Shown piece by piece: positions 1-64,000 of a stretch of DNA of 64,000 nt; within the stretch, counting starts at the first letter, position 1, and every line of letters starts with the position of its first letter. The position numbers and the translations under genes were made by a program. The DNA lies in assembly GCA_038202745.1 (NCBI GenBank), contig JBBRER010000003.1, forward strand, positions 676 through 64,675. The letters run 5' to 3'. The DNA comes from Sphingomonadales bacterium. Its GTDB lineage: Bacteria > Pseudomonadota > Alphaproteobacteria > Sphingomonadales > Sphingomonadaceae. Under the pieces are notes generated by a model. That model saw only the letters and a program-made list of their open reading frames with translations. It searched no databases and was not told the origin of the DNA.

Positions 1-245
1 GCGGGGTCAGTGAGTTCGTTGAAGCGGAGGTGATTGGTGCGCCGCGCGCGCACTGTCAGCCGGTACGGGCCGACCGGCTCGCGATCGGTAAAGTAAACCA
101 TGATTTCGACCGCCGCGTCCTCGTCGCCGGCATTGAGGATGCACGCGGCTTCGTGGCTGAGCAGCGGGCGGTCGGCGCCGGGCAGGCTCTCGCCGGGAAT
201 GAAGCCTTCGGGAATCACCCAGCAGGTACGGCCGGGCGCGGTCAT
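1..245 (-). CDS. sensory-rhodopsin-transducer-like (ASRT family) protein, C-terminus cut by window edge
   Basis: Not in the ORF track because there is no stop in the window. Manual translation from ATG 245..243 gives MTAPGRTCWVIPEGFIPGESLPGADRPLLSHEAACILNAGDEDAAVEIMVYFTDREPVGPYRLTVRARRTNHLRFNELTDP. From memory this tracks the Anabaena ASRT N-terminal half (GRTCWAIAEGYIP, ILNAGDEDAHVEI, EPVGPYRLTVPARRT.H.RFNDL). ATGA overlap with the stop of the upstream TPP-enzyme gene. Confidence 0.65.
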   Translation of the reverse strand, partial: MTAPGRTCWVIPEGFIPGESLPGADRPLLSHEAACILNAGDEDAAVEIMVYFTDREPVGPYRLTVRARRTNHLRFNELTDP

Positions 246-2001
246 GGCAACAATTGCCCGAGTGTGCGCGAGACCAGCGTTCCGCGGTCCGGCTCGGCCC
301 ACATCGACGTCGCGAACGCTTTTGCTTCGGCGAGCGAAATGTGCGCGGGCAGCGGCGGGACGTCGGGATCGGTCTTGAACTCGATCACAACCGGACGCCG
401 CGCCGCCAGCGCGCGGTCCCACGCATCGCCGACCACCGCAGGGTTATCGCAGAAGATGCCCTCGAGCCCGATCAGTTCGGCAAACTTGTGATAGGCAACG
501 TCGGGGAGCGACTGCGACGCATCGAACCGCGGGTTGCCCGCCATCGCGCGCTGCTCCCAGGTGACCTGGTTCAGGTCCTCGTTGTTGAGCACCATCACGA
601 TCAGCCGCGGGTCGGCCCAGCGCTCCCAGTATTTGGCGATGGTGATGAGTTCGGCCATGTTGTTCATCTGCATCGCGCCGTCACCGACCATGGCGACAAC
701 CGGGCGCTGAGGGTGCGCGAACTTGGCGGCGATCGCATAAGGGACGCCCGCGCCCATCGAAGCCAAGCCGCCCGACAGCGACGCCATCATCCCGCGCCTG
801 ATCTTGAGATCGCGCGCATACCAGTTGGCGCACGAGCCCGAATCGCTGGTCAGGATGACGTCGTCGGGCAACCGCGACGAAAGCTCCCAGAACGGCAGCT
901 GCGGATTAACCGGCTCGGCTTCGGCGTGGGCGCGCGCGTCGAGCGTCTTCCACCAGTCGCCGAGCCAATCGGCGATCGTTTCGCGCCAGCCGGTGTCGGG
1001 CTTGGCCTCGAGCAACGGCAGCAGCGCCGCCAGCGTCGCCTTCGCGTCGCCCGTGAGATTGACCTCCATCGGATAGCGGATCGACAGCATGCCCGGATCG
1101 AGGTCGATCTGGACCCCGCGCGCCTGGCCTTCCTTGGGCAGGAACTCGGCATAGGGAAAGCCCGACCCGATCATCAACAGCGTGTCGCACTGCGCCATCA
1201 TATCGAAGCTGGGCTTGGTCCCGAGCAGTCCGATCGATCCGGTCACCCACGGCAAGTCGTCGGGCAGCACTTGCTTGCCGAGCAGCGCCTTGGCCCCGCC
1301 CGCACCCAGCCGGTCGGCTACCGCTATCGTCTCGTCCGCCGCGCCTTTCGCGCCGGCGCCGACGAGCAGCGCGACTTTCTTGCCGGCGTTGAGCACATCG
1401 GCTGCGCGGCGTAGATCGGCAGCGGTGGGAACCACAACGGGGGCCGTCCAGCCGACGCCCGAAAACACCGCCCCATGCTCGGGCGGCGGCTGCTCCATCG
1501 GCAGGTCCTGGAGATCGGCGGGCAGGATCAGTGCGGTGACGCGCCGGTGGCCGAGCGCGATCCGCACCGCGCGGTCGATCAGATGCCGCACCTGCGCAGG
1601 CACGCCGGCGGTGTGGACAAAGGCGCCGGCGACGTCGTGGAACATCGCGCCCAGATCGATTGCTGGTAATGCGCCCCGATCGCGGCGCGGGGGGCTTGGC
1701 CCACGATCGCCAGGACGGGCATGTGATCGGCCTTGGCGTCGTACAGCCCGGTGATCAGGTGCGATGCGCCCGGCCCCGAGGTGGCGAGGCAAACGCCGAG
1801 CTCGCCGGTGAACTTGGCGTGCGCCGAGGCCATGAACGCCGCCATCTCCTCGTGACGGACCTGGATCAGCTCGATTGCCTGATCGCTGCGCTGGAGCGCT
1901 CCGAGCAGGCCGTTGATGCCATCGCCCGGATAGCCGAACACGCGCCTCACGCCCCAGTCGTGCAGGCGGGCCCAGACAAAATCTCCGACCGTTTTGCTCA
2001 T
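242..2001 (-). pseudogene. thiamine-pyrophosphate enzyme (pyruvate oxidase / acetolactate synthase-like) interrupted by a 1-nt frameshift
   Basis: The N-terminal part (MSKTVGDFVWARLHDWGVRRVFGYPGDGINGLL...GPGASHLITGLYDAKADHMPVLAIVGQAPRAAIGAHYQQ) is in the frame of ORF 1579..2400. The remainder (IDLGAMFHDVAG...MVGDGAMQMNNMAELITIAKY...VLNNEDLNQVTWEQR, a TPP-binding GDG...NN motif) is in the frame of ORF 242..2191. The frames meet at about 1655-1665. Total length is 1760 nt, one short of a multiple of 3. Confidence 0.75.
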
Positions 2002-3185
2002 GCGCTTGCCGCCTTCCTGACCGGCGAGGCCGATTTGGTCGGCATCGCCGGTTGACCAAAGCGAGCGAGCAGGTGCGGCCCCAGCGCATCGACCGAAGCC
2101 GCGCCCAGCAACCCGATCGCGTCGCAGGCTTCCTCGTGAATAATTTCCAGCGCCTTGCGCGCACCGGCCCGCCCCGCCGCGCCCAGCCCATAGAGCGGCG
2201 CGCGCCCGGCCATCACCGCGTCCGCACCCAGCGCCAGCGCCTTGAGCAGATCGGTGCCGCGGCGCACCCCGCCCGACACAAACAGCGTCATCCGCGGACC
2301 GACCACATCGCGCACCCGCGGCAGCACGTCGAGCGGCGCCACCGCCCAGTCGAGCTGACGCCCGCCGTGGCTGCTGAGCACAATCCCATCGACCCCGCAC
2401 GATGCCGCGATGCGCGCATCGTCAGGGCTGAGGATGCCCTTGACGATCAGCGGCCCGTCCCAGCGCGCACGGATCGCGCGCACGGTGTCCCACGACAGCG
2501 ACCGGGGCATCTGCTTGCGAATCCATTGCGCGCTGGCGAAGAACCCGCGGCTGTCCTCGGGCACGAACTCGATAACGTTGACGAACGCGGGCATCCCGCG
2601 GCGCAGCGCGCGCCACAACCAGCCCGGGTGCAGCGCCGCCTCAAGCACGGTCGAAACCGAGGGTAGGCCATTGGCGCCGCGCGTGCGGTCGTCCCATTCG
2701 CGATTGCCGAAAATCTGCGAGTTGGTCGTCAGGACCAGCGCCTCGCACCCGGCGCGCGCGGCGCGATCGACCAGCGCGCGCCAAATCCGGTCTTCCCCGA
2801 TCACGTAAAGCTGAAACCAGTGACGCAGGCCCGCGACCGCGGCGACGTCCTCGATCCGGTCATTGGACATCGTGCTCTGGACGAAAGGAACGCGGACATC
2901 GCGTGCAGCGTTGGCCAAGGCGACGTCCGCGCCACGCTCGAACACGCCGTTGAGCCCGGTCGGAGCGATCGTCAGCGGCATCGGCGCGGGCACCCCGAAC
3001 AGCTCGACATCGAGCGTGCGCGCCGCGACGTCGACGAGCGTGCGCGGGACGAAGCGCCACTCCGCGAACACCTCGCGCTCGCGCCGCAGCGTCGCCTCGT
3101 CCTCGGCGCCGCCTTCGAGATATTCGAGCGCGAAGCGCGGCAGCCGCCGGTGCGCCCGCGCGCGCAGATCGGCGACGGTCCGCAT
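1998..3185 (-). CDS. FMN-dependent alpha-hydroxy-acid dehydrogenase (L-lactate dehydrogenase/glycolate oxidase-like)
   Basis: MRTVADLRARAHRRLPRFALEYLEGGAEDE... with the SSHGGRQLD and GGVRRGTDLLKALALGA motifs of the LldD/FMN-dehydrogenase family. ATG at 3185. ATGA overlap with the TPP-enzyme start at 2001. Confidence 0.85.
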   Translation of the reverse strand: MRTVADLRARAHRRLPRFALEYLEGGAEDEATLRREREVFAEWRFVPRTLVDVAARTLDVELFGVPAPMPLTIAPTGLNGVFERGADVALANAARDVRVPFVQSTMSNDRIEDVAAVAGLRHWFQLYVIGEDRIWRALVDRAARAGCEALVLTTNSQIFGNREWDDRTRGANGLPSVSTVLEAALHPGWLWRALRRGMPAFVNVIEFVPEDSRGFFASAQWIRKQMPRSLSWDTVRAIRARWDGPLIVKGILSPDDARIAASCGVDGIVLSSHGGRQLDWAVAPLDVLPRVRDVVGPRMTLFVSGGVRRGTDLLKALALGADAVMAGRAPLYGLGAAGRAGARKALEIIHEEACDAIGLLGAASVDALGPHLLARFGQPAMPTKSASPVRKAASA

Positions 3186-3247
3186 CCTTTCGAGGTTACG
3201 GCCCGCATAGAAACTCCGGCGAGGTGTGCCACCCAGTTGAGCGCCGT

Positions 3248-4138
3248 TCACGTGCGGCGCACCGTCGCGCAGCGGATGTCGCGGTCGGATTGCGAAAAAT
3301 AAATGCGGATCGCGCCGTCGTGCTCGACCGCCGAAGCGGCGAAAGCGATGTCGGTTCCGCCATCCTCGTTCACGCCGTCGGGCGATACCAGCGGTTCGTC
3401 GCAGCGCGCGACGACGCGCGAAAATCCTTTGTCGAAAGTCGCCCAGCCGATCCGCCACGCGGCGTCTTTGGTCGCGCCGTTGTAGAACATCACTGGCGCG
3501 TCGCCGTTCTCACCGATGACCGGTCCGGGGCTCAGATGCCAGCAATCCCATTTGTCCTCGCGCGGCTCGATCGGCCCGGCCTTGCGCTCGCGCCACGGGC
3601 CATCGAGCCTCAGTGCAGCAGCCTCGCCGATGAGCGAGGCTTCGTCGCGCGCGAACTCGAAGAACAGCCGCCATCCGTCCTCAGCGCGGACCAGCGTGGC
3701 TTCCTTCGGGTTCTTGAACGCCGCGGTCGAATCGAGCGCCACGCCCTGCTTTTCCAGCGCCCGCGCATCGTCCCCGCGCGCCATCATAATCCGCCCGGTC
3801 TGCTCCGCCTGGTTCCAGCCGGTGTACCAGACGCGCAAGCCATCTCGCCCGGCGAGGACCGTGGGGTCTTCGCAGCCGTCGAGATCGGGCTTGTCGGGGC
3901 CGGGAAACAGCGCGGGCGCGATATCCATCTCGAAATAGAGCCCATCGTTCGAGACCCCGTGCCAGATCTCGGCCATCTTGAGCCGCGGTTCGTCGTCGCG
4001 TCGCGGCACCGCGCGCACCATGATCCGCCAGCGCTCACGATCGCGCCACACGAACGGGCTCAGCACGTACATTTCGGCGAGGCGGTTGGTCCGCGCCATC
4101 GTCAACGGTTCGACCGAGACGAGCTCGAATCCGCTCAC
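3248..4138 (-). CDS. GH130/DUF377-like beta-propeller glycosidase or phosphorylase family protein
   Basis: C-terminal part of ORF 3248..4933. It carries a GCEDPTV motif (GH130-type G-x-EDPR-like) and repeated W/Y-rich beta-strand segments. The GTG at 4138 overlaps the SDR stop (GTGA). An alternative ATG start is at 4099 (MARTNRLAEMYVLSPF). Confidence 0.55.
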   Translation of the reverse strand: MSGFELVSVEPLTMARTNRLAEMYVLSPFVWRDRERWRIMVRAVPRRDDEPRLKMAEIWHGVSNDGLYFEMDIAPALFPGPDKPDLDGCEDPTVLAGRDGLRVWYTGWNQAEQTGRIMMARGDDARALEKQGVALDSTAAFKNPKEATLVRAEDGWRLFFEFARDEASLIGEAAALRLDGPWRERKAGPIEPREDKWDCWHLSPGPVIGENGDAPVMFYNGATKDAAWRIGWATFDKGFSRVVARCDEPLVSPDGVNEDGGTDIAFAASAVEHDGAIRIYFSQSDRDIRCATVRRT

Positions 4139-4923
4139 GCGCCCTGGCCCAGATTGCGGCTCAGCCCGCCATCGAGAGTGAACGTCGCACCGGTCGCGTA
4201 GTCGGCGGCGCTCGAGGCGAGGTAAAGCGCGAGCTCGGCGACTTCCTCGGGCTGCGCCGCGCGCTTCATCGGGATGCTGGCGGTCTCCTCCTCGCGCTTC
4301 TTGGGATCGTCGATCGCTTCCTGGTTCATCGGCGTCAACACCATCCCGGGCGCCAGGTTGTTGACCGTGATTCCGTGTTCGGCGAGTTCGAGCGCCATGC
4401 ACCGGGTGAGATTGCGCAAGCCGCCTTTGGACGCACAGTAATCGCCCGCCCCGGCGCGGGGAATGTCCTCGTGGACCGAGGTGATGTTGATGATCTTGCC
4501 CCCGGCTTCGGCGCCCTTGGCGGCGCGCACGAAGGCACTGCAGAACAGGAACGGGCCGACCAGGTTGGTCTCGAGCACCTTGCGGAACTGGTCGGCCGGC
4601 ATTTCGCCGACCGCGATGCCCGAGGCGTCGACTCCCGCCGAATTGACCAGCAGCGTGGGCCGCCCGAAGCTCTTTTGAGCGGCGGCGAAGACTTGGTCGA
4701 CATACGCCTCGTCGCGCACGTCGCCGCCGATCGCTTCGGCGCGTCCGCCCGCGGCCACGATGTCGGCGACCACTTGCGCCGCTGCTTCGGGGTCGTCGTG
4801 GTGCGCGACGATCACCGCGGCGCCTTCGCGCCCGAAACGGCGCGCGATCGCCGCGCCGATCCCCGAGCTGGCGCCGGTTATCACCGCGATCTGAGTGGCT
4901 AGCGATGGCATTGCATTCTCCAC
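4135..4923 (-). CDS. short-chain dehydrogenase/reductase (glucose 1-dehydrogenase-like)
   Basis: TGASSGIGAAIA Rossmann motif, NSAG, catalytic Y-x-x-x-K (YCASKGG), and a C-terminal ATGATFTLDGG. Confidence 0.85.
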   Translation of the reverse strand: MENAMPSLATQIAVITGASSGIGAAIARRFGREGAAVIVAHHDDPEAAAQVVADIVAAGGRAEAIGGDVRDEAYVDQVFAAAQKSFGRPTLLVNSAGVDASGIAVGEMPADQFRKVLETNLVGPFLFCSAFVRAAKGAEAGGKIINITSVHEDIPRAGAGDYCASKGGLRNLTRCMALELAEHGITVNNLAPGMVLTPMNQEAIDDPKKREEETASIPMKRAAQPEEVAELALYLASSAADYATGATFTLDGGLSRNLGQGA

Positions 4924-5109
4924 GGTCCGGCACGGGCGAGCGAAGACCGCGCTGGTTGCCTAACGCACGAAGCGTCTTGGCGGATTAGCCGATTCCGGGG
5001 CTGGCTTGCGCCATTGTGCGCGAACCGCGCGGTCTCGCGCCGGGTCGTGCGTCCGTTGGGCCGCCACGAAAGTTATCCGCTTCGTCACCCCCGCAGCCGG
5101 GGAGCCAAA

Positions 5110-5625
5110 GTGAGACAAATCCACAAGTTCGCCCTGTTGGCCGCCGCCGCGGCCGCGCTGCCCGTGGCCGCGATCGCCGCCAACATCGTCCAGACCGCCA
5201 AGAGCGACGGCCATTTCACGATGATGCTCAAGGCGGGCGAAGCCGCGGGTGTCGCCGGCTGGCTCCAGTCGCCGGGTCCGATCACCGTATTCGCGCCGAA
5301 CGACGATGCGTTCGCCAAAGTGCCCAAGCCGATGCTCGACGCGCTGATGAAGCCCGAAAATCGCACCAAGCTTAAGATGACGATGGGCAATCACGCGGTT
5401 GCCGGCCTGGTGATGGTTGCGGACATCGACAAGGGCTTGGCGATGGCTCCAGCGGTCGCGGTCCCGGCGATGAACGGGATGCCGCTGGTGATCAAGCGCG
5501 AAGGCGGCGTTCTCACGGTCAACGGCGCGCACGTCGTCAAGGGGCCGATGAAAGTCGATAACGGCCTCGTCTACGTGATCGACGCGGTGCTCGTGCCGCC
5601 GATGCCGATCCAGCCGCGCCTGTGA
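5110..5625 (+). CDS. secreted fasciclin (FAS1) domain protein
   Basis: GTG at 5110 preceded by GGAG. Signal peptide KFALLAAAAAALPVAAIAA. FAS1 motifs TVFAPNDDAF and NGLVYVIDAVLVP. Confidence 0.85.
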   Translation: MRQIHKFALLAAAAAALPVAAIAANIVQTAKSDGHFTMMLKAGEAAGVAGWLQSPGPITVFAPNDDAFAKVPKPMLDALMKPENRTKLKMTMGNHAVAGLVMVADIDKGLAMAPAVAVPAMNGMPLVIKREGGVLTVNGAHVVKGPMKVDNGLVYVIDAVLVPPMPIQPRL

Positions 5626-5643
5626 ATTTAGGGAGACTGAGAC

Positions 5644-6141
5644 ATGGCTACCGTTGTTGAAAACGATGCGGCATTGCGCCGCGACCGTTACGTCCTCACC
5701 GCCAATTCGGGCGCGCTGCTCGTCAATTACGCGCTCGTCCTGGTCTTCGTGTGGTTCGGTGTGCTCAAGTTCACCCAATACGAGGCAGCGGGAATCGCCC
5801 CGCTGGTGATGAACAGTCCGCTGGTCGGCTGGTGGCACCAACTGTTCGGCATCGCCGGCACTTCGCGCATGCTCGGCGTCTACGAAATCCTGACCGGGGT
5901 GCTGATCGCGCTGCGCCCGTTCAATCCGCGGCTCGCCGCGATCGGCGGGGCGATGGCCACGATCACTTTCGCGATCACGCTTACGTTCATGCTGAGCACC
6001 CCCGGCGTCGTCCAGCCCGGATTCGACACCCCGCTCGCGCTGTCGAGCAACCCGGGCCAGTTCCTGCTCAAGGACGTCGTGCTGCTCGCAGCTTCGATCT
6101 CGGTGCTGCTCGGCGCGCGAGCCGAAATGCGCACGCGCTGA
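5644..6141 (+). CDS. DUF417 (YkgB/RclC-like) inner-membrane protein
   Basis: Four hydrophobic segments with FVWFGVLKFTQYEA and LKDVVLL motifs that I recall from the YkgB family. Confidence 0.7.
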   Translation: MATVVENDAALRRDRYVLTANSGALLVNYALVLVFVWFGVLKFTQYEAAGIAPLVMNSPLVGWWHQLFGIAGTSRMLGVYEILTGVLIALRPFNPRLAAIGGAMATITFAITLTFMLSTPGVVQPGFDTPLALSSNPGQFLLKDVVLLAASISVLLGARAEMRTR

Positions 6142-6146
6142 AGCGA

Positions 6147-6233
6147 TGGTGCCCAGAAGAGGACTCGAACCTCCACGCCCTTGCGAGCGCCAGCACCTGA
6201 AGCTGGTGCGTCTACCAATTCCGCCATCTGGGC
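6147..6233 (-). tRNA. tRNA-Leu (anticodon CAG)
   Basis: The reverse complement reads GCCCAGATGGCGGAATTGGTAGACGCACCAGCTTCAGGTGCTGGCGCTCGCAAGGGCGTGGAGGTTCGAGTCCTCTTCTGGGCACCA. It has a 7-bp acceptor stem, a long variable arm, a TTCGAGT T-loop, the anticodon loop TTCAGGT and an encoded CCA. Confidence 0.9.
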
Positions 6234-6375
6234 ACGGGTGGCATCGCGCGCAGTCGCCGCGAGGTGCCGGGTAGGAGCGCGCCGATAGCGGGGGGCCTGG
6301 GAGCTGTCAACGCTCACGCGGGCGGTGCGCGGACGGCATTGCGCGGCGCGGCGCGAGTGTGCAAAGGCTCACATC

Positions 6376-7338
6376 ATGACCACACCGCTCGACACGCGTT
6401 TGCGCGACCGGCTGGTGGTGCTCACCGGCGGCAGCGGCTTCTTCGGACGGCATCTCGCGCAAGAGCTGCTCGCGCGCGGCGCACGGCTGCGGATCGCCAG
6501 TCGCCACCCCGAGCGCGCGTTCCGGGTTAAAGCGCTGGCCAATCTCGGGCAGGTTCAGTTCGTCCGCTGCGATGTGACCGATCCGGCCGCGCTGACCCGC
6601 GCGATGGCCGGCGCCGACGCCTCGGTTAACCTGGTCGGCGCGTTTTCGGGCGATCTCGATGCGCTCCAGGGTTCGGGCGCGGGGAAGATCGCCGCCGCGG
6701 CCAAGGCGACGGGCGCCGGGGCATTCGTGCACGTCTCGGCGATCGGCGCCGATGCCGAAGGCGAAACCCGCTACGCGCGGACCAAGGCGGCGGGCGAAGC
6801 CGCGGTGCTGGCGGCGTTCCCCGGCGCGACGATCCTGCGGCCTTCGGTGCTGTTCGGCCCGGACGACGCGTTTCTCAATTTGTTCGGGCAGCTGATCGCG
6901 CGGCTTCCGGCGCTGCCGGTGTTTGGGCCGGAGGCGAGGCTCCAGCCGCTGTTCGTCGACGACGCCGCGGCGGCGGCGGCGAACGCGCTGGCCGATCCGG
7001 CGCGTCATCGCGGCAAGACTTACGAGATCGCCGGACCCGAGGTGGTGACGATGCTCGAGCTAAACCGCCGCATCGCCGCCGCGCAGGAACGCCGCCGCGG
7101 GTTCGTCGCGCTGCCCGACTTCGTCTCGCAAGCAATCGCCACCCTCACCGGCTGGCTGCCGTTCGCGCCGATCACGCGCGCGCAGTGGAAACTGCTTCAC
7201 GCGGGCAACGTCGCCGCACATGGAACGCGGGATCTCAAGGCGCTGGGAGTGACGCCAAGGCCGCTCGGTCTGTTCCTCGATCGCTGGATGACCAGGTACC
7301 GCGGCCAGGGACGCTTCAGCGACCGGCTGGCGACTTAG
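6376..7338 (+). CDS. NAD(P)-binding complex I NDUFA9-like / NmrA-type epimerase family protein
   Basis: VVLTGGSGFFGRHLAQELLARG Rossmann motif, YARTKAAGE (Y-x-x-x-K), RPSVLFGPDD. Confidence 0.8.
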   Translation: MTTPLDTRLRDRLVVLTGGSGFFGRHLAQELLARGARLRIASRHPERAFRVKALANLGQVQFVRCDVTDPAALTRAMAGADASVNLVGAFSGDLDALQGSGAGKIAAAAKATGAGAFVHVSAIGADAEGETRYARTKAAGEAAVLAAFPGATILRPSVLFGPDDAFLNLFGQLIARLPALPVFGPEARLQPLFVDDAAAAAANALADPARHRGKTYEIAGPEVVTMLELNRRIAAAQERRRGFVALPDFVSQAIATLTGWLPFAPITRAQWKLLHAGNVAAHGTRDLKALGVTPRPLGLFLDRWMTRYRGQGRFSDRLAT

Positions 7339-8006
7339 GCGTTCACATCCGCGTAGTGGCTCGGCGGCTGGATCACTTCCATCCGCTCGGCGAGCAGCGG
7401 ACGGAAGCTCGGGCGGCTCTTGAACACCGCGTACCAGCCTTGCGCCTGCTCGTGCCCCGACCAGTCGAGACCCCCGAGGTAATCGGCGACCGAGACTTGC
7501 GCGGCGGCGGCCAGATCGGCGAGGCTCATCGTCGCACCGCCGAGCCATGGCCGGTAATCGATCAGATGATCGATATAATCGAGGTACTCGTGCGCGAGCT
7601 TCATCGCGCGGCGCAGCGCGGTGCTGTCGGGCGACTGGCGCATGAAGATGCGCTTCATCATCCGCTCCTGGAGCAGCGGCGCGGCAACGTCGGCGTAAAA
7701 GTTCTCGTCGAACATCGCCACCAGGCGGCGGATTTCGGCGCGCGCGGGCGCGGTCCCGACGATCAGCGGGGCGCGCTCGGTGGTCTCCTCGAAATATTCG
7801 CAGATCGCGCGGCTGTCCGACAGCGTCAGCGGCTTGGCCGGATCGTGGAGCACCGGGGTGCGCCCGGCGTGGTTGAGGTCCATGAACTCGTCGCGCCGCT
7901 CCCACGGATTTTCGCGGCGCAGTTCGTAGGCGACGCCTTTCTCGCTCAGCATCAAGCGCACTTTGCGACTGAACGGGCAAAGCGGAAATTGGTAGAGCTG
8001 CCACAT
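7335..8006 (-). CDS. glutathione S-transferase family protein
   Basis: MWQLYQFPLCPFSRKVRLMLSEKGVAYEL (thioredoxin-like N-domain with CPF) plus a helical C-domain. ATG at 8006; an alternative upstream ATG is at 8018. Confidence 0.85.
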   Translation of the reverse strand: MWQLYQFPLCPFSRKVRLMLSEKGVAYELRRENPWERRDEFMDLNHAGRTPVLHDPAKPLTLSDSRAICEYFEETTERAPLIVGTAPARAEIRRLVAMFDENFYADVAAPLLQERMMKRIFMRQSPDSTALRRAMKLAHEYLDYIDHLIDYRPWLGGATMSLADLAAAAQVSVADYLGGLDWSGHEQAQGWYAVFKSRPSFRPLLAERMEVIQPPSHYADVNA

Positions 8007-8130
8007 GGCCCGGTCCATGCCGCAGCGCGCCCGTGGCGTCCACCTCCGGGCAGCCAATTGCGCCGTGGATAACCGCGATTCCAAGCCCTAGAAGTCGCTC
8101 TTGACGGTCAGCTTGAAGGTCGGCTGGACT

Positions 8131-8550
8131 TCAGCGCCGACCGGCGTCGGGCAAGGCGCTGTCGAGGATCGACAGACAGGGACGCATGACCGCATCGAGC
8201 GCCGCCGCGCGACTGGGTGCTCGCGCCAGCCCGGCCTGGAAGTCGGCAAGGCTGCGCCGGGCGAGTTCGGTAACCTGGGCGCGGGTAGCGCCGGTATCGT
8301 CGATCAGCTTGGCGGTGGTGCGCACGAAGAACTCGCGCCCGCGCTGACCGAGCGGCGGGTAAGCGGCGGCGTAAGGCAGCCCCTTGGCCTGATCGGCGGC
8401 GACCACCGCGAAGGCGGTCGAGCAGCGCAGCGCGGTCTGGTGCGCGAGCGTGAGCCGAGGGAGCGGGGCGGGCGCGGGAGTTTGCGCGGCGAGCGCAGCG
8501 GACGCGAGCGCCGCGGCCAAGACAAAACGAGTCAACATCGCGCGGCTCAT
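8131..8550 (-). CDS. hypothetical secreted protein
   Basis: ATG 8550 preceded by GAAGG. Signal-peptide-like MSRAMLTRFVLAAALASAALAAQ. High GC3. I recognise no family. Confidence 0.45.
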   Translation of the reverse strand: MSRAMLTRFVLAAALASAALAAQTPAPAPLPRLTLAHQTALRCSTAFAVVAADQAKGLPYAAAYPPLGQRGREFFVRTTAKLIDDTGATRAQVTELARRSLADFQAGLARAPSRAAALDAVMRPCLSILDSALPDAGRR

Positions 8551-8642
8551 AACACCTTCAAGCTGAACCGCAGCCCCTGACGATTGACCGCGCCCACGCC
8601 GGCGATAGAGTGGCAATTCGAAACCCACGGAGGAGACGCGGC

Positions 8643-9020
8643 ATGTACAGCCACAACATGGTCGGATCGAACGACATCGACCGGTCGAAAAAGTTCTACG
8701 ACGCGACGTTCGAGGCGATGGGCGGCAAGGCCGGGATCAAGGACGACAAGGGACGCCTGATCTACATGCACGGCGGCGGCATTTTCCTCGTCACCCCGCC
8801 GATCGACGGCCAGCCGGCAAGCGCGGGCAACGGCTGCACGATCGGCTTGGCGATGGACAATCCCGAGCAGGCCAATGCCTGGCATCAGGCGGGCGTCGAG
8901 AACGGCGGGACCGCGATCGAGGATCCGCCGGGCGTGCGTTCGGGCGGGATGGGCGATCTCTATCTCGCCTATCTGCGCGATCCCGACGGCAACAAGCTCT
9001 GCGCATTGAAGCGAATGTAA
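8643..9020 (+). CDS. VOC (glyoxalase/bleomycin-resistance/dioxygenase) family protein
   Basis: GGAGGAG Shine-Dalgarno before ATG 8643. MYSHNMVGSNDIDRSKKFYD...YLAYLRDPDGNKL is typical of VOC-fold proteins. Confidence 0.8.
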   Translation: MYSHNMVGSNDIDRSKKFYDATFEAMGGKAGIKDDKGRLIYMHGGGIFLVTPPIDGQPASAGNGCTIGLAMDNPEQANAWHQAGVENGGTAIEDPPGVRSGGMGDLYLAYLRDPDGNKLCALKRM

Positions 9021-9146
9021 CCCCCTCCATCGTCCTGCGGACGGTCCCCTCCCCATCGCAAGTCGATGGGGAGGATCGAACGTTGCAAATCCTCCCCATC
9101 GACTTGCGATGGGGAGGTGGCAGCCGCGTAGCGGCTGACGGAGGGG
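9021..9146. repeat. REP/MITE-like compound palindrome between convergent genes (probable bidirectional terminator)
   Basis: CCTCCCCATCGCAAGTCGATGGGGAGG (9048-9074) and its exact reverse complement (9091-9117) are 16 nt apart. Each copy is itself a hairpin (CTCCCCATCG/CGATGGGGAG). Partially complementary outer arms lie at 9021-9047 and 9118-9146. Confidence 0.7.
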
Positions 9147-9737
9147 TCAGCGCCGCAGCAAAAACACCGCGTGTTCGGCGCGGAAGTTCGCCGCGGCCGC
9201 GCTGGTCTGCTTGTCGCCGCTCAGGAACCACGCCTGTTCCACCACAATCCCGCGCTTGGCGACCAGTTCGCGGAAATCGTCGATGGTCACGTGGTGGATG
9301 TTGGGGGTTTCGTACCACGCCACCGGCAGCAGCCGCGTCACCGGCATCCGCCCGCCCCACATCAGGCTCAGCCGCACGCGCCAGTGCGCGAAGTTGGGAA
9401 AACTGACGAACGCCCGCCGTCCGATCCGCAGCAGTTCGTCGAGCACCCGGTCGGGGCGCATCGTGGTCTGGAGCGTCTGGCTGAGGATCGCGTAATCGAA
9501 CGCGGCGTCGGGATAATCGGCGAGGTCGGCGTCCGCATCGCCCTGCATCACCGACAGCCCGCGCGAAACGCACGCTGCGACGTTGCCCGGATCGAGCTCG
9601 AGGCCGCGCGCATCGGCACGCTTGTCGTCGCGCAAGGCCGCCATCAACGCGCCGTCGCCGCAGCCGATGTCGAGCACCCGGCTGCCCGGCGCGACGTTGG
9701 CCGCGATCACCGCGAGATCGGGGCGCAGCGCGCTCAC
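9147..9737 (-). CDS. metW: methionine biosynthesis protein MetW
   Basis: [17 protein letters not shown]-methyltransferase-like motif and [10 protein letters not shown]...[14 protein letters not shown], characteristic of MetW. The GTG start overlaps the metX stop (GTGA). Confidence 0.9.
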
Positions 9738-10840
9738 CTCCCGAGGAACCCGGCGACCACAGCGTCCAGCGCGGGCACTTCGAGCAGGAAGCTGTCGTGC
9801 CCGTACGGCGCCGATAGCTCAACGAAGCTCACCGCTGCACCGCTGGCGTTAAGCGCGTGGGCGATCGCGCGCGATTCGCCCGTAGGATAAAGCCAGTCGC
9901 TGTCGAAGCTGACCAGGCAGAACCGCGCGCTCGACCCGGCGAAAACGTCGGCGAGCCGCCCGCCGTGCTCCTCGGCGAGATCGAAATAGTCCATCGCGCG
10001 GGTGATGTAGAGGTAGCTGTTGGCGTCGAACCGGTCGGTGAACGACAGTCCTTGGTGGCGCAAATAGCTCTCGACCTGGAAATCGGCATCGAACCCGAAA
10101 GTCTTGGCGTCTCGTCCCTGGAGCCGCCGCCCGAACTTTTCGGTCAACCCCTGCTCCGAAAGATACGTGATGTGCGCCGCCATCCGCGCCACCGCTAGCC
10201 CCGCCTCAGGGCCTTCGCCGCGCGCATAGTCGCCGCCCTGCCACTTGGGATCGGCCATGATCGCCTGGCGGCCGACTTCGTGGAACGCAATATTTTGCGC
10301 CGAGTGCCGCGCCGCGCTGGCGATCGCCAGCACCCGCGCCGCGCGGCTTGGCCAGCCCGCGGCAAGGCTGAGCGCCTGCATCCCGCCCATCGATCCGCCG
10401 ACCACCGCGTGAAGCCGATCGATCCCCAGCGCATCGATCAGCGCGACTTGCGCGCGGACCATGTCGCGGATCGTGATCACCGGAAAGCGCATCGCATAAG
10501 GCCGCCCGTCAGGCGCCGGGCTCGCCGGTCCGGTGGTGCCCATGCAACTGCCCAGGACATTGGCGCAGATCACGAAGAACCGGTCCGTGTCGATCGGCTT
10601 GCCCGGGCCGACCATCCGCGCCCACCAGCCGGGCTTGCCGGTGATCGGATGCGGGCTGGCGAGATGCTGATCCAGGGTCAGCGCGTGGCAGACGAGGATC
10701 GCATTGTCCTTGTCCGCGCCAAGCGCTCCGTAAGTCTCGTAAGCGACGCGCACGCCTTCGAGCCGCTGCCCTCCGTCGAGCGCGAGCGGCGCGGGAAGTT
10801 CCAATAGCTTGCTGGCAGTCAGGAACGCGACATCGGTCAT
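9734..10840 (-). CDS. metX: homoserine O-acetyltransferase
   Basis: VAYETYGAL...[10 protein letters not shown]...[10 protein letters not shown] nucleophile elbow...YGHDSFL. ATG at 10840; the Arg/Pro-rich upstream extension of ORF 9734..11146 is rejected. Confidence 0.9.
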
Positions 10841-10905
10841 CGCCTGCCGATTGAGCAAGCCTGGCGGGCTGTCAATCACAACGCGGGCTGCTATGCGCGC
10901 TGCCG

Positions 10906-12006
10906 ATGCCGGACACTCCCCGCCCCAAGCCGTGGATCGAGGCGATCCATCCCTACGTGCCCGGCAAGGCGACGGACGCGGATGGGCGCGCGCTGGTGAA
11001 GCTTTCGGCCAACGAGAACCCGCTCGGGACCAGCCGGGCGGCGCTGGCGGCGCGCGCCGATGCGCTCGAACCTTCGCGCTATCCCGATGGCGACAGCACC
11101 GCCCTGCGGCAGGCGCTGGGCCGGTTTCACGGGATCGATCCTGCACAAATCGTCATGGGCGCGGGTTCCGGAGAGCTGCTCTATCTGGCGGCAAGTGCTT
11201 ATGCCGGGCCGGGCGACGAAGTGCTGTTCGCGCAATACAGCTTTTCGCTCTACGACATCGTTGCGCGGCGCTGCGGGGCGCTGCCGGTCGAGGCACCGGC
11301 GCGCGATTACGGCACCGATGTCGATGCGCTGCTGGAAGCGCTTACGCCGCAAACACGAGTCGTGATCGTCGCCAATCCGAACAACCCGACCGGCACCTAT
11401 CTGCCGCGCGCCGAGATCGCTCGCCTCCACGCCGGACTTCCCGATGACGTGTTGCTAGTGATCGATCAAGCATACGCCGAATACGTCGCGCCCCAACACG
11501 ACGATGCCGCGCTGGGTTTGGCGGCAGGTCAGGCGAACGTTCTGGTCACCCGGACTTTCTCCAAAGCCTACGGATTGGCGGGCGACCGGGTCGGGTGGGG
11601 CACCGGCGCGCCCGGCATCATCGCAGCGCTCAATCGCATTCGCGGCGCGTTCAACGTTTGCAACAGCGCGCAAGCGGGGGCGCTGGCGGCCTTGAACGAC
11701 CAAGCCTTCGTCGAGCGGTCACGCCGACACAACGCCGGAGCCCGGGCCGGCTTCGGCGAGAGCATCGCCACCTTGGGCAATCACAGCATCTCGATGGTGC
11801 CGAGCGAGGCCAACTTCGTGCTCGTGCTGTTCGAGGGCGCGTTGAGCGCGGAAGAGGCTTACGAAGGGTTGGCCCAGCGCGGTTACATCGTGCGGTGGTT
11901 GCCGGGACAGGGGCTTGAGCACGGCTTGCGCATTACAATCGGCACGCGCGAACAGATGAGCGCGATCGCCGCGGCGCTGCGCGAGATGTCCGAAGGCGCA
12001 AAATGA
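10906..12006 (+). CDS. hisC: histidinol-phosphate aminotransferase
   Basis: [17 protein letters not shown] and [15 protein letters not shown] (PLP lysine) motifs. Confidence 0.9.
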
Positions 12007-12911
12007 GCTTTTCCCGCATCGCGGTGATCGGGCTCGGGCTGCTCGGCGGGTCGATCGGATTGGCGGTGCGCGAGCACTTGCCTGAGGCGGTCACCAGCGG
12101 CTGGGACATCGACCCCGAAAATCGCGCCCGCGCCGCGACGCGCGGCTTGGTCCAACGCGTGTGCAATACCTGTGCGGATGCGGTCGCCGGCGCCGATCTT
12201 GTGATCCTGTGTGTGCCCGTGGGCGCAATGGCCGTCGCCGCAGCGGAAATTGCGCCGCACTTGACGCAAAGCGTGGTGGTCAGCGACGTCGGTTCGTCGA
12301 AAGCCGCCGTCGCCAAGGCGCTAGCCGTAGCGCTTCCCGGCGTCACCGTGATCCCCGCGCATCCCGTTGCCGGGACCGAGCGATCCGGTCCCGACGCTGG
12401 CTTTGCTGCGTTGTTCCAGCAGCGCTGGTGCATCCTGACCCCGGCGGCCGACGCCCCGCCTGACAAAGTCGCGGCGCTCGCTGCGTTCTGGGAAGCGCTC
12501 GGCGCGCGCGTCGAAATCATGGACGCCGCGCATCACGATCTGGTGCTCGCGGTAACCAGCCACTTGCCGCACCTGATCGCTTACACGATCGTCGGCACCG
12601 CCAGCGATCTCGAGAGTGTGACCCAGGGCGAGGTCATCAAATATTCGGCGGGCGGCTTCCGCGACTTCACCCGCATCGCCGCGTCGGACCCGACGATGTG
12701 GCGCGACGTGTTCCTCTCCAACAAAGACGCGGTGCTCGAGATGCTCCAGCGGTTCACCGAGGATCTAACCGCGTTGCAGCGCGCGATCCGCGTGGGCGAC
12801 GGCGACGCGCTGTTCGATCACTTCGCCCGGACCCGCGCCATCCGCCGCTCGATCATCGCCGAAGGCCAGGACGACGCGCGGCCGGACTTCGGGCGAAGCG
12901 ATCATCTTTAG
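12003..12911 (+). CDS. tyrC: prephenate/arogenate dehydrogenase (TyrA family)
   Basis: [14 protein letters not shown] Rossmann motif, [30 protein letters not shown] overlap with hisC. Confidence 0.85.
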
Positions 12912-12942
12912 CCGGTGCGCCAATCGCCTCCGCGATTGGCTA

Positions 12943-13027
12943 GCAACACCAGCCCGCTCCCCCGGCCCGACCACCCGTTCAGGGTATCACTATGGGTGGC
13001 CGGGCCGGGGGAGCGGGCTGGTGTTGC
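12943..13027. terminator. 34-bp-stem inverted repeat between convergent tyrC and plsC (REP-like / bidirectional terminator)
   Basis: GCAACACCAGCCCGCTCCCCCGGCCCGACCACCC (12943-12976) pairs with 12994-13027 with one mismatch around a 17-nt loop. A separate 8-bp hairpin CCAATCGC-CTCC-GCGATTGG lies at 12920-12939. Confidence 0.7.
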
Positions 13028-13062
13028 GCGAGGGGCCAGCATTGCTGGACCCGATTAACGCA

Positions 13063-13740
13063 TCAAGGATTCAGCGCGTTGATCGCGTCGCTCACCCGCG
13101 CTTCGATCTCCTCGCGCGGCAGGCCCGCGGGGATCGGCTCGCCGAATACGATGCGGATCGTGCCGCGGCGCTTGATCCAGTGATGGTAGAACGGCCCGCT
13201 GAGCACGGCGACCGGCACCACCTCGCGCCCGAGTAGCTTGTACAGCCCCGCAAACCCGGCCTGAAGCGGTCCGTGGGCGCCGTGCGGCACGCGGGTGCCC
13301 TCCGGAAAGATCGCGATCAGCCGCCCGCCCGCGCCAAGGCGCTTGGCCGCCGCGATCATCTTGCGCAGCGCGCTCGCACCCGCATCGCGTTCCACCGCGA
13401 CGAGCCCGTAACGATCGGCCGCCAGACCCCACAGCGGAATGCGCATCAGCTGCGCCTTGGCGAAGACCACCGGGTTATCGAGCAGGACGGGCAAATCGAT
13501 CGCCTCGAAGAACGATTCGTGCTTCACCGCGACAAGCGTTCCGGGGGGAGGCAGCGCACCTTCGACTGCGACGGCAATTCCCAAAAAGCGCGTCACACAC
13601 CAGCGGTGATAGCGTGCCCAGGCGCGGACTGCGCCGCGAAACAGCGGCTCCGAACCCGTCAACAGCATCGCCGCCGCGTTGCTCACGACGAACACGCTGC
13701 CCAGATAGAATACCAAATAAAACAGCACGCTGCGCGCCAT
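13063..13740 (-). CDS. plsC: 1-acyl-sn-glycerol-3-phosphate acyltransferase
   Basis: VAVKHESFFEA (H-x4-D-type box) and IFPEGTR motifs. ATG at 13740; the track's TTG at 13758 is less likely. Confidence 0.8.
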   Translation of the reverse strand: MARSVLFYLVFYLGSVFVVSNAAAMLLTGSEPLFRGAVRAWARYHRWCVTRFLGIAVAVEGALPPPGTLVAVKHESFFEAIDLPVLLDNPVVFAKAQLMRIPLWGLAADRYGLVAVERDAGASALRKMIAAAKRLGAGGRLIAIFPEGTRVPHGAHGPLQAGFAGLYKLLGREVVPVAVLSGPFYHHWIKRRGTIRIVFGEPIPAGLPREEIEARVSDAINALNP

Positions 13741-13761
13741 TTCTGAGACGCGAAGCAAGGT

Positions 13762-14292
13762 TCAGCGCTCCCACAGCCGGGCGACATGCGCGGCGATCAG
13801 CTTGTGGTATTCGAGGAACAGTATGCGGAAGCTCGGCCGGCTCAGCACTGCGTCCTCGGTCACGCTCACCCCTGCCGGAAGGCGGGCGCGGAGTTCGTAA
13901 GCGGCGCGGCGCATGTGCCAGTCGTTGGTCACCAACCGCACCGACCGGGCGTGCTGCGCAGCGGCCCACGCGGCGATTTCTTTGGCGTTGCTGCGGGTAT
14001 CGACCGAATCGAAACCGAGCGCGACGCAGCAGGCCATCCGCGCGCTGTCGACCCGGTATTCGATCGCGAATTCGTGCGGCTTGACCTCGGGATCAACGCC
14101 CGAGACGAACACTTTGCTGGCTACCCCGCGGTCGAGCAACGCGAGCGCGCGCAGGATACGGCCGCTACCCCCGGTGGGCACGACGATCGCGTCGCTACGC
14201 CCACCGTCGAGCGGTCGCGGCAGCGTGACCGCGAAACCGATAAACCCAAACGCCCACAGCAGCAGGGCGAGCGCGGCGGCGCGGCGGATCAC
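13762..14292 (-). CDS. YdcF family (DUF218) protein
   Basis: N-terminal TM, then DAIVVPTGGSGR...VFVSG...DTRSNA...LVTNDWHMRRA. The GTG 14292 overlaps the ftsX stop (GTGA). Confidence 0.75.
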   Translation of the reverse strand: MIRRAAALALLLWAFGFIGFAVTLPRPLDGGRSDAIVVPTGGSGRILRALALLDRGVASKVFVSGVDPEVKPHEFAIEYRVDSARMACCVALGFDSVDTRSNAKEIAAWAAAQHARSVRLVTNDWHMRRAAYELRARLPAGVSVTEDAVLSRPSFRILFLEYHKLIAAHVARLWER

Positions 14293-15203
14293 AGCATTCG
14301 CCCGAGCGCGCGGGTCACGGTCACGCGCGCGGTCAGCATCGCCAGCAGCGTGCCCGCGACCGGCACCAGCGCCAGCATCGCCCAATCGAACCACGCGAAC
14401 GCGCCGCCGTCGATCAATCCGGCGCCAAGTCCGGCGAAGCGCCGCCCGAGCAGCAGCACCGCGGTGATCCCGATCGCCAGCCCGGCAATTCCCCCCAGCG
14501 CCGCGTCCTGCCCGATCGCGCGCTGGAAAATCCGCGCGATCTGGGTGTCGCTCCCGCCGAGCAGATGAACGATCTCGATCGTGTCGCGATTGGCGCCGAG
14601 CGCGGTCCGCACCGCCAGCAGAACCGCGGCCGAAGTCGCCGCGCCGAGCAGCGCGATCAGCACCAACGCGAGCCACTGGAGCGAAGCGACCGCGCCGAAC
14701 ACCGGGCGCAGCCAACTCGATTGCGCATCGACCCGCGCCGCCGGAGCAACCTCGCGCACCGAGCGGCGCAGCGCCCCCAGCGTCTCGCCGTCGACCGGAT
14801 GCGACAACCGCGCATCGACCAGCGCGGGCACCGGGATCGGATCGTCCACGCTCGCATCGCGGATGTCGAGCCATGGCTCAATCAGCTTGTCGAGTTGGTC
14901 TTGCGAGACGACGTGCGCTTCGGCCACCCCCGGCGTGGCGCGCAGCCGCGCGGCGGCGCGTTCGGCCTGGGCGTGGGCGAGATCGGCGTTGGCCTCGACC
15001 ACCTGGACAGTGACCCCGCCCGACAAATCCTCGGAAGCAGTGTCGGTCAAGTGACGCAGTGCGAGGCCGCCTGCCAGCGCGATCACGGTCAGCGCGACCA
15101 TGATCGCGATCACCCACGGCATCGGCCCCGAAAGCTGCGCCGGGGGGACCAGCGCCGCATCGCCGCGCTTTTGGCCGCGGAAAAGGTTGAGCGCCCTCGC
15201 CAT
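14289..15203 (-). CDS. ftsX: cell division ABC transporter permease-like protein FtsX
   Basis: N-terminal TM, periplasmic loop and three C-terminal TMs with the EIVHLLGGSD motif. TGATG junction with ftsE. Confidence 0.85.
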   Translation of the reverse strand: MARALNLFRGQKRGDAALVPPAQLSGPMPWVIAIMVALTVIALAGGLALRHLTDTASEDLSGGVTVQVVEANADLAHAQAERAAARLRATPGVAEAHVVSQDQLDKLIEPWLDIRDASVDDPIPVPALVDARLSHPVDGETLGALRRSVREVAPAARVDAQSSWLRPVFGAVASLQWLALVLIALLGAATSAAVLLAVRTALGANRDTIEIVHLLGGSDTQIARIFQRAIGQDAALGGIAGLAIGITAVLLLGRRFAGLGAGLIDGGAFAWFDWAMLALVPVAGTLLAMLTARVTVTRALGRML

Positions 15204-15931
15204 CAGCCCCGCGCCAGCGCGGGTCGCGGCGGGTAGCGCAGAGCGCCCGTGGGATCGCCGAGCCGGCCTTTGTCGAGCCGCATGATCAGCGAATTGGGCA
15301 CTTTGCGCAGCAAGTGCAGATCGTGCGTCGCGACGACGACCGTAGTGCCGAGTCGGTTGAGCGCCTCGAACAGGCGCAGCAACTTGATCGCCATGTCGGG
15401 ATCGACGTTGCCGGTGGGCTCGTCGGCAACGAGCAGCTCGGGCCGGCCGATCACCGCGCGGGCGATCGCGACACGTTGCTGCTCGCCGCCCGATAGCGTC
15501 GCCGGGCGCGCGTGCATGCGGTCGGCAAGCCCGACCCATTCGAGCATGTCGGCGACCGGGCGGGCGAGTTCGCGTTCCGAAACGCCGGCGACGCGCAGCG
15601 GCAGCGCGACGTTGTCGAACGCCGACATGTGCGCGACAAGGCGGAAGTCCTGGAACACCACTCCCAGCCGGCGGCGGAAGAACGGCAAACGTTGGCGCGG
15701 GAGCGTGATCGCGTCGGTGCCGAACATTCGGATCATCCCGCGCGACGGTCGCTGCGCGAGATACAGCAGCCGCAGCAGCGAGGTCTTGCCCGCGCCGCTG
15801 GCCCCGGTCAGGAAATAGAAGCTGCCCGGATAGAGCGTGAACGAGATGTCCGACAGCACCTCGCGATCGGTGCCGTAACGCAGCCCGACGTTGGCGAAGT
15901 GGACGATTTCCCCGTCGGCGGCGGTGGACAC
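15203..15931 (-). CDS. ftsE: cell division ATP-binding protein FtsE
   Basis: Walker A GASGAGKTS, signature LSGGEQQR, Walker B LLVADEPTG. GTG start at 15931. Confidence 0.9.
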   Translation of the reverse strand: MSTAADGEIVHFANVGLRYGTDREVLSDISFTLYPGSFYFLTGASGAGKTSLLRLLYLAQRPSRGMIRMFGTDAITLPRQRLPFFRRRLGVVFQDFRLVAHMSAFDNVALPLRVAGVSERELARPVADMLEWVGLADRMHARPATLSGGEQQRVAIARAVIGRPELLVADEPTGNVDPDMAIKLLRLFEALNRLGTTVVVATHDLHLLRKVPNSLIMRLDKGRLGDPTGALRYPPRPALARG

Positions 15932-16114
15932 GGCGGCGCTGGGCTCCGAACGGCGGCGCCCGGGGTGGGCGGTCTCGGGCGGGGCTATAGCGGCGCTTGC
16001 GCCCGCTGGGCAATCGATCCGGCAAAAATGGCAATGTGGAAAAAAGCCCCATTCGGGCGCGAGAGCGTGCGACGCGCCTTGCCGCGCGCAGCGATGCGCT
16101 GTTTAACCGCCTTC

Positions 16115-16972
16115 GTGATCATCGCCTGCCCCGCCTGCGCCACGCGCTATGTCGTCCCCGACAGCGCGATCGGCGTCGATGGCCGGACGGTGCGCTGCGC
16201 CAAGTGCCGGCACAGCTGGTTTCAGGACGGCCCGGCGCTCGGTGTCGAGCCGAGCGCCCCACCGCCGCCTGCACCGCCGCCTCCGCCCCCTACGCCGCCG
16301 TCACCGCCCCCCATCGCCGAACCGCAGCCTGTCGACGAAGAGCCAGCGATGCCCGCCGAGCAAGCGGCGCCCGAGCCGACCTCGGAGTACCCGCAGCCCG
16401 AACCGGCCGTTTCGGAGCCCGCCTCGCCCGACGTGGACGAGCCGCTGCCCGCGCCGCCCCCGGTTTACGCCGATCCCGAGCCCGAGCAGGTTTACGCCGA
16501 GGACGATTATTCGAGCTTCGCGCACGAACCGCCGTTCCGGCCGCGGCGCAACCCGGCCAGGATGTGGACGCTGGCCGCGGTGCTGTTCGCGGTGCTGGCG
16601 CTCGCCGCGATCGCCGCAACCGCGCGCTGGGGGCTGCCCGACTGGGTGCCGCTGGCGCGCCCGACATTCGCCGAGGCGCAGCCGGGGCTCGTGCTCGAAT
16701 TTCCGCCGAACCGCCAGGACCGCCGCCGCCTGCCCGACGGAAGCGAGTTTTTCGGCGCCAATGGCACGGTGACCAACGTCGGGCGCACCGGGCGCAGTGT
16801 GCCCGCGATCCTCGTGGTATTGCGCGACGCGCGCAACCGTATCGTCTATTCGGCCGAGATGGCGCCGCCCCAGCGCGTGCTCGCGCCGGGCGAGAGCGAG
16901 GCGATCAACGAGGCGCTCGCGGATATTCCAAAAGCCGCCAAATTCGCCGAATTCGGCTGGAAGCCGGGCTGA
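16115..16972 (+). CDS. MJ0042-type zinc-ribbon protein with Pro-rich linker, TM and C-terminal DUF3426-like domain
   Basis: (M)IIACPACATRYVVPDSAIGVDGRTVRCAKCRHSWF zinc ribbon, a PPPPAPPPPPPTPPSPPP linker, and the TM WTLAAVLFAVLALAAIAA. GTG 16115 is favoured; an in-frame ATG at 16094 is possible. Divergent from ftsEX. Confidence 0.7.
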   Translation: MIIACPACATRYVVPDSAIGVDGRTVRCAKCRHSWFQDGPALGVEPSAPPPPAPPPPPPTPPSPPPIAEPQPVDEEPAMPAEQAAPEPTSEYPQPEPAVSEPASPDVDEPLPAPPPVYADPEPEQVYAEDDYSSFAHEPPFRPRRNPARMWTLAAVLFAVLALAAIAATARWGLPDWVPLARPTFAEAQPGLVLEFPPNRQDRRRLPDGSEFFGANGTVTNVGRTGRSVPAILVVLRDARNRIVYSAEMAPPQRVLAPGESEAINEALADIPKAAKFAEFGWKPG

Positions 16973-17068
16973 GGTGCGCGCAGCGGGCGCGGCTTGCATG
17001 TGCCGGGGGGCTTTGCTAACGGCGCGCTCCTACCCCCCCGGGGCGCCGCGGCGCGCTCCGTCGATTTA

Positions 17069-17155
17069 GCGGTCGTGGCGGAACTGGTAGACGCGCAACG
17101 TTGAGGTCGTTGTGGGCGAAAGCCCGTGGAAGTTCGAGTCTTCTCGACCGCACCA
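17069..17155 (+). tRNA. tRNA-Leu (anticodon GAG)
   Basis: GCGGTCGTGGCGGAACTGGTAGACGCGCAACGTTGAGGTCGTTGTGGGCGAAAGCCCGTGGAAGTTCGAGTCTTCTCGACCGCACCA. It has acceptor pairing GCGGTCG/CGACCGC, the anticodon loop TTGAGGT, a long variable arm and an encoded CCA. Confidence 0.9.
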
Positions 17156-17314
17156 ATCATCCCCGAAACTGCCGTCTGCCCCGATCGGCGCTCGTGCCGC
17201 CCCTCCGCCGCGGGCAACGACCGGCGTCCTCCGGCCTGCGGCCTATTCCTATCGCAACACACAGCGGTTAAGACGCGGGCCGAAACCGTTCCGTTGGGTA
17301 GCCGGAGGCCGATC

Positions 17315-17779
17315 ATGCCGAAACTTTCGCCGCGAGTTCTTGCCGCCCTGCTTGCGTCCGGGGCGCTGTGCACGGTGGCCGCTGCCGCGATGACACCGGG
17401 CGACACCATCTTCGCTCGCCAGGCGAACTTCAAGCAGCTGGGCCGCGGGTTCAAGGCGATCGCCGACGAGCTCCGCAAGCCCGCGCCGTCGGTCGATGTC
17501 GTTCGCGCCACGGTCCCGACGATCGGCGTCGCGGCGGGCAAAGTCGCCAACTATTTTCCACGCGGGACCGGCGCGGAAGCCGGAACAAAGACCGCCGCAT
17601 TGCCGGCGATCTGGGAGCGCAATCCCGAATTCCAGGCCGCCGATCTGCGCTTGCTGACCGCCGTCCGCAATCTCCAGACCAGCGCGGCGAGCGGCGACCT
17701 CGATCGGATCAAGGCCGCCACGGGCGCGCTCGGCGGTGCGTGCAAGGGCTGCCACGACACCTTCCGGGCGCGCGAATGA
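17315..17779 (+). CDS. cytochrome c' (class II c-type cytochrome)
   Basis: GGAGG before ATG 17315, a signal peptide, a four-helix-type sequence, and a single C-terminal haem site CKGCH 6 residues from the end. Confidence 0.8.
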   Translation: MPKLSPRVLAALLASGALCTVAAAAMTPGDTIFARQANFKQLGRGFKAIADELRKPAPSVDVVRATVPTIGVAAGKVANYFPRGTGAEAGTKTAALPAIWERNPEFQAADLRLLTAVRNLQTSAASGDLDRIKAATGALGGACKGCHDTFRARE

Positions 17780-18453
17780 TACTGCCGGACGGTGCCGACA
17801 ACGCCACGATCCGGCTGTGGGATCTGCCCGTCCGGCTCATCCATTGGTCGCTGGTCGTGCTCATGCCGATGCTGTGGTGGAGCTGGAAATCCGGCGATTT
17901 GGCGCTTCACAAACAACTCGGGCTGGTCACGCTGGCGCTGGTCGCCTTCCGGCTGATGTGGGGACTTGTCGGTAGCCATACCGCTCGCTTCGCCAGTTTT
18001 CTGGCCGGCCCGCGGGCCATGTTGGACTACGTTGCGTGCAAGCGCGTCGCGCCGGTCGTGGGCCACAACCCCGTCGGCGGCTGGAGCACGGTTCTTCTGC
18101 TCGGGCTGCTGGCCACGGAGGTAGCGTTGGGGCTGTTCGCGCAGGATATCGACGCGATCGAGTCCGGCCCGTTGAGCTATCTGGTGACTTACGATGCTGC
18201 GGACGCGGCGCGCGAATGGCACGATCTGGTGTTCGATCTCCTGCTTGCCTTCATCGCGCTCCACATCGCGGCCATCCTGTTCTACCTGGTGGCCAAGCGC
18301 GACAATTTGATCGGGCCGATGGTGACCGGTCGCAAGGCCGTTGTCGACGGCCTGCCGTCCCCAATGCAGGCGTCGCCGCTTCGCATCATCGTTTGCGCGA
18401 TCGGCGCGGCGACACTGGCCTACTGGATTTCGCTCGGGTGCCCGGTCCTCTGA
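17776..18453 (+). CDS. cytochrome b561 family (CybB-like) membrane protein
   Basis: ATGA overlap with the cytochrome c' stop. VRLIHWSL...GHNPVGGW...HDLVFDLLLAFIALHIAAILFY give conserved His in four TMs. Confidence 0.8.
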   Translation: MILPDGADNATIRLWDLPVRLIHWSLVVLMPMLWWSWKSGDLALHKQLGLVTLALVAFRLMWGLVGSHTARFASFLAGPRAMLDYVACKRVAPVVGHNPVGGWSTVLLLGLLATEVALGLFAQDIDAIESGPLSYLVTYDAADAAREWHDLVFDLLLAFIALHIAAILFYLVAKRDNLIGPMVTGRKAVVDGLPSPMQASPLRIIVCAIGAATLAYWISLGCPVL

Positions 18454-18489
18454 ATCGTAGCGCGACGCAACCGAGATTGCAGGGGACGA

Positions 18490-19584
18490 TCAACCCGATC
18501 GTCCGCGCGCGGTTACGGACCAGAACCCGATCACCTGCTCACCTTCGCACACCGCGTAACGGTCGTAGAGATTGACCGTCGGATCGCAGTGCGGGGGCTG
18601 GAGCGTGATTCGCGCGCCGTACGCCGGATCGCTGCCGCCGGATGGAGTAACCAAGCAACCGTGCTCGTCACCCATGAACGCAAAGCGGCTCGCGGGGTCG
18701 GCGCCGGCTAGCACAACCGCGGGCCCGGCCTCGGTCGCCATCGCCTTGAGCCCGGCGTCGAGCGTGACCATTCCCGGCGTATTGGCGCTGACGACCCGCG
18801 TGTCGATGGCGAGCGCGGGTAGGAATTTGGGAGCGGTGGCGAACTCGCAATCGCCGTATTGGCGGTCGAGGAAGATGTACGAGCCGACCTGAAGCTCGCT
18901 CAGCACTCCTTGCTCGACGTCGATCGCGAAGCTGCCGGTCCCTCCTCCGCTGACGCTCGGCGCGGCAAATCCCGCGTCGGCGAGCGCCGCGAGCACGGTT
19001 TCAAGATATGCGGTGCGTTCGACGATCGCGGCGCGACGCTCGGCAAAGCTGGCAACGTGCTGCTGCATCCCGCAGTAGAACTGGACTCCGCGGTAAACGA
19101 GCGCGCCGCTGCCCGCGATCCGCTGTGCCAACTCCACGGCCGCGGCGGGCGAAGTGACCCCAGTGCGGTGCATTCCGGGGTCGATGTCGATCAGCACCGC
19201 GAGCGGCTTGTCCTGCGCGGCGTGCGCCAGCGCATCGGCGTTGGCCGGATGATCGACGACCACGCTCAGATCGGCGGTGCGGCGATTAAGCGCGGCCAAG
19301 CGGGCGACAGCCTGCGGCGGAACCACCGGCGAAGTAATCAGCAGCCCATCTACGCCCTCGGCCGCCAGCGCCTCGGCCTCGCCCAGCTTCGCGCAGCATA
19401 CGCCAACCGCGCCCTCGGCAAGCTGAAGCCGCGCGATGTCCGCACTTTTGTGCGTCTTGGCATGCGGGCGCAGCGCCACTCCCGCGGAGCGCGCGTAGTC
19501 CGCCATCGCGGCGATGTTGGCGGCCAGCGCGGCGCGCTCGATGATCAGCGCGGGGGTCGGCAGATCGTCGCGCAAAGTCGTCAT
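18490..19584 (-). CDS. DSD1-family PLP enzyme (D-serine dehydratase / D-threonine aldolase-like, alanine-racemase N-terminal fold)
   Basis: TPALIIERAALAANI...RPHAKTHKS (PLP lysine context)...GSYIFLD...HCDPTVNLYD. ATG at 19584. Confidence 0.75.
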   Translation of the reverse strand: MTTLRDDLPTPALIIERAALAANIAAMADYARSAGVALRPHAKTHKSADIARLQLAEGAVGVCCAKLGEAEALAAEGVDGLLITSPVVPPQAVARLAALNRRTADLSVVVDHPANADALAHAAQDKPLAVLIDIDPGMHRTGVTSPAAAVELAQRIAGSGALVYRGVQFYCGMQQHVASFAERRAAIVERTAYLETVLAALADAGFAAPSVSGGGTGSFAIDVEQGVLSELQVGSYIFLDRQYGDCEFATAPKFLPALAIDTRVVSANTPGMVTLDAGLKAMATEAGPAVVLAGADPASRFAFMGDEHGCLVTPSGGSDPAYGARITLQPPHCDPTVNLYDRYAVCEGEQVIGFWSVTARGRSG

Positions 19585-19648
19585 GCGCGGTGTCTCACCC
19601 AAACCCGCGCGTCCTGCAACCGTGATGCTTGCTCGATGCTTCGATTGG

Positions 19649-19663
19649 GAACATAAAGAGAAC
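19649..19663 (+). promoter_or_regulatory. alphaproteobacterial LexA (SOS) box GAAC-N7-GAAC upstream of imuA
   Basis: GAACATAAAGAGAAC lies 21 nt upstream of the imuA ATG (19684), inside the only AT-rich patch of the 19585-19683 intergenic region. Confidence 0.75.
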
Positions 19664-19683
19664 ATAACGATTCGATTCGCACG

Positions 19684-20496
19684 ATGCAGCTTGTCCCATT
19701 CCTTTCCCCCGCACCGCGCGCGGGGTCCACAGCTGCGAGCGCGCGGCATGCGCTGGGCGTTGCTTCGCTCGACGATGCCTTGGCGGGAGGGCTGGCGTGC
19801 GGCCGGCTGCACGAGATTTACGGTGCCCAGCTGGAGGATGCCGCCGGTGCGGCAGGTTTCACCACGTTGCTAGCGGCAGGCCTCGCCATGTCGGCGCAAG
19901 GTCCCAGAGCGGTAGTCTGGCTTCAGGAAAAGCGTGCGGTCCAAGCCTGCGGAAGCCTGCAGGGGCAAGGTCTGAGCGAACTCGGCGGCTTGCCGCACAA
20001 CTTGCTGTTCGTGCGCGCGCAGAACACCAAGGCGCTGCTCCAGGCCTGCCTCGACGCGGTGCGCTGTCCCGGGCTGGCGGCGGTCATTCTCCAGACGCAT
20101 GGCTCGCTGCCCGAACTCGATCTTACCGCCAGCCGCCGGCTGTTGCTCGCGGCGGAACGATCGGGCGTTACCGTGCTGATGCTGCGCGGCGGCGCGGAGC
20201 CCGTGCCGAGCGCGGCGGAAACGCGCTGGTTGGCGGCATCGGCGCCGTCTCGCGCGCTGGCCGCGAACGCGCCCGGCGCGCCGGCATTCGATATCGAACT
20301 GTTGCGCCAGCGCGCGGGTCCGTCCGGACTGCGCTGGCGATTGGAGTGGGACCGTGACCGACGCAGCTTCCGCGAAACGGAGATACTTCCTTTCCGCGAG
20401 GCGGAGATATTTGGCGCTGTGGTTCCCGTTCCTGTCCGCGGACCGGCTGCGGATTCAGGAGCCGGAGCGCTGCGCCCTATCCCCCACGCCGCCTGA
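19684..20496 (+). CDS. imuA: ImuA (SulA/RecA-fold SOS mutagenesis protein)
   Basis: GVASLDDALAGGLACGRLHEIYG...VVWLQ...LLFVRA... in first position of an imuA-imuB-dnaE2 cassette. The 3' end is uncertain because of a 143-nt overlap with imuB. Confidence 0.75.
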   Translation: MQLVPFLSPAPRAGSTAASARHALGVASLDDALAGGLACGRLHEIYGAQLEDAAGAAGFTTLLAAGLAMSAQGPRAVVWLQEKRAVQACGSLQGQGLSELGGLPHNLLFVRAQNTKALLQACLDAVRCPGLAAVILQTHGSLPELDLTASRRLLLAAERSGVTVLMLRGGAEPVPSAAETRWLAASAPSRALAANAPGAPAFDIELLRQRAGPSGLRWRLEWDRDRRSFRETEILPFREAEIFGAVVPVPVRGPAADSGAGALRPIPHAA

Positions 20497-21963
20497 GACA
20501 CCGCTCGTCCTGTTCGCGCGGACCGGATCGGCACTGCGGCTGGCCGCAGTGGACGCACTAGGCGCAGGCCTCGGGCTCGCACCGGGGATGACGCTGGCCG
20601 ACGCTCGTGCGCGCTGTCCGCAATTGATCGCCCACGAGCACGACGAGCCCGCCGACCGCCATTGGCTCGAACGGCTGACGCGCGCCTATTTCCGCTTTTC
20701 TCCCGCAGTCACGCAGCTTCCCCCCGACGGGATTGCGATCGACATCACCGGCGGCGGCCACTTGTTCGGCGGGGAGCAGGGGTTGGCCGATCTGGCGCAG
20801 GACCAGATGGCCGCACGCGGCATGACGGTGCGCGTCGCCTGCGCGAACACCCCCGAAGGAGCGCAAGCGCTGGCGCGTTATGCACATTGGCCCGCGCCCG
20901 ACGAACGCGGCGCGATCCAGGCGCTGCCGGTCGTCGCGCTGAATTTGGGCGAGGAGGCGACGCGCGGTCTACAGCGTGCCGGACTGAAGACCGTCGGCGC
21001 GGTCGCGGCGCGGCCGATGGCGACGATCGCTGCGCGCTTCGGGATCGAAGCGGTGCGCGCGATCGAACGGCTGACCGGGGACGAGAGCGCGCCGATCGCT
21101 TCGCTCATGCCGCGCCAGGCGCTGCGCTTCGAGCGCCGCTTTGCCGAGCCGGTCGCGCATCGGGAGAGCGTCGCGGTGACGCTGGCCGAACTGCTGCACG
21201 AGGCGGCATCGAGCCTGGAGGAGCGACGCCTCGGCGGTCGCCGCTTCGGGATCGAGCTCCACCGCAGCGACGGGGCGGTGCATCGGCTCGAGATCGCAAC
21301 CAGCGCTCCTACGCGCGATTCAGCGCTGGTCCTGCGGCTGTTCGCCGAGCGGATCGGCGCGCTGGCCGATCCACTCGATCCCGGATTCGGCTACGACAGC
21401 ATGGTCCTGACCGTACTGCGGGCAGAGCCGCTCGATCCGGTTCAGACATCGATTCCGGGCGCAACCGATGGAATGATCGACGATGCCCGCGCGCTCGCCG
21501 AACTGGTCGACCGGCTCAGCACCCGGCTCGGACCCGATGCAGTGCGGCGCCTGGTTCCGCGCGACAGCCATATCCCCGAACAGGCGCAATTCGCGCTCCC
21601 TGCCATCGAGCGCGGCGCGCCGGCTCCCTGGCCCGCCGATACCCCCGACGGCCCACCCTCGCGCCCGCTGTTCCTGTTCGATCCGCCGCAAGGTTTGCAC
21701 GATGTGATGTCCGAAGTCCCCGACGGCCCGCCCCGTCGCTTTACCTGGCGGCGCAAATTGCACCACGTCCGGCTTTACGAAGGCCCCGAGCGGATCGCCG
21801 GAGAATGGTGGCGACGCAAAGGCGGTGAGCTTGCCGGCCAAGGCGGGCTGACCCGCGATTACTACCGGGTGGAGGACGTGCGCGGGCGGCGTTACTGGAT
21901 TTTCCGCCACGGGCTTTATGAGGAGACCGACGGACCCCGCTGGTATGTCCACGGATTGTTCGC

Positions 21964-21967
<4 letters not shown>
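20354..21967 (+). CDS. imuB: ImuB (Y-family DNA polymerase-like, catalytically inactive type)
   Basis: RRYLALWFPFLSADRL N-terminus typical of ImuB, with IMS-like domains following. GTG at 20354, or TTG at 20411. GTGA overlap with dnaE2. Confidence 0.8.
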
Positions 21968-25212
<3,245 letters not shown>

Positions 25213-25221
25213 CCCGTGGCT

Positions 25222-26601
25222 TCAGGCGGCGCGAACCTGATTGAGGAAGCCGTCGACCCGCGCCTTGAGCGCGGCCGCCTGCTGTTCGAGCTGGGTCGAG
25301 GAGGCCAGCACTTGCGACGCGGTCGCGCCCGCCGCCAGCGAAGTCTCGCGAACCTGGACGATGCTGGTCGAAACGTCGTCGGTGCAGCGCGCCGCCATGT
25401 CGATGCTCTTGGCCAGATCCTGCCCGGCAATCGACTGCTGGTCGACCGCCGCGGCGATCGACACCGAGGTCGATTCGAGTTGTTGGATCTGCTGCGCGAT
25501 CCCGCGCAACGCGCCGACGCTGGCGTGGGTCGAATCCTGCATGCCCCTGATCTGGCGCGAGACTTCCTCGGTCGCCTTGCTCGTCTGCGCGGCCAGTTCC
25601 TTGACCTCGGACGCGACCACCGCGAACCCGCGCCCCGCTTCGCCCCCGCGCGCCGCCTCGATCGAGGCGTTGAGCGCGAGCAGATTGGTGCGCTGCGCGA
25701 TGTGCGAAATCAGCTCGACGATCTGCCCGACCTGGTCGGCGCTTTCGGTCAGCGCAGAAATCGTCGCGTCGGCGGTTTCCGCCGCGGTCGACGCGCTGCG
25801 TGCGAGCTCGGCGGAATTGGCCGCTTGGCGGCTGATCTCGCCGATCGACATCGCGAACTCGTCGCTCGCCGCCGCCGCCGCGGTTACCCCCGCCGACGCT
25901 TCACCCAACGCCGATGACACGTCGTGAGTCTGCAAAGCCGATTGCTCGGCCGCCGCGGCCATCGAGGTCGCGGTGGATTGCAATTGCGACGACGCCGATG
26001 CGACCACGCTGACCACTTCGCCGACCGAGCGCTCGAACTGCTCGGCCAGCTGGTCGAGCAATTCGCCGCGCTGGCGTGCCGCCTGCTCGCGCTCGGTCTG
26101 GGTCTGTTCGATCATTTCGCGTTCGTTGTCGGCGGCCTCGGTCGCGTCTCGGCGCGCCTTTTCCATCCATTGCGAAGCGTCGATGAACACCTCGATCGAA
26201 CGCGCCATGTCGCCGATCTCGTCGCCGCGCGCGGTGCCGGTCAGGCGGAAGTCGTGTTCGGACTTGGTCAGCCGGTGCATCAACTCCGAAATGCGGCTCA
26301 ACGGCTGGACGAAATCGCGGTCGGTCACGCGCAGGACCGCGAACGCGAACGCTCCCGATGTCGCGCTCAGCGCCAGTAGCGCCGCGATCATCCACTTGGC
26401 GGTCGCAAGCGCGCTCATCGCGGCCGCGGGATCGCTCGCGGCGCCCGCGCTGCGTGCATTCAACAAAACGAGCCCGCCTAGCCCGAGGATCACGCTCGCT
26501 CCGACGATCGTAGCCACACAGGATCCGATCAGCTTCATTCGCGTCGCCAGACGCTCGCGGCCGAACCAGTGAAACGTGGGCGTGAAATCGATTTGTTCCA
26601 T
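25222..26601 (-). CDS. methyl-accepting chemotaxis protein
   Basis: AAGGAAG before ATG 26601, two TMs, a HAMP region and the conserved signalling hairpin [34 protein letters not shown]. Confidence 0.9.
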
Positions 26602-26621
26602 CGTCGTGTCTTCCTTTGGGC

Positions 26622-28133
26622 CTAAGCGGCCGCGGCGCTTTGCATGCCGAGCAGCGTCTCCGAGAGCTCGCTCGCCGGCATCGCTTTGTAGTAAAGCCAG
26701 CCCTGGATCTGATCGCATCCCGCTAGGCGCACCATCGTTGCCTGTTCTTCGGTTTCGACCCCTTCGGCGGTGACATCCATGTTGAGCGAGCGCGCGACCG
26801 CGATGCTCGCCAGCATCATCGCGCGCGACCCTTGGTCGGTTGCGGCTTCGACCACCAGGGTGCGGTCGATCTTGAGCTTTTCGAAGCGGAACTGGCGCAG
26901 GAAGCCGATCGAAGCGTAGCCGGTGCCGAAATCGTCAAGGACGATGCGGACGCCGAAATCGCGGATCACTTCCATGCTGCGCCCGGCGATCACCGAATCG
27001 AGCACGAGGTGCGTCTCGGTGACTTCGAGCTCCAGCCGTTCGGGCGGGAATCCTGTTTCCTCGAGCAGATAGCCCAGGTCGATGGGGAATTCGGGATTGC
27101 GCAACTGCGCCGCGGAAATATTGACCGACAGCTTGATGTCGCCCCACGCCAGCGCATCGACCACACCCTGGCGCAGAACCCACAGGCCGATCGCGTTGAT
27201 CAGCCCCGATTCCTCGGCGATCGGGATGAACACGTTGGGCCCGATCTTCTTGCCGTCGGGGCGTTCCCAGCGGATCAGTGCCTCGACCGCGACGACTTCC
27301 TTGGTCGTCGCATCGACCAGCGGCTGATAGTGGACGCGAAATTCGTCGTTGTCCAAGGCGGCGCGCAGATCGTCGTCGAGCTCGCGCAGCGTCTCGCGGT
27401 GGCGGTCGAACTCTTCGCTGAACCAGGTGCAGCGCATCTTTCCCGCGCGCTTCGAGGCGTACATCGCGACGTCGGTGCGGCGCAGCAGCTCGGACGAGCT
27501 GATCGCGTCGCCGGGATTGGCGCGCGCCAGCCCGATGCTGGCGCCGACGGTGATCGCCCGCTCGTCGATGTAAATCGGCTTGGTCAGCCGCATCAGCATT
27601 CCGCGGCAGATGCCCTCGAGGATGTTGCCCGCGATCGGTCCACGCGCGACGAACGCGAATTCGTCCCCGCCGAGCCGATAGACGCGGGCCTCGTTCGCGC
27701 AGGCTTCGCTGAAGATCGCGGCGACATCCTTGATCAGGCGATCGCCGACGAAGTGGCCGTAATGGTCGTTGACGAGCTTGAACCCATCGAGATCGAGCAG
27801 CGCCAGCGCGGCTCCGCTTTCCCCGCCCAGTTCACCCTGTGCGGCGAATTCCTGGTGCAGCGCCCGGCGGTTGGGAAGCAGGCTGAGGCTATCGGTCAGG
27901 CCGAGTTCCTCGAGCTTGCGGACATTGGCGAAACCGAAGCGGAGCACCGCCAGAACCGTCGCGGCGTAGGCGGCCGCGGCGAGGAGAAGAAACGTCATCG
28001 ACGGCCGCTGCGGGGCGTCGCTTCCGGTCAGCAAGAGAGCCAACACCGCCGCGAACACCAACGTCAGCACGATCACCGGCGCAAAAACCGGCAACCTCGA
28101 CGAAAGTGTTCCTTCGGACTGACTGCGACCCAC
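26622..28133 (-). CDS. membrane-anchored GGDEF-EAL diguanylate cyclase/phosphodiesterase
   Basis: Two N-terminal TMs. The GGDEF site reads [12 protein letters not shown] domain motifs are [15 protein letters not shown] and KIDR. The start is uncertain: GTG 28133 sits behind GAGGGG, and the track start is GTG 28208. Confidence 0.85.
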
Positions 28134-28245
28134 CCCGTTATCCCCTCGTTGACCTCGTCTCCGGCGGTCGTTGCGACTTTGCGACCGGATCGGCGGCCTT
28201 TGCCGCACCTAGGCAGTAAGCTTTAAATTACCGTGAAGGCGGCGT

Positions 28246-29100
28246 TCACCACCGCGCTCCGCCCACGTTTGCCCGCCGCGCCGCGGCAAGGCTGTAAAGC
28301 CCCGCCAAGTCGGGATCGGCCGCCGAAAACAGGTCGGTGCGCCCGCGCGCGCTTTCTCCCGCGCCGAGCATCAGCAAGCCGTCGGGAGGCAGCGCCGTGG
28401 AGATCTGCTCGAACGCCCGCCGCCTGGTCGGTCCATCGAAATAAAGCAGGACGTTGCGGCACAACACGAGATCGAAGCTCGCCGCCTGGGGCAGTGGTTC
28501 CAGAATATTGTGAACCCCGAAGCGAACCATCGCCTTGAGCCGGGGCGAGACTTGCCACCCGGTCGGCGTCTCCTCGAACCAGCGGAGTGTCTGCAGGACG
28601 CTCAGCCCGCGCTGAACCTGGAACTGGGTATATCGGCCCGAGCGCGCCAGTTCGACCACTGAGCGCGACACGTCGCAGGCGTAAATGTCGATCGTCCAGC
28701 CCGCCCAGCGGGCCTCGTTTTCGGCGAACAGCATCGCCAGCGAATACGCTTCCTGTCCGGTCGAACAGCCCGCCGACCACACCGATATGCGCTTGGTCTC
28801 CGCGCGGCGCGCCGCGATCTGGGGCAAGATTTTCTCGCCCACCAGATCGAACAGCTGGCGATCGCGAAAGAAATAAGTCTCGTTGTTGAGCAGCGCTTCG
28901 ACGACCCGCCGCGAGAGCGAGCCATCGCGCTCGCGCTCCATCCGCGCGATCAGGGCGTCGATGTCCCCGACCTCGAGTTCGCGAACGAGCCCGGCAAGCA
29001 CCGTGCCGAACCGCCAGCGCCGGTTTTCCTGCATTTCCTGCCCTGTGTGCTCTTCGAGCAACCCGGCCAGGACGCGGCTCGCCGCGGGGCTCAAATCCAT
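28246..29100 (-). CDS. cheR: chemotaxis protein methyltransferase CheR
   Basis: NETYFFRD, ISVWSAGCSTGQEAYSLAM, CRNVLLYFD. Confidence 0.9.
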   Translation of the reverse strand: MDLSPAASRVLAGLLEEHTGQEMQENRRWRFGTVLAGLVRELEVGDIDALIARMERERDGSLSRRVVEALLNNETYFFRDRQLFDLVGEKILPQIAARRAETKRISVWSAGCSTGQEAYSLAMLFAENEARWAGWTIDIYACDVSRSVVELARSGRYTQFQVQRGLSVLQTLRWFEETPTGWQVSPRLKAMVRFGVHNILEPLPQAASFDLVLCRNVLLYFDGPTRRRAFEQISTALPPDGLLMLGAGESARGRTDLFSAADPDLAGLYSLAAARRANVGGARW

Positions 29101-30176
29101 GCCGCGGCTCCGACATGGGCGCCGATGCGCTGGGCGATCTGGTCCGGCGGCAGGACCGCGCTGGCGAGCCCCGCGGCAACGATCCCGCGCGGCATGCCCC
29201 AGACCGCGCTGCTCGCCTCGTCCTGCGCGAACACCGCACCGCCTGCTGCGGCGATTGCGCGCGCGCCGGCCAATCCGTCGCGCCCCATCCCGGTGAGCAC
29301 GACCCCGGTCACTCCGGCGCCCAGCGCTGCGGCGAGCGATTCGAACATCGGATCGACCGAAGGCAGGCAGCCGTTGTCGAGCCGGGTCCGGTCGAGCCGC
29401 ACGCGGAGCCGGCCGTGCTTGTCGTGCAAAGTCATGTGCGCGTCGCCGGGCGCGATCAGCACGAGATCGGCGCGCGCCTCGCTGCCTTCGGAGGCAACCG
29501 CGACCTCGCGCCGCGAAGCGAGCGCAAGCTGGCGCGCGAACACCGGCATGAACGCCGCGGGCAAATGTTGCGTTACGAAGATCGGCGCGGCGATGCGGGG
29601 CGGAAGCGCGGTGAAGAATTGGCCGAGTGCGTGAATGCCGCCGGTCGAAGCACCCAGCGCGAGCGCTTCGAGTGGACGGTCGAGCGAGCGCCGCGCGGGA
29701 ACCGGCAGCGGCGGAACGACTTCGGACAATCCGCCCCCGAGCGCGCGCACCCGATCGGTCAGCATCCTGCGGTAAGCGGTGTCGAAGCGGCCCGCTTCGG
29801 GCTTCTGGATGGTGTCGGCGGCGCCGAGCGCGAGCGCGGCGACGGTCTGTTCGGCGCCGGTGGCGGCGTGAGTCGAGACGACCAGAACATGCGCGCCGCG
29901 GCCCGCCTCGAGCAATCGCGGCAGTGCTTTGAGCCCGCCCATGCCCGGCATTTCGAGATCGAGCAGGATTACATCGACGCGGGTCGAGCCGAGCAGGTCG
30001 ATCGCCTGTTCGGCGCTCGACGCCGCGGCAACCACCGCCATGTCGGTCTCGCCCGCGACGAGCCGCGAAAGCACCGCGCGCGCCGTGATCGAATCGTCGA
30101 CCACGAGGACACGGATTTCGGGCTTCGCCGCGCTAGGACCCGAAGTCCTCGCGGCGCTGTCCGGAGCGCGCGGCAC
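29091..30176 (-). CDS. cheB: chemotaxis response regulator protein-glutamate methylesterase CheB
   Basis: Receiver domain (VLVVDDS...DVILLDLEMPGMGG) plus methylesterase domain (GASTGG, H, D triad context). Confidence 0.9.
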   Translation of the reverse strand: MPRAPDSAARTSGPSAAKPEIRVLVVDDSITARAVLSRLVAGETDMAVVAAASSAEQAIDLLGSTRVDVILLDLEMPGMGGLKALPRLLEAGRGAHVLVVSTHAATGAEQTVAALALGAADTIQKPEAGRFDTAYRRMLTDRVRALGGGLSEVVPPLPVPARRSLDRPLEALALGASTGGIHALGQFFTALPPRIAAPIFVTQHLPAAFMPVFARQLALASRREVAVASEGSEARADLVLIAPGDAHMTLHDKHGRLRVRLDRTRLDNGCLPSVDPMFESLAAALGAGVTGVVLTGMGRDGLAGARAIAAAGGAVFAQDEASSAVWGMPRGIVAAGLASAVLPPDQIAQRIGAHVGAAAWI

Positions 30177-30184
30177 GGCGGGTC

Positions 30185-30550
30185 TCAGACCGCGCCGACG
30201 AGCTGCAGCTTGATCTGGAGCGTTTCGCGATCGAACGGCTTCATCACGTATTCGTTGGCCCCGGCCTCGATCGCCGAACGGATGTGAACCACATCGTTTT
30301 CGGTGGTGCAGAAGACCACTTTGGGGCTCGCCCCGTCCTCGCGGGCGCGTAGGACGCGGATGAATTCGATCCCGCTCATCACCGGCATGTTCCAGTCGAG
30401 CAGGATCACGTCGGGCATGGCTTCGGCGCAGCGTTCGAGCGCTTCGCTGCCGTCGCCCGCCTCGGCCACGGCGAATCCCATGCCCTCGAGCAGGTGCCGC
30501 GAAACCTTGCGGATGACGCGCGAGTCATCGACGATCAGGCATGTTTTCAT
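30185..30550 (-). CDS. cheY: chemotaxis response regulator CheY
   Basis: MKTCLIVDDS...DVILLDWNMPVMSG...KPF. ATG 30550 is preferred over the GTG at 30559. Confidence 0.9.
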   Translation of the reverse strand: MKTCLIVDDSRVIRKVSRHLLEGMGFAVAEAGDGSEALERCAEAMPDVILLDWNMPVMSGIEFIRVLRAREDGASPKVVFCTTENDVVHIRSAIEAGANEYVMKPFDRETLQIKLQLVGAV

Positions 30551-30603
30551 TACGACCACTTTCTTGTTTGCCCGATGATTATCGCGGTTAGGTAACTTTT
30601 GAA

Positions 30604-31047
30604 TTAAGCAGCGCGCGCGGGCTTGACGCCGAGCGCGAGCGTTTCGCCGTCGAGCAGGAGGAGCGGGCCCGCGGCGGTCTCGACCATCCCGCGCGAGGCG
30701 GCGGCCCAGCCATCGCCGGGATCGGCGCGCGCCGGGGTGAGGTCGGACAGCGCGGGCGTGACGTCGAGCACTTCGTCGACCAGCAGTGCGTAGCCGTGAC
30801 CGCCGACTTCGACGACCACCGCGTGGCGGCCGCGAGGATCGGCGGTGTCGGGCGCCATGCCCAGCGCGGCGCGGGCGTCGATTACGGTCAGCACCCGGCT
30901 GCGCAACGTGGCCAGCCCCGCGACCGGTTGCGGCGCCAGCGGGATCGGCACGAGCACATCGATTTCGATGACCGAGGCGACCTCGGCCGCGCGCAGCGCC
31001 GCCTTGCGCCCGGCGATCGTGGTGACAAGAAGCAGATCGTCGATCAT
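30604..31047 (-). CDS. cheW: chemotaxis coupling protein CheW
   Basis: CheW-like domain of 147 aa. ATGA overlap with the cheA stop. The long N-terminal extension of ORF 30604..31863 is rejected. Confidence 0.85.
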   Translation of the reverse strand: MIDDLLLVTTIAGRKAALRAAEVASVIEIDVLVPIPLAPQPVAGLATLRSRVLTVIDARAALGMAPDTADPRGRHAVVVEVGGHGYALLVDEVLDVTPALSDLTPARADPGDGWAAASRGMVETAAGPLLLLDGETLALGVKPARAA

Positions 31048-33389
31048 CGCCGGGCTCCTGCGCGGGCAGCGGCGAGCGCGGCGGTCAGCCGGTCGCGGTC
31101 GTAGCGGTAAATGCTGTCGCCAGCGGCGTCGGCCTCTTCGGGTGCGGTGCACAGGCGGATCACTTGCGCAGCCCCCGCCCCCGCGGCAGCGCCGGCTTCG
31201 AACGCGAAGGCAACGTCGGCGCTGGCCTCGTCGTCGGGGCCAACCACGCGGTAGCCGGCGGCTTCGACCAGCGGGCGCAGGAAGCTGTCGACCCAGCGGT
31301 CGCCTTGGGGCAAGCGGCATACCGCGCGCGCCGCGCCCTGGGGCCGCTCGGCGCGGTGCGCGAACAGCCAGTGCGCATCGACCAGCTCGACCGCGACACC
31401 GTCGACCAGCGTCAGGCCTTCGATCTCGCCCGGCGCGGCCGAGAGGACGATCTCGTCGGTCAGAGTGCCGATCTCGGGCGCGCCGCGGATCGCATAGGCG
31501 ATCTGCGCCGATCCATCCCCAAGGCGCAGCAGTTGGACGCTGGCGTCGGCGATCTCGGCCTCGTCGAGTCCGGCGAGCGGGAGGATTTCGTCGCCGACGA
31601 CTACACGCGCGGTTGCTCCGTCGCGGTGGATCGCGCTCGCCGCGACGGTTTCGACACGCTCCGCCGCGGCCATCCGCACCGCACGGCGTTTGCCGCTCCA
31701 GGCGGTGAAGACCAGCACCGGCTCGCTCCGCGCAAGCGCTTCGCCGACGGGCTGAACCGGCCTGATCGTCGCTTCGTTCATGTTGAGATCGACCCCGCCG
31801 AGCCGGGCCACCCCGGTGAGGTCGATCAGCAGCAGCGGCATGCCATCGTCGCACAATGTGCAACCGGCGTAGAGCGTGGTCCCCATCACCGCGGGCGCGA
31901 CGGGCTTGACCACCAGTTCCTCGTGATCGAGCAGCCGGTCGACCGCGAGGACATAGCGGTTGCCGCCGGTCAAGCGGATCACCACCAGCGTGCGCGCACG
32001 CTCGGACGGCGCATTGCCAAGGCCGAGCACGTCGGCGAGGATGACCACCGGCAGGCGGCGATCGCGCACTCCCGCGACCAGCCCTCCACCGACTTCCTCA
32101 ATCCCCATCGCCTGCGAGCGCGGGTCGACGATCTCTTCGATATAACTGCGCGGGATCGCGAAGCTCTGGCCCCCGGCTCCGACCACCAGCGCAGGCGTGA
32201 TCGCCAGTGTCAGCGGAACGCGCAAGGTGATCCGCGTTCCGACTTTGGCGGTGGTGTCGATCTCGATCGAACCGCCGATCCGCTCGATATTGGCGCGCAC
32301 CACATCCATCCCGACCCCGCGGCCCGAAACTTCGGTGACGGCGTCGGCAGTCGACAGTCCCGGTTCGCAGATCAGCAGCGCGCGTTCGCGGCGGCTGAGC
32401 TGCGCGGCTTGCGCGGCGTTGATCACACCCGCGGCGATGGCTTTGTCGACAAGCTTGTCGGTATCGATGCCGCGCCCATCGTCGGCGCTCTCGATGAGGA
32501 TCTGGTTGCCCGACTGACGCGCCGAGATGACCAGCAACCCGATTTCGCGCTTGCCCGCGGCGAGCCGCGCGGCGGGCGGTTCGATCCCGTGATCGACCGC
32601 GTTGCGGATCATGTGGATGAGCGGATCGCGGATCAGCTCGATCATCTCGCGGTCGAGCTCGACGTCGCCGCCGTCGATGTCGATCATCACCTGCTTGCCG
32701 AGCTGAGCCGACAAATCGCGGACCAGCCGCGGCAGCGTCCCGAACAGCCCGTCGATCGACTGCATCCGCGTTCGGGTCATCGAATCGCGAACTTCGGCAA
32801 TCATCGCCGAGAGCCGCTCGAACGGTCCTTCGATGCCGACGTCGGCGGACACTTCCCTCAATTTACGGGCAAGCTCGTTGCGCGCGAGAACGATGTCCGA
32901 CACGCCGCTCATCACCCGGTCGAGCAGTTCGACCGGAAGCCTGACCGAGCGCTGCGCGGCCGCCGGGCGAGCGCCGGAGAGCGCCTGATTGAACCCGGTC
33001 ACGACCGCATCGGGCGCTTCGGCGCCGGCTTGCAGCGCCTGGATCAGCACGGCGTCGTTGCCCTCGGCAAACGGCTCACCGCGATCGATCGCCTCGATCA
33101 TGTCGGCGATCTGGTCCAGCACCGCGAGCACCCCGGTGACGAGCGCCGCATCGGCGCCGCGGCGGCCCGCGCGGACATCGGCGAGGACGTCCTCGGCAGC
33201 GTGGCTGAGCGCCTGGAGCCGGGGGAAATCGAAGAACCCGCAGTTGCCTTTGACGGTGTGGAAGAAGCGGAAGATCGCGTCCAGCCGGTCGCGGTCGCCG
33301 GGATTGCCCTCCCAGGCGACGATCTCGCCCCCCAGCGCCTCGAGCATCTCGCGCGTTTCCGCGACGAAATCGCCGAGCAGATCGTCCAT
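31044..33389 (-). CDS. cheA: chemotaxis histidine kinase CheA
   Basis: HPt domain (FRFFHTVKGNCG), HATPase motifs (HMIRNAVDHGIE, DDGRGID, GRGVGMD), and C-terminal CheW-like domain(s). Confidence 0.9.
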   Translation of the reverse strand: MDDLLGDFVAETREMLEALGGEIVAWEGNPGDRDRLDAIFRFFHTVKGNCGFFDFPRLQALSHAAEDVLADVRAGRRGADAALVTGVLAVLDQIADMIEAIDRGEPFAEGNDAVLIQALQAGAEAPDAVVTGFNQALSGARPAAAQRSVRLPVELLDRVMSGVSDIVLARNELARKLREVSADVGIEGPFERLSAMIAEVRDSMTRTRMQSIDGLFGTLPRLVRDLSAQLGKQVMIDIDGGDVELDREMIELIRDPLIHMIRNAVDHGIEPPAARLAAGKREIGLLVISARQSGNQILIESADDGRGIDTDKLVDKAIAAGVINAAQAAQLSRRERALLICEPGLSTADAVTEVSGRGVGMDVVRANIERIGGSIEIDTTAKVGTRITLRVPLTLAITPALVVGAGGQSFAIPRSYIEEIVDPRSQAMGIEEVGGGLVAGVRDRRLPVVILADVLGLGNAPSERARTLVVIRLTGGNRYVLAVDRLLDHEELVVKPVAPAVMGTTLYAGCTLCDDGMPLLLIDLTGVARLGGVDLNMNEATIRPVQPVGEALARSEPVLVFTAWSGKRRAVRMAAAERVETVAASAIHRDGATARVVVGDEILPLAGLDEAEIADASVQLLRLGDGSAQIAYAIRGAPEIGTLTDEIVLSAAPGEIEGLTLVDGVAVELVDAHWLFAHRAERPQGAARAVCRLPQGDRWVDSFLRPLVEAAGYRVVGPDDEASADVAFAFEAGAAAGAGAAQVIRLCTAPEEADAAGDSIYRYDRDRLTAALAAARAGARR

Positions 33390-33458
33390 CGCTTGCGCCC
33401 CCGTTGTTCGCGCCGCAGCTATGGGCGAACAATGGTTAACGAAGCGTTCGGAAGGCGG

Positions 33459-33902
33459 TTACCCTCGCTGCGCCAACCAGCGCACCGCCAGCGCATAGCC
33501 CTGCGCACCCAGCCCCGCGATCGTCCCGGTCACCACCGCGGTCATGATCGTATCCTTGCGCCACGCCTCGTCGCGGCGGTGGAGGTTCGAGATGTGAACC
33601 TCGACCACCGGGCAATCGACCGCTTTCAGCGCATCGAGCACCGCGTAGCTGGCATAGGAGAATGACGCCGGGTTGATCACCAGCCCGACAAGGCCGGTGC
33701 TATGCGCCTGCAGCCACTCGACCATCGCGTGCTCAGCGTTGGTCTGGCGAAAATCGAGCGTCAGCCCGGCCGCGTCGGTCTCGGCCCGGCACAGCGCCTC
33801 GACATCGGCGAGCGTGTCGATCCCGTAAACCTCGGGCTCGCGCGTCCCCAGCAGATTGAGATTGGGCCCGTTGAGGACCAGAATCGTGCCGCCCGCCATC
33901 AT
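33459..33902 (-). CDS. aroQ: type II 3-dehydroquinate dehydratase
   Basis: ILVLNGPNLNLLGTREPEVYG...VINPASFSYASYA...EVHISNLHRR. Confidence 0.9.
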   Translation of the reverse strand: MMAGGTILVLNGPNLNLLGTREPEVYGIDTLADVEALCRAETDAAGLTLDFRQTNAEHAMVEWLQAHSTGLVGLVINPASFSYASYAVLDALKAVDCPVVEVHISNLHRRDEAWRKDTIMTAVVTGTIAGLGAQGYALAVRWLAQRG

Positions 33903-34017
33903 GCGCTCCTGCGCTGCTGTGCCGATTGTCGCATCGTGGGAACCTCGCCGTCGGTGCGCCTATGGCGCAATAGCTACCGCGATGAAAGCCAGGCCGCTGC
34001 AATCAGGCACAGGGCGA

Positions 34018-34386
34018 TCACCGCCGAGAAAGCGATGGGGATGACGAACAGGAAGGTTTGGCCAATCGCCGCAAAGCGACGAATGCAAGTGCGAACGCCC
34101 AAGTGACAATCCGCAGCCGCGCCAGCATCTCCTCGGGCAGCCGCCCGAGTTGCCAAGCGAGGATCGCCGAAAACAGAAAGAAAATCCCGACGGAATATCC
34201 CGTCGCGAGAAACAGGTCCCAAAACGTCCGCCCGGACCCCATTGCGTCGAACCGCACCCCGCGCATCGCGTTCACGACGCCATCGGCATGCCAAGCGGGA
34301 TCGACCTGACTGAAGCCGAACGTGTGCCCGGCCGCGAACAGCAGCAGCAACCCGGCCGCCGCCCGGTAAAATATGGACGGTTTCAT
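34018..34386 (-). CDS. small hydrophobic membrane protein of unknown family, 3' end probably frameshifted (alternative end at 33974)
   Basis: MKPSIFYRAAAGLLLLFAAGHTFGF... contains three TM-like segments. The in-frame tail (RRLAKPSCSSSPSLSRR) has low GC3. The adjacent frame encodes a fourth TM (AAIGQTFLFVIPIAFSAVIALCLIAAAWL) with high GC3. Confidence 0.55.
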   Translation of the reverse strand: MKPSIFYRAAAGLLLLFAAGHTFGFSQVDPAWHADGVVNAMRGVRFDAMGSGRTFWDLFLATGYSVGIFFLFSAILAWQLGRLPEEMLARLRIVTWAFALAFVALRRLAKPSCSSSPSLSRR

Positions 34387-34581
34387 TCCTTACTCCCCCG
34401 ACGCTTCGATTGTTCGGGTCATTATTATCGCTGTGTGAAGGCTCACGCGAGCTCCCCGCGCCTCCATCATTCAAATGGCTTGCGCGCCCGTTGCCAGCGC
34501 GTATCGTTTCGCCAGCAACGAATGGACCCGGGTCGCGGCGGGCTCCGTTCATCCTTGCATTGATTCTGGGGGGAATAATCA

Positions 34582-35937
34582 GTGGCTGTCACCGATCACG
34601 TCGATTTCAACGGCTTCATGGCCGGCGTCCAGCGCCGCAATCCGCATCAGCCCGAGTTCTGCCAGGCGGTCCAGGAAGTCGCCGAGGACATCTTCGACTT
34701 CATCGCCGACAAGGAGCAGTACCACGAAGCGCAAATCCTGCGCCGGATCGCGGAGCCCGACCGCGTCGTCAGCTTCCGCGTGTGCTGGGAGGACGACGCC
34801 GGCAACATCCGCGTCCAGCGCGGTTGGCGCGTACAGAACAACAACTCGATCGGGCCGTACAAGGGCGGCATCCGCTTCCACCCCGACGTCACCGAAAGCG
34901 TGCTCAAGTTCCTCGCCTTCGAGCAGACCTTCAAGAACGCGCTGACCGGGCTGCCGATGGGCGGGGGCAAAGGGGGATCGAACTTCAATCCCAAAGGCAA
35001 GAGCGTGCGCGAAATCATGCGCTTCTGCCAGTCGTTCATGACCGAGCTGTACCGCCACATCGGCGCCGACATCGACGTTCCTGCGGGCGACATCGGCGTC
35101 GGCGGGCGCGAGATCGGCTTCATGTTCGGCCAGTACAAGCGGATTACCGGCGAGTTCACCGGCGTGCTCACGGGCAAGGGCCTCGAATGGGGCGGCTCGC
35201 TGATCCGCACTGAGGCGACCGGCTATGGCGCGGTCTATTTCCTCGCCAGCATGCTCGCGACCAAAGGCCAGGACCTCAAAGGCAAGACCGCGGTGATCTC
35301 GGGCTCGGGCAACGTCGCCACGCATGCGGCGGAAAAGATCGTCCAGCTCGGCGGCAAAGTGCTGACGCTGTCCGATTCGGCCGGGTTCATCCACGATCCC
35401 GACGGTATCACCCAGGACAAGATCGACTGGGTCAAGGCGCACAAGACCCATCGCCGCGGGCGCATTTCCGACTACGCGGACGAATTCAAGGGCGCGACGT
35501 TCACCGGGGGCAAGACCCCGTGGGGAGTCAAGTGCGACGTCGCGCTGCCGTGCGCGACGCAGAATGAACTGCTGGGCCCGGACGCCAAGACGCTGATCGC
35601 GAACGGCTGCGGCGCGGTCTCGGAAGGCGCCAACATGCCGACCGATCTGGCCGGGGTCCACGCGTTCAAGGCGGCGAAGATCCTGTTCGCGCCGGGCAAG
35701 GCCGCGAATGCCGGCGGAGTCGCAGTGTCGGGGCTGGAAATGAGCCAGAATTCCGAGCGGCGGGCGTGGAAGGAAGCCGAGCTTCAGCAGATGCTCAAGG
35801 ACATCATGGCCGGCATCCATTCGCGCTGCCTTGAGTACGGAACGCAAAGTGGGGGCTATTGCGACTACGTCAAAGGCGCCAACATCGCGGGCTTCAAGAA
35901 AGTCGCCGACGCGATGCTCGCCTTCGGGGTGGTTTGA
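34582..35937 (+). CDS. gdhA: NADP-specific glutamate dehydrogenase
   Basis: GPYKGGIRFHP, LPMGGGKGGS and GSGNVA motifs. 451 aa. GTG start behind GGGGGGA. Confidence 0.9.
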   Translation: MAVTDHVDFNGFMAGVQRRNPHQPEFCQAVQEVAEDIFDFIADKEQYHEAQILRRIAEPDRVVSFRVCWEDDAGNIRVQRGWRVQNNNSIGPYKGGIRFHPDVTESVLKFLAFEQTFKNALTGLPMGGGKGGSNFNPKGKSVREIMRFCQSFMTELYRHIGADIDVPAGDIGVGGREIGFMFGQYKRITGEFTGVLTGKGLEWGGSLIRTEATGYGAVYFLASMLATKGQDLKGKTAVISGSGNVATHAAEKIVQLGGKVLTLSDSAGFIHDPDGITQDKIDWVKAHKTHRRGRISDYADEFKGATFTGGKTPWGVKCDVALPCATQNELLGPDAKTLIANGCGAVSEGANMPTDLAGVHAFKAAKILFAPGKAANAGGVAVSGLEMSQNSERRAWKEAELQQMLKDIMAGIHSRCLEYGTQSGGYCDYVKGANIAGFKKVADAMLAFGVV

Positions 35938-35942
35938 CCGCG

Positions 35943-36479
35943 ATGGCGCAGGACAATCCGGCGGGGGGTGAAGCGCGCCCCTTTTCGGTCCACGCGATCC
36001 ATCTCGTCCGCACTTCGCAGCAAATCAACCTGACGCTGAGCCAGATGGCCGACGCCAAGGCCAGCCTGCTGATGGGCGCGACGTTCGTGGTGTTCACGAT
36101 CGCGGTCAGCCAGGCGGCCAAAGGCCCCGAGCCGCTGTCGCTGCTCGTGCTTGCCTCGTCAGCGTTCCTCTCGGCGGTGTGCGCGGTCTCGGCGGTGATG
36201 CCCTCGATCCGCGGCAGACCGGTCCCCGGCGCGGGCAGCAACAAGCTGTTCTTCGGGGTGTTCACGCAAAGGTCCGAGAGCGAGTTCATCGACGGCGTTC
36301 TCGACGAGCTGCACGCCGACGAGACGGTGTTTCGCACGATGCTGCGCGACATCTATCAGAACGGCCAGGTGCTCCAGCGCAAGAAATACCGGTACCTGGG
36401 CTGGGCGTACCGGATTTTCCTCGCCGGGCTGGTGCTGACGGTGCTGACCTTCGTGTGGGAGCACCGCGCCGCGTTTTAG
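35943..36479 (+). CDS. DUF5706 / Pycsar-effector-like two-TM membrane protein (orphan)
   Basis: ATG 35943 is 5 nt after the gdhA stop. The N-terminal helix carries the ADAKAS motif. Two TMs follow (LLMGATFVVFTIAV, LSLLVLASSAFLSAVCAVSAV), then a soluble segment FFGVFTQRSESEFIDG...IYQNGQVLQRKKYRYL and a final TM. The family assignment is from memory of the PycTM/DUF5706 pattern. Confidence 0.45.
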   Translation: MAQDNPAGGEARPFSVHAIHLVRTSQQINLTLSQMADAKASLLMGATFVVFTIAVSQAAKGPEPLSLLVLASSAFLSAVCAVSAVMPSIRGRPVPGAGSNKLFFGVFTQRSESEFIDGVLDELHADETVFRTMLRDIYQNGQVLQRKKYRYLGWAYRIFLAGLVLTVLTFVWEHRAAF

Positions 36480-38485
36480 CGCGCCGGGCCGAGCTTCACG
36501 CCGATCCATAGCGTGCGCGGCGCGCCGAGATCGATCGAGCCCGCCTGGTTGCGCGTGACGACCGCTTCGCCCGTCAGGTTCTCGCCGCGCAGCACCAGCG
36601 CCAGACCGCGCCGCAGCGGCACCTCGGCATAAGCATCGAGCGTGGTCGCGGCGGGCAGCACATCGGTTTCAAGATCGTCCTCGAACTGGCGCCCGACATG
36701 GCGAAGCGTCGCGGCGAGATCGCAGCCGTCGCAGGCGCGCCAGCTCAGCGTCGCGCTCGCCGCGAGGCGCGGGGTCTGCGCCGGGCGCTTGCCGTCGAGC
36801 GCAGCGGAAGCGCCGCTCGCCTCGACCCGCGCGTCGGTCCACGCCAGCGAGCCATCGAGCCCGAACGCGCGCCACCGGCCGCTCGCGGTCAGCTCGACGC
36901 CGCGCGCATGGATCGCATCGACATTGCGCCGCGCGCGCAAGTTGGGCGCGATCGTGACGTTGGCGATCGCATTGCGCACGCGGTTGTCGAACGCGGTTGC
37001 GGACAGCGTCAGTCCGGGCGCGGGGGTAAAATCGACGCCCGCATCGAACCCGCGCAGCCGCTCGTTGGCGAGCGCGGCGTTGGCGCGGGTCGTGACGGGG
37101 AACACCACGAACGGGCGGTACAGCTCGTTGAGCGTCGGCAGCCGCAGCCCGGTGTAGGCCGCCGCGCGCAAGGCAACGCCCGCTACCGGCTTGAACACCG
37201 CCCCGCCGCGCACGCTGGTGTCCCACCCGGCGCGGTCCGCGAACCGCGTGGCGGCGGTGACCACGCCGTTCGCAGCGATCTCGCGAAAATATCCCTTGGC
37301 GATCGACCAGCGGTCGGCGCGCGCGCCGCCGGTCAGGACCAGCCGACCGAGCGTGATGTCGTTCTGGACGAACAGCCCGAGATCGTCGTTACGCCCGCCC
37401 GCGATGCGCCGCGCAGTGACGAGGCCGGTGACCGCGCTGTAGGCGTCTTCCTGCAGGCCACCGTCCGAGCGACGCCAGTCGATACCGAGGCGCAGCGCCT
37501 GGTTTGCAGCCAGCGGCGGGCGCAGCTCGAGCTTGCCGCCGATGCCGGTCGATGGCGTACGGCGCTGGTCGAGCGTCTTCTTGAGGCTCGTCGCGCTGAT
37601 CACGACGTTCGAGAAATCGCGGACCTGAACGTAGCCGAGCGCGTCGAACTGCCAGCGCCCACGCCCGATCGCGCGCAGGCTGACATCGCCGCCGCGGCTG
37701 GCGCTGTCGGCACGAGCGAAGCGCAGTGTGCGCTCGTCTTCGAACGCGAGCCCGCGCGCCTGAAGCTCGATCTTGTCAGTAAGCGGCGCGGCCATCCGCA
37801 ACCCCGCCGACCAGCTGTCGTAACGCGCGCGCACACTTGCGGGGACGCGTTGCACCACCGGCGTCGTCCAGAACCCCCGCCCCCGGTCCCACCGCCCGCT
37901 GAGTACCGCGAACCCCGCGCCGAGCGTGGGCGCGAGCGAGGCCGACAGCTCGGTCTCGCCGCGATCGTCGATCAGCGCTTCGCCGCCCACGAGGCCGAGC
38001 TGCGCCGCGCTCGCGCTTTCGAGCTCGATCGCGCCCGCGACCGCGCCCGCGCCAAATGCGCTCGCCCCGCCGCCGCGGGTCACCCGCACCCGCGCGAGCT
38101 GCGCGGGATCGATTGCGGACAAAGGGATATAGCCGAAGAACGGATCGGCCAGCGGCACCCCGTCAAGCAGCACGAGCGCGCGGCTGGTGGCGTTGCCACC
38201 CAATGCGCGCAGCGTCACACCTTGCGCCGAAGGGTTCGAGCCGCGGCTGTCGTTGCGGCGGAACTGCTGAAAGCCGGCGACTCCGGCGAGAACGTCCTCA
38301 AGCCGTCCCGACGCCGCGCGCGCCAAGGCATCCCGGTCGAGCGTCACGACGTCGTAAGCGGGCTCAGCCGGGGTCTGCGCGAGGCCGCGGCCGGTCACGA
38401 CGATCTGCGCGGCGGGCTCTTCGGCGAGCGCGGGCGCGGCCCAAAGCGCGGCCGCGCAGCCAGCAAGAATCGCGCGGCTCCGCAT
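36476..38485 (-). CDS. TonB-dependent outer-membrane receptor
   Basis: Signal peptide MRSRAILAGCAAALWAAPALA, a plug domain (IVVTGRG...VTLRALGGNATSRALVLLDGVPL) and about 22 amphipathic strands. ATG at 38485. The substrate cannot be determined. Confidence 0.85.
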   Translation of the reverse strand: MRSRAILAGCAAALWAAPALAEEPAAQIVVTGRGLAQTPAEPAYDVVTLDRDALARAASGRLEDVLAGVAGFQQFRRNDSRGSNPSAQGVTLRALGGNATSRALVLLDGVPLADPFFGYIPLSAIDPAQLARVRVTRGGGASAFGAGAVAGAIELESASAAQLGLVGGEALIDDRGETELSASLAPTLGAGFAVLSGRWDRGRGFWTTPVVQRVPASVRARYDSWSAGLRMAAPLTDKIELQARGLAFEDERTLRFARADSASRGGDVSLRAIGRGRWQFDALGYVQVRDFSNVVISATSLKKTLDQRRTPSTGIGGKLELRPPLAANQALRLGIDWRRSDGGLQEDAYSAVTGLVTARRIAGGRNDDLGLFVQNDITLGRLVLTGGARADRWSIAKGYFREIAANGVVTAATRFADRAGWDTSVRGGAVFKPVAGVALRAAAYTGLRLPTLNELYRPFVVFPVTTRANAALANERLRGFDAGVDFTPAPGLTLSATAFDNRVRNAIANVTIAPNLRARRNVDAIHARGVELTASGRWRAFGLDGSLAWTDARVEASGASAALDGKRPAQTPRLAASATLSWRACDGCDLAATLRHVGRQFEDDLETDVLPAATTLDAYAEVPLRRGLALVLRGENLTGEAVVTRNQAGSIDLGAPRTLWIGVKLGPAR

Positions 38486-38487
38486 GT

Positions 38488-39396
38488 TCAGCGGACCCCG
38501 AGCACCGAGGCTTCTTGACGGAGGCGATCGGCCCGCGCGGGGTTGGCGGCAAGCGCGGCGGCGAGCGCGGCGGAGGCTTTGTCGCTCTGGCCGAGCACTT
38601 GACGGCTGCGCATCAGCATCACCCAGCCGTCGATGTCGCCGGGCTTGGCGCGCAGCTTGGCCTCGAGCTGCGCGACCATGCCTTCGGCCATCCCCCGCTG
38701 CTGGCTGGGCGGAATCGCGGTCGCCCGCGCGAGGTCTTCCGGGCCGGGACCGGGAATCGCGCGCGCGGCAGTGGCCTGGCGGCCCGGAAGCTTGTCGATC
38801 GCGGCAAGGCGCTGGGCGACATCGATCTTGTTGATCTTGCCGACCTGCTCGACCGTCCGGCGCAAGTCGCTTTCCCACGGCGCGCCGGGCGGGGTGTCGC
38901 CGAGCAGCGCCAGCCAATCGTCGATCGCGCCACGGTGGTCGCCACCAAGATCGCGCTTGACCGCGAGGAAGTAGCGCGCGCGCGGGTCCTTGGGGTCGAG
39001 CGCGATCGCATGCGCGAAAGCATCGGCGGCGGGCGCGGGCATCGGATCGCGCGCGCTTCCCATCACCCGCGCCTCGCCCAGCGCCGACCACGCCTGCGCG
39101 CTTTGCGGCTGCGCCAGCGCGGCCTGCTCGAACGCGCGCGCGGCTTCGCCGTAGCGGTTTTCACCGAACTGGCGCTGGCCGAGCGCGAGCCACGCCGCGC
39201 CGTCGTGCGGATCGGCGGCGACGCGCGCTTCGAGCGCCGCGAGACCGTCGCCGGCGGGGTCGGAGGCGGCAGAAGTGGGCGCCAAAGCCGGGCGATGCGC
39301 GATCTTGTACCCGACCGTCGCCATGGCGATCGCCGCCGCCCCGAACAGCGCCAAAGTTGCGGGCCGCCAGGCGCGCGTCGTCTCTTGTAAGGCCAT
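38488..39396 (-). CDS. ccmI: TPR protein resembling c-type cytochrome biogenesis factor CcmI/CycH
   Basis: One N-terminal TM and TPR repeats (AWLALGQRQFGENRYGEAARAFEQA). The C-terminal segment PSQQRGMAEGMVAQLEAKLRAKPGDIDGWVMLMRSRQVLGQSDKA resembles the CcmI C-terminus as I recall it. Start options are ATG 39396, 39411 and 39417. Confidence 0.6.
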   Translation of the reverse strand: MALQETTRAWRPATLALFGAAAIAMATVGYKIAHRPALAPTSAASDPAGDGLAALEARVAADPHDGAAWLALGQRQFGENRYGEAARAFEQAALAQPQSAQAWSALGEARVMGSARDPMPAPAADAFAHAIALDPKDPRARYFLAVKRDLGGDHRGAIDDWLALLGDTPPGAPWESDLRRTVEQVGKINKIDVAQRLAAIDKLPGRQATAARAIPGPGPEDLARATAIPPSQQRGMAEGMVAQLEAKLRAKPGDIDGWVMLMRSRQVLGQSDKASAALAAALAANPARADRLRQEASVLGVR

Positions 39397-39449
39397 GCAA
39401 TTCCGGTCCATAGTCATGCCCGGACGGGGCGGCAAGGAGGGGGATCAGG

Positions 39450-41900
39450 GTGGCGAATCGCGTCCGCGTTGCCATCGTCGGATCGGGGCCGGCCGGGCTC
39501 AGCGCCGCCGCGCATGCCGCGGCGCTGGGAATAAGCCACGTCCTCCTTGAAAAGACCGACCACCTCTCCGACACGATCTACAAGTACCAGAAGGGCAAGC
39601 ACGTGATGGCGACGCCATCGATGCTCGTGCTGCGAGCGGGCGGAAAGCTCGATTTCGAAGCGGGCAAGCGCGAGGTCGTGCTCGGCACTTGGGACGAGCA
39701 GACCGCGGCGCGGCAAGTCAACGTGCGCTACCACTCTGAAGTCCTGAGCATCGAGGGCGAGCAAGGCGCGTTCGCGCTCAAGCTCGGCGACGGGACCGCG
39801 GTGGAGGCCGAAACCGTGGTGCTGGCGATCGGCACGCAAGGCAATCCCAACCTCGTGCGGTGCCCGGTGGGCGAAGGCGCGGTTGTGCAATACCAGCTCG
39901 ACGACCCGGCCGAATACACCGACGAGCACATTTTCGTGATCGGCGGCGGCGACGCGGGGATTGAGAACGCGCTGGGGCTCGCGGCGGACGCGGCGCAGGG
40001 CAACGTCGTCAGCCTCGTCAACCGCTCGGCCGATTTCGCGACCGCCAAGGACGCCAACATCAAGGCCTTGATGGCCGCGCGCGACGCCGGACGGATGACG
40101 ATCCATGTCGAGACCACCTCGTCGCGGATCGACAAGGGCGAAATTGCGCTCGACACCCGCGACGGCGAAACCAAAGTGCGCTGCGACCGGGTGATCGCGC
40201 GAATGGGCTCGGCCCCGCCGCGCAAGTTCGTCGAAGCCGCCGGGGTCGCCTTCGCGAGCGAGGACCGGCTCGCCTTCCCGACGCTCGGCCCGACGTTCGA
40301 ATCGACCAAGCCCGGCATCTACGTGATCGGCGCGCTCGCCGGCTATCCGCTGATCAAGCATTGCATGAACCAGGGTCACGACGCGATCGAGTTCATCAAT
40401 GGAAATACGGCGCTCAAGCCCGCCGACGAGCCGATCCTCGAAGCCAAGTTCGCGCAGCTTCCGGGCAAGCGTTCGGTCGATGAGTGGCTCGAACTGCTGC
40501 GCAGCCAGGTCAGCATCCTCGAAGGGATGAGCCCGCTGCAGATGCGCGAATTCATGCTCGACAGCGAGGCGCGGTTCTATCGCCGCGGCGAAACGATTTT
40601 CCGCAAGAACGACCCTGGCTCTTCGCTGTTCGCCATCGCCAGCGGGAGCGTGCTGGTCCAGATCGATCCAAGCGACGCTTCGATCACCGTCGGAATCGAA
40701 ACCGGATCGATCTTCGGCGAAGTCGGGCTGATCTCGGGCCGGCGGCGCGGGGCGACGATCGTCGCCGCCGAGGACGCGATCTGCGTCGAAGTATCGCGCA
40801 CCGCCGCGCTGCGCCTGCAGTCGCAAGTTCCCGCGGCCAGGCGGGCGATCGACCGGATCGCGATCGAGCGCCAGCTGCTCCAGCTGTTCGGATCGGGGCT
40901 GACCAAGGACGATGTCGCCGAAGTCGTCGAGGCTGCGACGATCGAGTTCAAACGCGCGGGCGAAGTCGTCGTGGCCGAAGGCGACACCGGCGACGACATC
41001 TTCATCATCCGCCGCGGCTCGATGATCGTCGAAAAGCAGATCGGCGGCAAGCCGGTGTTCCTCTCGTACGTTCCGGCGAGCTCGTACTTCGGCGAAATGG
41101 CGCTGATCGACGGCACGGCGCGCACCGCGACGGTCAAGGCGACGATCAAGTCCGAAGTAATCCGCCTGCCGGGGGAGGCGTTCGCCCGCCTGCTGGCGCG
41201 CAAGCCGGCGCTGCTGCGCAAGGCGCAGACCGACATGGCCGCGCGGCGCGACATCAACGCATTCATCGAAGGCCGCAAGGAGAACTTCTCCGGCGCGGTC
41301 GACATGTATTCGGCGACCGCGCAGTTCCTGATCGACAACGGCATCGGCGACGCCACCGACGTGCTGCTGATCGACGAGACGCTGTGCGTCGGGTGCGACA
41401 ACTGCGAAAAGGCCTGCGCCGACAGCCACGAAGGGCTCAGCCGGCTCAACCGCGAAGCCGGGCGCAGCTATGCCCACCTCCACGTCCCCACGAGTTGTCG
41501 CCACTGCGAGCACCCGCACTGCATGGCCGATTGCCCGCCCAACGCGATCAAGCGCGGCCCCGACGGCGAAGTGTTCATCGACGAAACTTGCATCGGCTGC
41601 GGCAACTGCCAGCGCAATTGCCCGTACGGGGTGATCCGGATGGACAGCGTCCCGCCCAAAAAACCCCCGTTGCTCGCGTGGCTGGCGTTCGGCGCGGGAC
41701 CGGGACCGGGTGAGCCTTCGAAGAAATGGCGCAAGAAGCACTCGGATGGCACCGAGCAGGCCAAAAAGGCGATCAAGTGCGACATGTGCGCAGGGATCGA
41801 GGGCGGCCCGGCGTGCGTCCGCGCCTGTCCCACCGGCGCCGCGATCCGCGTCGCGCCCGAGGCGTTCCTGTCGGTCGCGCGGCTGGGTGAGGAAGCCTGA
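39450..41900 (+). CDS. multidomain cytoplasmic oxidoreductase: FAD/NAD(P)-binding domain + two cyclic-nucleotide-binding domains + four-cluster [4Fe-4S] ferredoxin domain
   Basis: AAGGAGGGGGA before GTG 39450. Dinucleotide motifs VAIVGSGPAGLSAA and FVIGGGDAGIE. Two CNB phosphate-binding cassettes, FGEVGLISGRRRGATIVA and FGEMALIDGTARTATVKA. Cys clusters CVGCDNCEKAC, CRHCEHPHCMADCP, CIGCGNCQRNCP and CDMC...CVRACP (DmsB/NrfC-like). No signal peptide. Confidence 0.8.
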   Translation: MANRVRVAIVGSGPAGLSAAAHAAALGISHVLLEKTDHLSDTIYKYQKGKHVMATPSMLVLRAGGKLDFEAGKREVVLGTWDEQTAARQVNVRYHSEVLSIEGEQGAFALKLGDGTAVEAETVVLAIGTQGNPNLVRCPVGEGAVVQYQLDDPAEYTDEHIFVIGGGDAGIENALGLAADAAQGNVVSLVNRSADFATAKDANIKALMAARDAGRMTIHVETTSSRIDKGEIALDTRDGETKVRCDRVIARMGSAPPRKFVEAAGVAFASEDRLAFPTLGPTFESTKPGIYVIGALAGYPLIKHCMNQGHDAIEFINGNTALKPADEPILEAKFAQLPGKRSVDEWLELLRSQVSILEGMSPLQMREFMLDSEARFYRRGETIFRKNDPGSSLFAIASGSVLVQIDPSDASITVGIETGSIFGEVGLISGRRRGATIVAAEDAICVEVSRTAALRLQSQVPAARRAIDRIAIERQLLQLFGSGLTKDDVAEVVEAATIEFKRAGEVVVAEGDTGDDIFIIRRGSMIVEKQIGGKPVFLSYVPASSYFGEMALIDGTARTATVKATIKSEVIRLPGEAFARLLARKPALLRKAQTDMAARRDINAFIEGRKENFSGAVDMYSATAQFLIDNGIGDATDVLLIDETLCVGCDNCEKACADSHEGLSRLNREAGRSYAHLHVPTSCRHCEHPHCMADCPPNAIKRGPDGEVFIDETCIGCGNCQRNCPYGVIRMDSVPPKKPPLLAWLAFGAGPGPGEPSKKWRKKHSDGTEQAKKAIKCDMCAGIEGGPACVRACPTGAAIRVAPEAFLSVARLGEEA

Positions 41901-42763
41901 TGGCGAGCGCTCCGCGCAGTGCGACGCAAGCCGAGCGCCGCGTCACCACCGATCACGAGGGATTCCTGCGCCACGGCGGTTTTGTCTGGCTCAAGGTCGC
42001 TGCGCTGCTCAGCCTCGCCGCGCTGATCGGTTACATCGCCAGCGACGTGAAGCCGCGCCCCAGCGGGCACAGTTGGTACGGCTACACGCTGGGCACGATC
42101 GGCGCCGGACTGATCGTGTGGCTGAGCCTGCTCGGGGTGCGCAAGCGCGCGATGACCCGCGGCGGTTGGTCGCTGAAGTCGTGGACCTCGGCGCACGTCT
42201 ATCTGGGGCTCTCGCTGATCGTCGTGGCCACGCTCCACACGGGCTTCCAGTTCGGGTGGAACGTCCACACCCTCGCTTACGCGCTGATGCTGCTGGTGAT
42301 CGCCTCGGGCACATTCGGGATCGTCGCTTATGCCCTGCTCCCCGCCGCGCTCAGCCGCAACCGCGGCGAGATGACCCAGGCGCAGATGATCGACGGGATC
42401 GCCGCGATCGACCGTCAGCTTCACGATGCCGCGCAGCCGCTGGAGCGCGCCTATGCCGACGCGGTGATCGACGCACTGGGGCAGGACTATTTCGCCGGCG
42501 GGCTGATCGCGCGGTTGACGGGCAGGCAGCGCAATGACGCCACCGCGCGCGCGGTGGCGCTGTTCGATGCGGCGCCGGTCGAACCCGCGATCGCCAAAGT
42601 CGAAGCGCTGCTGCGGCGGCGCAAGGCGCAGCTCGACCGGATGCGCCGGCACTTGCGCCTCAAGGCGATGCTCGAAGTGTGGCTTTATGTGCACGTGCCC
42701 GCGACGATCGCGCTGATCGCGGCGCTGGTCGCGCACATCGTCGCCGTGTTCTTCTACTGGTAG
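41900..42763 (+). CDS. five-TM membrane protein with conserved intramembrane histidines (possible b-haem binding)
   Basis: The ATG overlaps the upstream TGA by 1 nt. TMs include SAHVYLGLSLIVVATLHTGF, VHTLAYALMLLVIASG and LYVHVPATIALIAALVAHIV. I recognise no family. Confidence 0.6.
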   Translation: MASAPRSATQAERRVTTDHEGFLRHGGFVWLKVAALLSLAALIGYIASDVKPRPSGHSWYGYTLGTIGAGLIVWLSLLGVRKRAMTRGGWSLKSWTSAHVYLGLSLIVVATLHTGFQFGWNVHTLAYALMLLVIASGTFGIVAYALLPAALSRNRGEMTQAQMIDGIAAIDRQLHDAAQPLERAYADAVIDALGQDYFAGGLIARLTGRQRNDATARAVALFDAAPVEPAIAKVEALLRRRKAQLDRMRRHLRLKAMLEVWLYVHVPATIALIAALVAHIVAVFFYW

Positions 42764-42770
42764 GCGCGGC

Positions 42771-44537
42771 GTGAGCTTTCGCATCCGCACGATCGACACG
42801 CTCGCCGACGGCCGCGAGATCGTTCGCGACCGGACGATCGACAAGATGCTGCTGACGCTCGGCCGCAATGCCGAGAACGACATCCACCTGCCCGATCTCG
42901 CGGTCGATCCCGCGCACGCCACGCTGACGCGGCGCGCCGACGGGCGGATCGACGTCGCGGCGATCGAGAACCTGCGCTTCGAGGTCGATGGGCAGACTGT
43001 CACCGCCACGACGATCGACCCGGCAGTCGGGGTCGAGCTGCGCTTCGGCGGGTATCGCATCCGCGTCGGCGCGGAGGACGGCGCGCCGCTGCTGACGATC
43101 ATGCCGACCGAGACGTTCGGGCAGGCCCAGGGCGCCGATCCCAAGACCAGTTTTACGTTGAAGCGTGCGCTGCCGTCCAAGCGCGTCATGTCGTGGCTGT
43201 TTGCCGCGCTGGTGCTGGGGTTCTTCCTCGGCTGGCCGGTGGCGAGCAACTACCTCCATTCGCGCGATGCGAGGATGGCGGTCCGGGGCGACAAAAGCTG
43301 GACGCCCGGCCCTTTGAGCGCGGCGCATCACGCGCTCGAAGGCGACTGCAAGGCCTGTCACGTCAAGCCGTTCGTAGCGGTGCGCGACGCCAGCTGCCTG
43401 TCGTGCCACAAGGACGTCCACGATCACGCCCCGCCCGCCCAGATGGCGATGGCGCGCGGCATGGGCGGGCTGAGCGAGCGGCTGCTCGGCAGCGTCGCGC
43501 GACTGTTCCACAAACCCGCCGCGGGCGCCTGCGTCGATTGCCACACCGAGCACCAGGGCGCGGGCGCGATGCCGCCGACCCGGCAGAAGTTCTGCGCCGA
43601 TTGCCACGGCGATCTCAAGGGACGGGTAACCGGCGCGAAAATCGGCAACGCGGGCGATTTCGGCTCGCTCCATCCGCAGTTCACCGCGCGGGTAACGACT
43701 GATCCGTTCGCCAGGCAGACCGCGGTGGTCTCGCTCGACGCGCACCCGCAGGATCGCGACGGGCTGACGTTCCCGCACGATGTCCACCTCGCCGCGGCGG
43801 GGGGGGTCGCGCGGATGGCGATCAGCCTCGGCGCGGGGCGCGGCTACGGCGCAGCGCTGACGTGTGCGAACTGCCACCACGCGACCGAGGACGGCGTGCG
43901 CTTCAAGCCGGTGAACATGGAGCGCGATTGCCAGGCCTGCCACAGCCTCGGCTACGACCGCGTCGGCGGCACCGTGCGCACCCTGCGCCACGGCGATATC
44001 GACCAGATGATCGCCGATCTGCGCGCGTCGAACCACGCCGTCGCACCGCTCGCCGCGCCCCGGCGGCGGCCCGGGGCGTTCGGTGCCGAGGGTCCGTATT
44101 ACGCCACCTTCCGCGTCCCCGGCGCAGGGATCGATTCGGTCGCAGGCGCGCTATCTCCCGGCGGCGTCTGCGGCGAATGCCACACTGCGCGCTTCGACGG
44201 GGCCAAGCCCGGGGTCGTGCCGGTGACCCAGCCCGCGCGCTACATGGCGCACGGCTGGTTCGATCACCGCGCCCACGCGCAGGAACCATGCGCGAGCTGC
44301 CACACCGCCAAGTCCTCGCACGTCGCGACCGATCTGCTCCTGCCGGGGATCAAGACCTGCCGCGGCTGTCACCTCGGCGAAGACGCGCACGACGCAAAAG
44401 TCCCGTCGGGCTGCGCGATGTGCCACACCTATCATCCGACCCCGCTCGCCCCGCGCCCTGCTTCCGGCCGCCCGCGCGAGGTTGCGTTTGCCCGTTTTGG
44501 GTCCGGCCCCGCCCGCGCTTTCTGGGTGGGCCGCTAA
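42771..44537 (+). CDS. FHA domain - TM - decahaem c-type cytochrome fusion
   Basis: N-terminal FHA-like segment (LTLGRNAENDIHLPDLAVDPAHATLTRRADGRIDV...FEVDG), the TM MSWLFAALVLGFFLGWPV, then ten CXXCH sites: CKACH, CLSCH, CVDCH, CADCH, CANCH, CQACH, CGECH, CASCH, CRGCH, CAMCH. Confidence 0.8.
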   Translation: MSFRIRTIDTLADGREIVRDRTIDKMLLTLGRNAENDIHLPDLAVDPAHATLTRRADGRIDVAAIENLRFEVDGQTVTATTIDPAVGVELRFGGYRIRVGAEDGAPLLTIMPTETFGQAQGADPKTSFTLKRALPSKRVMSWLFAALVLGFFLGWPVASNYLHSRDARMAVRGDKSWTPGPLSAAHHALEGDCKACHVKPFVAVRDASCLSCHKDVHDHAPPAQMAMARGMGGLSERLLGSVARLFHKPAAGACVDCHTEHQGAGAMPPTRQKFCADCHGDLKGRVTGAKIGNAGDFGSLHPQFTARVTTDPFARQTAVVSLDAHPQDRDGLTFPHDVHLAAAGGVARMAISLGAGRGYGAALTCANCHHATEDGVRFKPVNMERDCQACHSLGYDRVGGTVRTLRHGDIDQMIADLRASNHAVAPLAAPRRRPGAFGAEGPYYATFRVPGAGIDSVAGALSPGGVCGECHTARFDGAKPGVVPVTQPARYMAHGWFDHRAHAQEPCASCHTAKSSHVATDLLLPGIKTCRGCHLGEDAHDAKVPSGCAMCHTYHPTPLAPRPASGRPREVAFARFGSGPARAFWVGR

Positions 44538-44538
44538 C

Positions 44539-45387
44539 ATGCTGATCGCGCAGATCACCGACATCCACATCGGCTTCGATCCGGGCAGTGCGGACGAGTT
44601 CAACATGCAGCGGCTGCGCAGCGTGATCGCGCGGTTGCTCGACGGCCCCAACCGTCCCGATCTGCTGCTGATGAGCGGCGATCTCACCGAATTCGGCGAT
44701 GCAGAGAGTTACGCGCGGCTCTCCGAAGCGGTGGCGGGGCTGCCGTTCCCGGTGCTGGCGATGACCGGCAACCACGATCTTCGCGAGCCGCTGCTCGCCG
44801 CGTTCCCAAAGACGCCGAACGAAGGCGGGTTCGTCCATTACGTCGTCGATTTCCCCGAGCTGCGGCTGGTGGTGCTCGACACGCTCGAAGAGGGGCGCCA
44901 CGGCGGCGCGTTCTGCGAGGCGCGCGCGGCGTGGCTGCGCGCGACGCTCGACGCCGCGCCGGCGCGCCCGACCGTGATCGCGATGCATCACCCGCCGTTT
45001 GAATCCGGGCTCGCCTGGCTCGACGGCAGCGCTGCCGAGCCGTGGATGCGTCGTTTTGCCGAGGCGACCTCGGGCCGCGCGCAGATCAAGGGAATCGTCG
45101 CCGGGCATCTCCACCGCACGATCCACACCGCGTGGAATGGCTTCTCAGTGACGGTGTGCAAATCGACCGCGCCGCTGGTCGCGCTCGACCTCACCCCGAT
45201 CGACGCCGACGTTCCCGATGGCCGCGCGCTGATCACCGACGAGCTCCCCGGCTACGCGCTCCACCGCTGGGACGGAACGCGGCTGATCACGCACTTCGAA
45301 AGCGTCGGAGAAATGCGCGTGCTCGCGCGCTTCGACGAAGGGCTGCTCGATACGGTGCAGATGATCGACCGCGAGCGGCCGAAGTAG
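44539..45387 (+). CDS. class III cyclic-nucleotide phosphodiesterase-like metallophosphoesterase (CpdA-like)
   Basis: ATG 1 nt after the upstream TAA. Calcineurin-fold motifs DIHIG, SGDLTE, TGNHD, AMHHPP and AGHLHR are in canonical order. Confidence 0.75.
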   Translation: MLIAQITDIHIGFDPGSADEFNMQRLRSVIARLLDGPNRPDLLLMSGDLTEFGDAESYARLSEAVAGLPFPVLAMTGNHDLREPLLAAFPKTPNEGGFVHYVVDFPELRLVVLDTLEEGRHGGAFCEARAAWLRATLDAAPARPTVIAMHHPPFESGLAWLDGSAAEPWMRRFAEATSGRAQIKGIVAGHLHRTIHTAWNGFSVTVCKSTAPLVALDLTPIDADVPDGRALITDELPGYALHRWDGTRLITHFESVGEMRVLARFDEGLLDTVQMIDRERPK

Positions 45388-45410
45388 GCTCGCGCCCAGG
45401 AACAAGTCCC

Positions 45411-45501
45411 GTCATCCTGAACTTGTTTCAGGATCCATCGCTCCCCCTGGTCCGAAGCCGCGTGGTGAGAGATGGACCCTGAAACGAGTTCAGGGTGACG
45501 A
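45411..45501. repeat. MITE/REP-like inverted repeat at the convergence point of the two operons
   Basis: CGTCATCCTGAACTTGTTTCAGGATCC (45411-45437) against the reverse complement of 45475-45501 (CGTCACCCTGAACTCGTTTCAGGGTCC) matches 24/27. Each arm contains its own CCTGAA/TTCAGG hairpin. Confidence 0.7.
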
Positions 45502-45521
45502 GGGAGGTTGCGCTGGCGTGG

Positions 45522-48500
45522 CTATTTCGCCCGCCACGCCCCCATGTCCACCTCGTCGCTGACCTTGAACGGGAAGCCCCGTTTGGTCATGAACAGCGCT
45601 TCCATCTCGGGGCGAGTGAACGGGCGCGAGCCCAGGCGGCCGAAGACTGCGATCTGGCCGCCGGTCTCGTCGACCGCGCGGTCGCGGTCGATGCCTTTGG
45701 ACAACGCCAGTGCGCGCGACGGGGTCTTGGCCCAGGCGATCAGCTCGGGCTTGGGCGCGGGGCTGTAGCCGTAGAAATTGGGCTGGCTGGCGGGCGAGGT
45801 CAGCTGGATCACCTTGAGCCCGTTGCGCCCGTCCGCCACGTAAGCGAACGCGCTGGCGTTGGTCGATCCGACGATCACGTCCTGCGCGTCGTTCATCTGC
45901 CCGCCGAACGTCTCGCGCAAATAGACCGTGGGCGCGCGCGGGCGCGTGACGTTGACGATCACCAGCCCGTCCGCGCCCGCCGCGACGTAAGCATACGTCC
46001 GTGCGAGATAGACCCGGCGCGCGTCGGCGAGCGGCACCGCGCCTTCGGGCACCGGTTGCGGATGCCTGAGATCGGTGACGTCGAACAGCTTGAGCCCGCC
46101 GCTATCGGTCACCCACAAGTAGCGGAACTGGACCGCGCTCGCGCGCGCGCCGGTAAGCGGCTGGACCGAAGCGAGCTTGGGATGGAGCGGATCGTGCAGG
46201 TCGACCGTCACCAGCCCGGCGTCGGCGGCGATGTAGGCGATCTCGCCCGCGAGCACGATGTGCCGCGCGCCATTGAGCACGCCGTTTTCGTTCCACGTCA
46301 CCGCGCGCTTGAGATGGTTGTTGGCGAAATCGCCGTCGGCGAGCGTTTCGATATTGACGAGGATCAGCCCCTCGGTCGCATCGGTTACCGCGGCGTAGCT
46401 GTAGATCGGCAGGAACGCCTGCTCCTGGTTGATCTGACGCATGATCTTGGTGTTGCGCAGCGGGTTGATCGGCTGCCCGGTCGGCAGCGCCATGCAGGTC
46501 GCATCGGTGGTGCCGACGTGGGTGTCCTGGCCCAGCGGCGAGAACGGCGCCGAGACGATCGGCTGCGATACGCCCTTGTTGGCGATTGAGGCGACATCGT
46601 AAACGCGGAAGCCGCCTTTCCCTTCGGCGACGTAAAGGTATTCGCCGCGCAATTGCAGGCATCGGGCCGCATCGCTGGTGCCGTGGGTGACGTTGCGGAA
46701 TTCCTCGGCCGGATCGGTTTCGCCCGATAGCCCCGACGACAGCGTCTTGCCGCGGACCCAGTTCTTGAGCTCGCGATGGTTCTGATCGACGTGGAGCTTG
46801 TAGTAATCGGGGTAGGCGTATTCCTGCAGGTACGACCCGATCACCGCTTGCGGTTCGCTCCATTCCGTCACGCGCACCGCCTCGATACCGCCCGCGAGGC
46901 CGGTCCACGCGTTGAGCCCGACGAAGTTGACGTAGTTCGAACCGAGCAACAGCGTCTGCGCCAGAATCGCGTTGTTGTCCTCGTCCCTGGACAAGTGGCA
47001 ATCGCTGCAGGTCTTCGTCTCCTCGGTCCGCACGGTGTGCGGGAAATGCGGCGCGAACGCCTGGCTCGAGAACCCGATCGCGCTAACCGGCGGCTGCTGG
47101 ATGTAAATCCGCTCGCGGTTGAGATTGGTCGAGGACAGCACCAGCGCGCTGGTCGATCGGACGGGGGCGACCTCCGCGCCCTTGGTGGTCATGTGCTTGC
47201 CCAGCTGGAACATGTCGTCGCGCGCGACTTGCGGGTTGTAGCTCGCGAAATTGCGCGTTTCCTCGCCCTCGTAACGATGCGAAGTGGTTCGCCAGTTGGC
47301 TTCGATCGGCAAGTGGCAGCCGCCGCAGCTCGTCGTCCAGCTGAGGTGGCAGGTGTAGCACGCGATCTTGGTGATATCGTGCGCGCGGTCGGACAGCTTG
47401 ATCCCCGGGCCGAACGCGAAACTGCCGTCCTGCGCGCCCGACTTGCTCATCAGTTTGGCCCGCGCCGCCTTGGCGTTGAAATAAGGCGAGGCCGGATCGA
47501 CGCTGTCCTTGACCAGGTGAATTTGCCATTCGAGCTTCGGATCGACGAGCGAGCGCTGCGTCAGCGTCCGCCGCCCGGCGTTGTCGAAGCCCCATTCGAA
47601 GCGTCGCTTGCCGTCGGGGTTGCGCAGCAGCGACAAGTCGTTGCCCTTGGGCGGCGCGGCCGGGCCCGAGGTCAGCAGCGTCGGGTAGGCGTCGGGAGTG
47701 CCGTGGCAATCCTTGCACCCGATCTCGATGGCGTTGGCGACCTCGCCGTAGATCAGCCCGTTGCCGTGGCTGTCCTGCGCAAAGTGGCAATCGGCGCACT
47801 GCAGGCCCTTTTCAGCGTGGATGTCCATCAGGTGGACCGCCTTGCCGGGGTTGACGCCGGGGGGCACGAACTTGCCCTCGCCCGCCTTGCGCCATTTCTC
47901 GGGGTCATCGGGGCTGACGATATGCGCGGTATCGGTCCCCCAGGTGGCCATGTTGCCGCCTTCGTCGAGCAGGTTGCCGGCGCGGTCGCGCTTGAACACC
48001 CCGCGGAAGTTCCAGCCGTGGCCGTGATAGTCGGCGAACTGGGTGTCCTTGAGCGTCGGGTTTAGATCGTAGACGTCGCGCAGGAAATCGAGATCGCCCC
48101 ACAGCCCGCGCGGGCTCGCGCCTTCGGGATTGCGATCCTCGATGTCGCGGACTTCGTGCGCGGTCGGATAGGCCTGCTGCTTGGGCCACATGCTCGGCGC
48201 GTCTGATTCGTAGTCCCACATCGTGTAGCCGAGGTAGCTGTTCAGGAAGATGTTGGGCTGGTGCATGTGGCAGTTCATGCACTGCGCGGTGGGGATCGCG
48301 CGGGTGAAGACGTGCTGGAGCGGGTGGCCCTTTTCCTTGACCGGCGGACCTTCGCGCCCGTCCACCAAAGCGCCGTGCTGCATCGCCCCGGCGATCGTCG
48401 GATCGGCGGTGATCGACTGCCCGTCGCGCCCGTATTGCGCGTAAGTCAGGCTGTCCCGCGGCTCGCGGTCGTTGGCGTAGATCACGTGGCACCCGGTGCA

Positions 48501-49511
48501 GCCCGAACTGCGATAATCGCCGGGCTGGTCGTTGGTCCCCATGAACCACATGTAGGGATCGTTGAGCCGGGTCTTGTGCATGTTGAGCAGCGGGATCGCA
48601 ACGCGCAGCCCGGTGCCGGGGCCGCGGTTCGACTGCTTGAGATCGGGCCGGCCCGGCTCCTCGAGCCGCTGGATCTGGCCCGAAAGATTGGGCAGGCCGA
48701 TTTCGGCAAACGTCGAATTGATCGTCCGCCCGCCGCGCTCGAACACGCGGAACACGTCGCCCGGCGGGGTCACCTGCCAGGTCGGCAGCGGATAGAGCTC
48801 GGCGAGCGCGCCGCGCGCTTCCTGCCGGGCGGTGAGCTTGCCCGGCGGATTGCCCGGCGAGACGACTTTAGCGGGCTTGCCGTCACGCGTGTAGGCCTCG
48901 CCGAAAATGTAGTTTTTGAACGGGACGATGCCGTTGTTGTACGCCGCCCCCCCCATGAACATCGCGCCCGAGGCCATCAGCGAGCGTTCGGCGGCTTCGA
49001 CGGTGGCAAGGTGGCAGGCGCCGCACGATTCGCGCGCGATGCGGTAGTCGCCCGGGTTGACGAAGCGCACGAACTCGGGCGCCTCGCGGTTGAGCAGGGT
49101 GTAGCCGCGCTCGGGGTTGGCGGCGCTGGGGTAGTGCCAGGCGGCCGGGTAGCGCGGCAGGACGTGGGCCTTTTCCATCGCGGCGACGTTGAACGGATCG
49201 GTGTAGCCGAGTTCGGGCCGGCCCCGCGCCGCAGGGGAGGCCGCATCGCCGCCGTGGCAATCGGTGCAACCTAAATGAACCGCCTCGCTCACGTGCATCG
49301 TGGCGGCGTCCGAGGCGGTGTGGCACGAGATGCATCCCGCCGATTTGGCCCCGGCTTGGGCGAACGTCTGGTTGCGCGGTGCATCGGGCGCGGTAACGTA
49401 AGCGCGCGCGACCGGCTTTTCCTCCTCGCTTGCGCGTCCCGCTGCGAGCGGCAGGATCGCCGCCGCTACCAGCACCATCAGCCAGCGCAGCAAAGGCCGC
49501 CGCCCGCGCAT
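45522..49511 (-). CDS. 1329-aa secreted decahaem c-type cytochrome fused to C-terminal LVIVD-type beta-propeller repeats
   Basis: ATG 49511 (TGATG junction with the upstream gene). Signal peptide MRGRRPLLRWLMVLVAAAILPLAAG. Ten CXXCH sites: CISCH, CTDCH, CGACH, CTGCH, CMNCH, CADCH, CKDCH, CYTCH, CGGCH, CSDCH. The C-terminal roughly 450 aa carry repeats GFRVYDV, GLILVNI, GLVTVDL, GLKLFDV, GLVIVNV and GLKVIQL. Confidence 0.8.
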   Translation of the reverse strand: MRGRRPLLRWLMVLVAAAILPLAAGRASEEEKPVARAYVTAPDAPRNQTFAQAGAKSAGCISCHTASDAATMHVSEAVHLGCTDCHGGDAASPAARGRPELGYTDPFNVAAMEKAHVLPRYPAAWHYPSAANPERGYTLLNREAPEFVRFVNPGDYRIARESCGACHLATVEAAERSLMASGAMFMGGAAYNNGIVPFKNYIFGEAYTRDGKPAKVVSPGNPPGKLTARQEARGALAELYPLPTWQVTPPGDVFRVFERGGRTINSTFAEIGLPNLSGQIQRLEEPGRPDLKQSNRGPGTGLRVAIPLLNMHKTRLNDPYMWFMGTNDQPGDYRSSGCTGCHVIYANDREPRDSLTYAQYGRDGQSITADPTIAGAMQHGALVDGREGPPVKEKGHPLQHVFTRAIPTAQCMNCHMHQPNIFLNSYLGYTMWDYESDAPSMWPKQQAYPTAHEVRDIEDRNPEGASPRGLWGDLDFLRDVYDLNPTLKDTQFADYHGHGWNFRGVFKRDRAGNLLDEGGNMATWGTDTAHIVSPDDPEKWRKAGEGKFVPPGVNPGKAVHLMDIHAEKGLQCADCHFAQDSHGNGLIYGEVANAIEIGCKDCHGTPDAYPTLLTSGPAAPPKGNDLSLLRNPDGKRRFEWGFDNAGRRTLTQRSLVDPKLEWQIHLVKDSVDPASPYFNAKAARAKLMSKSGAQDGSFAFGPGIKLSDRAHDITKIACYTCHLSWTTSCGGCHLPIEANWRTTSHRYEGEETRNFASYNPQVARDDMFQLGKHMTTKGAEVAPVRSTSALVLSSTNLNRERIYIQQPPVSAIGFSSQAFAPHFPHTVRTEETKTCSDCHLSRDEDNNAILAQTLLLGSNYVNFVGLNAWTGLAGGIEAVRVTEWSEPQAVIGSYLQEYAYPDYYKLHVDQNHRELKNWVRGKTLSSGLSGETDPAEEFRNVTHGTSDAARCLQLRGEYLYVAEGKGGFRVYDVASIANKGVSQPIVSAPFSPLGQDTHVGTTDATCMALPTGQPINPLRNTKIMRQINQEQAFLPIYSYAAVTDATEGLILVNIETLADGDFANNHLKRAVTWNENGVLNGARHIVLAGEIAYIAADAGLVTVDLHDPLHPKLASVQPLTGARASAVQFRYLWVTDSGGLKLFDVTDLRHPQPVPEGAVPLADARRVYLARTYAYVAAGADGLVIVNVTRPRAPTVYLRETFGGQMNDAQDVIVGSTNASAFAYVADGRNGLKVIQLTSPASQPNFYGYSPAPKPELIAWAKTPSRALALSKGIDRDRAVDETGGQIAVFGRLGSRPFTRPEMEALFMTKRGFPFKVSDEVDMGAWRAK

Positions 49512-51406
49512 CAGTAGGCGACCGTCAGGTTGGCGAGGATCGAGACGTACGCCCGGTCGCGCGGCTGGTTGGTGAACAAGTCCTTGAACCCCGCCCCCGG
49601 CAGCAGCGCCGCCGCCGACAGCCGCGCGACGATGTTCTGCGTCGCGCGCGGACGCCAGATCGCCGAAGTCGATAGGTCCCACCCGATCGATTTGGGGATC
49701 GAACCTTCATTGCGCAGCGTCTGGAGCACGATCGTATCGTCGAACCACAAGTGGTTGGCGTTGGCCGAGACGCGCAACTGCGGCGTGAGGTCGAAATCGC
49801 CGCCCGCGCCGATAAGCACCGTGCCCGGATTGTTGAAGTTCGACTGCCCTTGTTCCTTCGACGAACGCAGAGAATTGAGCACGCCGTTGCGCCCATTGAT
49901 CGAAATCACCCGGCCGCCGCCCGCGAATGGGATCGTCTGTCTGATCCAGTAACTCGTGTCCGCGCCCGCGAAGACCGGGTTTTCGAACACCGCGTCGAAC
50001 CCGCCTTCGGTGTTGTCGTACGGATCGGAATCGCCGGTCGCGTAAAGCCCCGACAGCCGAAAGCGCATCCAGTCCTTGTCGTACGACAGTTCCGCCGCGG
50101 CGAACCCCGCGCGCACTTTGGCCTTGCGCCCGGTGAAGAAGCTGTTCCGGTCGCTGCCGAACGCGCCGTAAACCGATCCGGTCAGGTTGAGCCGCCCGAT
50201 GTGTCCGTCGGTGTTGTAGCCGACGTAAAACACGTCGTAATCGCGCCCGCGCAGCGTGCCGAGCAGCGCCGGGCGCACCGGAAAACCGTTGTCGTCGATC
50301 TCGATCTCGTTGCCCTCGCGGTTGCGGTTGTAAACGAGCGTAACCTGCCCGGTCAGCCCCGGGCGAAGAAAATCCTGGCGATAGGCGTTGGCGATGAACA
50401 CCCAGTCGTCACGCGGGCGTACGGTCAAGTTGTTGAGCCCGCTATTGGTGTCCTTCTCGAGCCGCCAGAACGCAGCGAGATTGTATTGAAAGCGGTTATT
50501 GTCGCGATTGCCGAACAGCCGCACGCCGAGCTGTTCGTCGTTGAACAGGAACCCCCGGAAATCGGCTTGAAACGGCTGGATTCCGATGCGCAGCGAATCG
50601 AAATCGTAGCGGTCGGAGACGTTGCGCAAATGGCGGTCGACGAACAGTTCCTGCACGCCGAGGAAATCGTCGGTGCGGCTCGTGCCCTTGCTCGGTTGGA
50701 CGAACAGCACGCGCCGCTCGGGCACGCGGACATGGTTGACGTTGAACGCCAGCGTCACCTTGTATTCGATCTCGGGCGGCTTGAACGCGGTGCTGCCCTT
50801 GAGCAGCGAGGCGCTGGCGATCACCGTCTGCGACAGCACGTAGCTAGCGTCCTTGCCGAACACGTCGATGCTGTGCGGGCGCTGCGTGGTCTGCACCCCC
50901 ACGGGAATCGGGAACGTACGCGGCTCGATTACCGTATCGCTGACGAGGCCGAGGTTGAGGAACCAGTCATCGCCGTGAAGGAATCCCGGACGCTTGCCCT
51001 CGGGGAGCGGAATGTCGCCCTTGAGCACGTTCTGGTGATAGGGATCGCGGCGCGAATGGCAGACCTCGCGCATCGCCTTGAACACATCGAACAGCGACTG
51101 GTCTGCGCCTTTGGGACACAGCCCGGTGAGGATGCGCCAGCGATCGGGAACGGGGAACGCCTGATCGACGGGGAACGCTTCGGGGGGCGGAGCGCGCACC
51201 GCGCCTTCGTTTGTCTGGCGGGCCTTGTCGGGAAGATTGGGATTGTAGCCGGGCTTGCGCCGCCCCTCGATCACGCCGGAATCGACGTCGGGCGGCGTGG
51301 TCTCGTCCGCGTCGGGCGTCGCGGTGGCGACCGGCTCGGGCGGCGGCGCGGCGGGCGGCGGCTCGGCGCCGAGCATCAGCAGCATCAAGGCCAGCCCCGC
51401 GATCAC
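49511..51406 (-). CDS. large outer-membrane beta-barrel protein (porin-like), family unknown
   Basis: Alternating amphipathic strands run throughout and the C-terminus is aromatic (LANLTVAY). The N-terminus is (M)IAGLALMLLMLGA followed by a Pro-rich linker. The start is uncertain (GTG 51406, ATG 51385 or 51376). The stop forms a TGATG junction with the decahaem gene. Confidence 0.65.
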   Translation of the reverse strand: MIAGLALMLLMLGAEPPPAAPPPEPVATATPDADETTPPDVDSGVIEGRRKPGYNPNLPDKARQTNEGAVRAPPPEAFPVDQAFPVPDRWRILTGLCPKGADQSLFDVFKAMREVCHSRRDPYHQNVLKGDIPLPEGKRPGFLHGDDWFLNLGLVSDTVIEPRTFPIPVGVQTTQRPHSIDVFGKDASYVLSQTVIASASLLKGSTAFKPPEIEYKVTLAFNVNHVRVPERRVLFVQPSKGTSRTDDFLGVQELFVDRHLRNVSDRYDFDSLRIGIQPFQADFRGFLFNDEQLGVRLFGNRDNNRFQYNLAAFWRLEKDTNSGLNNLTVRPRDDWVFIANAYRQDFLRPGLTGQVTLVYNRNREGNEIEIDDNGFPVRPALLGTLRGRDYDVFYVGYNTDGHIGRLNLTGSVYGAFGSDRNSFFTGRKAKVRAGFAAAELSYDKDWMRFRLSGLYATGDSDPYDNTEGGFDAVFENPVFAGADTSYWIRQTIPFAGGGRVISINGRNGVLNSLRSSKEQGQSNFNNPGTVLIGAGGDFDLTPQLRVSANANHLWFDDTIVLQTLRNEGSIPKSIGWDLSTSAIWRPRATQNIVARLSAAALLPGAGFKDLFTNQPRDRAYVSILANLTVAY

Positions 51407-51407
51407 C

Positions 51408-53336
51408 CTACAAACCCTGGCAGACGTTTTGCTGGCTTGTGTCGAGGAACGGCGCGAACGGACAGTTGATGAAGCGCAGCCGCACTCCGCCCGCGCCAAA
51501 CGGCACCACCACGGTGTCCGAGCGGATCGCGAGCGGAGCGTTGCCGAACCCGCCGAGCGCCGCCCCGGCGTTGTTCAGCCCGAGGAAGCCGATCATGTCG
51601 TCCTGATCGATCCCGTCGCCCGAGACGCCGATCCCGCCGATCAGCGTGCTCCCGCGGTAGATCGGCACCGAGCCGGGGAATATCTGGATGCCGTTGGCCA
51701 CCCGAGCCTGCGCAGAACAGCGCCGCGGCGCATCGCTCGCGCTCGCGCCGGTGCTGAACTGCAGCCCCTGGACGATATTGCCCGCGATCAGCGCGGACTG
51801 CAGCCCGGTCGAGAACGGGTTGAACTGCGTGATCGGGCGCGACAGCGGACCGTTGGGCGTATTGAGCTGCCCATCGGGAAAGTAGGGCCGTGAGAGGTTG
51901 CCGCCCGCGCGGTCGGAAAACGCGATTTTGCCGGTGAGCGCGCTCGGATCGGCGAGGAACGTGCGCAGTGCGGGCACGAAATGGCGCACATCGGCGCTGG
52001 GATCGGCGGACAGCTCGGCGCCCGCGTTAGGGTGCGAAAAGAACGCCGCAGTACGCGCCTTCTGGAGCGAGACGTCGGTGCCGAAGATCGGCGCGTCGGG
52101 CGCGCGGACGATGCCGAGGATCTGGCCGCGCGTATCGACCACCGAGATCGACACTTGCGCGCGGCTGTCGAGCGGCTGACGGATTTGCCCTCGCGCCCGG
52201 GTCATGATCGTGAACGCCTGGACCAGCGTTTCGCGCACTTCGGCTGCGCTGAGCGGCTGCGCGATATCGCCCGCGTCGGTGCCCGCGCGAACCGGAAAGC
52301 GGTTGTTGCCCGCGCCGTCGGACAGCACGAACGCGTCGGGGTTGGGGAACTCGGCGGCGCGCGAGGGGCGGATACCAGAGGTTTCGGTGCCGTAAGCGGT
52401 CCCGGCGATCACCGCGCCGCCGGGATAATAGCCACGATACGGGACCAGCGCGCCGAGCGCGGGGACAGTCGCGGCAAAGCTCGCGCCCGCGAGCGAGGTC
52501 AGCGCCGGGTAGTCTACATCGGAGAAACGCAGCTGGGTACCGTCGACATAAACCCGGTCGGCGCGGATCGCGGTCGGTGCTTCGAAGCCGACGGTCCCGG
52601 CGAGCGCAATTTTCTCGTCGCGGTCGGAATCGATGTCGAGCACGTCGGGATCGAAAGCGTACTGCCCGTCGGCCAGAACCCCGACCCCGCCGACGAGCAC
52701 GCCGTTCTTGTAGAGCGGGAACCCGCCGGGATCGGCGGCGAGCCCGAGCGGCGAGCGCTGCGGCCCCATCGGGCCGTCGGCGGCGCGGGTCGAAAGGTCA
52801 GAGCACGGCAGCTGACTGAACTGGACCCCGAACAACGGCCCGCTTTCGAGCCCCGGGGTCGAGGCCGCGGGGGGAAAGTGCTGCTGGACGATCTGGCTCG
52901 CGGTGCGCGAGGAGAACGCGTTGCCCGCGCTCGACAGGTAAGCCCCGGTGATCGCCTTGGCGATCGCGGCGGCCTCGGCGGGGACCACCGCGCCCTGGAT
53001 GTCCAGATCGGCGCCGCCCGGCGCGTGAGACACCAGCGCGGTCGCGGGCGCGCCGGTCATTTTGAGCACCGCGAGCACATTGCCGACCCGGTCGGTCACC
53101 GCGATTACTGCGGGCGCGCTGTCGGCGCGCGCCTGCGCGGCGGCTTCGGCGAGGACTTTCTGGACGTCGATCACGCTCAACGATTCGGCGGCGGGGACCG
53201 CCAAGACGCCGCCCACGGGTGGCGGCGTTGGCGTCGGCGTCGTGCCTCCGGTCGCGCCGCCCCCGCTTGTTCCGCCGCCCCCGCACGCGACGAGCGCGAA
53301 GCACGCCAGCGCGGCTATCCCCCGCCTGCCCCGCAT
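51408..53336 (-). CDS. lipoprotein with two GlcG/HbpS-like (DUF336, haem-binding/degrading-like) domains
   Basis: Lipobox FALVAC followed by a Gly/Thr/Pro linker. Domain 1 reads AVIAVTDRVGNVLAV...AAAIAKAITGAY. Domain 2 reads SISVVDTRGQILGIV...SLQKARTAAFF...IGGIGVSGDGIDQDD. Confidence 0.65.
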   Translation of the reverse strand: MRGRRGIAALACFALVACGGGGTSGGGATGGTTPTPTPPPVGGVLAVPAAESLSVIDVQKVLAEAAAQARADSAPAVIAVTDRVGNVLAVLKMTGAPATALVSHAPGGADLDIQGAVVPAEAAAIAKAITGAYLSSAGNAFSSRTASQIVQQHFPPAASTPGLESGPLFGVQFSQLPCSDLSTRAADGPMGPQRSPLGLAADPGGFPLYKNGVLVGGVGVLADGQYAFDPDVLDIDSDRDEKIALAGTVGFEAPTAIRADRVYVDGTQLRFSDVDYPALTSLAGASFAATVPALGALVPYRGYYPGGAVIAGTAYGTETSGIRPSRAAEFPNPDAFVLSDGAGNNRFPVRAGTDAGDIAQPLSAAEVRETLVQAFTIMTRARGQIRQPLDSRAQVSISVVDTRGQILGIVRAPDAPIFGTDVSLQKARTAAFFSHPNAGAELSADPSADVRHFVPALRTFLADPSALTGKIAFSDRAGGNLSRPYFPDGQLNTPNGPLSRPITQFNPFSTGLQSALIAGNIVQGLQFSTGASASDAPRRCSAQARVANGIQIFPGSVPIYRGSTLIGGIGVSGDGIDQDDMIGFLGLNNAGAALGGFGNAPLAIRSDTVVVPFGAGGVRLRFINCPFAPFLDTSQQNVCQGL

Positions 53337-54679
53337 CAGCGCAGCGACCCGATCGCGCGCGCGGCTTCGCCCAGCGCGGCGCGGAAGCCGGCGGGATCGT
53401 AAGTGTTGGGGTTCTTCACCGCGGCATAGGCGCGGTCGATATTGCCGCGGATCCCCGCCGCCGCGCCGACCGTCACCCGACCTTCGCGGACCAGCGCGCC
53501 CAGCAGAGTATCGACCGCCATCACCGCCTGAACCGAACCTTCATAATCGGTGAACCGCGCCGCGGTCGTCCGCTCGGCGATCCGCGCGACCACGGTGAAC
53601 GCGGTGTCGGGCGAATAGCCGTGGTCGAGCCGTCCGGCGAGTGCGTTCGCTGCGGCATTGAGCTTGACCGCCGCTGCCATCGCTTCACCGCGTCCCGCGC
53701 CCATCGCGCCGTGGAAGGCGCGACTGGCGGACGCGAACCCCGCAGCGGATTCAGGCGCCAGCGTTTTTGCGACCGCATCGAGCAGGATCGCATTCTCGTC
53801 GTTGAACGGCGGCGTCGCGAACGGGATCGGGCGCCCCGGATTGGTCTCGAACGTCAGCTTGCGCGCGGGGCCGTCGGTGATCTGGCGGTGGCACGAATGG
53901 CAATCGAAGAAATAGAATTCGGGGAACAGCCCTTGCGAACCCAGCTGCGGGCGCGTGAACAGCGCGGTCTGGCGCGCGACCGCTTCGGCCTGCCCGACCG
54001 CCCACAGCCGTACGCTGTCGGTCCTGGGCTTGCGCGCCGTGTAGCGCGCGTCCTCGGTCCAGTGCTGCTGAAGCGCGGAAAACAGATCGAGCTCGAACGC
54101 AACGCGCGGATGTCCCGCGGCCATCATCTTGTGCGTCACGAACTGCCCGGGCGCGGCGCTGCCGAAGTGGCAATCGAGGCACACCGAGGCGCGGCGGCGG
54201 GCGTCGACGAGGTCGGTCATCCCGTTACGGACGTTGGCGGCGTGCGATCCGGCCAGCGCGTAGTGGCTCGCGAGCCAGCCCGACGCCGCTCCGTGGCAGC
54301 TTTCGCAGCCGACCCCGTCGCTTATCTGGAACTGCGACCCGTGCGCGCTGCCGACGGTGGCGTGGCAGCCAAGGCACTGCGGCGCGGAAGTCGCGCTGCC
54401 GAGCCCGAGCGTCGCTGCGATCTGCCGACCGCGCGCTCCGCCGAGCACCGCGTAAGCGCGGCTATGCGCACCCGCCTGGCTCGACGGGTCCTGCCAGTGG
54501 AGGATTTCGTCCTGGCGGACATGCGCGCCGTTGCCTTCGGCGCGGCCGTGGCAGGTCGATCCCGCGCAGCTGGCGACGCCTTCGAACGTGCCCGCCGCGC
54601 CCGGCCCCGCGAAGGCCAGCGCCAGCAGCAGCGCCAGCGCCGCCCAAACTCCCGCGCTTCGCACTTCCCCCAACCGCAT
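53336..54679 (-). CDS. periplasmic multihaem c-type cytochrome (4 CXXCH + 1 CX4CH)
   Basis: ATG 54679 is 2 nt after the tpsA stop (an alternative GTG is at 54706). It has a signal peptide. Haem sites are CAGSTCH, CLGCH, CESCH, CLDCH and CHSCH. The C-terminal half is helical and has no haem sites. Confidence 0.75.
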   Translation of the reverse strand: MRLGEVRSAGVWAALALLLALAFAGPGAAGTFEGVASCAGSTCHGRAEGNGAHVRQDEILHWQDPSSQAGAHSRAYAVLGGARGRQIAATLGLGSATSAPQCLGCHATVGSAHGSQFQISDGVGCESCHGAASGWLASHYALAGSHAANVRNGMTDLVDARRRASVCLDCHFGSAAPGQFVTHKMMAAGHPRVAFELDLFSALQQHWTEDARYTARKPRTDSVRLWAVGQAEAVARQTALFTRPQLGSQGLFPEFYFFDCHSCHRQITDGPARKLTFETNPGRPIPFATPPFNDENAILLDAVAKTLAPESAAGFASASRAFHGAMGAGRGEAMAAAVKLNAAANALAGRLDHGYSPDTAFTVVARIAERTTAARFTDYEGSVQAVMAVDTLLGALVREGRVTVGAAAGIRGNIDRAYAAVKNPNTYDPAGFRAALGEAARAIGSLR

Positions 54680-54681
54680 CG

Positions 54682-57600
54682 TCACCCGCCGTCGTTGTCG
54701 GGACACTCCCCGCCGGAGCCATCCTTAGCGCGGTTGCAGCGCTCCTGCCACAAGTCGTCGTTGCCGACGCCGGTCACCGGCTCGTCGATCAGCGGGGGCG
54801 AATCGAACGGCTCGAGCGCGCGGTATTGGAGCAGCGGGAGGAGCAGCGCTAGCGAACCCTCGCCTTGGCCGGTAAGCGAGCCCGAGATCGTCGACGTGCC
54901 CGGTCCGACGCGCATCGCGAGCACACAATCGAGCCCGATGATGCAGCCGTTGATCGTCGAGAAGCGGTCGAACTGCCCGGTGCTGAGCGCAGGTCGGCCA
55001 TTGATCAGAATCGTACCCGCGGTGTCGAGCCCGTAGTGCGGCACCCCGCCGGCGAACGTCATCCCGTTGATGACGATCTGCGTCGCCGCGCTGGTGGTCG
55101 TGATCGCGATGCCGTTCGCGGAGAACCCGCGGCGATCGGCGTAGGGCGCGCCCGTCCCACTGTTCTGGATGAACAAGCCCCCAGTCGCAGTCAGGTTGAT
55201 TTGCCCGGCCTGGAGCCAGCCGCCGGCGATCGGAGCCACGTCGTTCACCGCCAGCCGCGCGTTGATCGCGTCGGTCGACTGGCCCGCGATGTCGGTGAGC
55301 GCCGCTTGGCTCGCCACCGCGATGATCCCGCCGACGAGGTCGAGCGTCCCGCCAAGCGCGCCCGCAGCGTCGCGCATGACGATGCTGCCGGTGTCCGCGA
55401 CAACGTCGATCCGTGACGGGTCGATCGAGAAACGGTCGGCGGCGCTACTTGTTGTCAGCCGCACCGCGCCGGTGACCGCAACCCGCCCCGGGGTGAGTAG
55501 CTTGAACTCGCCCCCAGTCCCGATGTTGGCGTTCGCGCCATAGCTCAGTGCGAGTTGTCCGACGATGAAATCGGCGACGGTCGCGGGGTTGACGGTGACC
55601 GGCACCGTGATCGTGATCCGCTGGTCGGCAAACAGCTGCAAGGCTTCGCTCGCCGACAGGCTCCACGCCCCCGCTTGCGTCGCGCCGCCGATGAAGGTGC
55701 GGCCCGTCGAAATGCCGTTGGTCAGCACGATCGTCTGGGTCGTCCCGCGCAATCCGACCCGCGCGGTCGCGCCCAGCACGATGTCGCTCGACGTGAGCGC
55801 GATCGTCCGGCCCAGAATGAGGCTGCCTGCGGTGAACGCGCCGCCCGCGCGCGCCGTCAGCGCGTTGATAGCGGTCACCGGGGCGTCGGCGGTGATCGCG
55901 CCGCCCGCGACCAGCGTGACCGAATCACCCGAGACCGCACCCGTCGCATGAAGTGTGCCGCCGGTGCTGGTCAGCGTGGTCGCGCCGGTCGCGCTCGCGC
56001 CGGCGATATCGAGATTGCCCGCGGTTCGCACCGACAGCGCGCCCGCGCTCGCGGTCGCGCTGGTTACAGTCAGCGCGCCCGGCGAAACCAGATCGACGCT
56101 GCGCCCTTGCGCGGTCACCGCGCCAACCGAAGTCAGGTTCGCAACGCCGACCGCGCCATTCACCGCGCGCAGCAGCGTCGTCCCACCCGAAGCGAGTTGC
56201 GCCAGAGTGACCCCCCCGGGTGCGATGATCTGCGCGTTTCCGTTAGCGCTCAGCGGAGTGGTGGCGACCACCGTCCCGCTGGCCGATGTCACCGCCAGCG
56301 CACCGTTTGAAGCGACCGAGCCACCCAGCACGACGTTGCCGTTCGCGCTCAGCGTAATCCCCACGCCGCTGAGCGCGCCCGCGGTCGTGAGTGCGCCGCC
56401 GGTCGATGTCACTCCTAGCGCACCGCTCGCAGCGACCGAGCCGCCCAGCACGACGTTCCCGTTCGCGCTGAGCGTCACCCCCGCACCGCTGAGCGGGCCG
56501 GCGGTCGTGAGCGCACCATTGGTCGATGTCACGCCCAACGCACCGTTGGAAGCGACCGAACCGCCCAGCACGACATTGCCGTTCGCGCTCAGCGTAATCC
56601 CCGCGCCGCTGACGGCGCCGGTCGTCGTGAGCGCCCCGCCGGTGCTGGTCAGCGCCACTGTGCCTGTCGCGCCCGCGGTGCCCGTCGTCAGGTTGCCCGC
56701 GGTGGTGACCGCGAGATTGCCCGCCGTCGCTTGGGCCGAGGTGAACGTCAGCGCGCCGGGCGAAGTCACCGACGCGCCGCGCCCAAGCAGCGTCACCGCT
56801 CCGGGCGAAGTCAGCGCGTTCACGGTGACATTGCCGTTCGTCGCGCGCAGCAGCGTGGTCCCGCCCGACTGGACGCCCGCAAGGTTCATGCCCTGCGCGG
56901 CATCGAGGCTGACGTTCCCAACCGCGCTGACCGTCCCCGGCGCGCTGAACGTTCCGCCCGCGGTCACGCTGAGCGCCCCGAGCGAGGCCAGCGCCGCGTC
57001 CGACTGGACGTTGCCCGCGGCGGTATAGGCTATCCCGACCCCGTGGACCGCGCCGGTGTTGTGGATCGCGCCGGCGGTGCTGGCCAGCGCGACCGACCCG
57101 GTCGCATCGACGGTGGTCAGATCGAGGTTGCCCGCGGTGCGGATCGACAAGTTGCCCGCGGTCGCGTCGGCGTCGGCGAAGCTGAGCGCGCCGAGCGAAT
57201 TGAGATCGACCGAAGTGCCAAGCACCGTAACGAGCCCAGTCGAACGCAAGTCGTTGCTCACGCTCACCGCCCCGCCCGGCGCGCGCAGCAGCGTGGTCCC
57301 GCCCGAAACGAGATCGGTCAGCGAAATCCCGGTGCCGGCGACGATGCTGACATTGCCCGCGCTCGTCAGCCGGCCGCTGCCCGCAAGATTACGGCCGATG
57401 GTGAAATCGATCGGACCCGCCACATCGAGGCTTGCGCCCGGAGCGATCGTCAGCGCCGCGGCGCGCGGAGTGACCAGCATGAACTGCCCGCCCACTTTGA
57501 GCGGCGCACCAGCGATCGACCCGGTAAACCCATTGCCCGCCGCGCCGGTCGCGCCGTCGCCGCGCACGCTCAGGTCGCCCGCGATGGCCAGCCCGGCTCC

Positions 57601-60600
57601 CGCGTTGCCGACGGTGACCGTAAGCCCCGTCGTCCCACCGACGTCGGCATTGCCCGCCCCGTCGACGCCTTGCGCCTCGATATCGAGGCTGGCGAGCTTG
57701 CGCGGGGTGACTGCGCCGCTCAGCGTGTCGGTCAGCGCGAAAATTGCGGTGCCCCCGGCGCCGCGCCCGATGATCGAGCCCGCGCCGCCGAAGCCGCTCG
57801 CCTCGACCAGCGTCGGCCCCAAGTCGAATGCCCCATCCGCGACCGCTATCGCCGCGCTTCCCGCTGCCGCGTTGCCGCCTGCGCCCTGCGTCGTGGTGCC
57901 CGGACCGCCGTTGCCGCCAAATGCGTCCGCAAAGACGGATACGCCCGACGGCGCGGTCACGCGCGCGCTGCTCCCCGCGGGCATCGTCAGCGTCGCGGTG
58001 CCGCCCGTTCCGTCACCGCCGTTGCCGCCGGCGCCGAACGGATTGCTTGCGCCGTTCCCGCCGAAGCCGCCCGCGTCGATGTCGATCGCGGGCGTGTCGA
58101 GCGTGCCCGCGCTTGCGGTCAGCGATGCCATGCCGCCGAAGCCTTTGCCCGCGACCGCTGCAACCTCGCCAGCAGCGGCTACGCGAGCCGCCGAGCCGCC
58201 GAACCCGCTGGCATAGATCGCGAGATCGGTCGCGGTCGCGCTCCCCCCGCTCAGCACGAAGCGCGCCGAACCGCCCCGGCCGTCGCCCGCGGCATAGGCC
58301 GCTCCGGCACTCGACGCCGAGGTTCCCCCGGTTCCAAGCGCGCTGATCTCGAGCGCGGCGCTGTTCAACTTGCCCGCGCCCACGGTGATCGAGGCATCGC
58401 CTCCGGTGCCTTTGCCGCCGTTGCCGCGCACCGCGACTTTGCCCGCGCTCGCGCCCGCGGCATTGCCGTCGGCGCTGACCCGCGTGAACCCGCCGAGCGT
58501 CATCGTCCCGAGAACGCCGGTGACGTCGATCGAGGCGATGCCCCCGGTTGCGTTGAAGCCTTGGCCGGTTAGATCGGCGAAAACCCCGTCGCTCGCGTCG
58601 GCGGTGACCGTCGTCGTCCCCGCGATCGACACGCTGCCGTCGCTGGCGAATAGCCGCGCGGTGCCGCCGGTCGCATTCGATGCCTGCGTCCCGTTGCCGC
58701 CGAAGCCTTGGGCGCCGATCAGCGTGTCGCCGCTGCCGATCCGGCCTGCGCGGATATCGAGCACGCCGCCGTTCTGCGCGCCCGCGACCGCACTGCCGCC
58801 CGTCGCTTGCCCGGCGGTCGTGCTCGCGCCGATCCCCGTGGCGTTGGCGTTGAGCGCCAGGCCGAACGCGCGAATTGAACCGCCGTCGGCGATCAGCGAG
58901 ACGCTCCCGCCGCGCACGTCCGGGCTGGTCGTCGGCTTGGTTCCGAAGGAGGGCACGAACACGCTGGCGTTGGCATGAACGTCGATCTTTCCCGCGACGT
59001 TGAGCGCGCCGCCGCCGCTCGCGCGGATCGTCGCGGTCCCGCCCTGGGCGAAGCTTCCCGCGGGTCCATCGACCCCGCTCATCGCGTCGAGGCTGACGAT
59101 AAAATCGCCCGCCACGTCGAGCGAGCCCGGCCCCGCGACGTCGAGCGTGAACGTTCCCCCGGTCGGATCGAGCGCGCCGGAGCCGTCCATCGCGTCCCCT
59201 ATGCTTTGGAACGAGGTCCACGACTGCGCCTGCTTGGTCAGGCTGATCGCAACATTGCCGCCGAAAGCATCGCCCGAGGTCGAGCCGAAGCCGCCTCGCG
59301 CGTTCGAATAGAGAGCGACATCGCCGAGTTTCAGGAACCCGCCCAAAGTGTCGGCCGGTTGGGCTTTGTCCTGTCCGGTGTCGCCGATCGAAATCGAGCC
59401 CCCACGGGCATTGCCGCCGATCGTCCCGCTGCCGCCGTTGGCGGAGGCAACGAGTGTCGTCGAACCGGCCGACAGCGTTCCGCCGTAACCCGCCGACAAA
59501 GCGATCGTTCCGCCGATCCCGTCACCGCCCGTATCGCTGCCGAACCCGCCGTAGCCCGAGGCATCGATAAAGAGCGAACCGAAATCGAGCGTGCCGCCGT
59601 TGGCCGCGAACGAAACGCTCCCGCCGGTCCCGGCCAATCCGAATTGCCCGCTGTCCGACGACGTGCCGTAGCCGGTTGCATACGCTGTGACCGATCCTGT
59701 CACACGGATCAGCCCGGGCAGGGTGTCGATGTCCGACGGCCCCGCGACCATCGAAATCGTGCCACCGTCGGTCGAAGTCCCCGCGTAAAGATTGAGCGCG
59801 CCATTGACCACAATGTTCGAGCCGGCGCGCGCGTTGAGTGAGATTTGGTGCGCCGAAACAAGCGTGGTGTCACCGCCGAAGGTCAGATCGGCGCCCGGCT
59901 TGGGCGCAAGCGAGAGCAGGTTCTCGGCATAAATCGTCGAGCGGTTGAGGATGGCCGCGTTCGACAGTGAGAGGTTGGCGAGCGCCGGACTGGCGGTGGT
60001 GAGCGAGTATGGATTGCCCGCCTGGAGGATCACCGAGCTGCCGTCCTGCGCCGCGACCGCCGCCGGGGTGTAGCCGATCGTCCCCGACAGCAGCATCGTC
60101 AGCGCGGTGTTCTTCGGCACCGCGACGATCTTGACTTGTTGCTGATCGCCCAGGCCGGTCGAGGCCGGGCCGCCGGTGGTCCCGGTATGGACGATGCCGT
60201 TGGCGTCGTCGGTCCCCTCGGAGATCGTCATATCGATATCGACCAGCCCAGCGTTGAAGCTGATTTGCCCTGCGTTGCCCGCCGCAAGCAACGCCTGGCC
60301 GTCGACGTTGATCGTCCCGCGCTGTTCGACGCGCGGCGAGAATACCGCGACGTAGCTGGCCGCGCCGGCCTGCCCGGCGTTGATCGTCGCGCCCGGCTGG
60401 ATCACCACCGAACCACCGGCGCCGCTGAACGATGCCGATAGTTTGGTGTCGAGCGTGCCGCCATTGGCCTGCAAGTCGTTGGTCGTCAGCAGCAGGCTGC
60501 CGACGTTGAACGTCGCGGTGCCGCCGATGACGATCCCGGTCGGGCTGTAGAACCACACCCGGCCCCCCTGCACGCCGTTGATCGTGCTGTTGACCGTGCC

Positions 60601-60990
60601 GTTGAAGGCGACCCGGCGCGCTACCGGGTTACCCTGCGCGTCGACCGGGATGATCCGGTTGAGCACGGTGAAATCGGGTGCGCCGCTGGCCCCACCCATG
60701 AAATTCGCCGTGGTGCCCGCGGGCTGGAACTCGATGTCGGTGGGCCCGGCCCCCCGGTCGGTCGGGGTCCAGTTGATGATCGATTCGCGCGAGAACGGCG
60801 TAATGTCGGTCCGTCCCGAGCTGGTCGACACCGAGGCGCTGCCCGAGACGACCGTGGCGCTGCCCTGGAAAGATTGTGCGTCGAGTTCGGAGCCCACGGA
60901 CAGCGCCAGCAGCGTGGCGGAGGCACAACCCGCGAACAGCATCGCTCGGTACTGATTACGGCGCTCGGATTGGGCAAGGCGGGTGGTCAT
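54682..60990 (-). CDS. two-partner-secretion exoprotein (TpsA, filamentous-haemagglutinin-like beta-helix), 2102 aa
   Basis: ATG 60990 (ATGA overlap with the tpsB stop), a signal peptide, and a divergent TPS domain (IINW...FTVLNRI...VWFYSPTGIVIGG). About 1900 aa of Gly/Ala/Thr/Ser-rich repeats follow, ending in a Cys-containing C-terminus CNRAKDGSGGEC. Confidence 0.8.
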   Translation of the reverse strand: MTTRLAQSERRNQYRAMLFAGCASATLLALSVGSELDAQSFQGSATVVSGSASVSTSSGRTDITPFSRESIINWTPTDRGAGPTDIEFQPAGTTANFMGGASGAPDFTVLNRIIPVDAQGNPVARRVAFNGTVNSTINGVQGGRVWFYSPTGIVIGGTATFNVGSLLLTTNDLQANGGTLDTKLSASFSGAGGSVVIQPGATINAGQAGAASYVAVFSPRVEQRGTINVDGQALLAAGNAGQISFNAGLVDIDMTISEGTDDANGIVHTGTTGGPASTGLGDQQQVKIVAVPKNTALTMLLSGTIGYTPAAVAAQDGSSVILQAGNPYSLTTASPALANLSLSNAAILNRSTIYAENLLSLAPKPGADLTFGGDTTLVSAHQISLNARAGSNIVVNGALNLYAGTSTDGGTISMVAGPSDIDTLPGLIRVTGSVTAYATGYGTSSDSGQFGLAGTGGSVSFAANGGTLDFGSLFIDASGYGGFGSDTGGDGIGGTIALSAGYGGTLSAGSTTLVASANGGSGTIGGNARGGSISIGDTGQDKAQPADTLGGFLKLGDVALYSNARGGFGSTSGDAFGGNVAISLTKQAQSWTSFQSIGDAMDGSGALDPTGGTFTLDVAGPGSLDVAGDFIVSLDAMSGVDGPAGSFAQGGTATIRASGGGALNVAGKIDVHANASVFVPSFGTKPTTSPDVRGGSVSLIADGGSIRAFGLALNANATGIGASTTAGQATGGSAVAGAQNGGVLDIRAGRIGSGDTLIGAQGFGGNGTQASNATGGTARLFASDGSVSIAGTTTVTADASDGVFADLTGQGFNATGGIASIDVTGVLGTMTLGGFTRVSADGNAAGASAGKVAVRGNGGKGTGGDASITVGAGKLNSAALEISALGTGGTSASSAGAAYAAGDGRGGSARFVLSGGSATATDLAIYASGFGGSAARVAAAGEVAAVAGKGFGGMASLTASAGTLDTPAIDIDAGGFGGNGASNPFGAGGNGGDGTGGTATLTMPAGSSARVTAPSGVSVFADAFGGNGGPGTTTQGAGGNAAAGSAAIAVADGAFDLGPTLVEASGFGGAGSIIGRGAGGTAIFALTDTLSGAVTPRKLASLDIEAQGVDGAGNADVGGTTGLTVTVGNAGAGLAIAGDLSVRGDGATGAAGNGFTGSIAGAPLKVGGQFMLVTPRAAALTIAPGASLDVAGPIDFTIGRNLAGSGRLTSAGNVSIVAGTGISLTDLVSGGTTLLRAPGGAVSVSNDLRSTGLVTVLGTSVDLNSLGALSFADADATAGNLSIRTAGNLDLTTVDATGSVALASTAGAIHNTGAVHGVGIAYTAAGNVQSDAALASLGALSVTAGGTFSAPGTVSAVGNVSLDAAQGMNLAGVQSGGTTLLRATNGNVTVNALTSPGAVTLLGRGASVTSPGALTFTSAQATAGNLAVTTAGNLTTGTAGATGTVALTSTGGALTTTGAVSGAGITLSANGNVVLGGSVASNGALGVTSTNGALTTAGPLSGAGVTLSANGNVVLGGSVAASGALGVTSTGGALTTAGALSGVGITLSANGNVVLGGSVASNGALAVTSASGTVVATTPLSANGNAQIIAPGGVTLAQLASGGTTLLRAVNGAVGVANLTSVGAVTAQGRSVDLVSPGALTVTSATASAGALSVRTAGNLDIAGASATGATTLTSTGGTLHATGAVSGDSVTLVAGGAITADAPVTAINALTARAGGAFTAGSLILGRTIALTSSDIVLGATARVGLRGTTQTIVLTNGISTGRTFIGGATQAGAWSLSASEALQLFADQRITITVPVTVNPATVADFIVGQLALSYGANANIGTGGEFKLLTPGRVAVTGAVRLTTSSAADRFSIDPSRIDVVADTGSIVMRDAAGALGGTLDLVGGIIAVASQAALTDIAGQSTDAINARLAVNDVAPIAGGWLQAGQINLTATGGLFIQNSGTGAPYADRRGFSANGIAITTTSAATQIVINGMTFAGGVPHYGLDTAGTILINGRPALSTGQFDRFSTINGCIIGLDCVLAMRVGPGTSTISGSLTGQGEGSLALLLPLLQYRALEPFDSPPLIDEPVTGVGNDDLWQERCNRAKDGSGGECPDNDGG
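56281..56640. repeat. 3 x 120-bp in-frame tandem repeat inside tpsA
   Basis: Units start at 56281, 56401 and 56521, and a partial fourth starts at 56641. They are aligned by eye with roughly 85-90 percent identity. Each encodes a 40-aa unit, GALTTAG.LSG.G.TLSANGNVVLGGSVA.NGAL.VTST. Confidence 0.8.
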
Positions 60991-62759
60991 GAACCCCTCC
61001 AGGGAGTGAGGCGTGTGGTGATGGTGAACAGCGCGCGGACGTCGCCGCGCCGCGCCTGCGTGCCGGCGCGGTCGAGCGGGACCGCCAGCGTGAAATTGAA
61101 GTCGGCATGGTCGCCCCAGCGCGTGCGCACCCCGCCGCCCGCCGACCAGACGTGACGCGGATCGTCGGTCGCGCCGCCGTCGTTGGTCCATACCCACGCG
61201 GTGTCGAGGAACGCGAACGGCTGGAACCGCCATTGCTCGGGGGTTTGCGGGGTCAGACGCCCGGCGCGCAGCTCGAACCCGCTGCCCACGCCGCTGTCGC
61301 CCTGGACCACGCCCGGATCGAAGCCGCGCCCGATCGTGTAGTTGCCCAGGCTGAACTGCTCGTAGCTGAGCAGCGGGTCGGGCGAGTATTGCACGCGTGG
61401 GGTCAGCGCGAAAGTGATCGCGGGACCCGGGCGGAACTCGATCGCGGCTTCGGCGCGCGCGACGAACCCGGTTGGGTCGGCGGTGAAGTTGCTGATCGGG
61501 ATCGCCGGGAACAGGCACTTGGTCACCGGGCGGCAATTCGGGCTCGCGCCGAGCACGTCGAGTCCCTGGCGCACTTCGGCGCCGAGTGCGGCGCGCCAGC
61601 GCGGCTCGCTCGCGGTAAAGCCGCCGCGACTGCGCAGGCTGGCGGAATCGAACGCGTCGAGATCGAGCCGTGCGAACGCGACTCGCAGCTTGTCTTGGGA
61701 GAGCGGATTGGGGCCGAAGCGGATTTTCTGGTCGATCGCCTCGAGACCGACGGTCGCGCCGAGCGAGAGCGCCTGGCGGCGGATCAGCGCGTCGCGCAGA
61801 TGCCCTTCGAAAATCCACGTCTCGGTGCGAAACGCGCCGCGCGCGATATCGGGATGACCGCGTCCGTAAACGACTTGCCCGCCCAATCGCAGCCCGTTGG
61901 CGTTGAGCGCGAATTCGTGGGTCAGCTCGGCGACGGTCTGCTCGCGGGTCTGGAAAGTGTTGTAGAGGCTCAGCGTCGTGCGGTCGCCGAGCCCGGTCAG
62001 GTCGTTGAGCACGAGCTGGGCGAAGCCGCCGAACGGCCCGGTGGTCTGCGCGCCGAGGTTCTGGACGGTCGCGTAAAGCTCGACCGGACGCCGCGTGACG
62101 ACGACGTCGCCGACCACCTCGCCCGGTGCGGTCCCGGCGGGGCGGAGCACGAGGCGGACGTCGTAGCCGGGCAAATCGCGCGCCAGCAGCAGGCTGCGCT
62201 CGGCCTCGTGGGTATTGAAATATGGCCGCGTGGTCAGCTTGCGCAGATGCGCGGCGATCAAATTTTCGGACTTGCCCGGCTGTCCGCGCACCTGAATATC
62301 GACCAGCTTGGCGATCAGCACATCCATCCGCACGGTGCCGCCGGTGTCGATCCGCTGCGGCGGGATCTGGACCGCGGCGAGGTAGCCCATTTCGCGCAGC
62401 CGGGTCGCGGCGCGGTCGCGGACTTCGCACAGCGCCGAAATCGGGACTTCGTGCCCCGCGTACTCGGCCCAGGTGTCGCGCAGCGCTTCGGGCGGGACCG
62501 CGCTTTGGCTGCCGAAATCGACGCTTGCGAAGTTCGCCTTGACGTTCGCGTAAGCCGGATCGGCGAGCGGGCAAGGGCCACGTTCGATATCGCCCTCGAT
62601 GGTAAGCCGCGAGCCGCGCGTCTCGTCGCGCGGCTGCGCCACGCGCAGCTCCTCGCGCGTCGGGGGAACCGTTTGCGCGAGCGCAGGAGCCGCCCAGCCC
62701 GCGAGCGCGAGCGCGGCCAGCGAAACCGCCTGGCGTTTTTGCCCTATGCCATTGCGCAT
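60987..62759 (-). CDS. ShlB/FhaC/HecB-family two-partner-secretion outer-membrane transporter (TpsB)
   Basis: Signal peptide, a POTRA region (VPISALCEVRDRAATRLREMGYLAAVQIPPQ...GTVRMDVLIAKL), then a 16-strand-type barrel ending in an aromatic-rich C-terminus. Confidence 0.8.
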   Translation of the reverse strand: MRNGIGQKRQAVSLAALALAGWAAPALAQTVPPTREELRVAQPRDETRGSRLTIEGDIERGPCPLADPAYANVKANFASVDFGSQSAVPPEALRDTWAEYAGHEVPISALCEVRDRAATRLREMGYLAAVQIPPQRIDTGGTVRMDVLIAKLVDIQVRGQPGKSENLIAAHLRKLTTRPYFNTHEAERSLLLARDLPGYDVRLVLRPAGTAPGEVVGDVVVTRRPVELYATVQNLGAQTTGPFGGFAQLVLNDLTGLGDRTTLSLYNTFQTREQTVAELTHEFALNANGLRLGGQVVYGRGHPDIARGAFRTETWIFEGHLRDALIRRQALSLGATVGLEAIDQKIRFGPNPLSQDKLRVAFARLDLDAFDSASLRSRGGFTASEPRWRAALGAEVRQGLDVLGASPNCRPVTKCLFPAIPISNFTADPTGFVARAEAAIEFRPGPAITFALTPRVQYSPDPLLSYEQFSLGNYTIGRGFDPGVVQGDSGVGSGFELRAGRLTPQTPEQWRFQPFAFLDTAWVWTNDGGATDDPRHVWSAGGGVRTRWGDHADFNFTLAVPLDRAGTQARRGDVRALFTITTRLTPWRGS

Positions 62760-62786
62760 CGCTATCGACCCCCGCCCGCGTTCGCT

Positions 62787-63530
62787 CTAGCGCCGCGCCA
62801 GCGTCGTCGACATCAGGTCGAGCTGGGCCTTGCAGCCTTTGTCGATCAGCGCGGCGGCGAGGTTCTCGGGGCCGACGGGCATGTTCGGCAGCTGGATGAA
62901 AGTGACGTAGCTCGCCGCGCCGCTCGCGCCGGTGATGCGATACGTCGCGCCCGGGCGGATCGCGAGCTTCGCGCCGTCCCACGCCGCGACCGGGGCGTCG
63001 GCGGTGAACGCGACATTGGTGCCGGCTCCGCTTTTTTCGTCCTTGACCGTATAAGCCGCCGCTCCGGCCGAACTGCCGCGCCACAGGCTGACCGCGGATG
63101 CATCGACATAGCAATGCGGCCCCGATTGCGCGGTATCTACGTACCACAGGTTCGGGCTGGGCATCCGCCCTTCCGTTCCGGGCGCGCCGCGCACCGCCCC
63201 GGTGCGGACGCGCGAGGCCGCCATCGGTCGGGTGAACATCGCGAATGTCGCGCTCTGCGCCGCCGCCGCGCTGCCGTTGAGGGTGAAGGTTCCCCCGCCG
63301 CGCAGCACCCGCGTGCCCTTGCTGTCGAGCACGGTGACAATGTCGCCCGCGCGCAAAGTGATCCGGGCGTTGTCGTCGAGCTTGCGCCCGGCGGGATAGT
63401 CGCGCGCCGAAGGCCCGCTCGAGGCGACGACGATCGCCGCGGCGGCGAGCGTCGGGGCGGCGAGGAGGAGCGCCCCGGCGACGGCCAACGCGGCGCGGCG
63501 GACGAAATGGTCATGCGAGGATCGAGGCAT
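62787..63530 (-). CDS. secreted protein with FecR-like N-terminal beta-sandwich segment
   Basis: Signal peptide AALAVAGALLLAAPTLAAA. YPAGRKLDDNARITLRAGDIVTVLDSKGTRVLRGGGTFTL resembles the FecR-domain pattern. The family call is weak. Confidence 0.4.
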   Translation of the reverse strand: MPRSSHDHFVRRAALAVAGALLLAAPTLAAAAIVVASSGPSARDYPAGRKLDDNARITLRAGDIVTVLDSKGTRVLRGGGTFTLNGSAAAAQSATFAMFTRPMAASRVRTGAVRGAPGTEGRMPSPNLWYVDTAQSGPHCYVDASAVSLWRGSSAGAAAYTVKDEKSGAGTNVAFTADAPVAAWDGAKLAIRPGATYRITGASGAASYVTFIQLPNMPVGPENLAAALIDKGCKAQLDLMSTTLARR

Positions 63531-64000
63531 CGTTCTCTCCCAGATCGCGGATTCGCGACAACAAGTTCAGGATTGCACTATCGTGCGGAAAAGTCTTGGC
63601 GATTGTCGCCAGCGCGGTAACCCGTTTCGCGCCCGCCTGCCCCAACGCGGTGACCAGATCGTCGCGCGCCGCCTCGGGAAAATCGGGCGTCGCTTCGAAA
63701 ATGTCGACCGGCTGGGCGCGGCCGCGCAGCACCACCCGGCCCAGCGGCCGCCACCAGTCGAGCCCCGAGCGCTCGACGAACTCGCGGCTCGCCAGCACGC
63801 TCGAGCCGAGTTCCTTGTTCGCGGCCTCGAGCCGGGCGGCGGTGTTCATCGCGTCGCCAAGCGCGGTGTACTGGATGCGGCGCTCGCCGCCGAAGTTGCC
63901 GACCACCGCCTCGCCGTAATGCATCCCCACGCGAGTCTTGCCGATCGGGGGAATCCCGGGGCCGGCGCTGGCGCGGAAATCCTCGCCCGCGCGCCACATC
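63511..64000 (-). CDS. class III adenylate/guanylate cyclase, C-terminal part only (5' end outside window)
   Basis: GMHYGEAVVGNFGGERRIQYTALGDAMNTAARLEAANKELG is the canonical cyclase-homology-domain C-terminal motif. The stop at 63511-63513 overlaps the next gene by 20 nt. Confidence 0.75.
   Translation of the reverse strand, partial: MWRAGEDFRASAGPGIPPIGKTRVGMHYGEAVVGNFGGERRIQYTALGDAMNTAARLEAANKELGSSVLASREFVERSGLDWWRPLGRVVLRGRAQPVDIFEATPDFPEAARDDLVTALGQAGAKRVTALATIAKTFPHDSAILNLLSRIRDLGENDASILA

Follow-up and report, generated by a model that had tools for sequence, protein, structure and literature searches.

A conserved cluster of flavin, Fe-S and multihaem cytochrome genes in Sphingomonadales and other lineages, a candidate electron-export module

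Related gene sets and layout of the locus

Two preprints describe gene sets resembling the one studied here. In the ptdABCDEFG operon, PtdC is an FAD/NAD(P) oxidoreductase, PtdE a cNMP-binding Fe-S protein, PtdF a 'ferric reductase-like' membrane protein, PtdG a decahaem cytochrome, PtdA a pentahaem cytochrome and PtdB a porin (10.1101/2023.11.21.568154). In the 'NHC' cluster of Ferrigenium straubiae, a cytochrome with an FHA domain in the cytoplasm, a single TM helix and a multihaem part in the periplasm is encoded beside a [4Fe-4S] protein and a protein with 5 TM helices; no redox motif was recognised by the authors in the 5-TM protein, and an inward role from Fe(II) to quinone was proposed (10.64898/2026.01.22.701106).

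Within the window, i.e. the complete stretch of 64,000 nucleotides that was analysed, four plus-strand genes (g1–g4) face four convergent genes (d1–d4) at 45522-54706 (Table 1). Going by description only, g1 would equal a fusion of PtdC and PtdE, g2 would equal PtdF, g3 PtdG, d4 PtdA and d2 possibly PtdB, and g3-g2-g1 follow the same three-gene logic as the Ferrigenium genes. An earlier note on this DNA stated that no characterised system with this architecture was known. The cluster is indeed experimentally uncharacterised, although widespread, yet it has not gone unnoticed, as the two preprints apparently describe the same module. Membership of an already characterised complex was not indicated, the cut-off of no NCBIfam model being reached.

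Table 1. Coordinates of the genes (nt in the window) and of the domains of g1 and g3 (aa)
Feature	Position	Strand	Description
CcmH/CycH-type gene	38488..39435	-	Stand-alone TPR protein, divergent from g1; TPR_CcmH_CycH, 57 bits
g1	39450..41900	+	816 aa, cytoplasmic
g1 FAD/NAD(P)H domain	aa 1-320		TrxR-like; GSGPAG 11-16, GGGDAG 165-170
g1 CNB-A	aa 422-436		Phosphate-binding cassette
g1 CNB-B	aa 547-561		Phosphate-binding cassette
g1 four-[4Fe-4S] module	aa 646-656, 683-695, 714-724, 777-793		Cys motifs; HycB/DmsB-type
g2	41900..42763	+	287 aa, 5-TM, probable dihaem cytochrome b
g3	42771..44537	+	588 aa, FHA-fold, TM and decahaem c
g3 FHA-fold domain	aa 1-112		Cytoplasmic; AF2 pLDDT about 95
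g3 signal-anchor TM helix	aa about 135-165		TM scan
g3 decahaem c domain	aa 193, 209, 254, 275, 365, 387, 467, 507, 530, 548		CXXCH positions; periplasmic
g4	44539..45387	+	282 aa, class III (Metallophos) phosphodiesterase
d1	45522..49511	-	About 1330 aa from Met at signal sequence; ORF reaches 49682
d2	49511..51499	-	About 630-660 aa; signal-like N-terminus
d3	51408..53336	-	642 aa lipoprotein, lipobox LVAC; Pfam HbpS-like/DUF336, three domains
d4	53336..54706	-	456 aa, secreted pentahaem cytochrome; Pfam Cytochrome_C554

Direct reading of the junctions confirmed the packing of g1–g4 described earlier: g1 and g2 overlap by 1 nt (TGATG), the TAG of g2 is followed after 7 nt by the GTG of g3, and the TAA of g3 after 1 nt by the ATG of g4. 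We read this spacing, which is likewise tight in other genomes, as translational coupling. A Shine-Dalgarno-like AAGGAGG is present upstream of the GTG start of g1. The GC3 of the four frames (0.82-0.89) is typical for true genes in a window with a GC content of 68%, indicating that all four are real genes. Pfam scans returned the families expected in the earlier note, in the case of the FHA domain of g3 when the N-terminus was scanned alone.

Proposed route from NAD(P)H to the periplasmic haems

The composition proposed for g1, an NAD(P)H/FAD domain, two cyclic-nucleotide-binding (CNB) domains and a four-cluster ferredoxin, was borne out by matches to Pyr_redox_2/3 (aa 6-309), two cNMP_binding domains and Fer4 families (aa 640-800), with 16 Cys spread over four ferredoxin motifs. 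Sequence matches in the PDB were HycB, PKA-R/PKG and YpdA/TrxR-like FNR. Both phosphate-binding cassettes are intact (FGEVGLISGRRRGAT and FGEMALIDGTARTAT) and the TM and motif scans showed no signal peptide, both in agreement with the earlier note, and no TM segment either. No CxxC was found outside the Fe-S module in the motif scan, the FAD/NAD(P)H domain included. Across 8 sequences of 41-77% identity, all 16 Cys, R431 of CNB-A and both GxGxxG motifs remain unchanged. The CNB-A cassette is invariant; CNB-B is degenerate in 2 of 8 distant homologues. In some relatives (L083 and L088) g1 is split in a separate FAD gene and a CNB/Fe-S gene, as are PtdC and PtdE. Electrons would enter from NAD(P)H at the FAD of g1, in a TrxR-like ferredoxin-NAD(P)+ reductase fold that has no redox-active disulfide, and would then run along the HycB-like wire fused to it, with its four [4Fe-4S] clusters. 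The CNB domains, placed between the FAD and Fe-S modules, probably modulate this entry. Such gating by a cyclic nucleotide is plausible in view of the conserved motifs and the gene neighbourhood.

The only Pfam family reached by g2 itself is Ni_hydr_CYTB (PF01292), a family of dihaem cytochromes b, and only marginally (30.4 bits with a gathering score of 30.1); among 50 members of the g2 family, PF01292 matched 42, DUF4405 7 and Ferric_reduct 6. The protein has 5 TM helices and a helical, cytoplasmic insert of 107 aa between TM4 and TM5, and the positive-inside rule suggests an N-in/C-out topology. Of the 4-5 intramembrane histidines counted earlier, alignments fixed the number at exactly five: H99, H113, H123, H265 and H279 do not vary, either in a set of 9 sequences (35-62% identity) or in one of 50. 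Four of these form pairs with a 14-residue spacing on each helix, H99/H113 on TM3 and H265/H279 on TM5, which makes g2 a probable dihaem cytochrome b. Its AF2 model is all-helical (pLDDT 81), and a Foldseek search of the PDB gave no significant structural match (best E = 0.68). Two b haems stacked in g2 could carry the electrons across the membrane, with H99/H265 as predicted ligands on the cytoplasmic side and H113/H279 on the periplasmic side.

Instead of direct haem-to-haem transfer, g2 could react with quinone in the manner of the cytochromes b FdnI, HyaC and NarI, so that g1-g2 would form a regulated NAD(P)H:quinone reductase and, alternatively or additionally, g2-g3 a quinol:cytochrome c dehydrogenase, the compartments being linked through the quinone pool. 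Characterised members of PF01292 normally carry a quinone site, and direct transfer leaves H123 and a GFQFGWNVHT loop, conserved at the periplasmic end of TM3/TM4, without a role. However, two in-register His pairs spanning the membrane are superfluous for a simple NAD(P)H:quinone reductase, direct transfer needs no more than a cytoplasmic four-cluster wire docked on a dihaem b and a multihaem protein on the periplasmic side, and the tight coupling of g1-g2-g3 is kept everywhere. We consider the quinone-coupled arrangement unlikely, even though a quinone link has been suggested for the homologous-looking Ferrigenium cytochrome (10.64898/2026.01.22.701106).

Direct transfer would bring the electrons from the b haems of g2 to the ten c haems of the membrane-anchored g3. 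Besides FHA (21.7 bits), g3 matched cytochrome c7/c3 families. Its single signal-anchor TM places the FHA domain in the cytoplasm and the haems in the periplasm, confirming the arrangement of the earlier note. Ten CXXCH motifs are present in g3 of all 81 Sphingomonadales loci sampled, and in 40 representatives of 25-51% identity neither these motifs nor the distal His vary. The best 50 PDB matches by Foldseek to the model of aa 1-112 were all FHA domains; still, of the three residues that bind phosphothreonine in canonical FHA domains, the g3 domain lacks two, the Ser and the Asn, which are not conserved. The domain is more likely a docking or regulatory module than a classical phosphothreonine reader.

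Extent and conservation of the cluster

The synteny sample comprised 81 Sphingomonadales loci and 10 loci from other lineages, including Sneathiellales, Methylobacter, Xanthomonadales and Ferrovibrio. The genes g1-g2-g3 were adjacent in the Sphingomonadales loci wherever the contig reaches, and in 10/10 of the other loci, and all predicted cofactor ligands were invariant down to 28-40% identity. The four-gene operon, however, is not the conserved unit. The phosphodiesterase gene directly follows g3 in 80/81 Sphingomonadales loci and is absent there in all ten others; it is a lineage-specific addition. Homologues of d1–d4, which the earlier note had left outside the unit, accompany g1–g3 in the ten distant loci (all four in 4, at least two in 9), and in 9 of them the operon of g1–g3 runs on the same strand into homologues of d3/d2/d1(/d4). 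The conserved core thus consists of g1–g3 and d1–d4. Most hosts (Sphingomonas, Novosphingobium, Sphingobium) are organoheterotrophs, mostly aerobic.

The best-conserved protein is d1 (53-60% identity in distant loci, versus 28-32% for g3), which combines a decahaem cytochrome and, at its C-terminus, an LVIVD beta-propeller (Pfam LVIVD). It carries ten CXXCH, as do 50/50 homologues, and has no sequence relative among PDB chains. No Pfam family matched d2; its alternating hydrophobic strands and C-terminus (...LTVAY) make an outer-membrane beta-barrel probable. Homologues of d2 occur in 9/10 distant loci, always adjoining d1-type genes (6/8 loci by tblastn, 46-54% identity). The lipoprotein d3 is kept in the same cluster in distant taxa. 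In d4, four CXXCH and one CX4CH were found, a 4+1 pattern shared by 13 of 16 full-length homologues; homologues with 32-38% identity are present in four distant loci and c554-type genes were called in 6/10. The CcmH/CycH-type gene is at the same spot in 58/81 Sphingomonadales loci, which is wherever the contig reaches, and was not seen in the ten distant loci; its product may act as a dedicated maturation factor for cytochrome c.

The motif scan recovered, without exception, the five class III phosphodiesterase motifs attributed to g4 (Pfam Metallophos): D8xH10, GD48, GNHD77-80, H150 and GHLH189-192. It shares these metal-binding motifs with Rv0805, CpdA and SpdA, and its closest PDB sequences are Rv0805 (best) and GpdQ. 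SpdA is a class III phosphodiesterase for 2',3'-cNMP (PMC4222275). In NCBIfam it scores 140 bits for SpdA, where the equivalog cut-off is 400, and 79 bits for CpdA, where it is 225; falling far short of both, g4 stands apart as a separate subfamily. In Sphingomonadales, g4 may reset the cyclic-nucleotide signal. Its absence from the cluster outside this order, and its position nearer to SpdA than to CpdA with both cut-offs missed, make the substrate and a link to the CNB domains uncertain.

The unusual density of signalling domains (FHA, two CNB, phosphodiesterase) would also suit a device in which the g3 haems sense the redox state of the envelope and these domains form a second-messenger circuit. 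Further links to second messengers, which speak for the export reading with its gating as well, are a PilZ domain fused ahead of the FHA domain in one relative and, in locus L087, a gene for a CHASE2-guanylate-cyclase right beside the cluster; the subset of window genes that was domain-scanned contained no cyclase. The sensor reading is very doubtful: the conserved core has no kinase, DNA-binding or cyclase domain as output, a sensor would hardly need as many as 25 c haems, 2 b haems and 4 Fe-S clusters besides a flavin, and a 1300-aa decahaem/propeller protein as best-conserved member fits catalysis or transfer better.

Direction of electron flow and comparison with known systems

Among the readings weighed, outward export driven by NAD(P)H is the best-supported mechanism, and we give a probability of roughly 0.55 to g1-g2-g3 forming an inner-membrane module that exports electrons from NAD(P)H to haem proteins of the envelope. 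Transfer from NAD(P)H (about -320 mV) to c haems is downhill, and the inside-negative membrane potential also favours outward movement of electrons. The reverse, lithotrophic route, of a kind that has been envisaged for Fe(II) oxidisers, would lead from an outside or periplasmic donor via d1/d4/g3 and g2 to NAD(P)+ at g1; it is highly improbable. The cofactor chain is reversible in principle, but electrons from c haems or Fe(II) would have to go strongly uphill to reduce NAD(P)+ (about -320 mV) and would move against the membrane potential, the cluster lacks an energy-coupling subunit and most hosts are organoheterotrophs. In favour of the inward route, the Fe(II) oxidiser Ferrigenium straubiae expresses a comparable FHA-cytochrome cluster, which has been discussed as an inward wire (10.64898/2026.01.22.701106).

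Under the export reading, the complete cytoplasm-to-periplasm chain of the earlier note stands as regards the coherent series of FAD, Fe-S, dihaem b and decahaem c with invariant ligands. As the core includes d1–d4, the periplasm is most likely not the end of the chain, which probably leads on to a complex in the outer membrane or at the cell surface: g3 would pass electrons to d4, d3, d2 and d1, with an acceptor at or beyond the outer membrane. Why aerobic heterotrophs, as most hosts are, should need to export electrons out of the cell is not obvious, which counts against this. The marginal Pfam score of g2 and its lack of a structural match in the PDB, the degenerate CNB-B in some homologues, the absence of g4 from the cluster outside Sphingomonadales and the lack of a cyclase among the window genes scanned weigh in the same direction.

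Compared with ptd, the counterparts of PtdC and PtdE form one polypeptide with four Fe-S clusters instead of two, and the tetrahaem PtdD is absent between them. The preprint does not mention an FHA domain, LVIVD decahaem, HbpS-like lipoprotein or phosphodiesterase, and it cites c552 for PtdA (10.1101/2023.11.21.568154), whereas d4 matched no PDB chain by sequence at E <= 0.01, c552 included. The Ferrigenium cytochrome has nine haems versus ten in g3, and adjoins nirK and an SHP-like gene instead of a d1–d4 set.

With NADPH oxidases, ferric reductases and MsrQ the locus shares the route from cytoplasmic pyridine nucleotide via flavin and two bis-His b haems, stacked on two helices, to an acceptor at the outer face, in line with the weak Ferric_reduct matches of g2 and some relatives. 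The flavin domain of g1, however, is TrxR-like, unlike the FNR-like dehydrogenase fold of NOX, and resides on a separate polypeptide joined through four Fe-S clusters; g2 has 5 TM helices versus 6, and the acceptor is a decahaem cytochrome versus O2, Fe(III) or MsrP. In Tmc and Hmc of sulfate reducers, the compartments are likewise bridged by a multihaem c protein on the periplasmic side, a cytochrome b in the membrane and an Fe-S protein in the cytoplasm, and g3 weakly matched TmcA and HmcA, below the NCBIfam cut-offs; g1–g3 have no CCG-domain or NrfD-type subunit. NarH-NarI offers the parallel of a cytoplasmic four-cluster ferredoxin docked on a 5-TM dihaem b. In contrast to both, g1–g3 have a flavin/NAD(P)H entry and signalling domains, and the predicted flow of electrons is opposite.

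Gene order and extent of the conserved cluster

The G + C content of the window was approximately 68% over 64 kb, and the closest relatives of its proteins were found in Sphingomonas, Sphingobium and Novosphingobium, which assigns the source to the Sphingomonadaceae. The earlier note had described four tightly packed genes on the plus strand, and this packing was reproduced exactly by the ORF coordinates (see table) and by direct reading of the junctions. The first gene, g1, encodes a fusion of flavin, cyclic-nucleotide-binding and ferredoxin modules, and overlaps by 1 nt (TGATG) with g2, encoding a membrane protein. The junction of g2 with g3, the gene for an FHA-anchored decahaem cytochrome, reads TAG, 7 nt and GTG, and that of g3 with the phosphodiesterase gene g4 reads TAA, 1 nt and ATG. 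An AAGGAGG motif is present upstream of the g1 start, and GC3 in the four frames was 0.82–0.89. Convergent with these genes are d1 to d4, encoding a decahaem propeller protein, a probable outer-membrane barrel, a lipoprotein and a pentahaem cytochrome. One-base overlaps were found for d4/d3 and d2/d1 at the preferred start codons (with an inferred start for d1).

The stops of g4 and d1 are separated by a gap of 134 nt, which contains an inverted repeat of 37 nt (86% complementary). Both of its arms hold a perfect 8-bp hairpin, and the repeat may act as a terminator in both directions or represent a REP-like element. A scan of 38900-46000 for promoter and terminator consensus sequences was uninformative.

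Features of the cluster and its surroundings, in window positions
Feature	Position	Strand	Description
b561-type gene	17302-18453	+	383 aa; Ni_hydr_CYTB, 67 bits
gdh	34582-35937	+	NADP-type glutamate dehydrogenase
PycTM gene	35859-36479	+	206 aa
TonB-dependent receptor	36476-38400	-	
ccmH-like gene	38488-39435	-	CcmH/CycH-type TPR
g1	39450-41900	+	816 aa ORF
g2	41900-42763	+	287 aa ORF
g3	42771-44537	+	588 aa ORF
g4	44539-45387	+	282 aa ORF
Inverted repeat	45410-45446 and 45464-45500		arms
d1	45522-49511 (ORF to 49682)	-	ten CXXCH and LVIVD propeller
d2	49511-51499	-	no Pfam family; C-terminus outer-membrane-protein-like
d3	51408-53336	-	lipoprotein, three HbpS-like domains
d4	53336-54706	-	c554-like; four CXXCH and one CX4CH
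Long ORF	54682-63147	-	2821 aa, probably spurious
ORF run	55145-59311	+	no Pfam family
Secretion transporter	60987-62759	-	ShlB/FhaC-type, two-partner secretion

A search for related loci, built on 11 sequences, returned 80 genome loci, all from Sphingomonadales. Distant lineages were sampled by a profile search and contig look-ups of ten loci, which include Oceanibacterium, Methylobacter, Ferrovibrio, Xanthomonadales, unclassified Gammaproteobacteria and a MAG with the label Vulcanimicrobiota, possibly mis-binned. Wherever the contig suffices, the order in 81 Sphingomonadales loci is ccmH-like gene (minus), g1 to g4 (plus) and d1 to d4 (minus); g1 was present in 73 loci, g2 and g4 in 80 each, d1 in 59, d2 in 49, d3 in 44 and d4 in 30. 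The synteny of g1, g2 and g3, on which the earlier reading depended, was kept in these loci (where the contig allows) and in all ten distant ones, two of which have g1 split into separate genes. In nine of the ten, the same strand runs on into homologues of d3, d2 and d1, often also of d4; g4 was absent from the cluster in all ten. This pattern indicates that the evolutionary unit is a seven-gene cluster consisting of g1–g3 and d1–d4, to which the phosphodiesterase gene and the ccmH-like gene were added in Sphingomonadales. The four-gene operon of the earlier note is thus correct in its packing, but its boundary was drawn in the wrong place.

The families are large. That of g1 comprises more than 5,600 clusters at 90% identity, all with generic names only, that of g2 approximately 8,000 clusters at 90% identity, and that of g3 463 clusters at 50% identity (E < 1e-30), with relatives of g3 in at least 508 GTDB species.

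The gene for a TonB-dependent receptor that separates the PycTM gene from the ccmH-like gene was considered as a member of the system and rejected, as none of the 81 related loci has it at this position, which suggests a local insertion. On the other side of the cluster lies a run of ORFs with high GC3 and unusually high GC2 (0.62–0.68), neighboured by the secretion transporter gene; the long ORF that overlaps these genes is probably spurious.

Proteins of the cluster

In g1, Pfam searches identified Pyr_redox_2/3 at aa 6–309, two cNMP_binding domains, and 4Fe-4S dicluster families at aa 640–800. The nearest PDB relatives were YpdA/TrxR-like reductases for the N-terminus, PKA-R and PKG for the middle part, and HycB of formate hydrogenlyase for the Fe-S part (top match, E = 1.5e-21). 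None of the NCBIfam equivalog cut-offs was reached by the Fe-S module. The window protein was aligned with seven homologues (8 sequences, 41–77% identity). Both GxGxxG motifs were invariant, as were the 16 Cys of the four ferredoxin motifs, which correspond to the four Cys groups of HycB/DmsB/NrfC. The two cyclic-nucleotide-binding domains scored a summed 116 bits against PF00027 and contain the cassette pattern Gly-Glu ... Arg-x-Ala-Thr/Ser. In the first (CNB-A), the phosphate-binding cassette FGExGLISGRRR[GT]AT, including R431, was invariant and intact in 8 of 8 sequences; in the second (CNB-B), it was canonical in the window protein (FGEMALIDGTARTAT) and degenerate in 2 of 8.

Every CxxC of g1 is located in the Fe-S module, from aa 646 onward, and the flavin domain contains none. 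This rules out a thioredoxin or disulfide reductase and points to the TrxR-like ferredoxin-NAD(P)+ reductase (FNR/YpdA) type. A motif and TM scan detected no signal peptide, Tat motif, TM segment or haem motif; lacking the first three, g1 is cytoplasmic. The earlier description of this protein (two cyclic-nucleotide-binding domains with intact cassettes, a four-cluster ferredoxin and no signal peptide) was confirmed.

The membrane protein g2 has five hydrophobic helices. Five histidines (H99, H113, H123, H265 and H279) were invariant in 9 sequences (down to 35% identity) as well as in a set of 50, in agreement with the conserved His positions that the earlier note had predicted. H99 and H113 are situated on TM3 and H265 and H279 on TM5, the members of each pair being 14 residues apart, as in the dihaem cytochrome b superfamily (four His on two TM helices, approximately 13–14 residues apart). 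Both helices run from inside to outside according to the positive-inside rule, which places the pairs in register for two stacked bis-His haems, and we infer from the sequence that they would ligate two such haems stacked across the membrane. In Pfam, g2 matched Ni_hydr_CYTB (PF01292) with 30.4 bits against a cut-off of 30.1. Among the 50 relatives, 42 matched this family at E ≤ 0.05, and matches to DUF4405 and Ferric_reduct were scattered. A PDB sequence search with g2 gave nothing relevant, and a Foldseek comparison of its AF2 model (pLDDT 81) with the PDB gave a best E of 0.68 and matched no cytochrome b, which is a weak negative because helical-bundle models are often missed. As a structural match was not obtained, the dihaem b assignment is based on the His pattern and the weak Pfam matches. 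It may also be that g2 carries a quinone site, since characterised PF01292 proteins possess one and H123 has no explained role. Elsewhere in the window, a second Ni_hydr_CYTB protein, of the cytochrome b561 type, appears unrelated to the cluster.

The ten CXXCH motifs of g3, which has one TM helix, were found in 81 of 81 Sphingomonadales loci and, together with a set of distal His, were invariant in 40 representatives of 25–51% identity. Against the PDB, g3 gave only a weak c7-type match, to Geobacter GSU1996. Residues 1–112 form a beta-sandwich (AF2 pLDDT approximately 95) with the eleven strands of an FHA domain, and its best 50 PDB matches were all FHA (probability 1.0), including OdhI/GarA, KIF13 and Rv1747. 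In the 40 sequences, Gly-Arg was kept in 39–40 and His49 in 35, the Ser of SxxH was mostly replaced by Ala, Glu, Leu or Pro, with Asp at this position in the window protein, and an SxNG loop was absent. Because only Gly-Arg is kept among the phosphothreonine-binding residues, this part of g3 is regarded as an FHA-fold docking or regulatory domain that is not necessarily phospho-dependent.

When relatives of g3 were searched for long fusions, only P0260, the representative of a 50%-identity cluster, was informative. It has the architecture PilZ-FHA-TM-multihaem, with a Pfam PilZ score of 49 bits; PilZ is a receptor domain for c-di-GMP. This relative points to the cytoplasmic face of g3-type cytochromes as a hub for second-messenger input. 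Two further candidates were rejected, P0135 as an unrelated N-terminal replacement and P0175 as an apparently frameshifted gene call.

All five class III phosphodiesterase motifs attributed to g4 were found in its sequence (D8xH10, GD48, GNHD77-80, H150 and GHLH189-192, following the pattern DxH, GD, GNH[DE], H, GHxH). Its top PDB relatives were Rv0805 and GpdQ. With 140 bits for SpdA, a 2',3'-cNMP phosphodiesterase (PMC4222275), and 79 bits for CpdA, it remained far below the respective cut-offs of 400 and 225, which indicates a separate subfamily.

No cyclase was detected among the window genes scanned. The sole cyclase seen beside any member of the family is a CHASE2 plus guanylate/adenylate cyclase gene directly after the cluster in L087, an unclassified gammaproteobacterial locus (21256-21653). 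In the same locus a gdh gene is located immediately before g1. The window itself has a gdh beside the PycTM gene, whose product contains a PycTM (Pycsar effector transmembrane) domain only and no nucleotide-binding domain; the two genes were found upstream of the ccmH-like gene in 21–23 of the 81 Sphingomonadales loci.

The most conserved component of the cluster is d1, with 53–60% identity across orders, in loci where that of g3 is 28–32%. It gave no match in a PDB sequence search, and its similarity to the ExtM model was local only; the pathway may have its catalytic end in this protein. A PDB sequence search with d4 was likewise without a match, and its equivalence to PtdA of the ptd operon (see below) was unconfirmed via Thermochromatium c552, which is named in the preprint on that operon. 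The unusual CX4CH site of d4 (CAGSTCH at aa 47) was kept in 13 of 16 homologues. The ccmH-like gene, a stand-alone gene divergent from g1, is conserved in Sphingomonadales; its product may be devoted to the maturation of this site.

A putative outward electron route

The order of cofactors, the topology and the synteny support an outward chain running from NAD(P)H through FAD, four [4Fe-4S] clusters, two b haems and ten c haems to the d proteins at the outer membrane. The flavin of g1 would take electrons from cytoplasmic NAD(P)H and hand them on to the four clusters, the b haems of g2 would carry them over the inner membrane to the c haems of g3, and g3 would pass them to the d proteins. Redox span and membrane potential favour outward flow; the reverse route, with NAD(P)+ reduced by the c haems, is uphill on both counts, and the cluster contains no coupling subunit. 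The interpretation in the earlier note is partly supported: its electron chain is credible and strongly conserved, but the operon boundary and the roles given to the phosphodiesterase and the FHA domain need correction.

In the g1 sequence, the two cyclic-nucleotide-binding domains separate the flavin module from the Fe-S module. This position would suit a conformational switch by which the donor and acceptor cofactors are moved towards or away from each other. The indications for such a role are limited to the invariant CNB-A cassette, the tight linkage to g4 in one order, the CHASE2-cyclase gene of L087 and the PilZ-FHA relative of g3.

Taken as a whole, the cluster could encode a second-messenger-gated export route that bypasses the quinone pool, from NAD(P)H via flavin and Fe-S halves that are coupled or uncoupled by cNMP, a new dihaem b and 25 c haems to an outer-membrane barrel/propeller complex; we give this reading roughly one chance in three. 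If true, common aerobes of soil and water (Sphingomonas, Novosphingobium, Methylobacter, Xanthomonadales and others) would have a regulated means of reducing an extracellular or cell-surface substrate, with metals, humics and O2 (giving superoxide) among the candidates. To our knowledge, every characterised route by which respiratory electrons leave Gram-negative cells begins with the quinone pool (CymA, ImcH, CbcL and the like). With NAD(P)H as its starting point, such a module would open a new entry into extracellular electron transfer at the inner membrane, by means of a flavin/Fe-S fusion enzyme, a dihaem b of its own and a membrane-anchored decahaem cytochrome. Direct action of a second messenger on an enzyme of electron transfer, through cNMP domains placed between flavin and Fe-S wire, would be rare. 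The family is of interest because it is very large, has most of its members in aerobic heterotrophs not considered electroactive and hints at a quinone-independent entry under second-messenger control; its function could be relevant to extracellular redox reactions of soils and waters that still lack an explanation.

Comparison with known systems

None of the characterised respiratory complexes among the curated NCBIfam equivalogs was approached in the HMM scan, in keeping with the earlier view of the four genes, and membership of the Mtr, Hmc/Tmc, Nrf, Dms or Ext complexes was rejected on these cut-offs. The likeness to MtrCAB/PioAB is functional only: the Mtrc-MtrF domain was sub-threshold in d1 (16.5 against a cut-off of 30) and marginal in g3 (30.2), and d2, without a Pfam family, gave no match to an MtrB-type barrel. 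The cluster would work like NOX, ferric reductases and MsrQ, and its arrangement is functionally similar to Tmc/Hmc and NarH-NarI, but it is not a member of either group.

A full-text literature search yielded two preprints only. The first describes the ptdABCDEFG operon of marine bacteria, which encodes a pentahaem cytochrome, a porin, an FAD/NAD(P) oxidoreductase, a tetrahaem cytochrome, a cNMP-binding Fe-S protein, a ferric-reductase-like protein and a decahaem cytochrome, and the function of which its authors call "completely unknown" (bioRxiv 10.1101/2023.11.21.568154). Compared by description, the PtdC/E/F/G set is matched by the adjacent g1, g2 and g3, with the oxidoreductase and the cNMP/Fe-S protein fused in g1 and with four Fe-S clusters. 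The tetrahaem PtdD is missing in the window cluster, where g1 is a single ORF, and no tetrahaem gene was found in the 10 distant loci. The second preprint reports the NHC cluster of Ferrigenium straubiae, in which an FHA-anchored nonahaem cytochrome is encoded beside 5-TM and 4Fe-4S proteins, and states that FHA domains with multihaem cytochromes were previously unreported (bioRxiv 10.64898/2026.01.22.701106). Its combination of FHA, one TM and multihaem c next to 5-TM and 4Fe-4S proteins is matched, by description, by g3, g2 and g1. Relative to both, and again by description, the window cluster adds the LVIVD decahaem protein, the HbpS-like lipoprotein and the phosphodiesterase. The novelty claimed in the earlier note holds in that NCBIfam and the literature search gave no characterised system, but what appears to be the same module had already been noticed in these two preprints. 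With its g1 fusion and its additional phosphodiesterase, the window cluster is a Sphingomonad form of a putative envelope electron conduit that has only recently come to notice.

Follow-up and report, generated by a model that had tools for sequence, protein, structure and literature searches.

The 64-kb stretch of DNA analyzed here (64,000 nucleotides; hereafter the window) raises the question of whether cytochrome genes and cyclic-nucleotide genes that lie side by side belong to a single system. Multihaem-cytochrome genes share the locus with a sensor adenylate cyclase, a phosphodiesterase (PDE)-like enzyme and a redox enzyme that carries a pair of cyclic-nucleotide-binding (CNB) domains (Table 1), and a sequence-only reading had proposed, from proximity in this one genome, that the latter three constitute a local loop of writer, eraser and reader. 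Our preferred answer, which we hold slightly likelier to be right than wrong, is that the region would encode a conserved Sphingomonadales trans-envelope multihaem-cytochrome conduit with its own cAMP module, the module gating the conduit.

Table 1. Features of the locus, with positions in the window
Feature	Position (nt)	Strand	Basis and remarks
CcmH/CycH-type TPR protein, cytochrome c biogenesis accessory	38488-39435	-	TPR_CcmH_CycH, E 2.2e-15 (Pfam)
CNB816, reader/input subunit (candidate)	39450-41900	+	816 aa, first gene of plus operon; Pfam, NCBIfam and PDB matches
TrxR-like FAD/NAD(P)H module without CxxC	39450-40409	+	part of CNB816
CNB-A	about 40527-40889	+	part of CNB816
CNB-B	about 40899-41252	+	part of CNB816
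Four-cluster HycB-like ferredoxin module	41364-41867	+	part of CNB816
Membrane b-type cytochrome-like subunit, Ni_hydr_CYTB/b561 family	41900-42763	+	PF01292, 30.4 bits vs cut-off 30.1
Inner-membrane-anchored decahaem cytochrome c	42771-44537	+	Cytochrome_C7/c3 (Pfam), 10 CXXCH
Class III PDE-family metallophosphoesterase, candidate eraser or insulator	44539-45387	+	282 aa, last gene of plus operon
Imperfect long palindrome, convergent intergenic region	45411-45499	.	arms 45411-45432 and 45478-45499
LVIVD multihaem cytochrome c	45522-49514	-	LVIVD 2.5e-15, Cytochrome_C7/c3 (Pfam); 10 CXXCH; beta-propeller repeats
Conserved ~620-660-aa putative barrel protein	49511-51499	-	signal peptide, C-terminal aromatic residue; start uncertain
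HbpS/GlcG-like repeat protein	51408-53336	-	HbpS-like E 2.9e-22, 3 stretches (Pfam); lipoprotein-type signal (…LVAC)
Periplasmic cytochrome c554-like multihaem protein	53336-54679	-	Cytochrome_C554 E 6.4e-9 (Pfam); 4 CXXCH and 1 CX4CH
Giant secreted protein, probable TpsB cargo	54682-60990	-	2102 aa; no haem motifs
TpsB-type two-partner-secretion outer-membrane transporter	60987-62759	-	590 aa; ShlB 3.1e-18, POTRA_2 2.1e-5 (Pfam)
p247, periplasmic protein accompanying cyclase	62787-63530	-	signal peptide, two beta-sandwich domains, C-terminal helices
CHASE2 receptor adenylate cyclase gene, class IIIb-like, 3' end	63511-64000	-	last 162 codons; Pfam PF00211

The genes are tightly packed, with plus-strand junctions of -1, +7 and +1 nt and minus-strand genes that overlap or lie at most 27 nt apart, and the two operons do converge at 45388-45521. 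No T-tract terminator was found in that gap; it holds a palindrome with a fold energy of -89.3 kcal/mol (z = -8.5), a motif found also in loci L035 and L164 and probably a REP-like element or a bidirectional terminator hairpin. Of the two genes that had been placed first in their operons, the reader gene does head the plus operon, while the cyclase gene continues beyond the window, and a CHAT-TPR gene lies directly upstream of the cyclase on the same strand in 27 of the 40 relatives whose sequence reaches far enough upstream. The CcmH/CycH-type TPR gene, probably starting in truth at the ATG near 39396, is transcribed divergently from the reader gene; it has the same place in four related loci (L003, L004, L005 and L169).

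Of the writer, the window holds the C-terminal half of the catalytic domain and a tail of ~100 aa. Because the gene continues past the window edge, the Pfam Guanylate_cyc match (23.0 bits; cut-off 21.9) covers profile positions 102-141 only; an ATG at 63999 is not the genuine start. The piece carries the motif QYTALGDAMNTAARLE. Orthology identifies the whole protein as a CHASE2 receptor adenylate cyclase of ~680 aa in which the Lys/Thr specificity residues are conserved, and the class III assignment made earlier is borne out. Its orthologues carry CHASE2, TM and cyclase regions in a single ORF of 665-720 aa at 73 of 76 loci, and 76-80 of 82 keep the metal Asp, Lys, Thr, Asn and Arg motifs unchanged. 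The specificity Thr falls within the window, the Lys and both metal Asp are known from the orthologues (about 60-65% identity), and these residues point to cAMP as the product. cAMP is diffusible, so local action of the cyclase is not obligatory, which counts against reading the genes as a local module.

An envelope or extracellular cue had been proposed to reach the cyclase, perhaps via "FecR/TpsA". The 125-aa ORF named FecR (63137-63514) proved to be an out-of-frame artefact rich in Arg, Pro and Ser. The real gene encodes p247, which is detected beside the cyclase at 80 of 84 cyclase loci and was modelled with an AF2 pLDDT of 84; it has no Pfam match at all (none to FecR at E<=1), a PDB fold search gave nothing below E 0.01, and p247 is not demonstrably FecR-like. 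The 2821-aa ORF taken as one gene is really two, for a TpsB transporter 54% identical to an N. album ShlB-family gene and for a 2102-aa exoprotein, whose start (the ATG at 60990) is overlapped by the stop of TpsB and leads into a signal peptide. As in two-partner secretion (FhaC/FhaB, HxuB/HxuA), the gene for a ShlB/FhaC-family transporter with POTRA_2 directly precedes a giant gene and overlaps it, and the giant N-terminus weakly matches the HxuA TPS domain (E 1.4e-3). Unlike such systems, the giant has no Pfam match, including none to a TPS domain (Haemagg_act), and the two genes are flanked by the cyclase module on one side and cytochrome genes on the other. The TpsA label therefore stands as to the transporter that precedes the giant and is in doubt as to the domain, and the giant is a probable cargo of the adjacent TpsB. 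It also has a beta-propeller match (3.4e-9) and is 36-41% identical to a 2486-aa N. album protein; about half of the related clusters lack the transporter-giant pair.

The candidate reader, CNB816, matches Pyr_redox_2/3 at residues 6-309, cNMP_binding twice (E 6.6e-34) and 4Fe-4S dicluster domains at residues 640-806 (all Pfam), so the two CNB domains claimed for this gene are present. It is cytoplasmic, and no TM segment was found in it. Its PDB matches were to the tandem CNBs of PKA-R/PKG, to HycB (1.5e-21) and to YpdA/TrxR-like proteins. Both phosphate-binding cassettes, FGEVGLISGRRRGATIVA and FGEMALIDGTARTATVKA, are canonical as read from the sequence. Among 33 divergent family members (31-70% identity) all FeS-cluster Cys are invariant (16/16); in one cassette G423, E424 and R433 are kept in 33, 32 and 22 of the 33, and in the other G548, E549 and R558 in 31, 21 and 25, so that the cassette Arg or Glu is not universal, one being absent in about a quarter to a third of these members, a point against the preferred reading. 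Across Sphingomonadaceae the subunit is 73-82% identical.

Residues about 346-600 of CNB816 align with the CNB-A/CNB-B tandem of PKA-R/PKG over both CNBs (E about 1e-17) and keep the Gly-Glu…Arg-[Thr/Gly]-Ala cassettes. Unlike those proteins, CNB816 has no kinase-inhibitory sequence or kinase partner, and its tandem is set into a bacterial enzyme, with a redox module on either side. It also resembles cAMP-regulated enzymes such as the mycobacterial acetyltransferase Pat, in which a CNB fused to an enzyme provides post-translational cAMP control, and the NCBIfam Pat model matches its CNB region (5.8e-15). CNB816 has two CNBs to the one of Pat, and would regulate electron transfer (FAD to FeS) rather than acetylation. 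It is the sole CNB protein of the window, which holds no further cyclase, CNB or PDE paralogue.

The b-type cytochrome-like subunit encoded next to CNB816 has at least 4 hydrophobic helices by hydropathy and is syntenic in at least 40 loci. The decahaem cytochrome consists of an FHA-like cytoplasmic part (residues 1-135, a weak Pfam match), a TM helix (139-157) and a periplasmic part with the 10 CXXCH. The LVIVD cytochrome, presumably at the cell surface, likely starts at the ATG at 49514, though the ORF reaches 49682, and has homologues of 1322-1370 aa. The ~620-660-aa protein has no Pfam match, is 69-74% identical to its L001 and L004 homologues and has relatives encoded in 292 species-level genomes; it is a putative outer-membrane beta-barrel.

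Among transmembrane redox complexes and porin-cytochrome conduits, the comparators are four-cluster proteins of the HycB/HybA type and their b-type membrane subunits, Hmc/Tmc, and Mtr/Pcc-type systems. Like them, the locus encodes a cytoplasmic polyferredoxin, a cytochrome b in the membrane, multihaem cytochromes in the periplasm, a large and conserved protein that is putatively in the outer membrane, and a multihaem cytochrome at the surface, a gene content from which the barrel's place and the whole electron path are predicted. The locus differs in that no component reaches the equivalog cut-off of any named system (the domain matches to HycB, HmcB, DsrO, NrfC, the MtrC/MtrF domain and the DmsE-family decahaem all fall below family cut-offs), the input is a TrxR-like flavoprotein with CNBs, the barrel belongs to no Pfam family, and the cluster includes an HbpS-like lipoprotein as well as LVIVD repeats.

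Comparison with relatives gave the proposed linkage a support that went beyond one genome. A convergent reader operon, running toward the cytochrome operon, is present in 44 of 55 related Sphingomonadales clusters and ends with the PDE gene in 43 of the 44 (the exception is L005); the same arrangement, with reader and PDE in a single operon, recurs at three more CNB-anchored loci, one of them in S. paeninsulae. The orthologous (type-A) cyclase heads the c554-HbpS-barrel-LVIVD genes or the preceding TpsB-giant module at 57 of the 67 loci that are informative. Two more CHASE2 cyclase types, not orthologous to it, adjoin the c554 gene in the same place at 17 further loci, 9 of which have PDE and reader within 22 kb. 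Two loci without cytochromes (L002 and L157) have a PDE orthologue and the cyclase-p247 pair in convergent orientation, and in Novosphingobium album B2580 the complete set is contiguous (overlapping loci L167 and L052). Since the reader-PDE, cyclase-cytochrome and convergence linkages recur across loci, the two operons are linked in relatives.

It could still be argued that the co-location is incidental, with island structure or hitch-hiking having brought together three functionally unconnected genes. Such a view is compatible with evidence that consists of linkage alone, and with the relatives in which modules lie apart, which also count against our preferred reading: the reader operon is out of reach in 11 of the 55 clusters, 8 of the 67 informative cyclase loci have unrelated neighbours, and in N. 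mangrovi the cyclase module lies at least 34 kb from the cytochrome cluster. We nevertheless consider it very improbable, because the genes remain linked in Novosphingobium, Sphingobium, Sphingomonas, Croceibacterium, Tsuneonella and Erythrobacter-like MAGs at protein identities of about 50-75%, and because three non-orthologous CHASE2 cyclase types were recruited to the same position.

The gene at the end of the plus operon does encode a class III PDE-like enzyme, as had been read: it matches Metallophos (E 2.7e-15, Pfam) and keeps 5 of 5 motifs (D-x-H, GD, GNHD, H and GHLH) in alignment to Rv0805, and it is cytoplasmic, with neither a signal peptide nor a TM segment found in it. Its nearest curated family is NCBIfam SpdA (1e-40), of which its 140 bits against a cut-off of 400 do not make it an equivalog; CpdA follows (2.4e-22, 80 bits, also below cut-off). 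SpdA cleaves 2',3'-cNMP (2',3'-cAMP), not 3',5'-cAMP, and the substrate specificity of class III PDEs is unreadable from sequence (PMC4222275). Because its closest curated family does not hydrolyse 3',5'-cAMP, the role of eraser is uncertain, and the earlier statement that the PDE would reset the loop is doubtful. It might even be no cyclic-nucleotide enzyme at all, and instead serve the cytochrome complex as, for example, a GpdQ-like glycerophosphodiesterase or another phosphoesterase of envelope or cofactor metabolism, leaving writer and reader with no local eraser. The substrate range of the Metallophos superfamily is very broad, the PDB matches to Rv0805 (2e-16) and the glycerophosphodiesterase GpdQ (1e-15) are nearly equal, both equivalog cut-offs are far off, and the L005 reader operon does without the gene. 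The intact class III motif set, a cNMP PDE as top family match, and a gene tied to the CNB protein in nearly every reader operon and facing a CHASE2 cyclase at the two cytochrome-less loci make this distinctly unlikely.

The cyaD1 locus of Sinorhizobium meliloti comprises cyaD1 (a CHASE2 receptor adenylate cyclase), clr (a Crp-like cAMP receptor), smc02177 (FecR domain), smc02178 (periplasmic) and spdA (a class III PDE) (PMC4222275, PMC5498481). In both alphaproteobacterial loci, genes for a receptor class III cyclase, a CNB reader, small periplasmic proteins and a class III PDE-family enzyme of the cytoplasm are neighbours, and the PDE here scores best against the SpdA model. They differ in that the tandem CNB here lies in a flavin/FeS redox subunit that has no HTH and is not a transcription factor, p247 lacks a FecR domain, the PDE stays under the SpdA cut-off, and the module is set inside multihaem cytochrome operons.

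This analogue raises the strongest objection to direct gating, namely that the circuit is transcriptional: cAMP from the CHASE2 cyclase would act via a Crp/Clr-type regulator encoded elsewhere, the CNBs of CNB816 would follow the global pool or be minor, and the PDE would be an SpdA-like 2',3'-cNMP scavenger. CyaD1/Clr, the best-studied analogue, works in this way, with a 2',3'-cNMP-specific SpdA (PMC4222275, PMC5498481), SpdA is the top-scoring model for our PDE, and cAMP can diffuse. Moreover, Novosphingobium sp. BL-8A (L025), which has no reader operon, has a Crp-family HTH gene convergent with its LVIVD cytochrome gene. That regulator, however, lacks a canonical phosphate-binding cassette, and the whole window is without a Crp-like gene or Crp-type regulator. 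A tandem CNB with intact cassettes inside so conserved a redox subunit would be difficult to account for if its role did not depend on a ligand, and the PDE is co-operonic with CNB816 throughout all but one of the reader-operon clusters. On balance we rate a transcriptional circuit as somewhat unlikely.

Under our preferred reading of a cAMP-gated conduit, the CHASE2 receptor cyclase would make cAMP upon a periplasmic or surface cue, with periplasmic p247 and, in this genome, probably also the TpsB-secreted giant protein as partners. The PKA-R-like tandem CNB of cytoplasmic CNB816 would take up the cAMP, which would allosterically switch electron transfer, in one direction or the other, between NAD(P)(H) and the remaining components of the route: cytochrome b in the membrane, the decahaem cytochrome of the inner membrane, the c554-like cytochrome, the putative barrel of the outer membrane and the LVIVD cytochrome. 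The co-operonic PDE-family enzyme would hold down the ligand pool of CNB816, either by hydrolysing cAMP (reset) or by SpdA-like removal of 2',3'-cNMPs that would otherwise fill the CNB sites (insulation). The S. meliloti cyaD1-clr-spdA genes are a precedent for a local CHASE2 cyclase, class III PDE and CNB-reader locus (PMC4222275, PMC5498481), and what the locus described here suggests is that cAMP may directly control an electron-transfer route across the cell envelope.

The sequence-only reading had proposed that a nucleotidyl cyclase (writer), a phosphodiesterase (PDE, eraser) and a protein with two cyclic-nucleotide-binding (CNB) domains (reader) make up a local cyclic-nucleotide circuit. 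All three domain calls proved correct on the basis of Pfam matches and motifs, and we lean, though not strongly, towards a conserved cytochrome conduit that has its own cAMP module, consisting of the cyclase, the 816-aa reader (hereafter CNB816) and the PDE. The plus-strand genes of the reader operon (39450-45387) are closely spaced, the GC content of the window is ~0.64-0.72 in 2-kb bins, and the window proteins are most closely related to those in genomes and MAGs of the Sphingomonadaceae and Erythrobacteraceae.

Positions of the genes from the reader to the cyclase
Feature	Position	Strand	Remarks
CNB816, 816 aa	39450-41900	+
b561/Ni_hydr_CYTB-like membrane protein	41900-42763	+
588-aa cytochrome c	42771-44537	+	10 CXXCH motifs
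282-aa metallophosphoesterase (PDE)	44539-45387	+
10-haem LVIVD-repeat cytochrome	45522-~49514	-
Conserved 662-aa protein	49511-51499	-	signal peptide; no Pfam family
HbpS-like 642-aa lipoprotein	51408-53336	-
c554-like cytochrome	53336-54679	-
2102-aa secreted giant	54682-60990	-	ATG overlaps TpsB stop
590-aa TpsB transporter	60987-62759	-	Pfam ShlB (PF03865) 3.1e-18; POTRA_2 (POTRA, PF08479) 2.1e-5
p247	62787-63530	-	signal peptide
Class III cyclase	last 490 nt of window	-	C-terminal half of catalytic domain and ~100-aa tail

Spurious long ORFs are typical of high-GC DNA, and two were found here. A 2821-aa ORF (54682-63147) was rejected as a single gene by comparison with the genes of Novosphingobium album, which resolved it into the giant gene and, in its upper 1.8 kb, the TpsB gene in a different frame; when the giant ORF was taken as 2702 aa, Pfam recognized nothing in it. 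The second, a 125-aa ORF at 63137-63514, had been named as a FecR protein next to the cyclase, and was rejected both as FecR and as a gene, its translation being rich in Arg, Pro and Ser and out of frame with p247; an exact-sequence look-up returned no match. The real neighbour of the cyclase, p247, was not recognized as FecR by Pfam at E<=1. Its confident AF2 model (pLDDT 84) has two beta-sandwich domains, for which a Foldseek search of the PDB found no neighbour below E 0.01 (best E 0.017, generic Ig-like), and we therefore rejected FecR for p247 as well. The accompanying call of a TpsA protein stands in part: the TpsB gene is solid, while the giant lacks a Pfam TPS (Haemagg_act) domain at E<=0.1 and has only a weak phmmer match to the TPS region of HxuA (residues 122-244, E 1.4e-3). 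Residues 1435-1559 of the giant match the designed beta-propeller Tako8 (E 3.4e-9); the remainder of its 2102 aa has no domain that we could recognise, and haem motifs are absent throughout.

On the other flank, a TonB-dependent receptor ORF (36476-39091) abuts a CcmH/CycH-like TPR gene (38488-39435), the latter being a conserved divergent neighbour of CNB816. The Plug domain of the receptor is reached only at residues 246-354, which puts the true start codon well inside the ORF. An Rfam scan of 36000-64000 gave no hits. The spacer between the convergent operons (45388-45521) holds a strong imperfect palindrome at 45411-45499, with arms of ~22-30 nt and a fold energy of -89 kcal/mol (z = -8.5), which folding and a pattern search revealed and which a repeat search had missed. 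Its core motif, CCTGAAACNAGTTCAGG, recurs as an inverted pair in one relative's locus (L035, 20052-20175) and as a single copy in another (L164), which gives the palindrome the look of a REP-like element of dispersed occurrence. It may double as a bidirectional terminator; a consensus scan of the spacer found no terminator or promoter.

The reader joins a TrxR/YpdA-like FAD/NAD(P)H module, two cNMP_binding domains and a HycB-like four-cluster ferredoxin module in one polypeptide; because the flavin module has no CxxC motif it is not a disulfide reductase. Both CNB domains are recognized by PF00027 (two copies, 116.2 bits against a cut-off of 27.5), and both phosphate-binding cassettes have the canonical Gly-Glu and Arg-[Ser/Thr/Ala/Gly]-Ala elements, reading FGE…RGAT in CNB-A and FGE…RTAT in CNB-B. 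The protein is 73-82% identical across Sphingomonadaceae. In a library clustered at 50%, 701 representatives match it at E<1e-30, and many of these are full-length proteins with 31-49% identity. An alignment of 33 full-length members shows no variation in the 16 cluster cysteines or in the Gly motifs for FAD and NAD(P)H; most members also retain the cassette residues, in CNB-A at G423 (33/33), E424 (32/33) and R433 (22/33), and in CNB-B at G548 (31/33), E549 (21/33) and R558 (25/33). The tandem aligns across both domains with the structures of PKA-R and PKG, and the placement of such a PKA-R-like tandem between a flavin module and a polyferredoxin suggests, from sequence, ligand-dependent control of electron transfer between the domains.

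Control of respiration by cAMP is usually seen as transcriptional, exerted by Crp-type regulators. The main rival explanation is of this kind: a regulator encoded elsewhere would control transcription, and the PDE would be an SpdA-like scavenger of 2',3'-cNMPs. We regard it as somewhat unlikely. CNB816 is the sole CNB protein in the 64-kb window, no HTH domain was found in it, and the window contains no gene for a Crp-type regulator. Speaking for the rival, in Novosphingobium sp. BL-8A (L025), which has no reader operon nearby, a gene for a 243-aa Crp-family HTH protein (16088-16819, minus strand) converges on that of the LVIVD cytochrome; this protein, however, lacks the canonical cNMP phosphate-binding cassette.

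For the writer, the 162-aa fragment that lies in the window matched the cyclase homology domain (PF00211) with 23.0 bits (gathering cut-off 21.9), and the orthologues carry the full domain. Homologues of the fragment, from Erythrobacter and Novosphingobium, are annotated as adenylate cyclases. The transition-state Asn and Arg are present in the fragment (GDAMNTAARLE), and the corresponding motif, MNTAxRLE, is kept in 76-80 of 82 orthologues. The motifs that hold the two metal-binding Asp residues and the Lys, F[ST]DLEGFT and xDK[FY]VGDA, occur in 78-80 of the 82, the window's own copies falling beyond the window end. In class III cyclases Asp or Thr at the second specificity position goes with adenylate and Cys or Ser, together with Glu, with guanylate, and the combination of Lys and Thr denotes an adenylate cyclase of type IIIb. 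We take this second position, from general knowledge of the class, to be the Thr of QYTALGD, which is found in the window and in 76 of the 82 orthologues. A check of the specificity residues had been proposed with the original claim, and they point to adenylate, by the Thr in the window and the Lys in the orthologues; this indicates that the window cyclase is adenylate-specific and class IIIb-like, as far as residues can tell.

A periplasmic CHASE2 domain and TM helices at the N-terminus of the window's cyclase would lie outside the window, and are predicted from the orthologues. In a cyclase-anchored scan of metagenome contigs, CHASE2 and cyclase were encoded by a single ORF of 665-720 aa in 73 of 76 orthologous loci, and Pfam finds both CHASE2 and Guanylate_cyc in the genes of N. 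album and N. mangrovi. In-frame stops or frameshifts cause the gene to be called as two or three in L001 (8366-10465), L085 (3916-5942) and L086 (8740-10699). Because the ORF is single in 73 of 76 loci we rejected a genuine split, and the interruptions are probably errors of error-prone assemblies. Directly upstream of the cyclase, on the same strand, 27 of the 40 loci with enough sequence have a gene of ~1000 aa for a TPR protein with a CHAT (caspase-like protease) domain (for example L167 4851-7901 and L168 4942-7968), and therefore the cyclase may not head its operon; the region matching this gene is outside the window.

With the 662-aa protein as anchor, a scan of GTDB species genomes recovered relatives from 292 of them. 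Among the best 80 loci, which were compared and are all from Sphingomonadales, the core of c554, HbpS, 662-aa and LVIVD genes is syntenic throughout. The convergent operon of CNB816, cytochrome b and decahaem cytochrome is present in 44 of the 55 loci with at least 2 kb of sequence beyond the LVIVD gene, and the PDE is its last gene in all of these except L005 (43/44); the two operons are thus not unlinked in relatives, as a circuit of this sort predicted. The same layout, together with the divergent CcmH-like TPR gene, was seen in three CNB816-anchored loci, including one from the complete Sphingomonas paeninsulae genome.

The cyclase-anchored scan gave 84 loci with orthologues of the window cyclase (type A), and p247 was detected in 80 of them. 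Among the 67 informative type A loci, the cyclase leads directly to the c554 cluster in 30 and after a gap in 4; the TpsB and giant genes come next in 23, of which 5 reach c554 and 18 have fetched sequence that ends earlier; 8 have unrelated neighbours; and 2 face a PDE orthologue without cytochromes. In these two (L002 9917-12119 and L157 1525-5378) the cyclase-p247 pair is convergent with a PDE 50-55% identical to that of the window, as though the cytochrome genes had been either inserted between the two members of a cyclase/PDE pair or deleted from there. Since the 10-kb flanks of most type A loci end inside the LVIVD gene, the join from a type A cyclase to the reader operon is seen in N. 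album only, via overlapping loci: on one contig of strain B2580, two such loci give CHAT-TPR, CHASE2 cyclase, p249, TpsB, giant, c554, HbpS, 662-aa and LVIVD genes, followed in convergent orientation by those for the PDE, decahaem cytochrome, cytochrome b and CNB816.

Two further types of CHASE2-TM-cyclase, not orthologous to type A (33-40% identical, with Lys and Thr/Ser), adjoin the c554 gene in 17 giant-less loci, either co-directionally or divergently, and 9 of the 17 have the PDE and CNB816 within 22 kb. One type is ~747-855 aa long with a TPR-like tail, the other ~618 aa and divergently transcribed; examples among L006-L067 are L010 4368-6611 (plus strand) and L015 4597-6453 (minus strand). 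The recruitment of three CHASE2 cyclase types to one place argues for function and not inheritance alone, and that the co-location is pure coincidence strikes us as very improbable. The linkage has its exceptions: 11 of the 55 clusters have no reader operon within reach, and in N. mangrovi HK4-1 (L168 and L056; JANZXA010000015.1) the CHAT-cyclase-p250-TpsB-giant module leaves the contig start, 34 kb or more away from the cytochrome cluster, which runs from c554 to CNB816 at 48.6-70.4 kb of the same contig. The cyclase and cytochrome modules are therefore separable.

The PDE has the complete class III motif, D-(X)n-GD-(X)n-GNH[E/D]-(X)n-H-(X)n-GHXH as defined in PMC4222275, with TDIH, SGDL, GNHD, HHPP and GHLH aligned with the metal ligands of Rv0805, and neither a signal peptide nor a TM segment was found in it. 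It scores far below the equivalog cut-offs of both the SpdA model (140.1 bits against 400) and the CpdA model (79.8 against 225). SpdA, from the cyaD1 locus of S. meliloti, had been expected to erase cAMP; it turned out to act on 2',3'-cAMP and 2',3'-cGMP but to leave 3',5'-cAMP intact, and it may shield Clr, a Crp-like receptor, from 2',3'-cNMPs (PMC4222275). Since SpdA spares 3',5'-cAMP, and the specificity of class III PDEs is unreadable from sequence (PMC4222275), eraser is, for the PDE, no more than a candidate label. An esterase in a non-cNMP role is a less likely alternative, and an improbable one in our estimation: the PDE is tied to the CNB subunit (43 of 44 loci) and, where there are no cytochromes, to the cyclase (L002 and L157).

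The cytochromes of the cluster have 10, 10 and 4-5 haem motifs, and an equivalog match to Mtr or Pcc components was found for none of the proteins. The 662-aa protein is a putative barrel, and the gene for the HbpS-like lipoprotein is kept between it and the c554 gene. This lipoprotein (lipobox LVAC) has three HbpS/GlcG-like haem-binding or haem-degrading repeats. The N-terminus of the decahaem cytochrome (42771-43175) appears to be a cytoplasmic FHA-like domain (GR…D.HL.D…HA), followed by one TM helix; the Pfam match, at 18.7 bits, is just below the cut-off, and Asp seems to take the place of the Ser that normally binds phosphothreonine. A multihaem cytochrome anchored by an FHA domain is unusual.

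Under the built-in cAMP module that we favour, the CHASE2 cyclase would be the writer, with p247 and optionally the TpsB-giant pair on the sensing side, CNB816 would be reader and effector in one protein, and the PDE-family enzyme would trim the ligand pool. More tentatively, as a possibility rather short of even, cAMP could gate respiratory or extracellular electron transfer directly, at the post-translational level: by binding to the CNB tandem of CNB816 it would connect NAD(P)(H) to, or disconnect it from, a cytochrome wire across the envelope. The cluster's own CHASE2 cyclase would be the sensor of periplasm or cell surface, perhaps with the TpsB-secreted giant and p247 as intermediaries. 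Local cAMP modules and CNB-fused enzymes are already known. The S. meliloti-type module differs in that its reader is a Crp/Clr-type factor with an HTH, which CNB816 lacks, and in that a FecR-domain periplasmic protein stands beside the cyclase (SMc02177 at the cyaD1 locus; PMC5498481), in contrast to p247. Literature searches returned nothing on this cluster or on a CNB-gated flavin/FeS electron-input subunit, and no description of a second-messenger-gated electron-transfer enzyme of the CNB816 kind; the only match for LVIVD or multihaem proteins, a Tenderiales preprint, was unrelated.

In this cluster the subunit for electron input is strongly conserved and carries the cNMP sensor within it, and dozens of genomes retain a dedicated receptor cyclase and an enzyme of the PDE family as its neighbours. 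If the proposal is correct, common aerobic soil and water heterotrophs, which to our knowledge are not known for extracellular electron transfer, would be able to switch a multihaem cytochrome conduit rapidly and locally. The cultured N. album B2580 and Sphingomonas paeninsulae would then offer a tractable system for asking what CHASE2 domains sense. The question whether SpdA-like class III PDEs act as cAMP erasers or as insulators of CNB receptors from 2',3'-cNMPs would likewise gain a second test case.

Follow-up and report, generated by a model that had tools for sequence, protein, structure and literature searches.

Does the group of multihaem cytochrome, lipoprotein and barrel genes located at 45522-54679 in this sphingomonad genome encode an electron conduit across the outer membrane, or does it belong to an electron-transfer system of another kind? 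The four genes, designated A to D, are tightly coupled on the minus strand of the window (the whole stretch of 64,000 nucleotides analyzed here).

A, 53336..54679, minus strand: predicted periplasmic pentahaem cytochrome, c554-like (motifs, signal peptide, Pfam)
B, 51408..53336, minus strand: predicted outer-membrane lipoprotein with two HbpS/GlcG-like domains (lipobox, Pfam)
C, 49511..51406, minus strand: predicted beta-barrel of about 18 strands, from an unnamed family (AlphaFold2, Foldseek)
D, 45522..49511, minus strand: 1329-aa decahaem cytochrome fused to an LVIVD beta-propeller (motifs, Pfam)

The coupling of these genes, put forward in a preliminary description of the locus, is confirmed in the sequence: the stop of A and the start of B overlap in TGATG (53338-53334), B is joined to C by TAG, a single G and GTG (51410-51404), and the stop of C overlaps the start of D in a second TGATG (49513-49509). 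The composition claimed for the four products is also borne out. The 4+1-haem cytochrome A carries four CxxCH motifs and one CAGSTCH (Cx4CH), and matches Pfam Cytochrome_C554 (E 8e-9). Its identity to distant homologues is only 33-35%; the Cx4CH motif is retained in them, and the 91 invariant positions out of 447 include all 10 haem-motif Cys and 12 His. A is probably a relay wire. The tandem HbpS/GlcG lipoprotein B bears a lipobox (LVAC|G) that is kept in distant homologues, and its location, like that of D, is predicted from the signal sequence only. It matches Pfam HbpS-like over three stretches (E 2.9e-22), and its sequence matches in the PDB are EfgA, PduO-C and a putative extracellular haem-binding protein. 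B is 49-54% identical across classes (48-57% for B and C together), its invariant residues include only one His and one Met, and invariant Arg is enriched (20/37; p 0.004, statistically modest).

The barrel protein C, expected at roughly 630 aa, counts 631 aa from its GTG start, with ...LTVAY as its C-terminus. Its N-terminal region is conserved, a long loop (about 70 aa) highly so, and the family to which C belongs has 1607 representatives at 50% clustering. Searches against Pfam, including MtrB_PioB, and against NCBIfam return no match even at E<=10. The AlphaFold2 model, which omits the first 90 residues and the long loop, is a beta-barrel of about 18 strands at moderate confidence (pLDDT 61.6). 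Its best Foldseek match is AlgE (E 1.5e-11), followed by OprD/Occ and MOMP, the matches spanning E 1.5e-11 to 1e-6 at TM-scores of only 0.35-0.51; the barrel of the preliminary description therewith stands, its nearest folds being AlgE and OprD and not MtrB. No Cys or Met and only two His are invariant in C, and invariant Arg is again enriched (22/52; p 0.02, statistically modest). AlgE and OprD/Occ share with C the 18 strands, and C is rich in conserved Arg, but no alginate or polysaccharide genes lie near it. One source names a homologue of C an 'Alginate export domain-containing protein'.

The 1329-aa decahaem protein with LVIVD repeats is likewise recovered: D starts with a type-I signal peptide, has ten CxxCH motifs and matches Pfam LVIVD (E 2e-15). 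With 58-63% identity across classes and 510 of 1329 positions invariant, D is by sequence the most conserved part of the system. It has no relative among solved structures, and its resemblance to NrfA is weak and confined to the surroundings of one haem (E 0.012). The model of its haem domain has a pLDDT of only 31, and a putative catalytic site is therefore placed from conservation only; D is likely the terminal, catalytic or docking subunit. The earlier claim that D is secreted is unproven. Its signal peptide is plain, a lipobox is lacking, and no genes for secretion accompany it (none of type II lie nearby); D is therefore more likely to be periplasmic and docked at the outer membrane.

Chance falls far short of accounting for the conservation of the four-gene block. 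As far as contig ends permit, 80 of 80 related genome loci have the genes in the order A-B-C-D, and B, C and D remain together at about 50% barrel identity in other bacterial classes. Among ten sampled distant contexts, nine tie the barrel to the LVIVD decahaem, while one more distant barrel relative lies on a phage- or plasmid-like contig without cytochromes. Haem counts are constant across distant homologues (ten in D, 4+1 in A). With D as query, 7995 proteins match at E<=1e-5; among the 120 of them listed, every source name given is of Sphingomonadales or unclassified Alphaproteobacteria. The barrel is present in at least 518 species genomes, so that the module, held to be unexpected in a sphingomonad, is in fact common there. 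Named carriers include Novosphingobium, Sphingobium, Sphingomonas, Erythrobacter and Steroidobacter, all genera of mainly aerobic heterotrophs, as well as Croceibacterium selenioxidans.

The region 45522-54679 accounts for no more than half of the functional unit, the other half being a convergent operon at 39450-45387.

Input flavoprotein, 39450..41900, plus strand: predicted cytoplasmic protein with a TrxR-like FAD/NAD(P)H domain, two cNMP-binding domains and a multi-cluster 4Fe-4S domain
Cytochrome b, 41900..42763, plus strand: membrane protein with two H-x13-H helices (Pfam Ni_hydr_CYTB)
Anchored decahaem, 42771..44537, plus strand: cytoplasmic FHA domain, one membrane helix and periplasmic decahaem cytochrome
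Phosphodiesterase, 44539..45387, plus strand: cyclic-nucleotide phosphodiesterase, CpdA/SpdA-like (Pfam Metallophos, E 3e-15)

The flavoprotein opens with a GxGxxG Rossmann motif, has neither signal peptide nor CxxC, and matches Pyr_redox_3 (E 5e-30), cNMP_binding in two stretches (E 7e-34) and Fer4 families, with Fer4_11-type clusters. The cytochrome b lies at the threshold of Pfam Ni_hydr_CYTB (30.4 bits, cut-off 30.1) and does not match Ferric_reduct; its paired H-x13-H His are invariant in six homologues and, given one such pair on each of two helices, two haems b would be stacked across the inner membrane. In the anchored decahaem, residues 1-140 match Pfam FHA (21.7 bits, cut-off 20.7), the membrane helix spans residues 139-159, and the ten CxxCH motifs are constant in number across distant homologues. 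Its 71 invariant positions out of 588 are almost only haem Cys and His plus 11 further His and, as in A, all haem-motif Cys and candidate ligand His are invariant. The phosphodiesterase reading frame opens at 44482, with 44539 as the likely ATG, and the protein matches NCBIfam SpdA (E 1e-40) and CpdA (E 2e-22), both under the cut-offs. Neither the membership of this operon in the system nor the frequency of the block in sphingomonads had been noticed previously.

The convergent operon adjoins A-B-C-D in about 47 of the 80 genome loci, and the phosphodiesterase gene does so in 48 of them. At about 50% barrel identity, in Steroidobacter flavus and in metagenome contigs, the flavin-FeS-cNMP protein, the cytochrome b and the FHA-decahaem cluster with B, C and D, mostly co-directionally, often as one operon and often with a c554-like gene. 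The flavoprotein gene occupies the same locus in distant taxa, and some lineages have a shorter cNMP-FeS protein lacking the flavin domain. Among 34 metagenome loci anchored on the cytochrome b, 20 are without D, C or B within 10 kb, so that adjacency of the halves is not universal and the input module might have further partners as well. The gene content, motifs, conservation and linkage of the system are, at this level, matters of observation.

Several further neighbors accompany the two operons.

CcmI/CycH-like protein, 38488..39435, minus strand: TPR protein, divergent from the input gene (Pfam TPR_CcmH_CycH, E 2e-15)
TpsA-like protein, 54682..60990, minus strand: giant secreted repeat protein of 2102 aa (weak matches to NCBIfam FxxPxG and NPXG adhesin N-terminal domains)
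TpsB, 60987..62759, minus strand: ShlB/FhaC-type transporter for the TpsA-like protein (Pfam ShlB, E 3e-18; POTRA_2)
Cyclase companion, 62787..63530, minus strand: conserved 247-aa exported protein (no Pfam match)
Nucleotide cyclase, 63511..64000, minus strand: C-terminal part of a class III enzyme, cut by the window end (Pfam Guanylate_cyc, E 7e-5)

The CcmI/CycH-like protein, a probable dedicated apocytochrome chaperone, is encoded beside the system in 10 of the 80 genome loci, in 22 of the 34 metagenome loci and in a distant locus (L085). The cyclase and its companion lie directly upstream of A in 14 of the 80 loci. Full-length cyclase homologues bear a CHASE2 sensor domain (CHASE2 plus Guanylate_cyc in L035 and L085), and Erythrobacter-type loci as well as one distant locus again have a CHASE2 cyclase; in L082 a cyclase directly follows D, and in L081 and L084 PP2C and FHA genes follow the operon. 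The TpsA-like gene, present in 19 of the 80 loci, is a variable neighbor between the cyclase pair and A, and its start overlaps the tpsB gene (ATGA). Its stop, which had been overlooked, ends 2 nt ahead of the ATG of A.

Taken together, the two halves appear, on balance, to encode a gated, NAD(P)H-fed export of electrons across the whole envelope that ends at an outer-membrane complex. In this model, electrons would pass from NAD(P)H through flavin, FeS clusters and haem b to 25 haems c. The FAD of the cytoplasmic flavoprotein would accept them and its 4Fe-4S domain would hand them to the cytochrome b, whose two haems would carry them across the inner membrane; the anchored decahaem and soluble A would then span the periplasm and deliver them to D, acting at the outer membrane with the 18-strand barrel C and lipoprotein B. 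Twenty-five haems c in three proteins would extend over roughly the width of a periplasm, and the membrane potential favors outward electron movement. The presence of a matching inner-membrane input module in the same system makes a path towards the outer membrane more plausible. Flow would be switched post-translationally: a cyclic nucleotide, made by the CHASE2 cyclase and removed by the phosphodiesterase, may bind the two cNMP domains of the flavoprotein, with the FHA domain of the anchored decahaem contributing phospho-threonine control. In the preferred version, D would be a terminal reductase docked beneath the barrel, and C a specific, Arg-rich channel through which an external, probably anionic or small, substrate reaches it, rather than a sheath for a threaded cytochrome. 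The direction of flow, the docking of D, the gating and the role of the barrel are what we infer from this arrangement. Among the points against gated export are that a soluble periplasmic enzyme has no obvious need of a 15-haem relay, that the two halves lie apart in many of the metagenome loci, and that the flavin domain is missing from the shorter cNMP-FeS protein of some lineages.

The closest description found, in one preprint, is the ptdABCDEFG operon, a penta/tetra/deca-haem cluster of marine Alphaproteobacteria UBA11136 and others, which was described from sequence only, with its function termed 'completely unknown', and was interpreted as a putative porin-cytochrome complex (bioRxiv 10.1101/2023.11.21.568154). 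Its parts are an FAD/NAD(P)-binding oxidoreductase, a cNMP-binding 4Fe-4S protein, a ferric-reductase-like membrane protein, a periplasmic decahaem, a 'tetrahaem' and a porin (bioRxiv 10.1101/2023.11.21.568154). The likeness is one of part lists. The list is nearly the same, the first two ptd parts being one fused gene here, and both clusters occur across several phyla; the ptd 'tetrahaem' is a count of CxxCH only, while A adds a Cx4CH to its four. The terminal ptd protein, in contrast, is a pentahaem with a beta-sandwich instead of a 1329-aa decahaem with a propeller, and the HbpS-like lipoprotein, FHA domain, phosphodiesterase and CHASE2 cyclase found here are not reported for ptd, whose listed hosts are marine or saline taxa with no Sphingomonadales.

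In a true porin-cytochrome conduit, barrel C would enclose A, a portion of D, or an HbpS domain of B carrying haem, and electrons would pass out to, or in from, insoluble Fe(III) or Mn(IV), humics or electrodes. We consider this possible but rather unlikely. The combination of periplasmic multihaem cytochrome, barrel and lipoprotein is that of Mtr, Pcc and Ext systems, the complete inner-membrane feed and the 25 haems c suggest a path reaching the outer membrane, haem binders exist among HbpS-family proteins, and the interpretation given to the related ptd cluster points the same way. Cyc2, moreover, is a small barrel that works with a single haem. MtrCAB, PioAB and MtoAB also co-encode multihaem cytochromes with an outer-membrane barrel on a path from periplasm to outer membrane, but their barrel has 26 strands, whereas C has about 18 and lies outside the MtrB_PioB family; A reaches 17 bits with the DmsE/MtrA model (cut-off 192), there is no lipoprotein cytochrome, and electrons would enter from a cytoplasmic NAD(P)H flavoprotein rather than being drawn from the quinol pool via CymA. 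Geobacter Ext/Pcc clusters (e.g., ExtHIJKL with ExtMNOPQS) resemble the locus in combining barrel, cytochromes and a non-cytochrome lipoprotein (the rhodanese ExtH) with an associated FeS/cytochrome b module, yet no rhodanese or Ext family member is present here, and D matches the ExtM, ExtN and ExtO models locally, over about 50 residues around one haem pair, at 26-62 bits, far under the cut-offs of 200-800. As the preliminary description had supposed for MtrABC, none of the four proteins falls in the MtrABC, DmsE, Ext or NrfA families, all scores being far below curated cut-offs. The conduit reading is further weakened by the lack of a lipobox in D and of nearby type II secretion genes, by the single invariant His and Met of B, by the barrel relative found without any cytochrome, and by the conservation of D, which is that of an enzyme, unlike that of fast-evolving extracellular cytochromes. 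An Mtr-kind cytochrome sheath was considered for C and is not supported, given its strand number, AlgE/OprD folds, lack of invariant Cys or Met and conserved long loop. The Mtr/Pcc-like logic proposed earlier hence stands as regards a conserved multihaem, barrel and lipoprotein unit and is not supported as regards the sheath, and the earlier interpretation as a whole is partly supported.

Two other readings concern the acceptor and the direction of flow. A regulated valve with the logic of NADPH oxidases, extracellular or periplasmic, would respond to a cyclic-nucleotide signal by dumping NAD(P)H electrons outwards onto O2, producing reactive oxygen species, or onto another abundant oxidant for redox balance. 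NOX, FRE and MsrQ share the layout of NAD(P)H, flavin and two stacked haems b with His pairs 13 residues apart, the equivalent ptd protein is termed ferric-reductase-like, the cNMP domains, cyclase, phosphodiesterase and FHA/PP2C genes bespeak tight post-translational gating, and the genera of the named carrier isolates are mainly aerobic. The valve is nonetheless pure inference and improbable: those enzymes reduce O2 or Fe(III) directly, 25 haems c, propeller, barrel and lipoprotein would be superfluous for O2 reduction, the flavin part is here soluble and encoded on its own, joined to 4Fe-4S clusters and cNMP domains, and the cytochrome b reaches only the Ni_hydr_CYTB threshold, not Ferric_reduct. 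Inward flow, in which D would oxidize external or periplasmic Fe(II), Mn(II), reduced sulfur or nitrogen species, or selenium, is very improbable. Multihaem chains are reversible in principle, C. selenioxidans is among the carriers, and D has its faint NrfA resemblance; at the inner end, however, stands a flavoprotein of NAD(P)H type whose FeS clusters are of low potential, and not a link to an oxidase or bc1, potential and membrane voltage both oppose inward electrons to NAD(P)+, and the cluster has no energy-coupling subunit.

With gated export to a docked terminal reductase as the preferred reading, the locus represents a variant of a kind of system so far barely described, a conserved unit of seven to eight genes found in hundreds of aerobic bacterial species.

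In a window with a G+C content of about 68%, third-position G+C picks out four successive genes on the minus strand, designated A to D, whose junctions and features, as set out in the preliminary description, were all seen again in the sequence:

53336-54679, minus strand: A, a pentahaem cytochrome that has a signal peptide and, besides four CxxCH motifs, a CAGSTCH, and matches Pfam Cytochrome_C554 (E 8e-9)
51408-53336, minus strand: B, a lipoprotein with the lipobox LVAC/G followed by a Gly/Thr/Pro linker, HbpS-like in Pfam
49511-51406, minus strand: C, a beta-barrel of 631 aa from a GTG start, with the C-terminal end LTVAY
45522-49511, minus strand: D, a decahaem protein (1329 aa; ten CxxCH motifs) that has a type-I signal peptide and contains LVIVD repeats (E 2e-15)

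The A/B and C/D junctions are both TGATG (53338-53334 and 49513-49509), and at the B/C junction a TAG stop is followed by a single G and then GTG (51410-51404). B matches the HbpS/GlcG family (Pfam PF03928) with 79.5 bits against a gathering cut-off of 25, in three stretches that amount to two domains; its invariant positions include just a single His and a single Met, and B, the sole lipoprotein of the four, carries no CxxCH. D has no lipobox, and C matches none of the Pfam and NCBIfam models, even at E<=10.

With D as the query, 7995 proteins were recovered at E<=1e-5. The top 120 share 74-81% identity with it; those among them that name a source come from Novosphingobium, Sphingobium, Sphingomonas, Croceibacterium, Sphingomonadales/Sphingomonadaceae or unclassified Alphaproteobacteria, and have no annotation beyond 'LVIVD repeat-containing protein' or 'multiheme c-type cytochrome'. 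The barrel was found in at least 518 stretches of species-representative genomes, and the titles of the 80 loci retained name nearly always Sphingomonadales genera, or just Alphaproteobacteria or Pseudomonadota. B and D lie on either side of the barrel in 79 of these 80 loci and 68 have A; contig ends account for the missing cases. The four-gene block is hence conserved, and the earlier expectation that it would be unusual in sphingomonads proved wrong, since the sources named among the best 120 matches to D, and the titles of the retained barrel loci, are mostly of Sphingomonadales. In 43-48 of the 80 loci the block is adjoined by a second operon, termed here the input operon, which in the window lies downstream of A-D, convergent with them, and encodes a phosphodiesterase, a decahaem protein, a cytochrome b and a flavoprotein. 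The neighbourhood comprises:

Input operon, plus strand: flavoprotein of 816 aa that combines a TrxR-like domain for FAD and NAD(P)H with two cNMP-binding domains (E 7e-34) and a domain of several 4Fe-4S clusters, and has neither signal peptide nor CxxC
Input operon, plus strand: membrane cytochrome b of 287 aa, with two helices each bearing H-x13-H
Input operon, plus strand: anchored decahaem protein of 588 aa, with an FHA domain at the N terminus, a single membrane helix and ten CxxCH
Input operon, plus strand: CpdA/SpdA-like phosphodiesterase
Divergent from the input operon: CcmI/CycH-like TPR protein
54682-60990, minus strand: TpsA-like protein of 2102 aa, Gly/Ala/Thr-rich, with its stop 2 nt ahead of the ATG of A
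60987-62759, minus strand: ShlB-type TpsB, its stop overlapping the tpsA-like start in ATGA

Neither an intrinsic terminator nor a sigma-70 promoter consensus was found in the region between the convergent operons. Upstream of TpsB lie a gene for a 247-aa exported protein and the 3' end of a nucleotide cyclase gene cut by the window edge, the full-length homologue of which has a CHASE2 sensor domain; in 14 of the 80 loci, other than the 19 with TpsA, the exported protein and the cyclase stand directly upstream of A. The TpsB and TpsA-like genes (54682-62759, minus strand) form a two-partner secretion pair, and a TpsA-like gene is seen near either half of the cytochrome system in 19 of 80 genome loci and 9 of 34 metagenome loci. 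With only 19/80 loci having it, the pair was rejected as a core part.

Other genes of the window lie farther out. An ORF at 35859-36479 (plus strand) matches PycTM, the Pycsar effector transmembrane domain (E 1e-23), and lies partly over the end of the glutamate dehydrogenase gene at 34582-35937. No cyclase adjoins this ORF, which is therefore either an effector-like orphan or a frame open by chance; it was rejected as the source of the cNMP link, its neighbour being the dehydrogenase gene and not a cyclase. A glutamate dehydrogenase gene is also found just upstream of the system in L082, a distant locus with a barrel homologue. Between the PycTM-like ORF and the CcmI/CycH-like gene lies a TonB-dependent receptor gene (36476 to about 38460, minus strand), and a receptor of this type likewise flanks the system in the distant locus L084. 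A chemotaxis-type cluster at 25222-33389 (minus strand) encodes an MCP, a GGDEF-EAL protein, CheR, CheB, a CheY-like receiver and a CheA-like kinase.

Beyond close relatives, the barrel profile recovers 1607 representatives at 50% clustering, 526 of them with E<=1e-30, and Steroidobacter, Povalibacter, Betaproteobacteria and a 'Ca. Sulfotelmatobacter' MAG are among the source names. Ten distant barrel contexts with DNA were examined, and the LVIVD decahaem gene is next to the barrel in nine of them, joined in eight by the HbpS lipoprotein gene; the latter is missing from L090, a locus cut inside D. In L081, L084 and L086, a single co-directional operon comprises the flavin-FeS-cNMP gene and those for cytochrome b, the FHA-decahaem, HbpS, the barrel and the LVIVD decahaem, with a c554-like gene after it in L081 and L084 and divergent upstream of it in L086. 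L085 and L088 have the input genes at the same locus, not in one run, and the flavin domain is missing from the cNMP-FeS protein of L082 and L088. Regulatory genes recur as well, with PP2C and FHA-FHA genes after the operon in L081 and L084, a cyclase after it in L082 and a CHASE2 cyclase about 5 kb upstream in L085. In the distant homologues B retains its lipobox, and the haem counts are again 10, 10 and 4+1, with the Cx4CH among them. Since the input genes and B, C and D occur together in several of these distant contexts, the functional unit is one of seven core genes plus cNMP accessories, of which A-D are half.

The unit has exceptions on both sides. L087, the one context of the ten without cytochromes, encodes the barrel-family member P0300 (10001-11635, 544 aa) on a contig of many small ORFs that also carries genes for an HNH nuclease, the beta subunit of DNA polymerase III and type IV CRISPR components (Csf1, Csf3, RAMP), and that looks like a phage or plasmid. 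Because P0300 sits in a contig free of cytochromes, the barrel family is wider than this system. Among 34 metagenome loci anchored on the cytochrome b, 20 (L092, L155, L158, L160 and 16 others) show the input operon with D, C and B all missing over a distance of 10 kb, and the two halves may hence be separable in the genome; alternatively, the input module may at times stand alone. The scan of the cytochrome b alignment reached only close, sphingomonad-like relatives, and no ptd-type loci.

The ptd operon (ptdABCDEFG) of marine Alphaproteobacteria and other phyla is the closest description found, in likeness of architecture only. It encodes an oxidoreductase for FAD and NAD(P), a 4Fe-4S protein that binds cNMP, a membrane protein resembling ferric reductases, a decahaem, a cytochrome called tetrahaem on the count of CxxCH alone, a porin and a beta-sandwich pentahaem cytochrome, and its function, according to its authors, 'remains completely unknown' (bioRxiv 10.1101/2023.11.21.568154). 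Part for part, and again in architecture only, all four input functions are present in the window at 39450-44537, with the first two fused, and the porin and 'tetrahaem' are paralleled by C and by A (four CxxCH and one Cx4CH). The split PtdC/PtdE arrangement is matched by the flavin-less cNMP-binding 4Fe-4S proteins of about 500 aa in L082 (3829-5331) and L088 (11099-12646), neither of which yielded a partner flavoprotein. In place of the ptd pentahaem, however, the system described here has the ten-haem LVIVD-propeller protein D; it has the HbpS lipoprotein in addition to the ptd parts, and its FHA domain, phosphodiesterase and CHASE2 cyclase are unreported in ptd. The literature searched on LVIVD-cytochrome, HbpS-multihaem and sphingomonad-multihaem proteins yielded no study of the cluster, the ptd preprint being the only related work found.

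By sequence, the cytochromes fall outside the DmsE/MtrA, Ext and NrfA families against which they were compared. A scores 17.2 bits against the DmsE/MtrA decahaem model (TIGR03508), for a cut-off of 192.2, and D does not match it. An MtrC/OmcA-type surface lipoprotein cytochrome was rejected, with D devoid of a lipobox and B of CxxCH; an MtrC/MtrF domain match, at threshold, falls on the anchored decahaem of the inner membrane and not on D. Among the Geobacter selenite/tellurite-type models, ExtM gives 61.7 bits (cut-off 800), ExtN 26.1 (cut-off 200) and ExtO 25.9 (cut-off 200), all confined to D residues 562-611. NrfA and the octahaem reductases ONR, OTR and HAO have CxxCK or another atypical motif at the catalytic haem; D has no CxxCK, and scores 18.8 bits against the NrfA model (cut-off 595). 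Since searches of the PDB gave only a 36-residue NrfA-like stretch (E 0.012) with the single sequence and nothing with the D profile, membership of a known reductase family was rejected at sequence level; an AlphaFold2 model of D residues 27-900 from a 44-sequence alignment reached a pLDDT of only 31.3. The cytochrome b likewise does not match Pfam Ferric_reduct, its sole match being Ni_hydr_CYTB (30.4 bits, cut-off 30.1). Its His pairs agree with the NOX/ferric-reductase domain, in which they are 12-14 residues apart on two membrane helices; both are invariant in six homologues, a layout expected for two haems that would be stacked across the membrane.

Conservation is uneven along the system. 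Identity between the window proteins and their distant homologues is 58-63% for D (510 of 1329 positions invariant), 48-57% for C (183/632) and 49-54% for B (206/642), then 42-51% for the flavoprotein and 34-42% for the cytochrome b, and reaches only 33-35% for A (91/447) and 27-29% for the anchored decahaem (71/588), in which hardly any position is invariant apart from the haem Cys and His and eleven further His. From these patterns we read A and the anchored decahaem as probable wires, and D, B and C as the parts likely to bear specificity. Invariant Arg is enriched in C (22/52, p 0.02) and in B (20/37, p 0.004).

The preliminary description had proposed that A-D mirror the logic of a porin-cytochrome conduit without resembling MtrABC or Cyc2, and the features tested speak against membership of the Mtr/Pio, Cyc2, DmsE, Ext and NrfA families. 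C does not match MtrB_PioB (Pfam PF11854) at E<=10 and has, in its model, about 18 strands against about 26, no MtrB appears among the top 50 Foldseek matches (AlgE, Occ and general porins), and a Cyc2-type fusion was rejected, the barrel having no CxxCH and no invariant Cys; it has no invariant Met either. The AlphaFold2 model of C (pLDDT 61.6, pTM 0.61) shows about 18 long strands with short periplasmic turns; a conserved N-terminal region and a strongly conserved loop of about 70 aa (residues 458-529) are absent from the modelled part. Foldseek places AlgE first (E 1.5e-11), followed by OprD/Occ channels and MOMP, with the AlgE match at TM-scores of 0.36-0.51 and an rmsd of 10-12 A on this pLDDT 61.6 model. 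Membership of the AlgE family was rejected at sequence level, as neither C nor P0166, a homologue named alginate export in its source, matches PF13372 at E<=10. Genes for making or exporting polysaccharide, such as AlgK and AlgX, occur neither in the window nor in the 10 sampled contexts. Being 18-stranded, Arg-rich and loop-bearing, the modelled barrel resembles a specific channel more than a cytochrome sheath. The porin-cytochrome reading is partly supported: its logic stands, but not the family membership, and a conduit threaded through C, for which the barrel is unfit in size and type as an Mtr-like sheath, is the less preferred reading. Because the barrel resembles a specific channel and D lacks a lipobox, we prefer D as a terminal reductase docked beneath a dedicated channel.

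From the composition, motifs, linkage and conservation observed, we infer an electron path and its gating. Electrons would pass from NAD(P)H to FAD and the 4Fe-4S clusters of the flavoprotein, cross the inner membrane through two haems b of the cytochrome b, and then move from the anchored decahaem to A across the periplasm, to end at D, which would lie at the outer membrane with B and C. Flow would be outward, since a low-potential module of the NAD(P)H type forms the inner end and the membrane potential favours movement of electrons in that direction. The three cytochromes hold 25 haems, roughly enough to span a periplasm, which argues for a terminal site at the outer membrane. Cyclic nucleotides would gate the path through the CHASE2 cyclase, the two cNMP domains and the phosphodiesterase, and phospho-threonine would do so through the FHA domain and, in some lineages, PP2C.

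The main result beyond A-D is what the sequences suggest to be an electron chain spanning the envelope, from flavin and FeS through haem b to 25 haems c, which would be gated by a second messenger and is widespread and uncharacterised, a variant of a barely described kind. It is possible, if rather doubtful, that it represents a new class of electron export, gated by cNMP and phospho-threonine and bypassing the quinone pool, directly from cytoplasmic NAD(P)H to an outer-membrane catalytic complex of decahaem-propeller enzyme, specific barrel and HbpS-like lipoprotein, which would give to hundreds of aerobic Proteobacteria a cell-surface reaction not yet ascribed to them, such as external oxyanion or metal reduction or regulated ROS production. 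If this reading is right, common aerobic heterotrophs of soil, freshwater and sea, including sphingomonads, Erythrobacter relatives and Steroidobacter, would possess an extensive and closely controlled route for reducing power from NAD(P)H to the outer membrane, and the recently noticed marine ptd cluster would be joined to a far wider family. The carriers include cultivable, genetically tractable hosts (Novosphingobium, Sphingobium). The system would then be an example of electron export directly gated by a second messenger, and would reveal an unrecognised redox activity in organisms usually taken for plain aerobes, with metal, oxyanion or humic reduction, pollutant transformation and extracellular reactive oxygen as possible outcomes.
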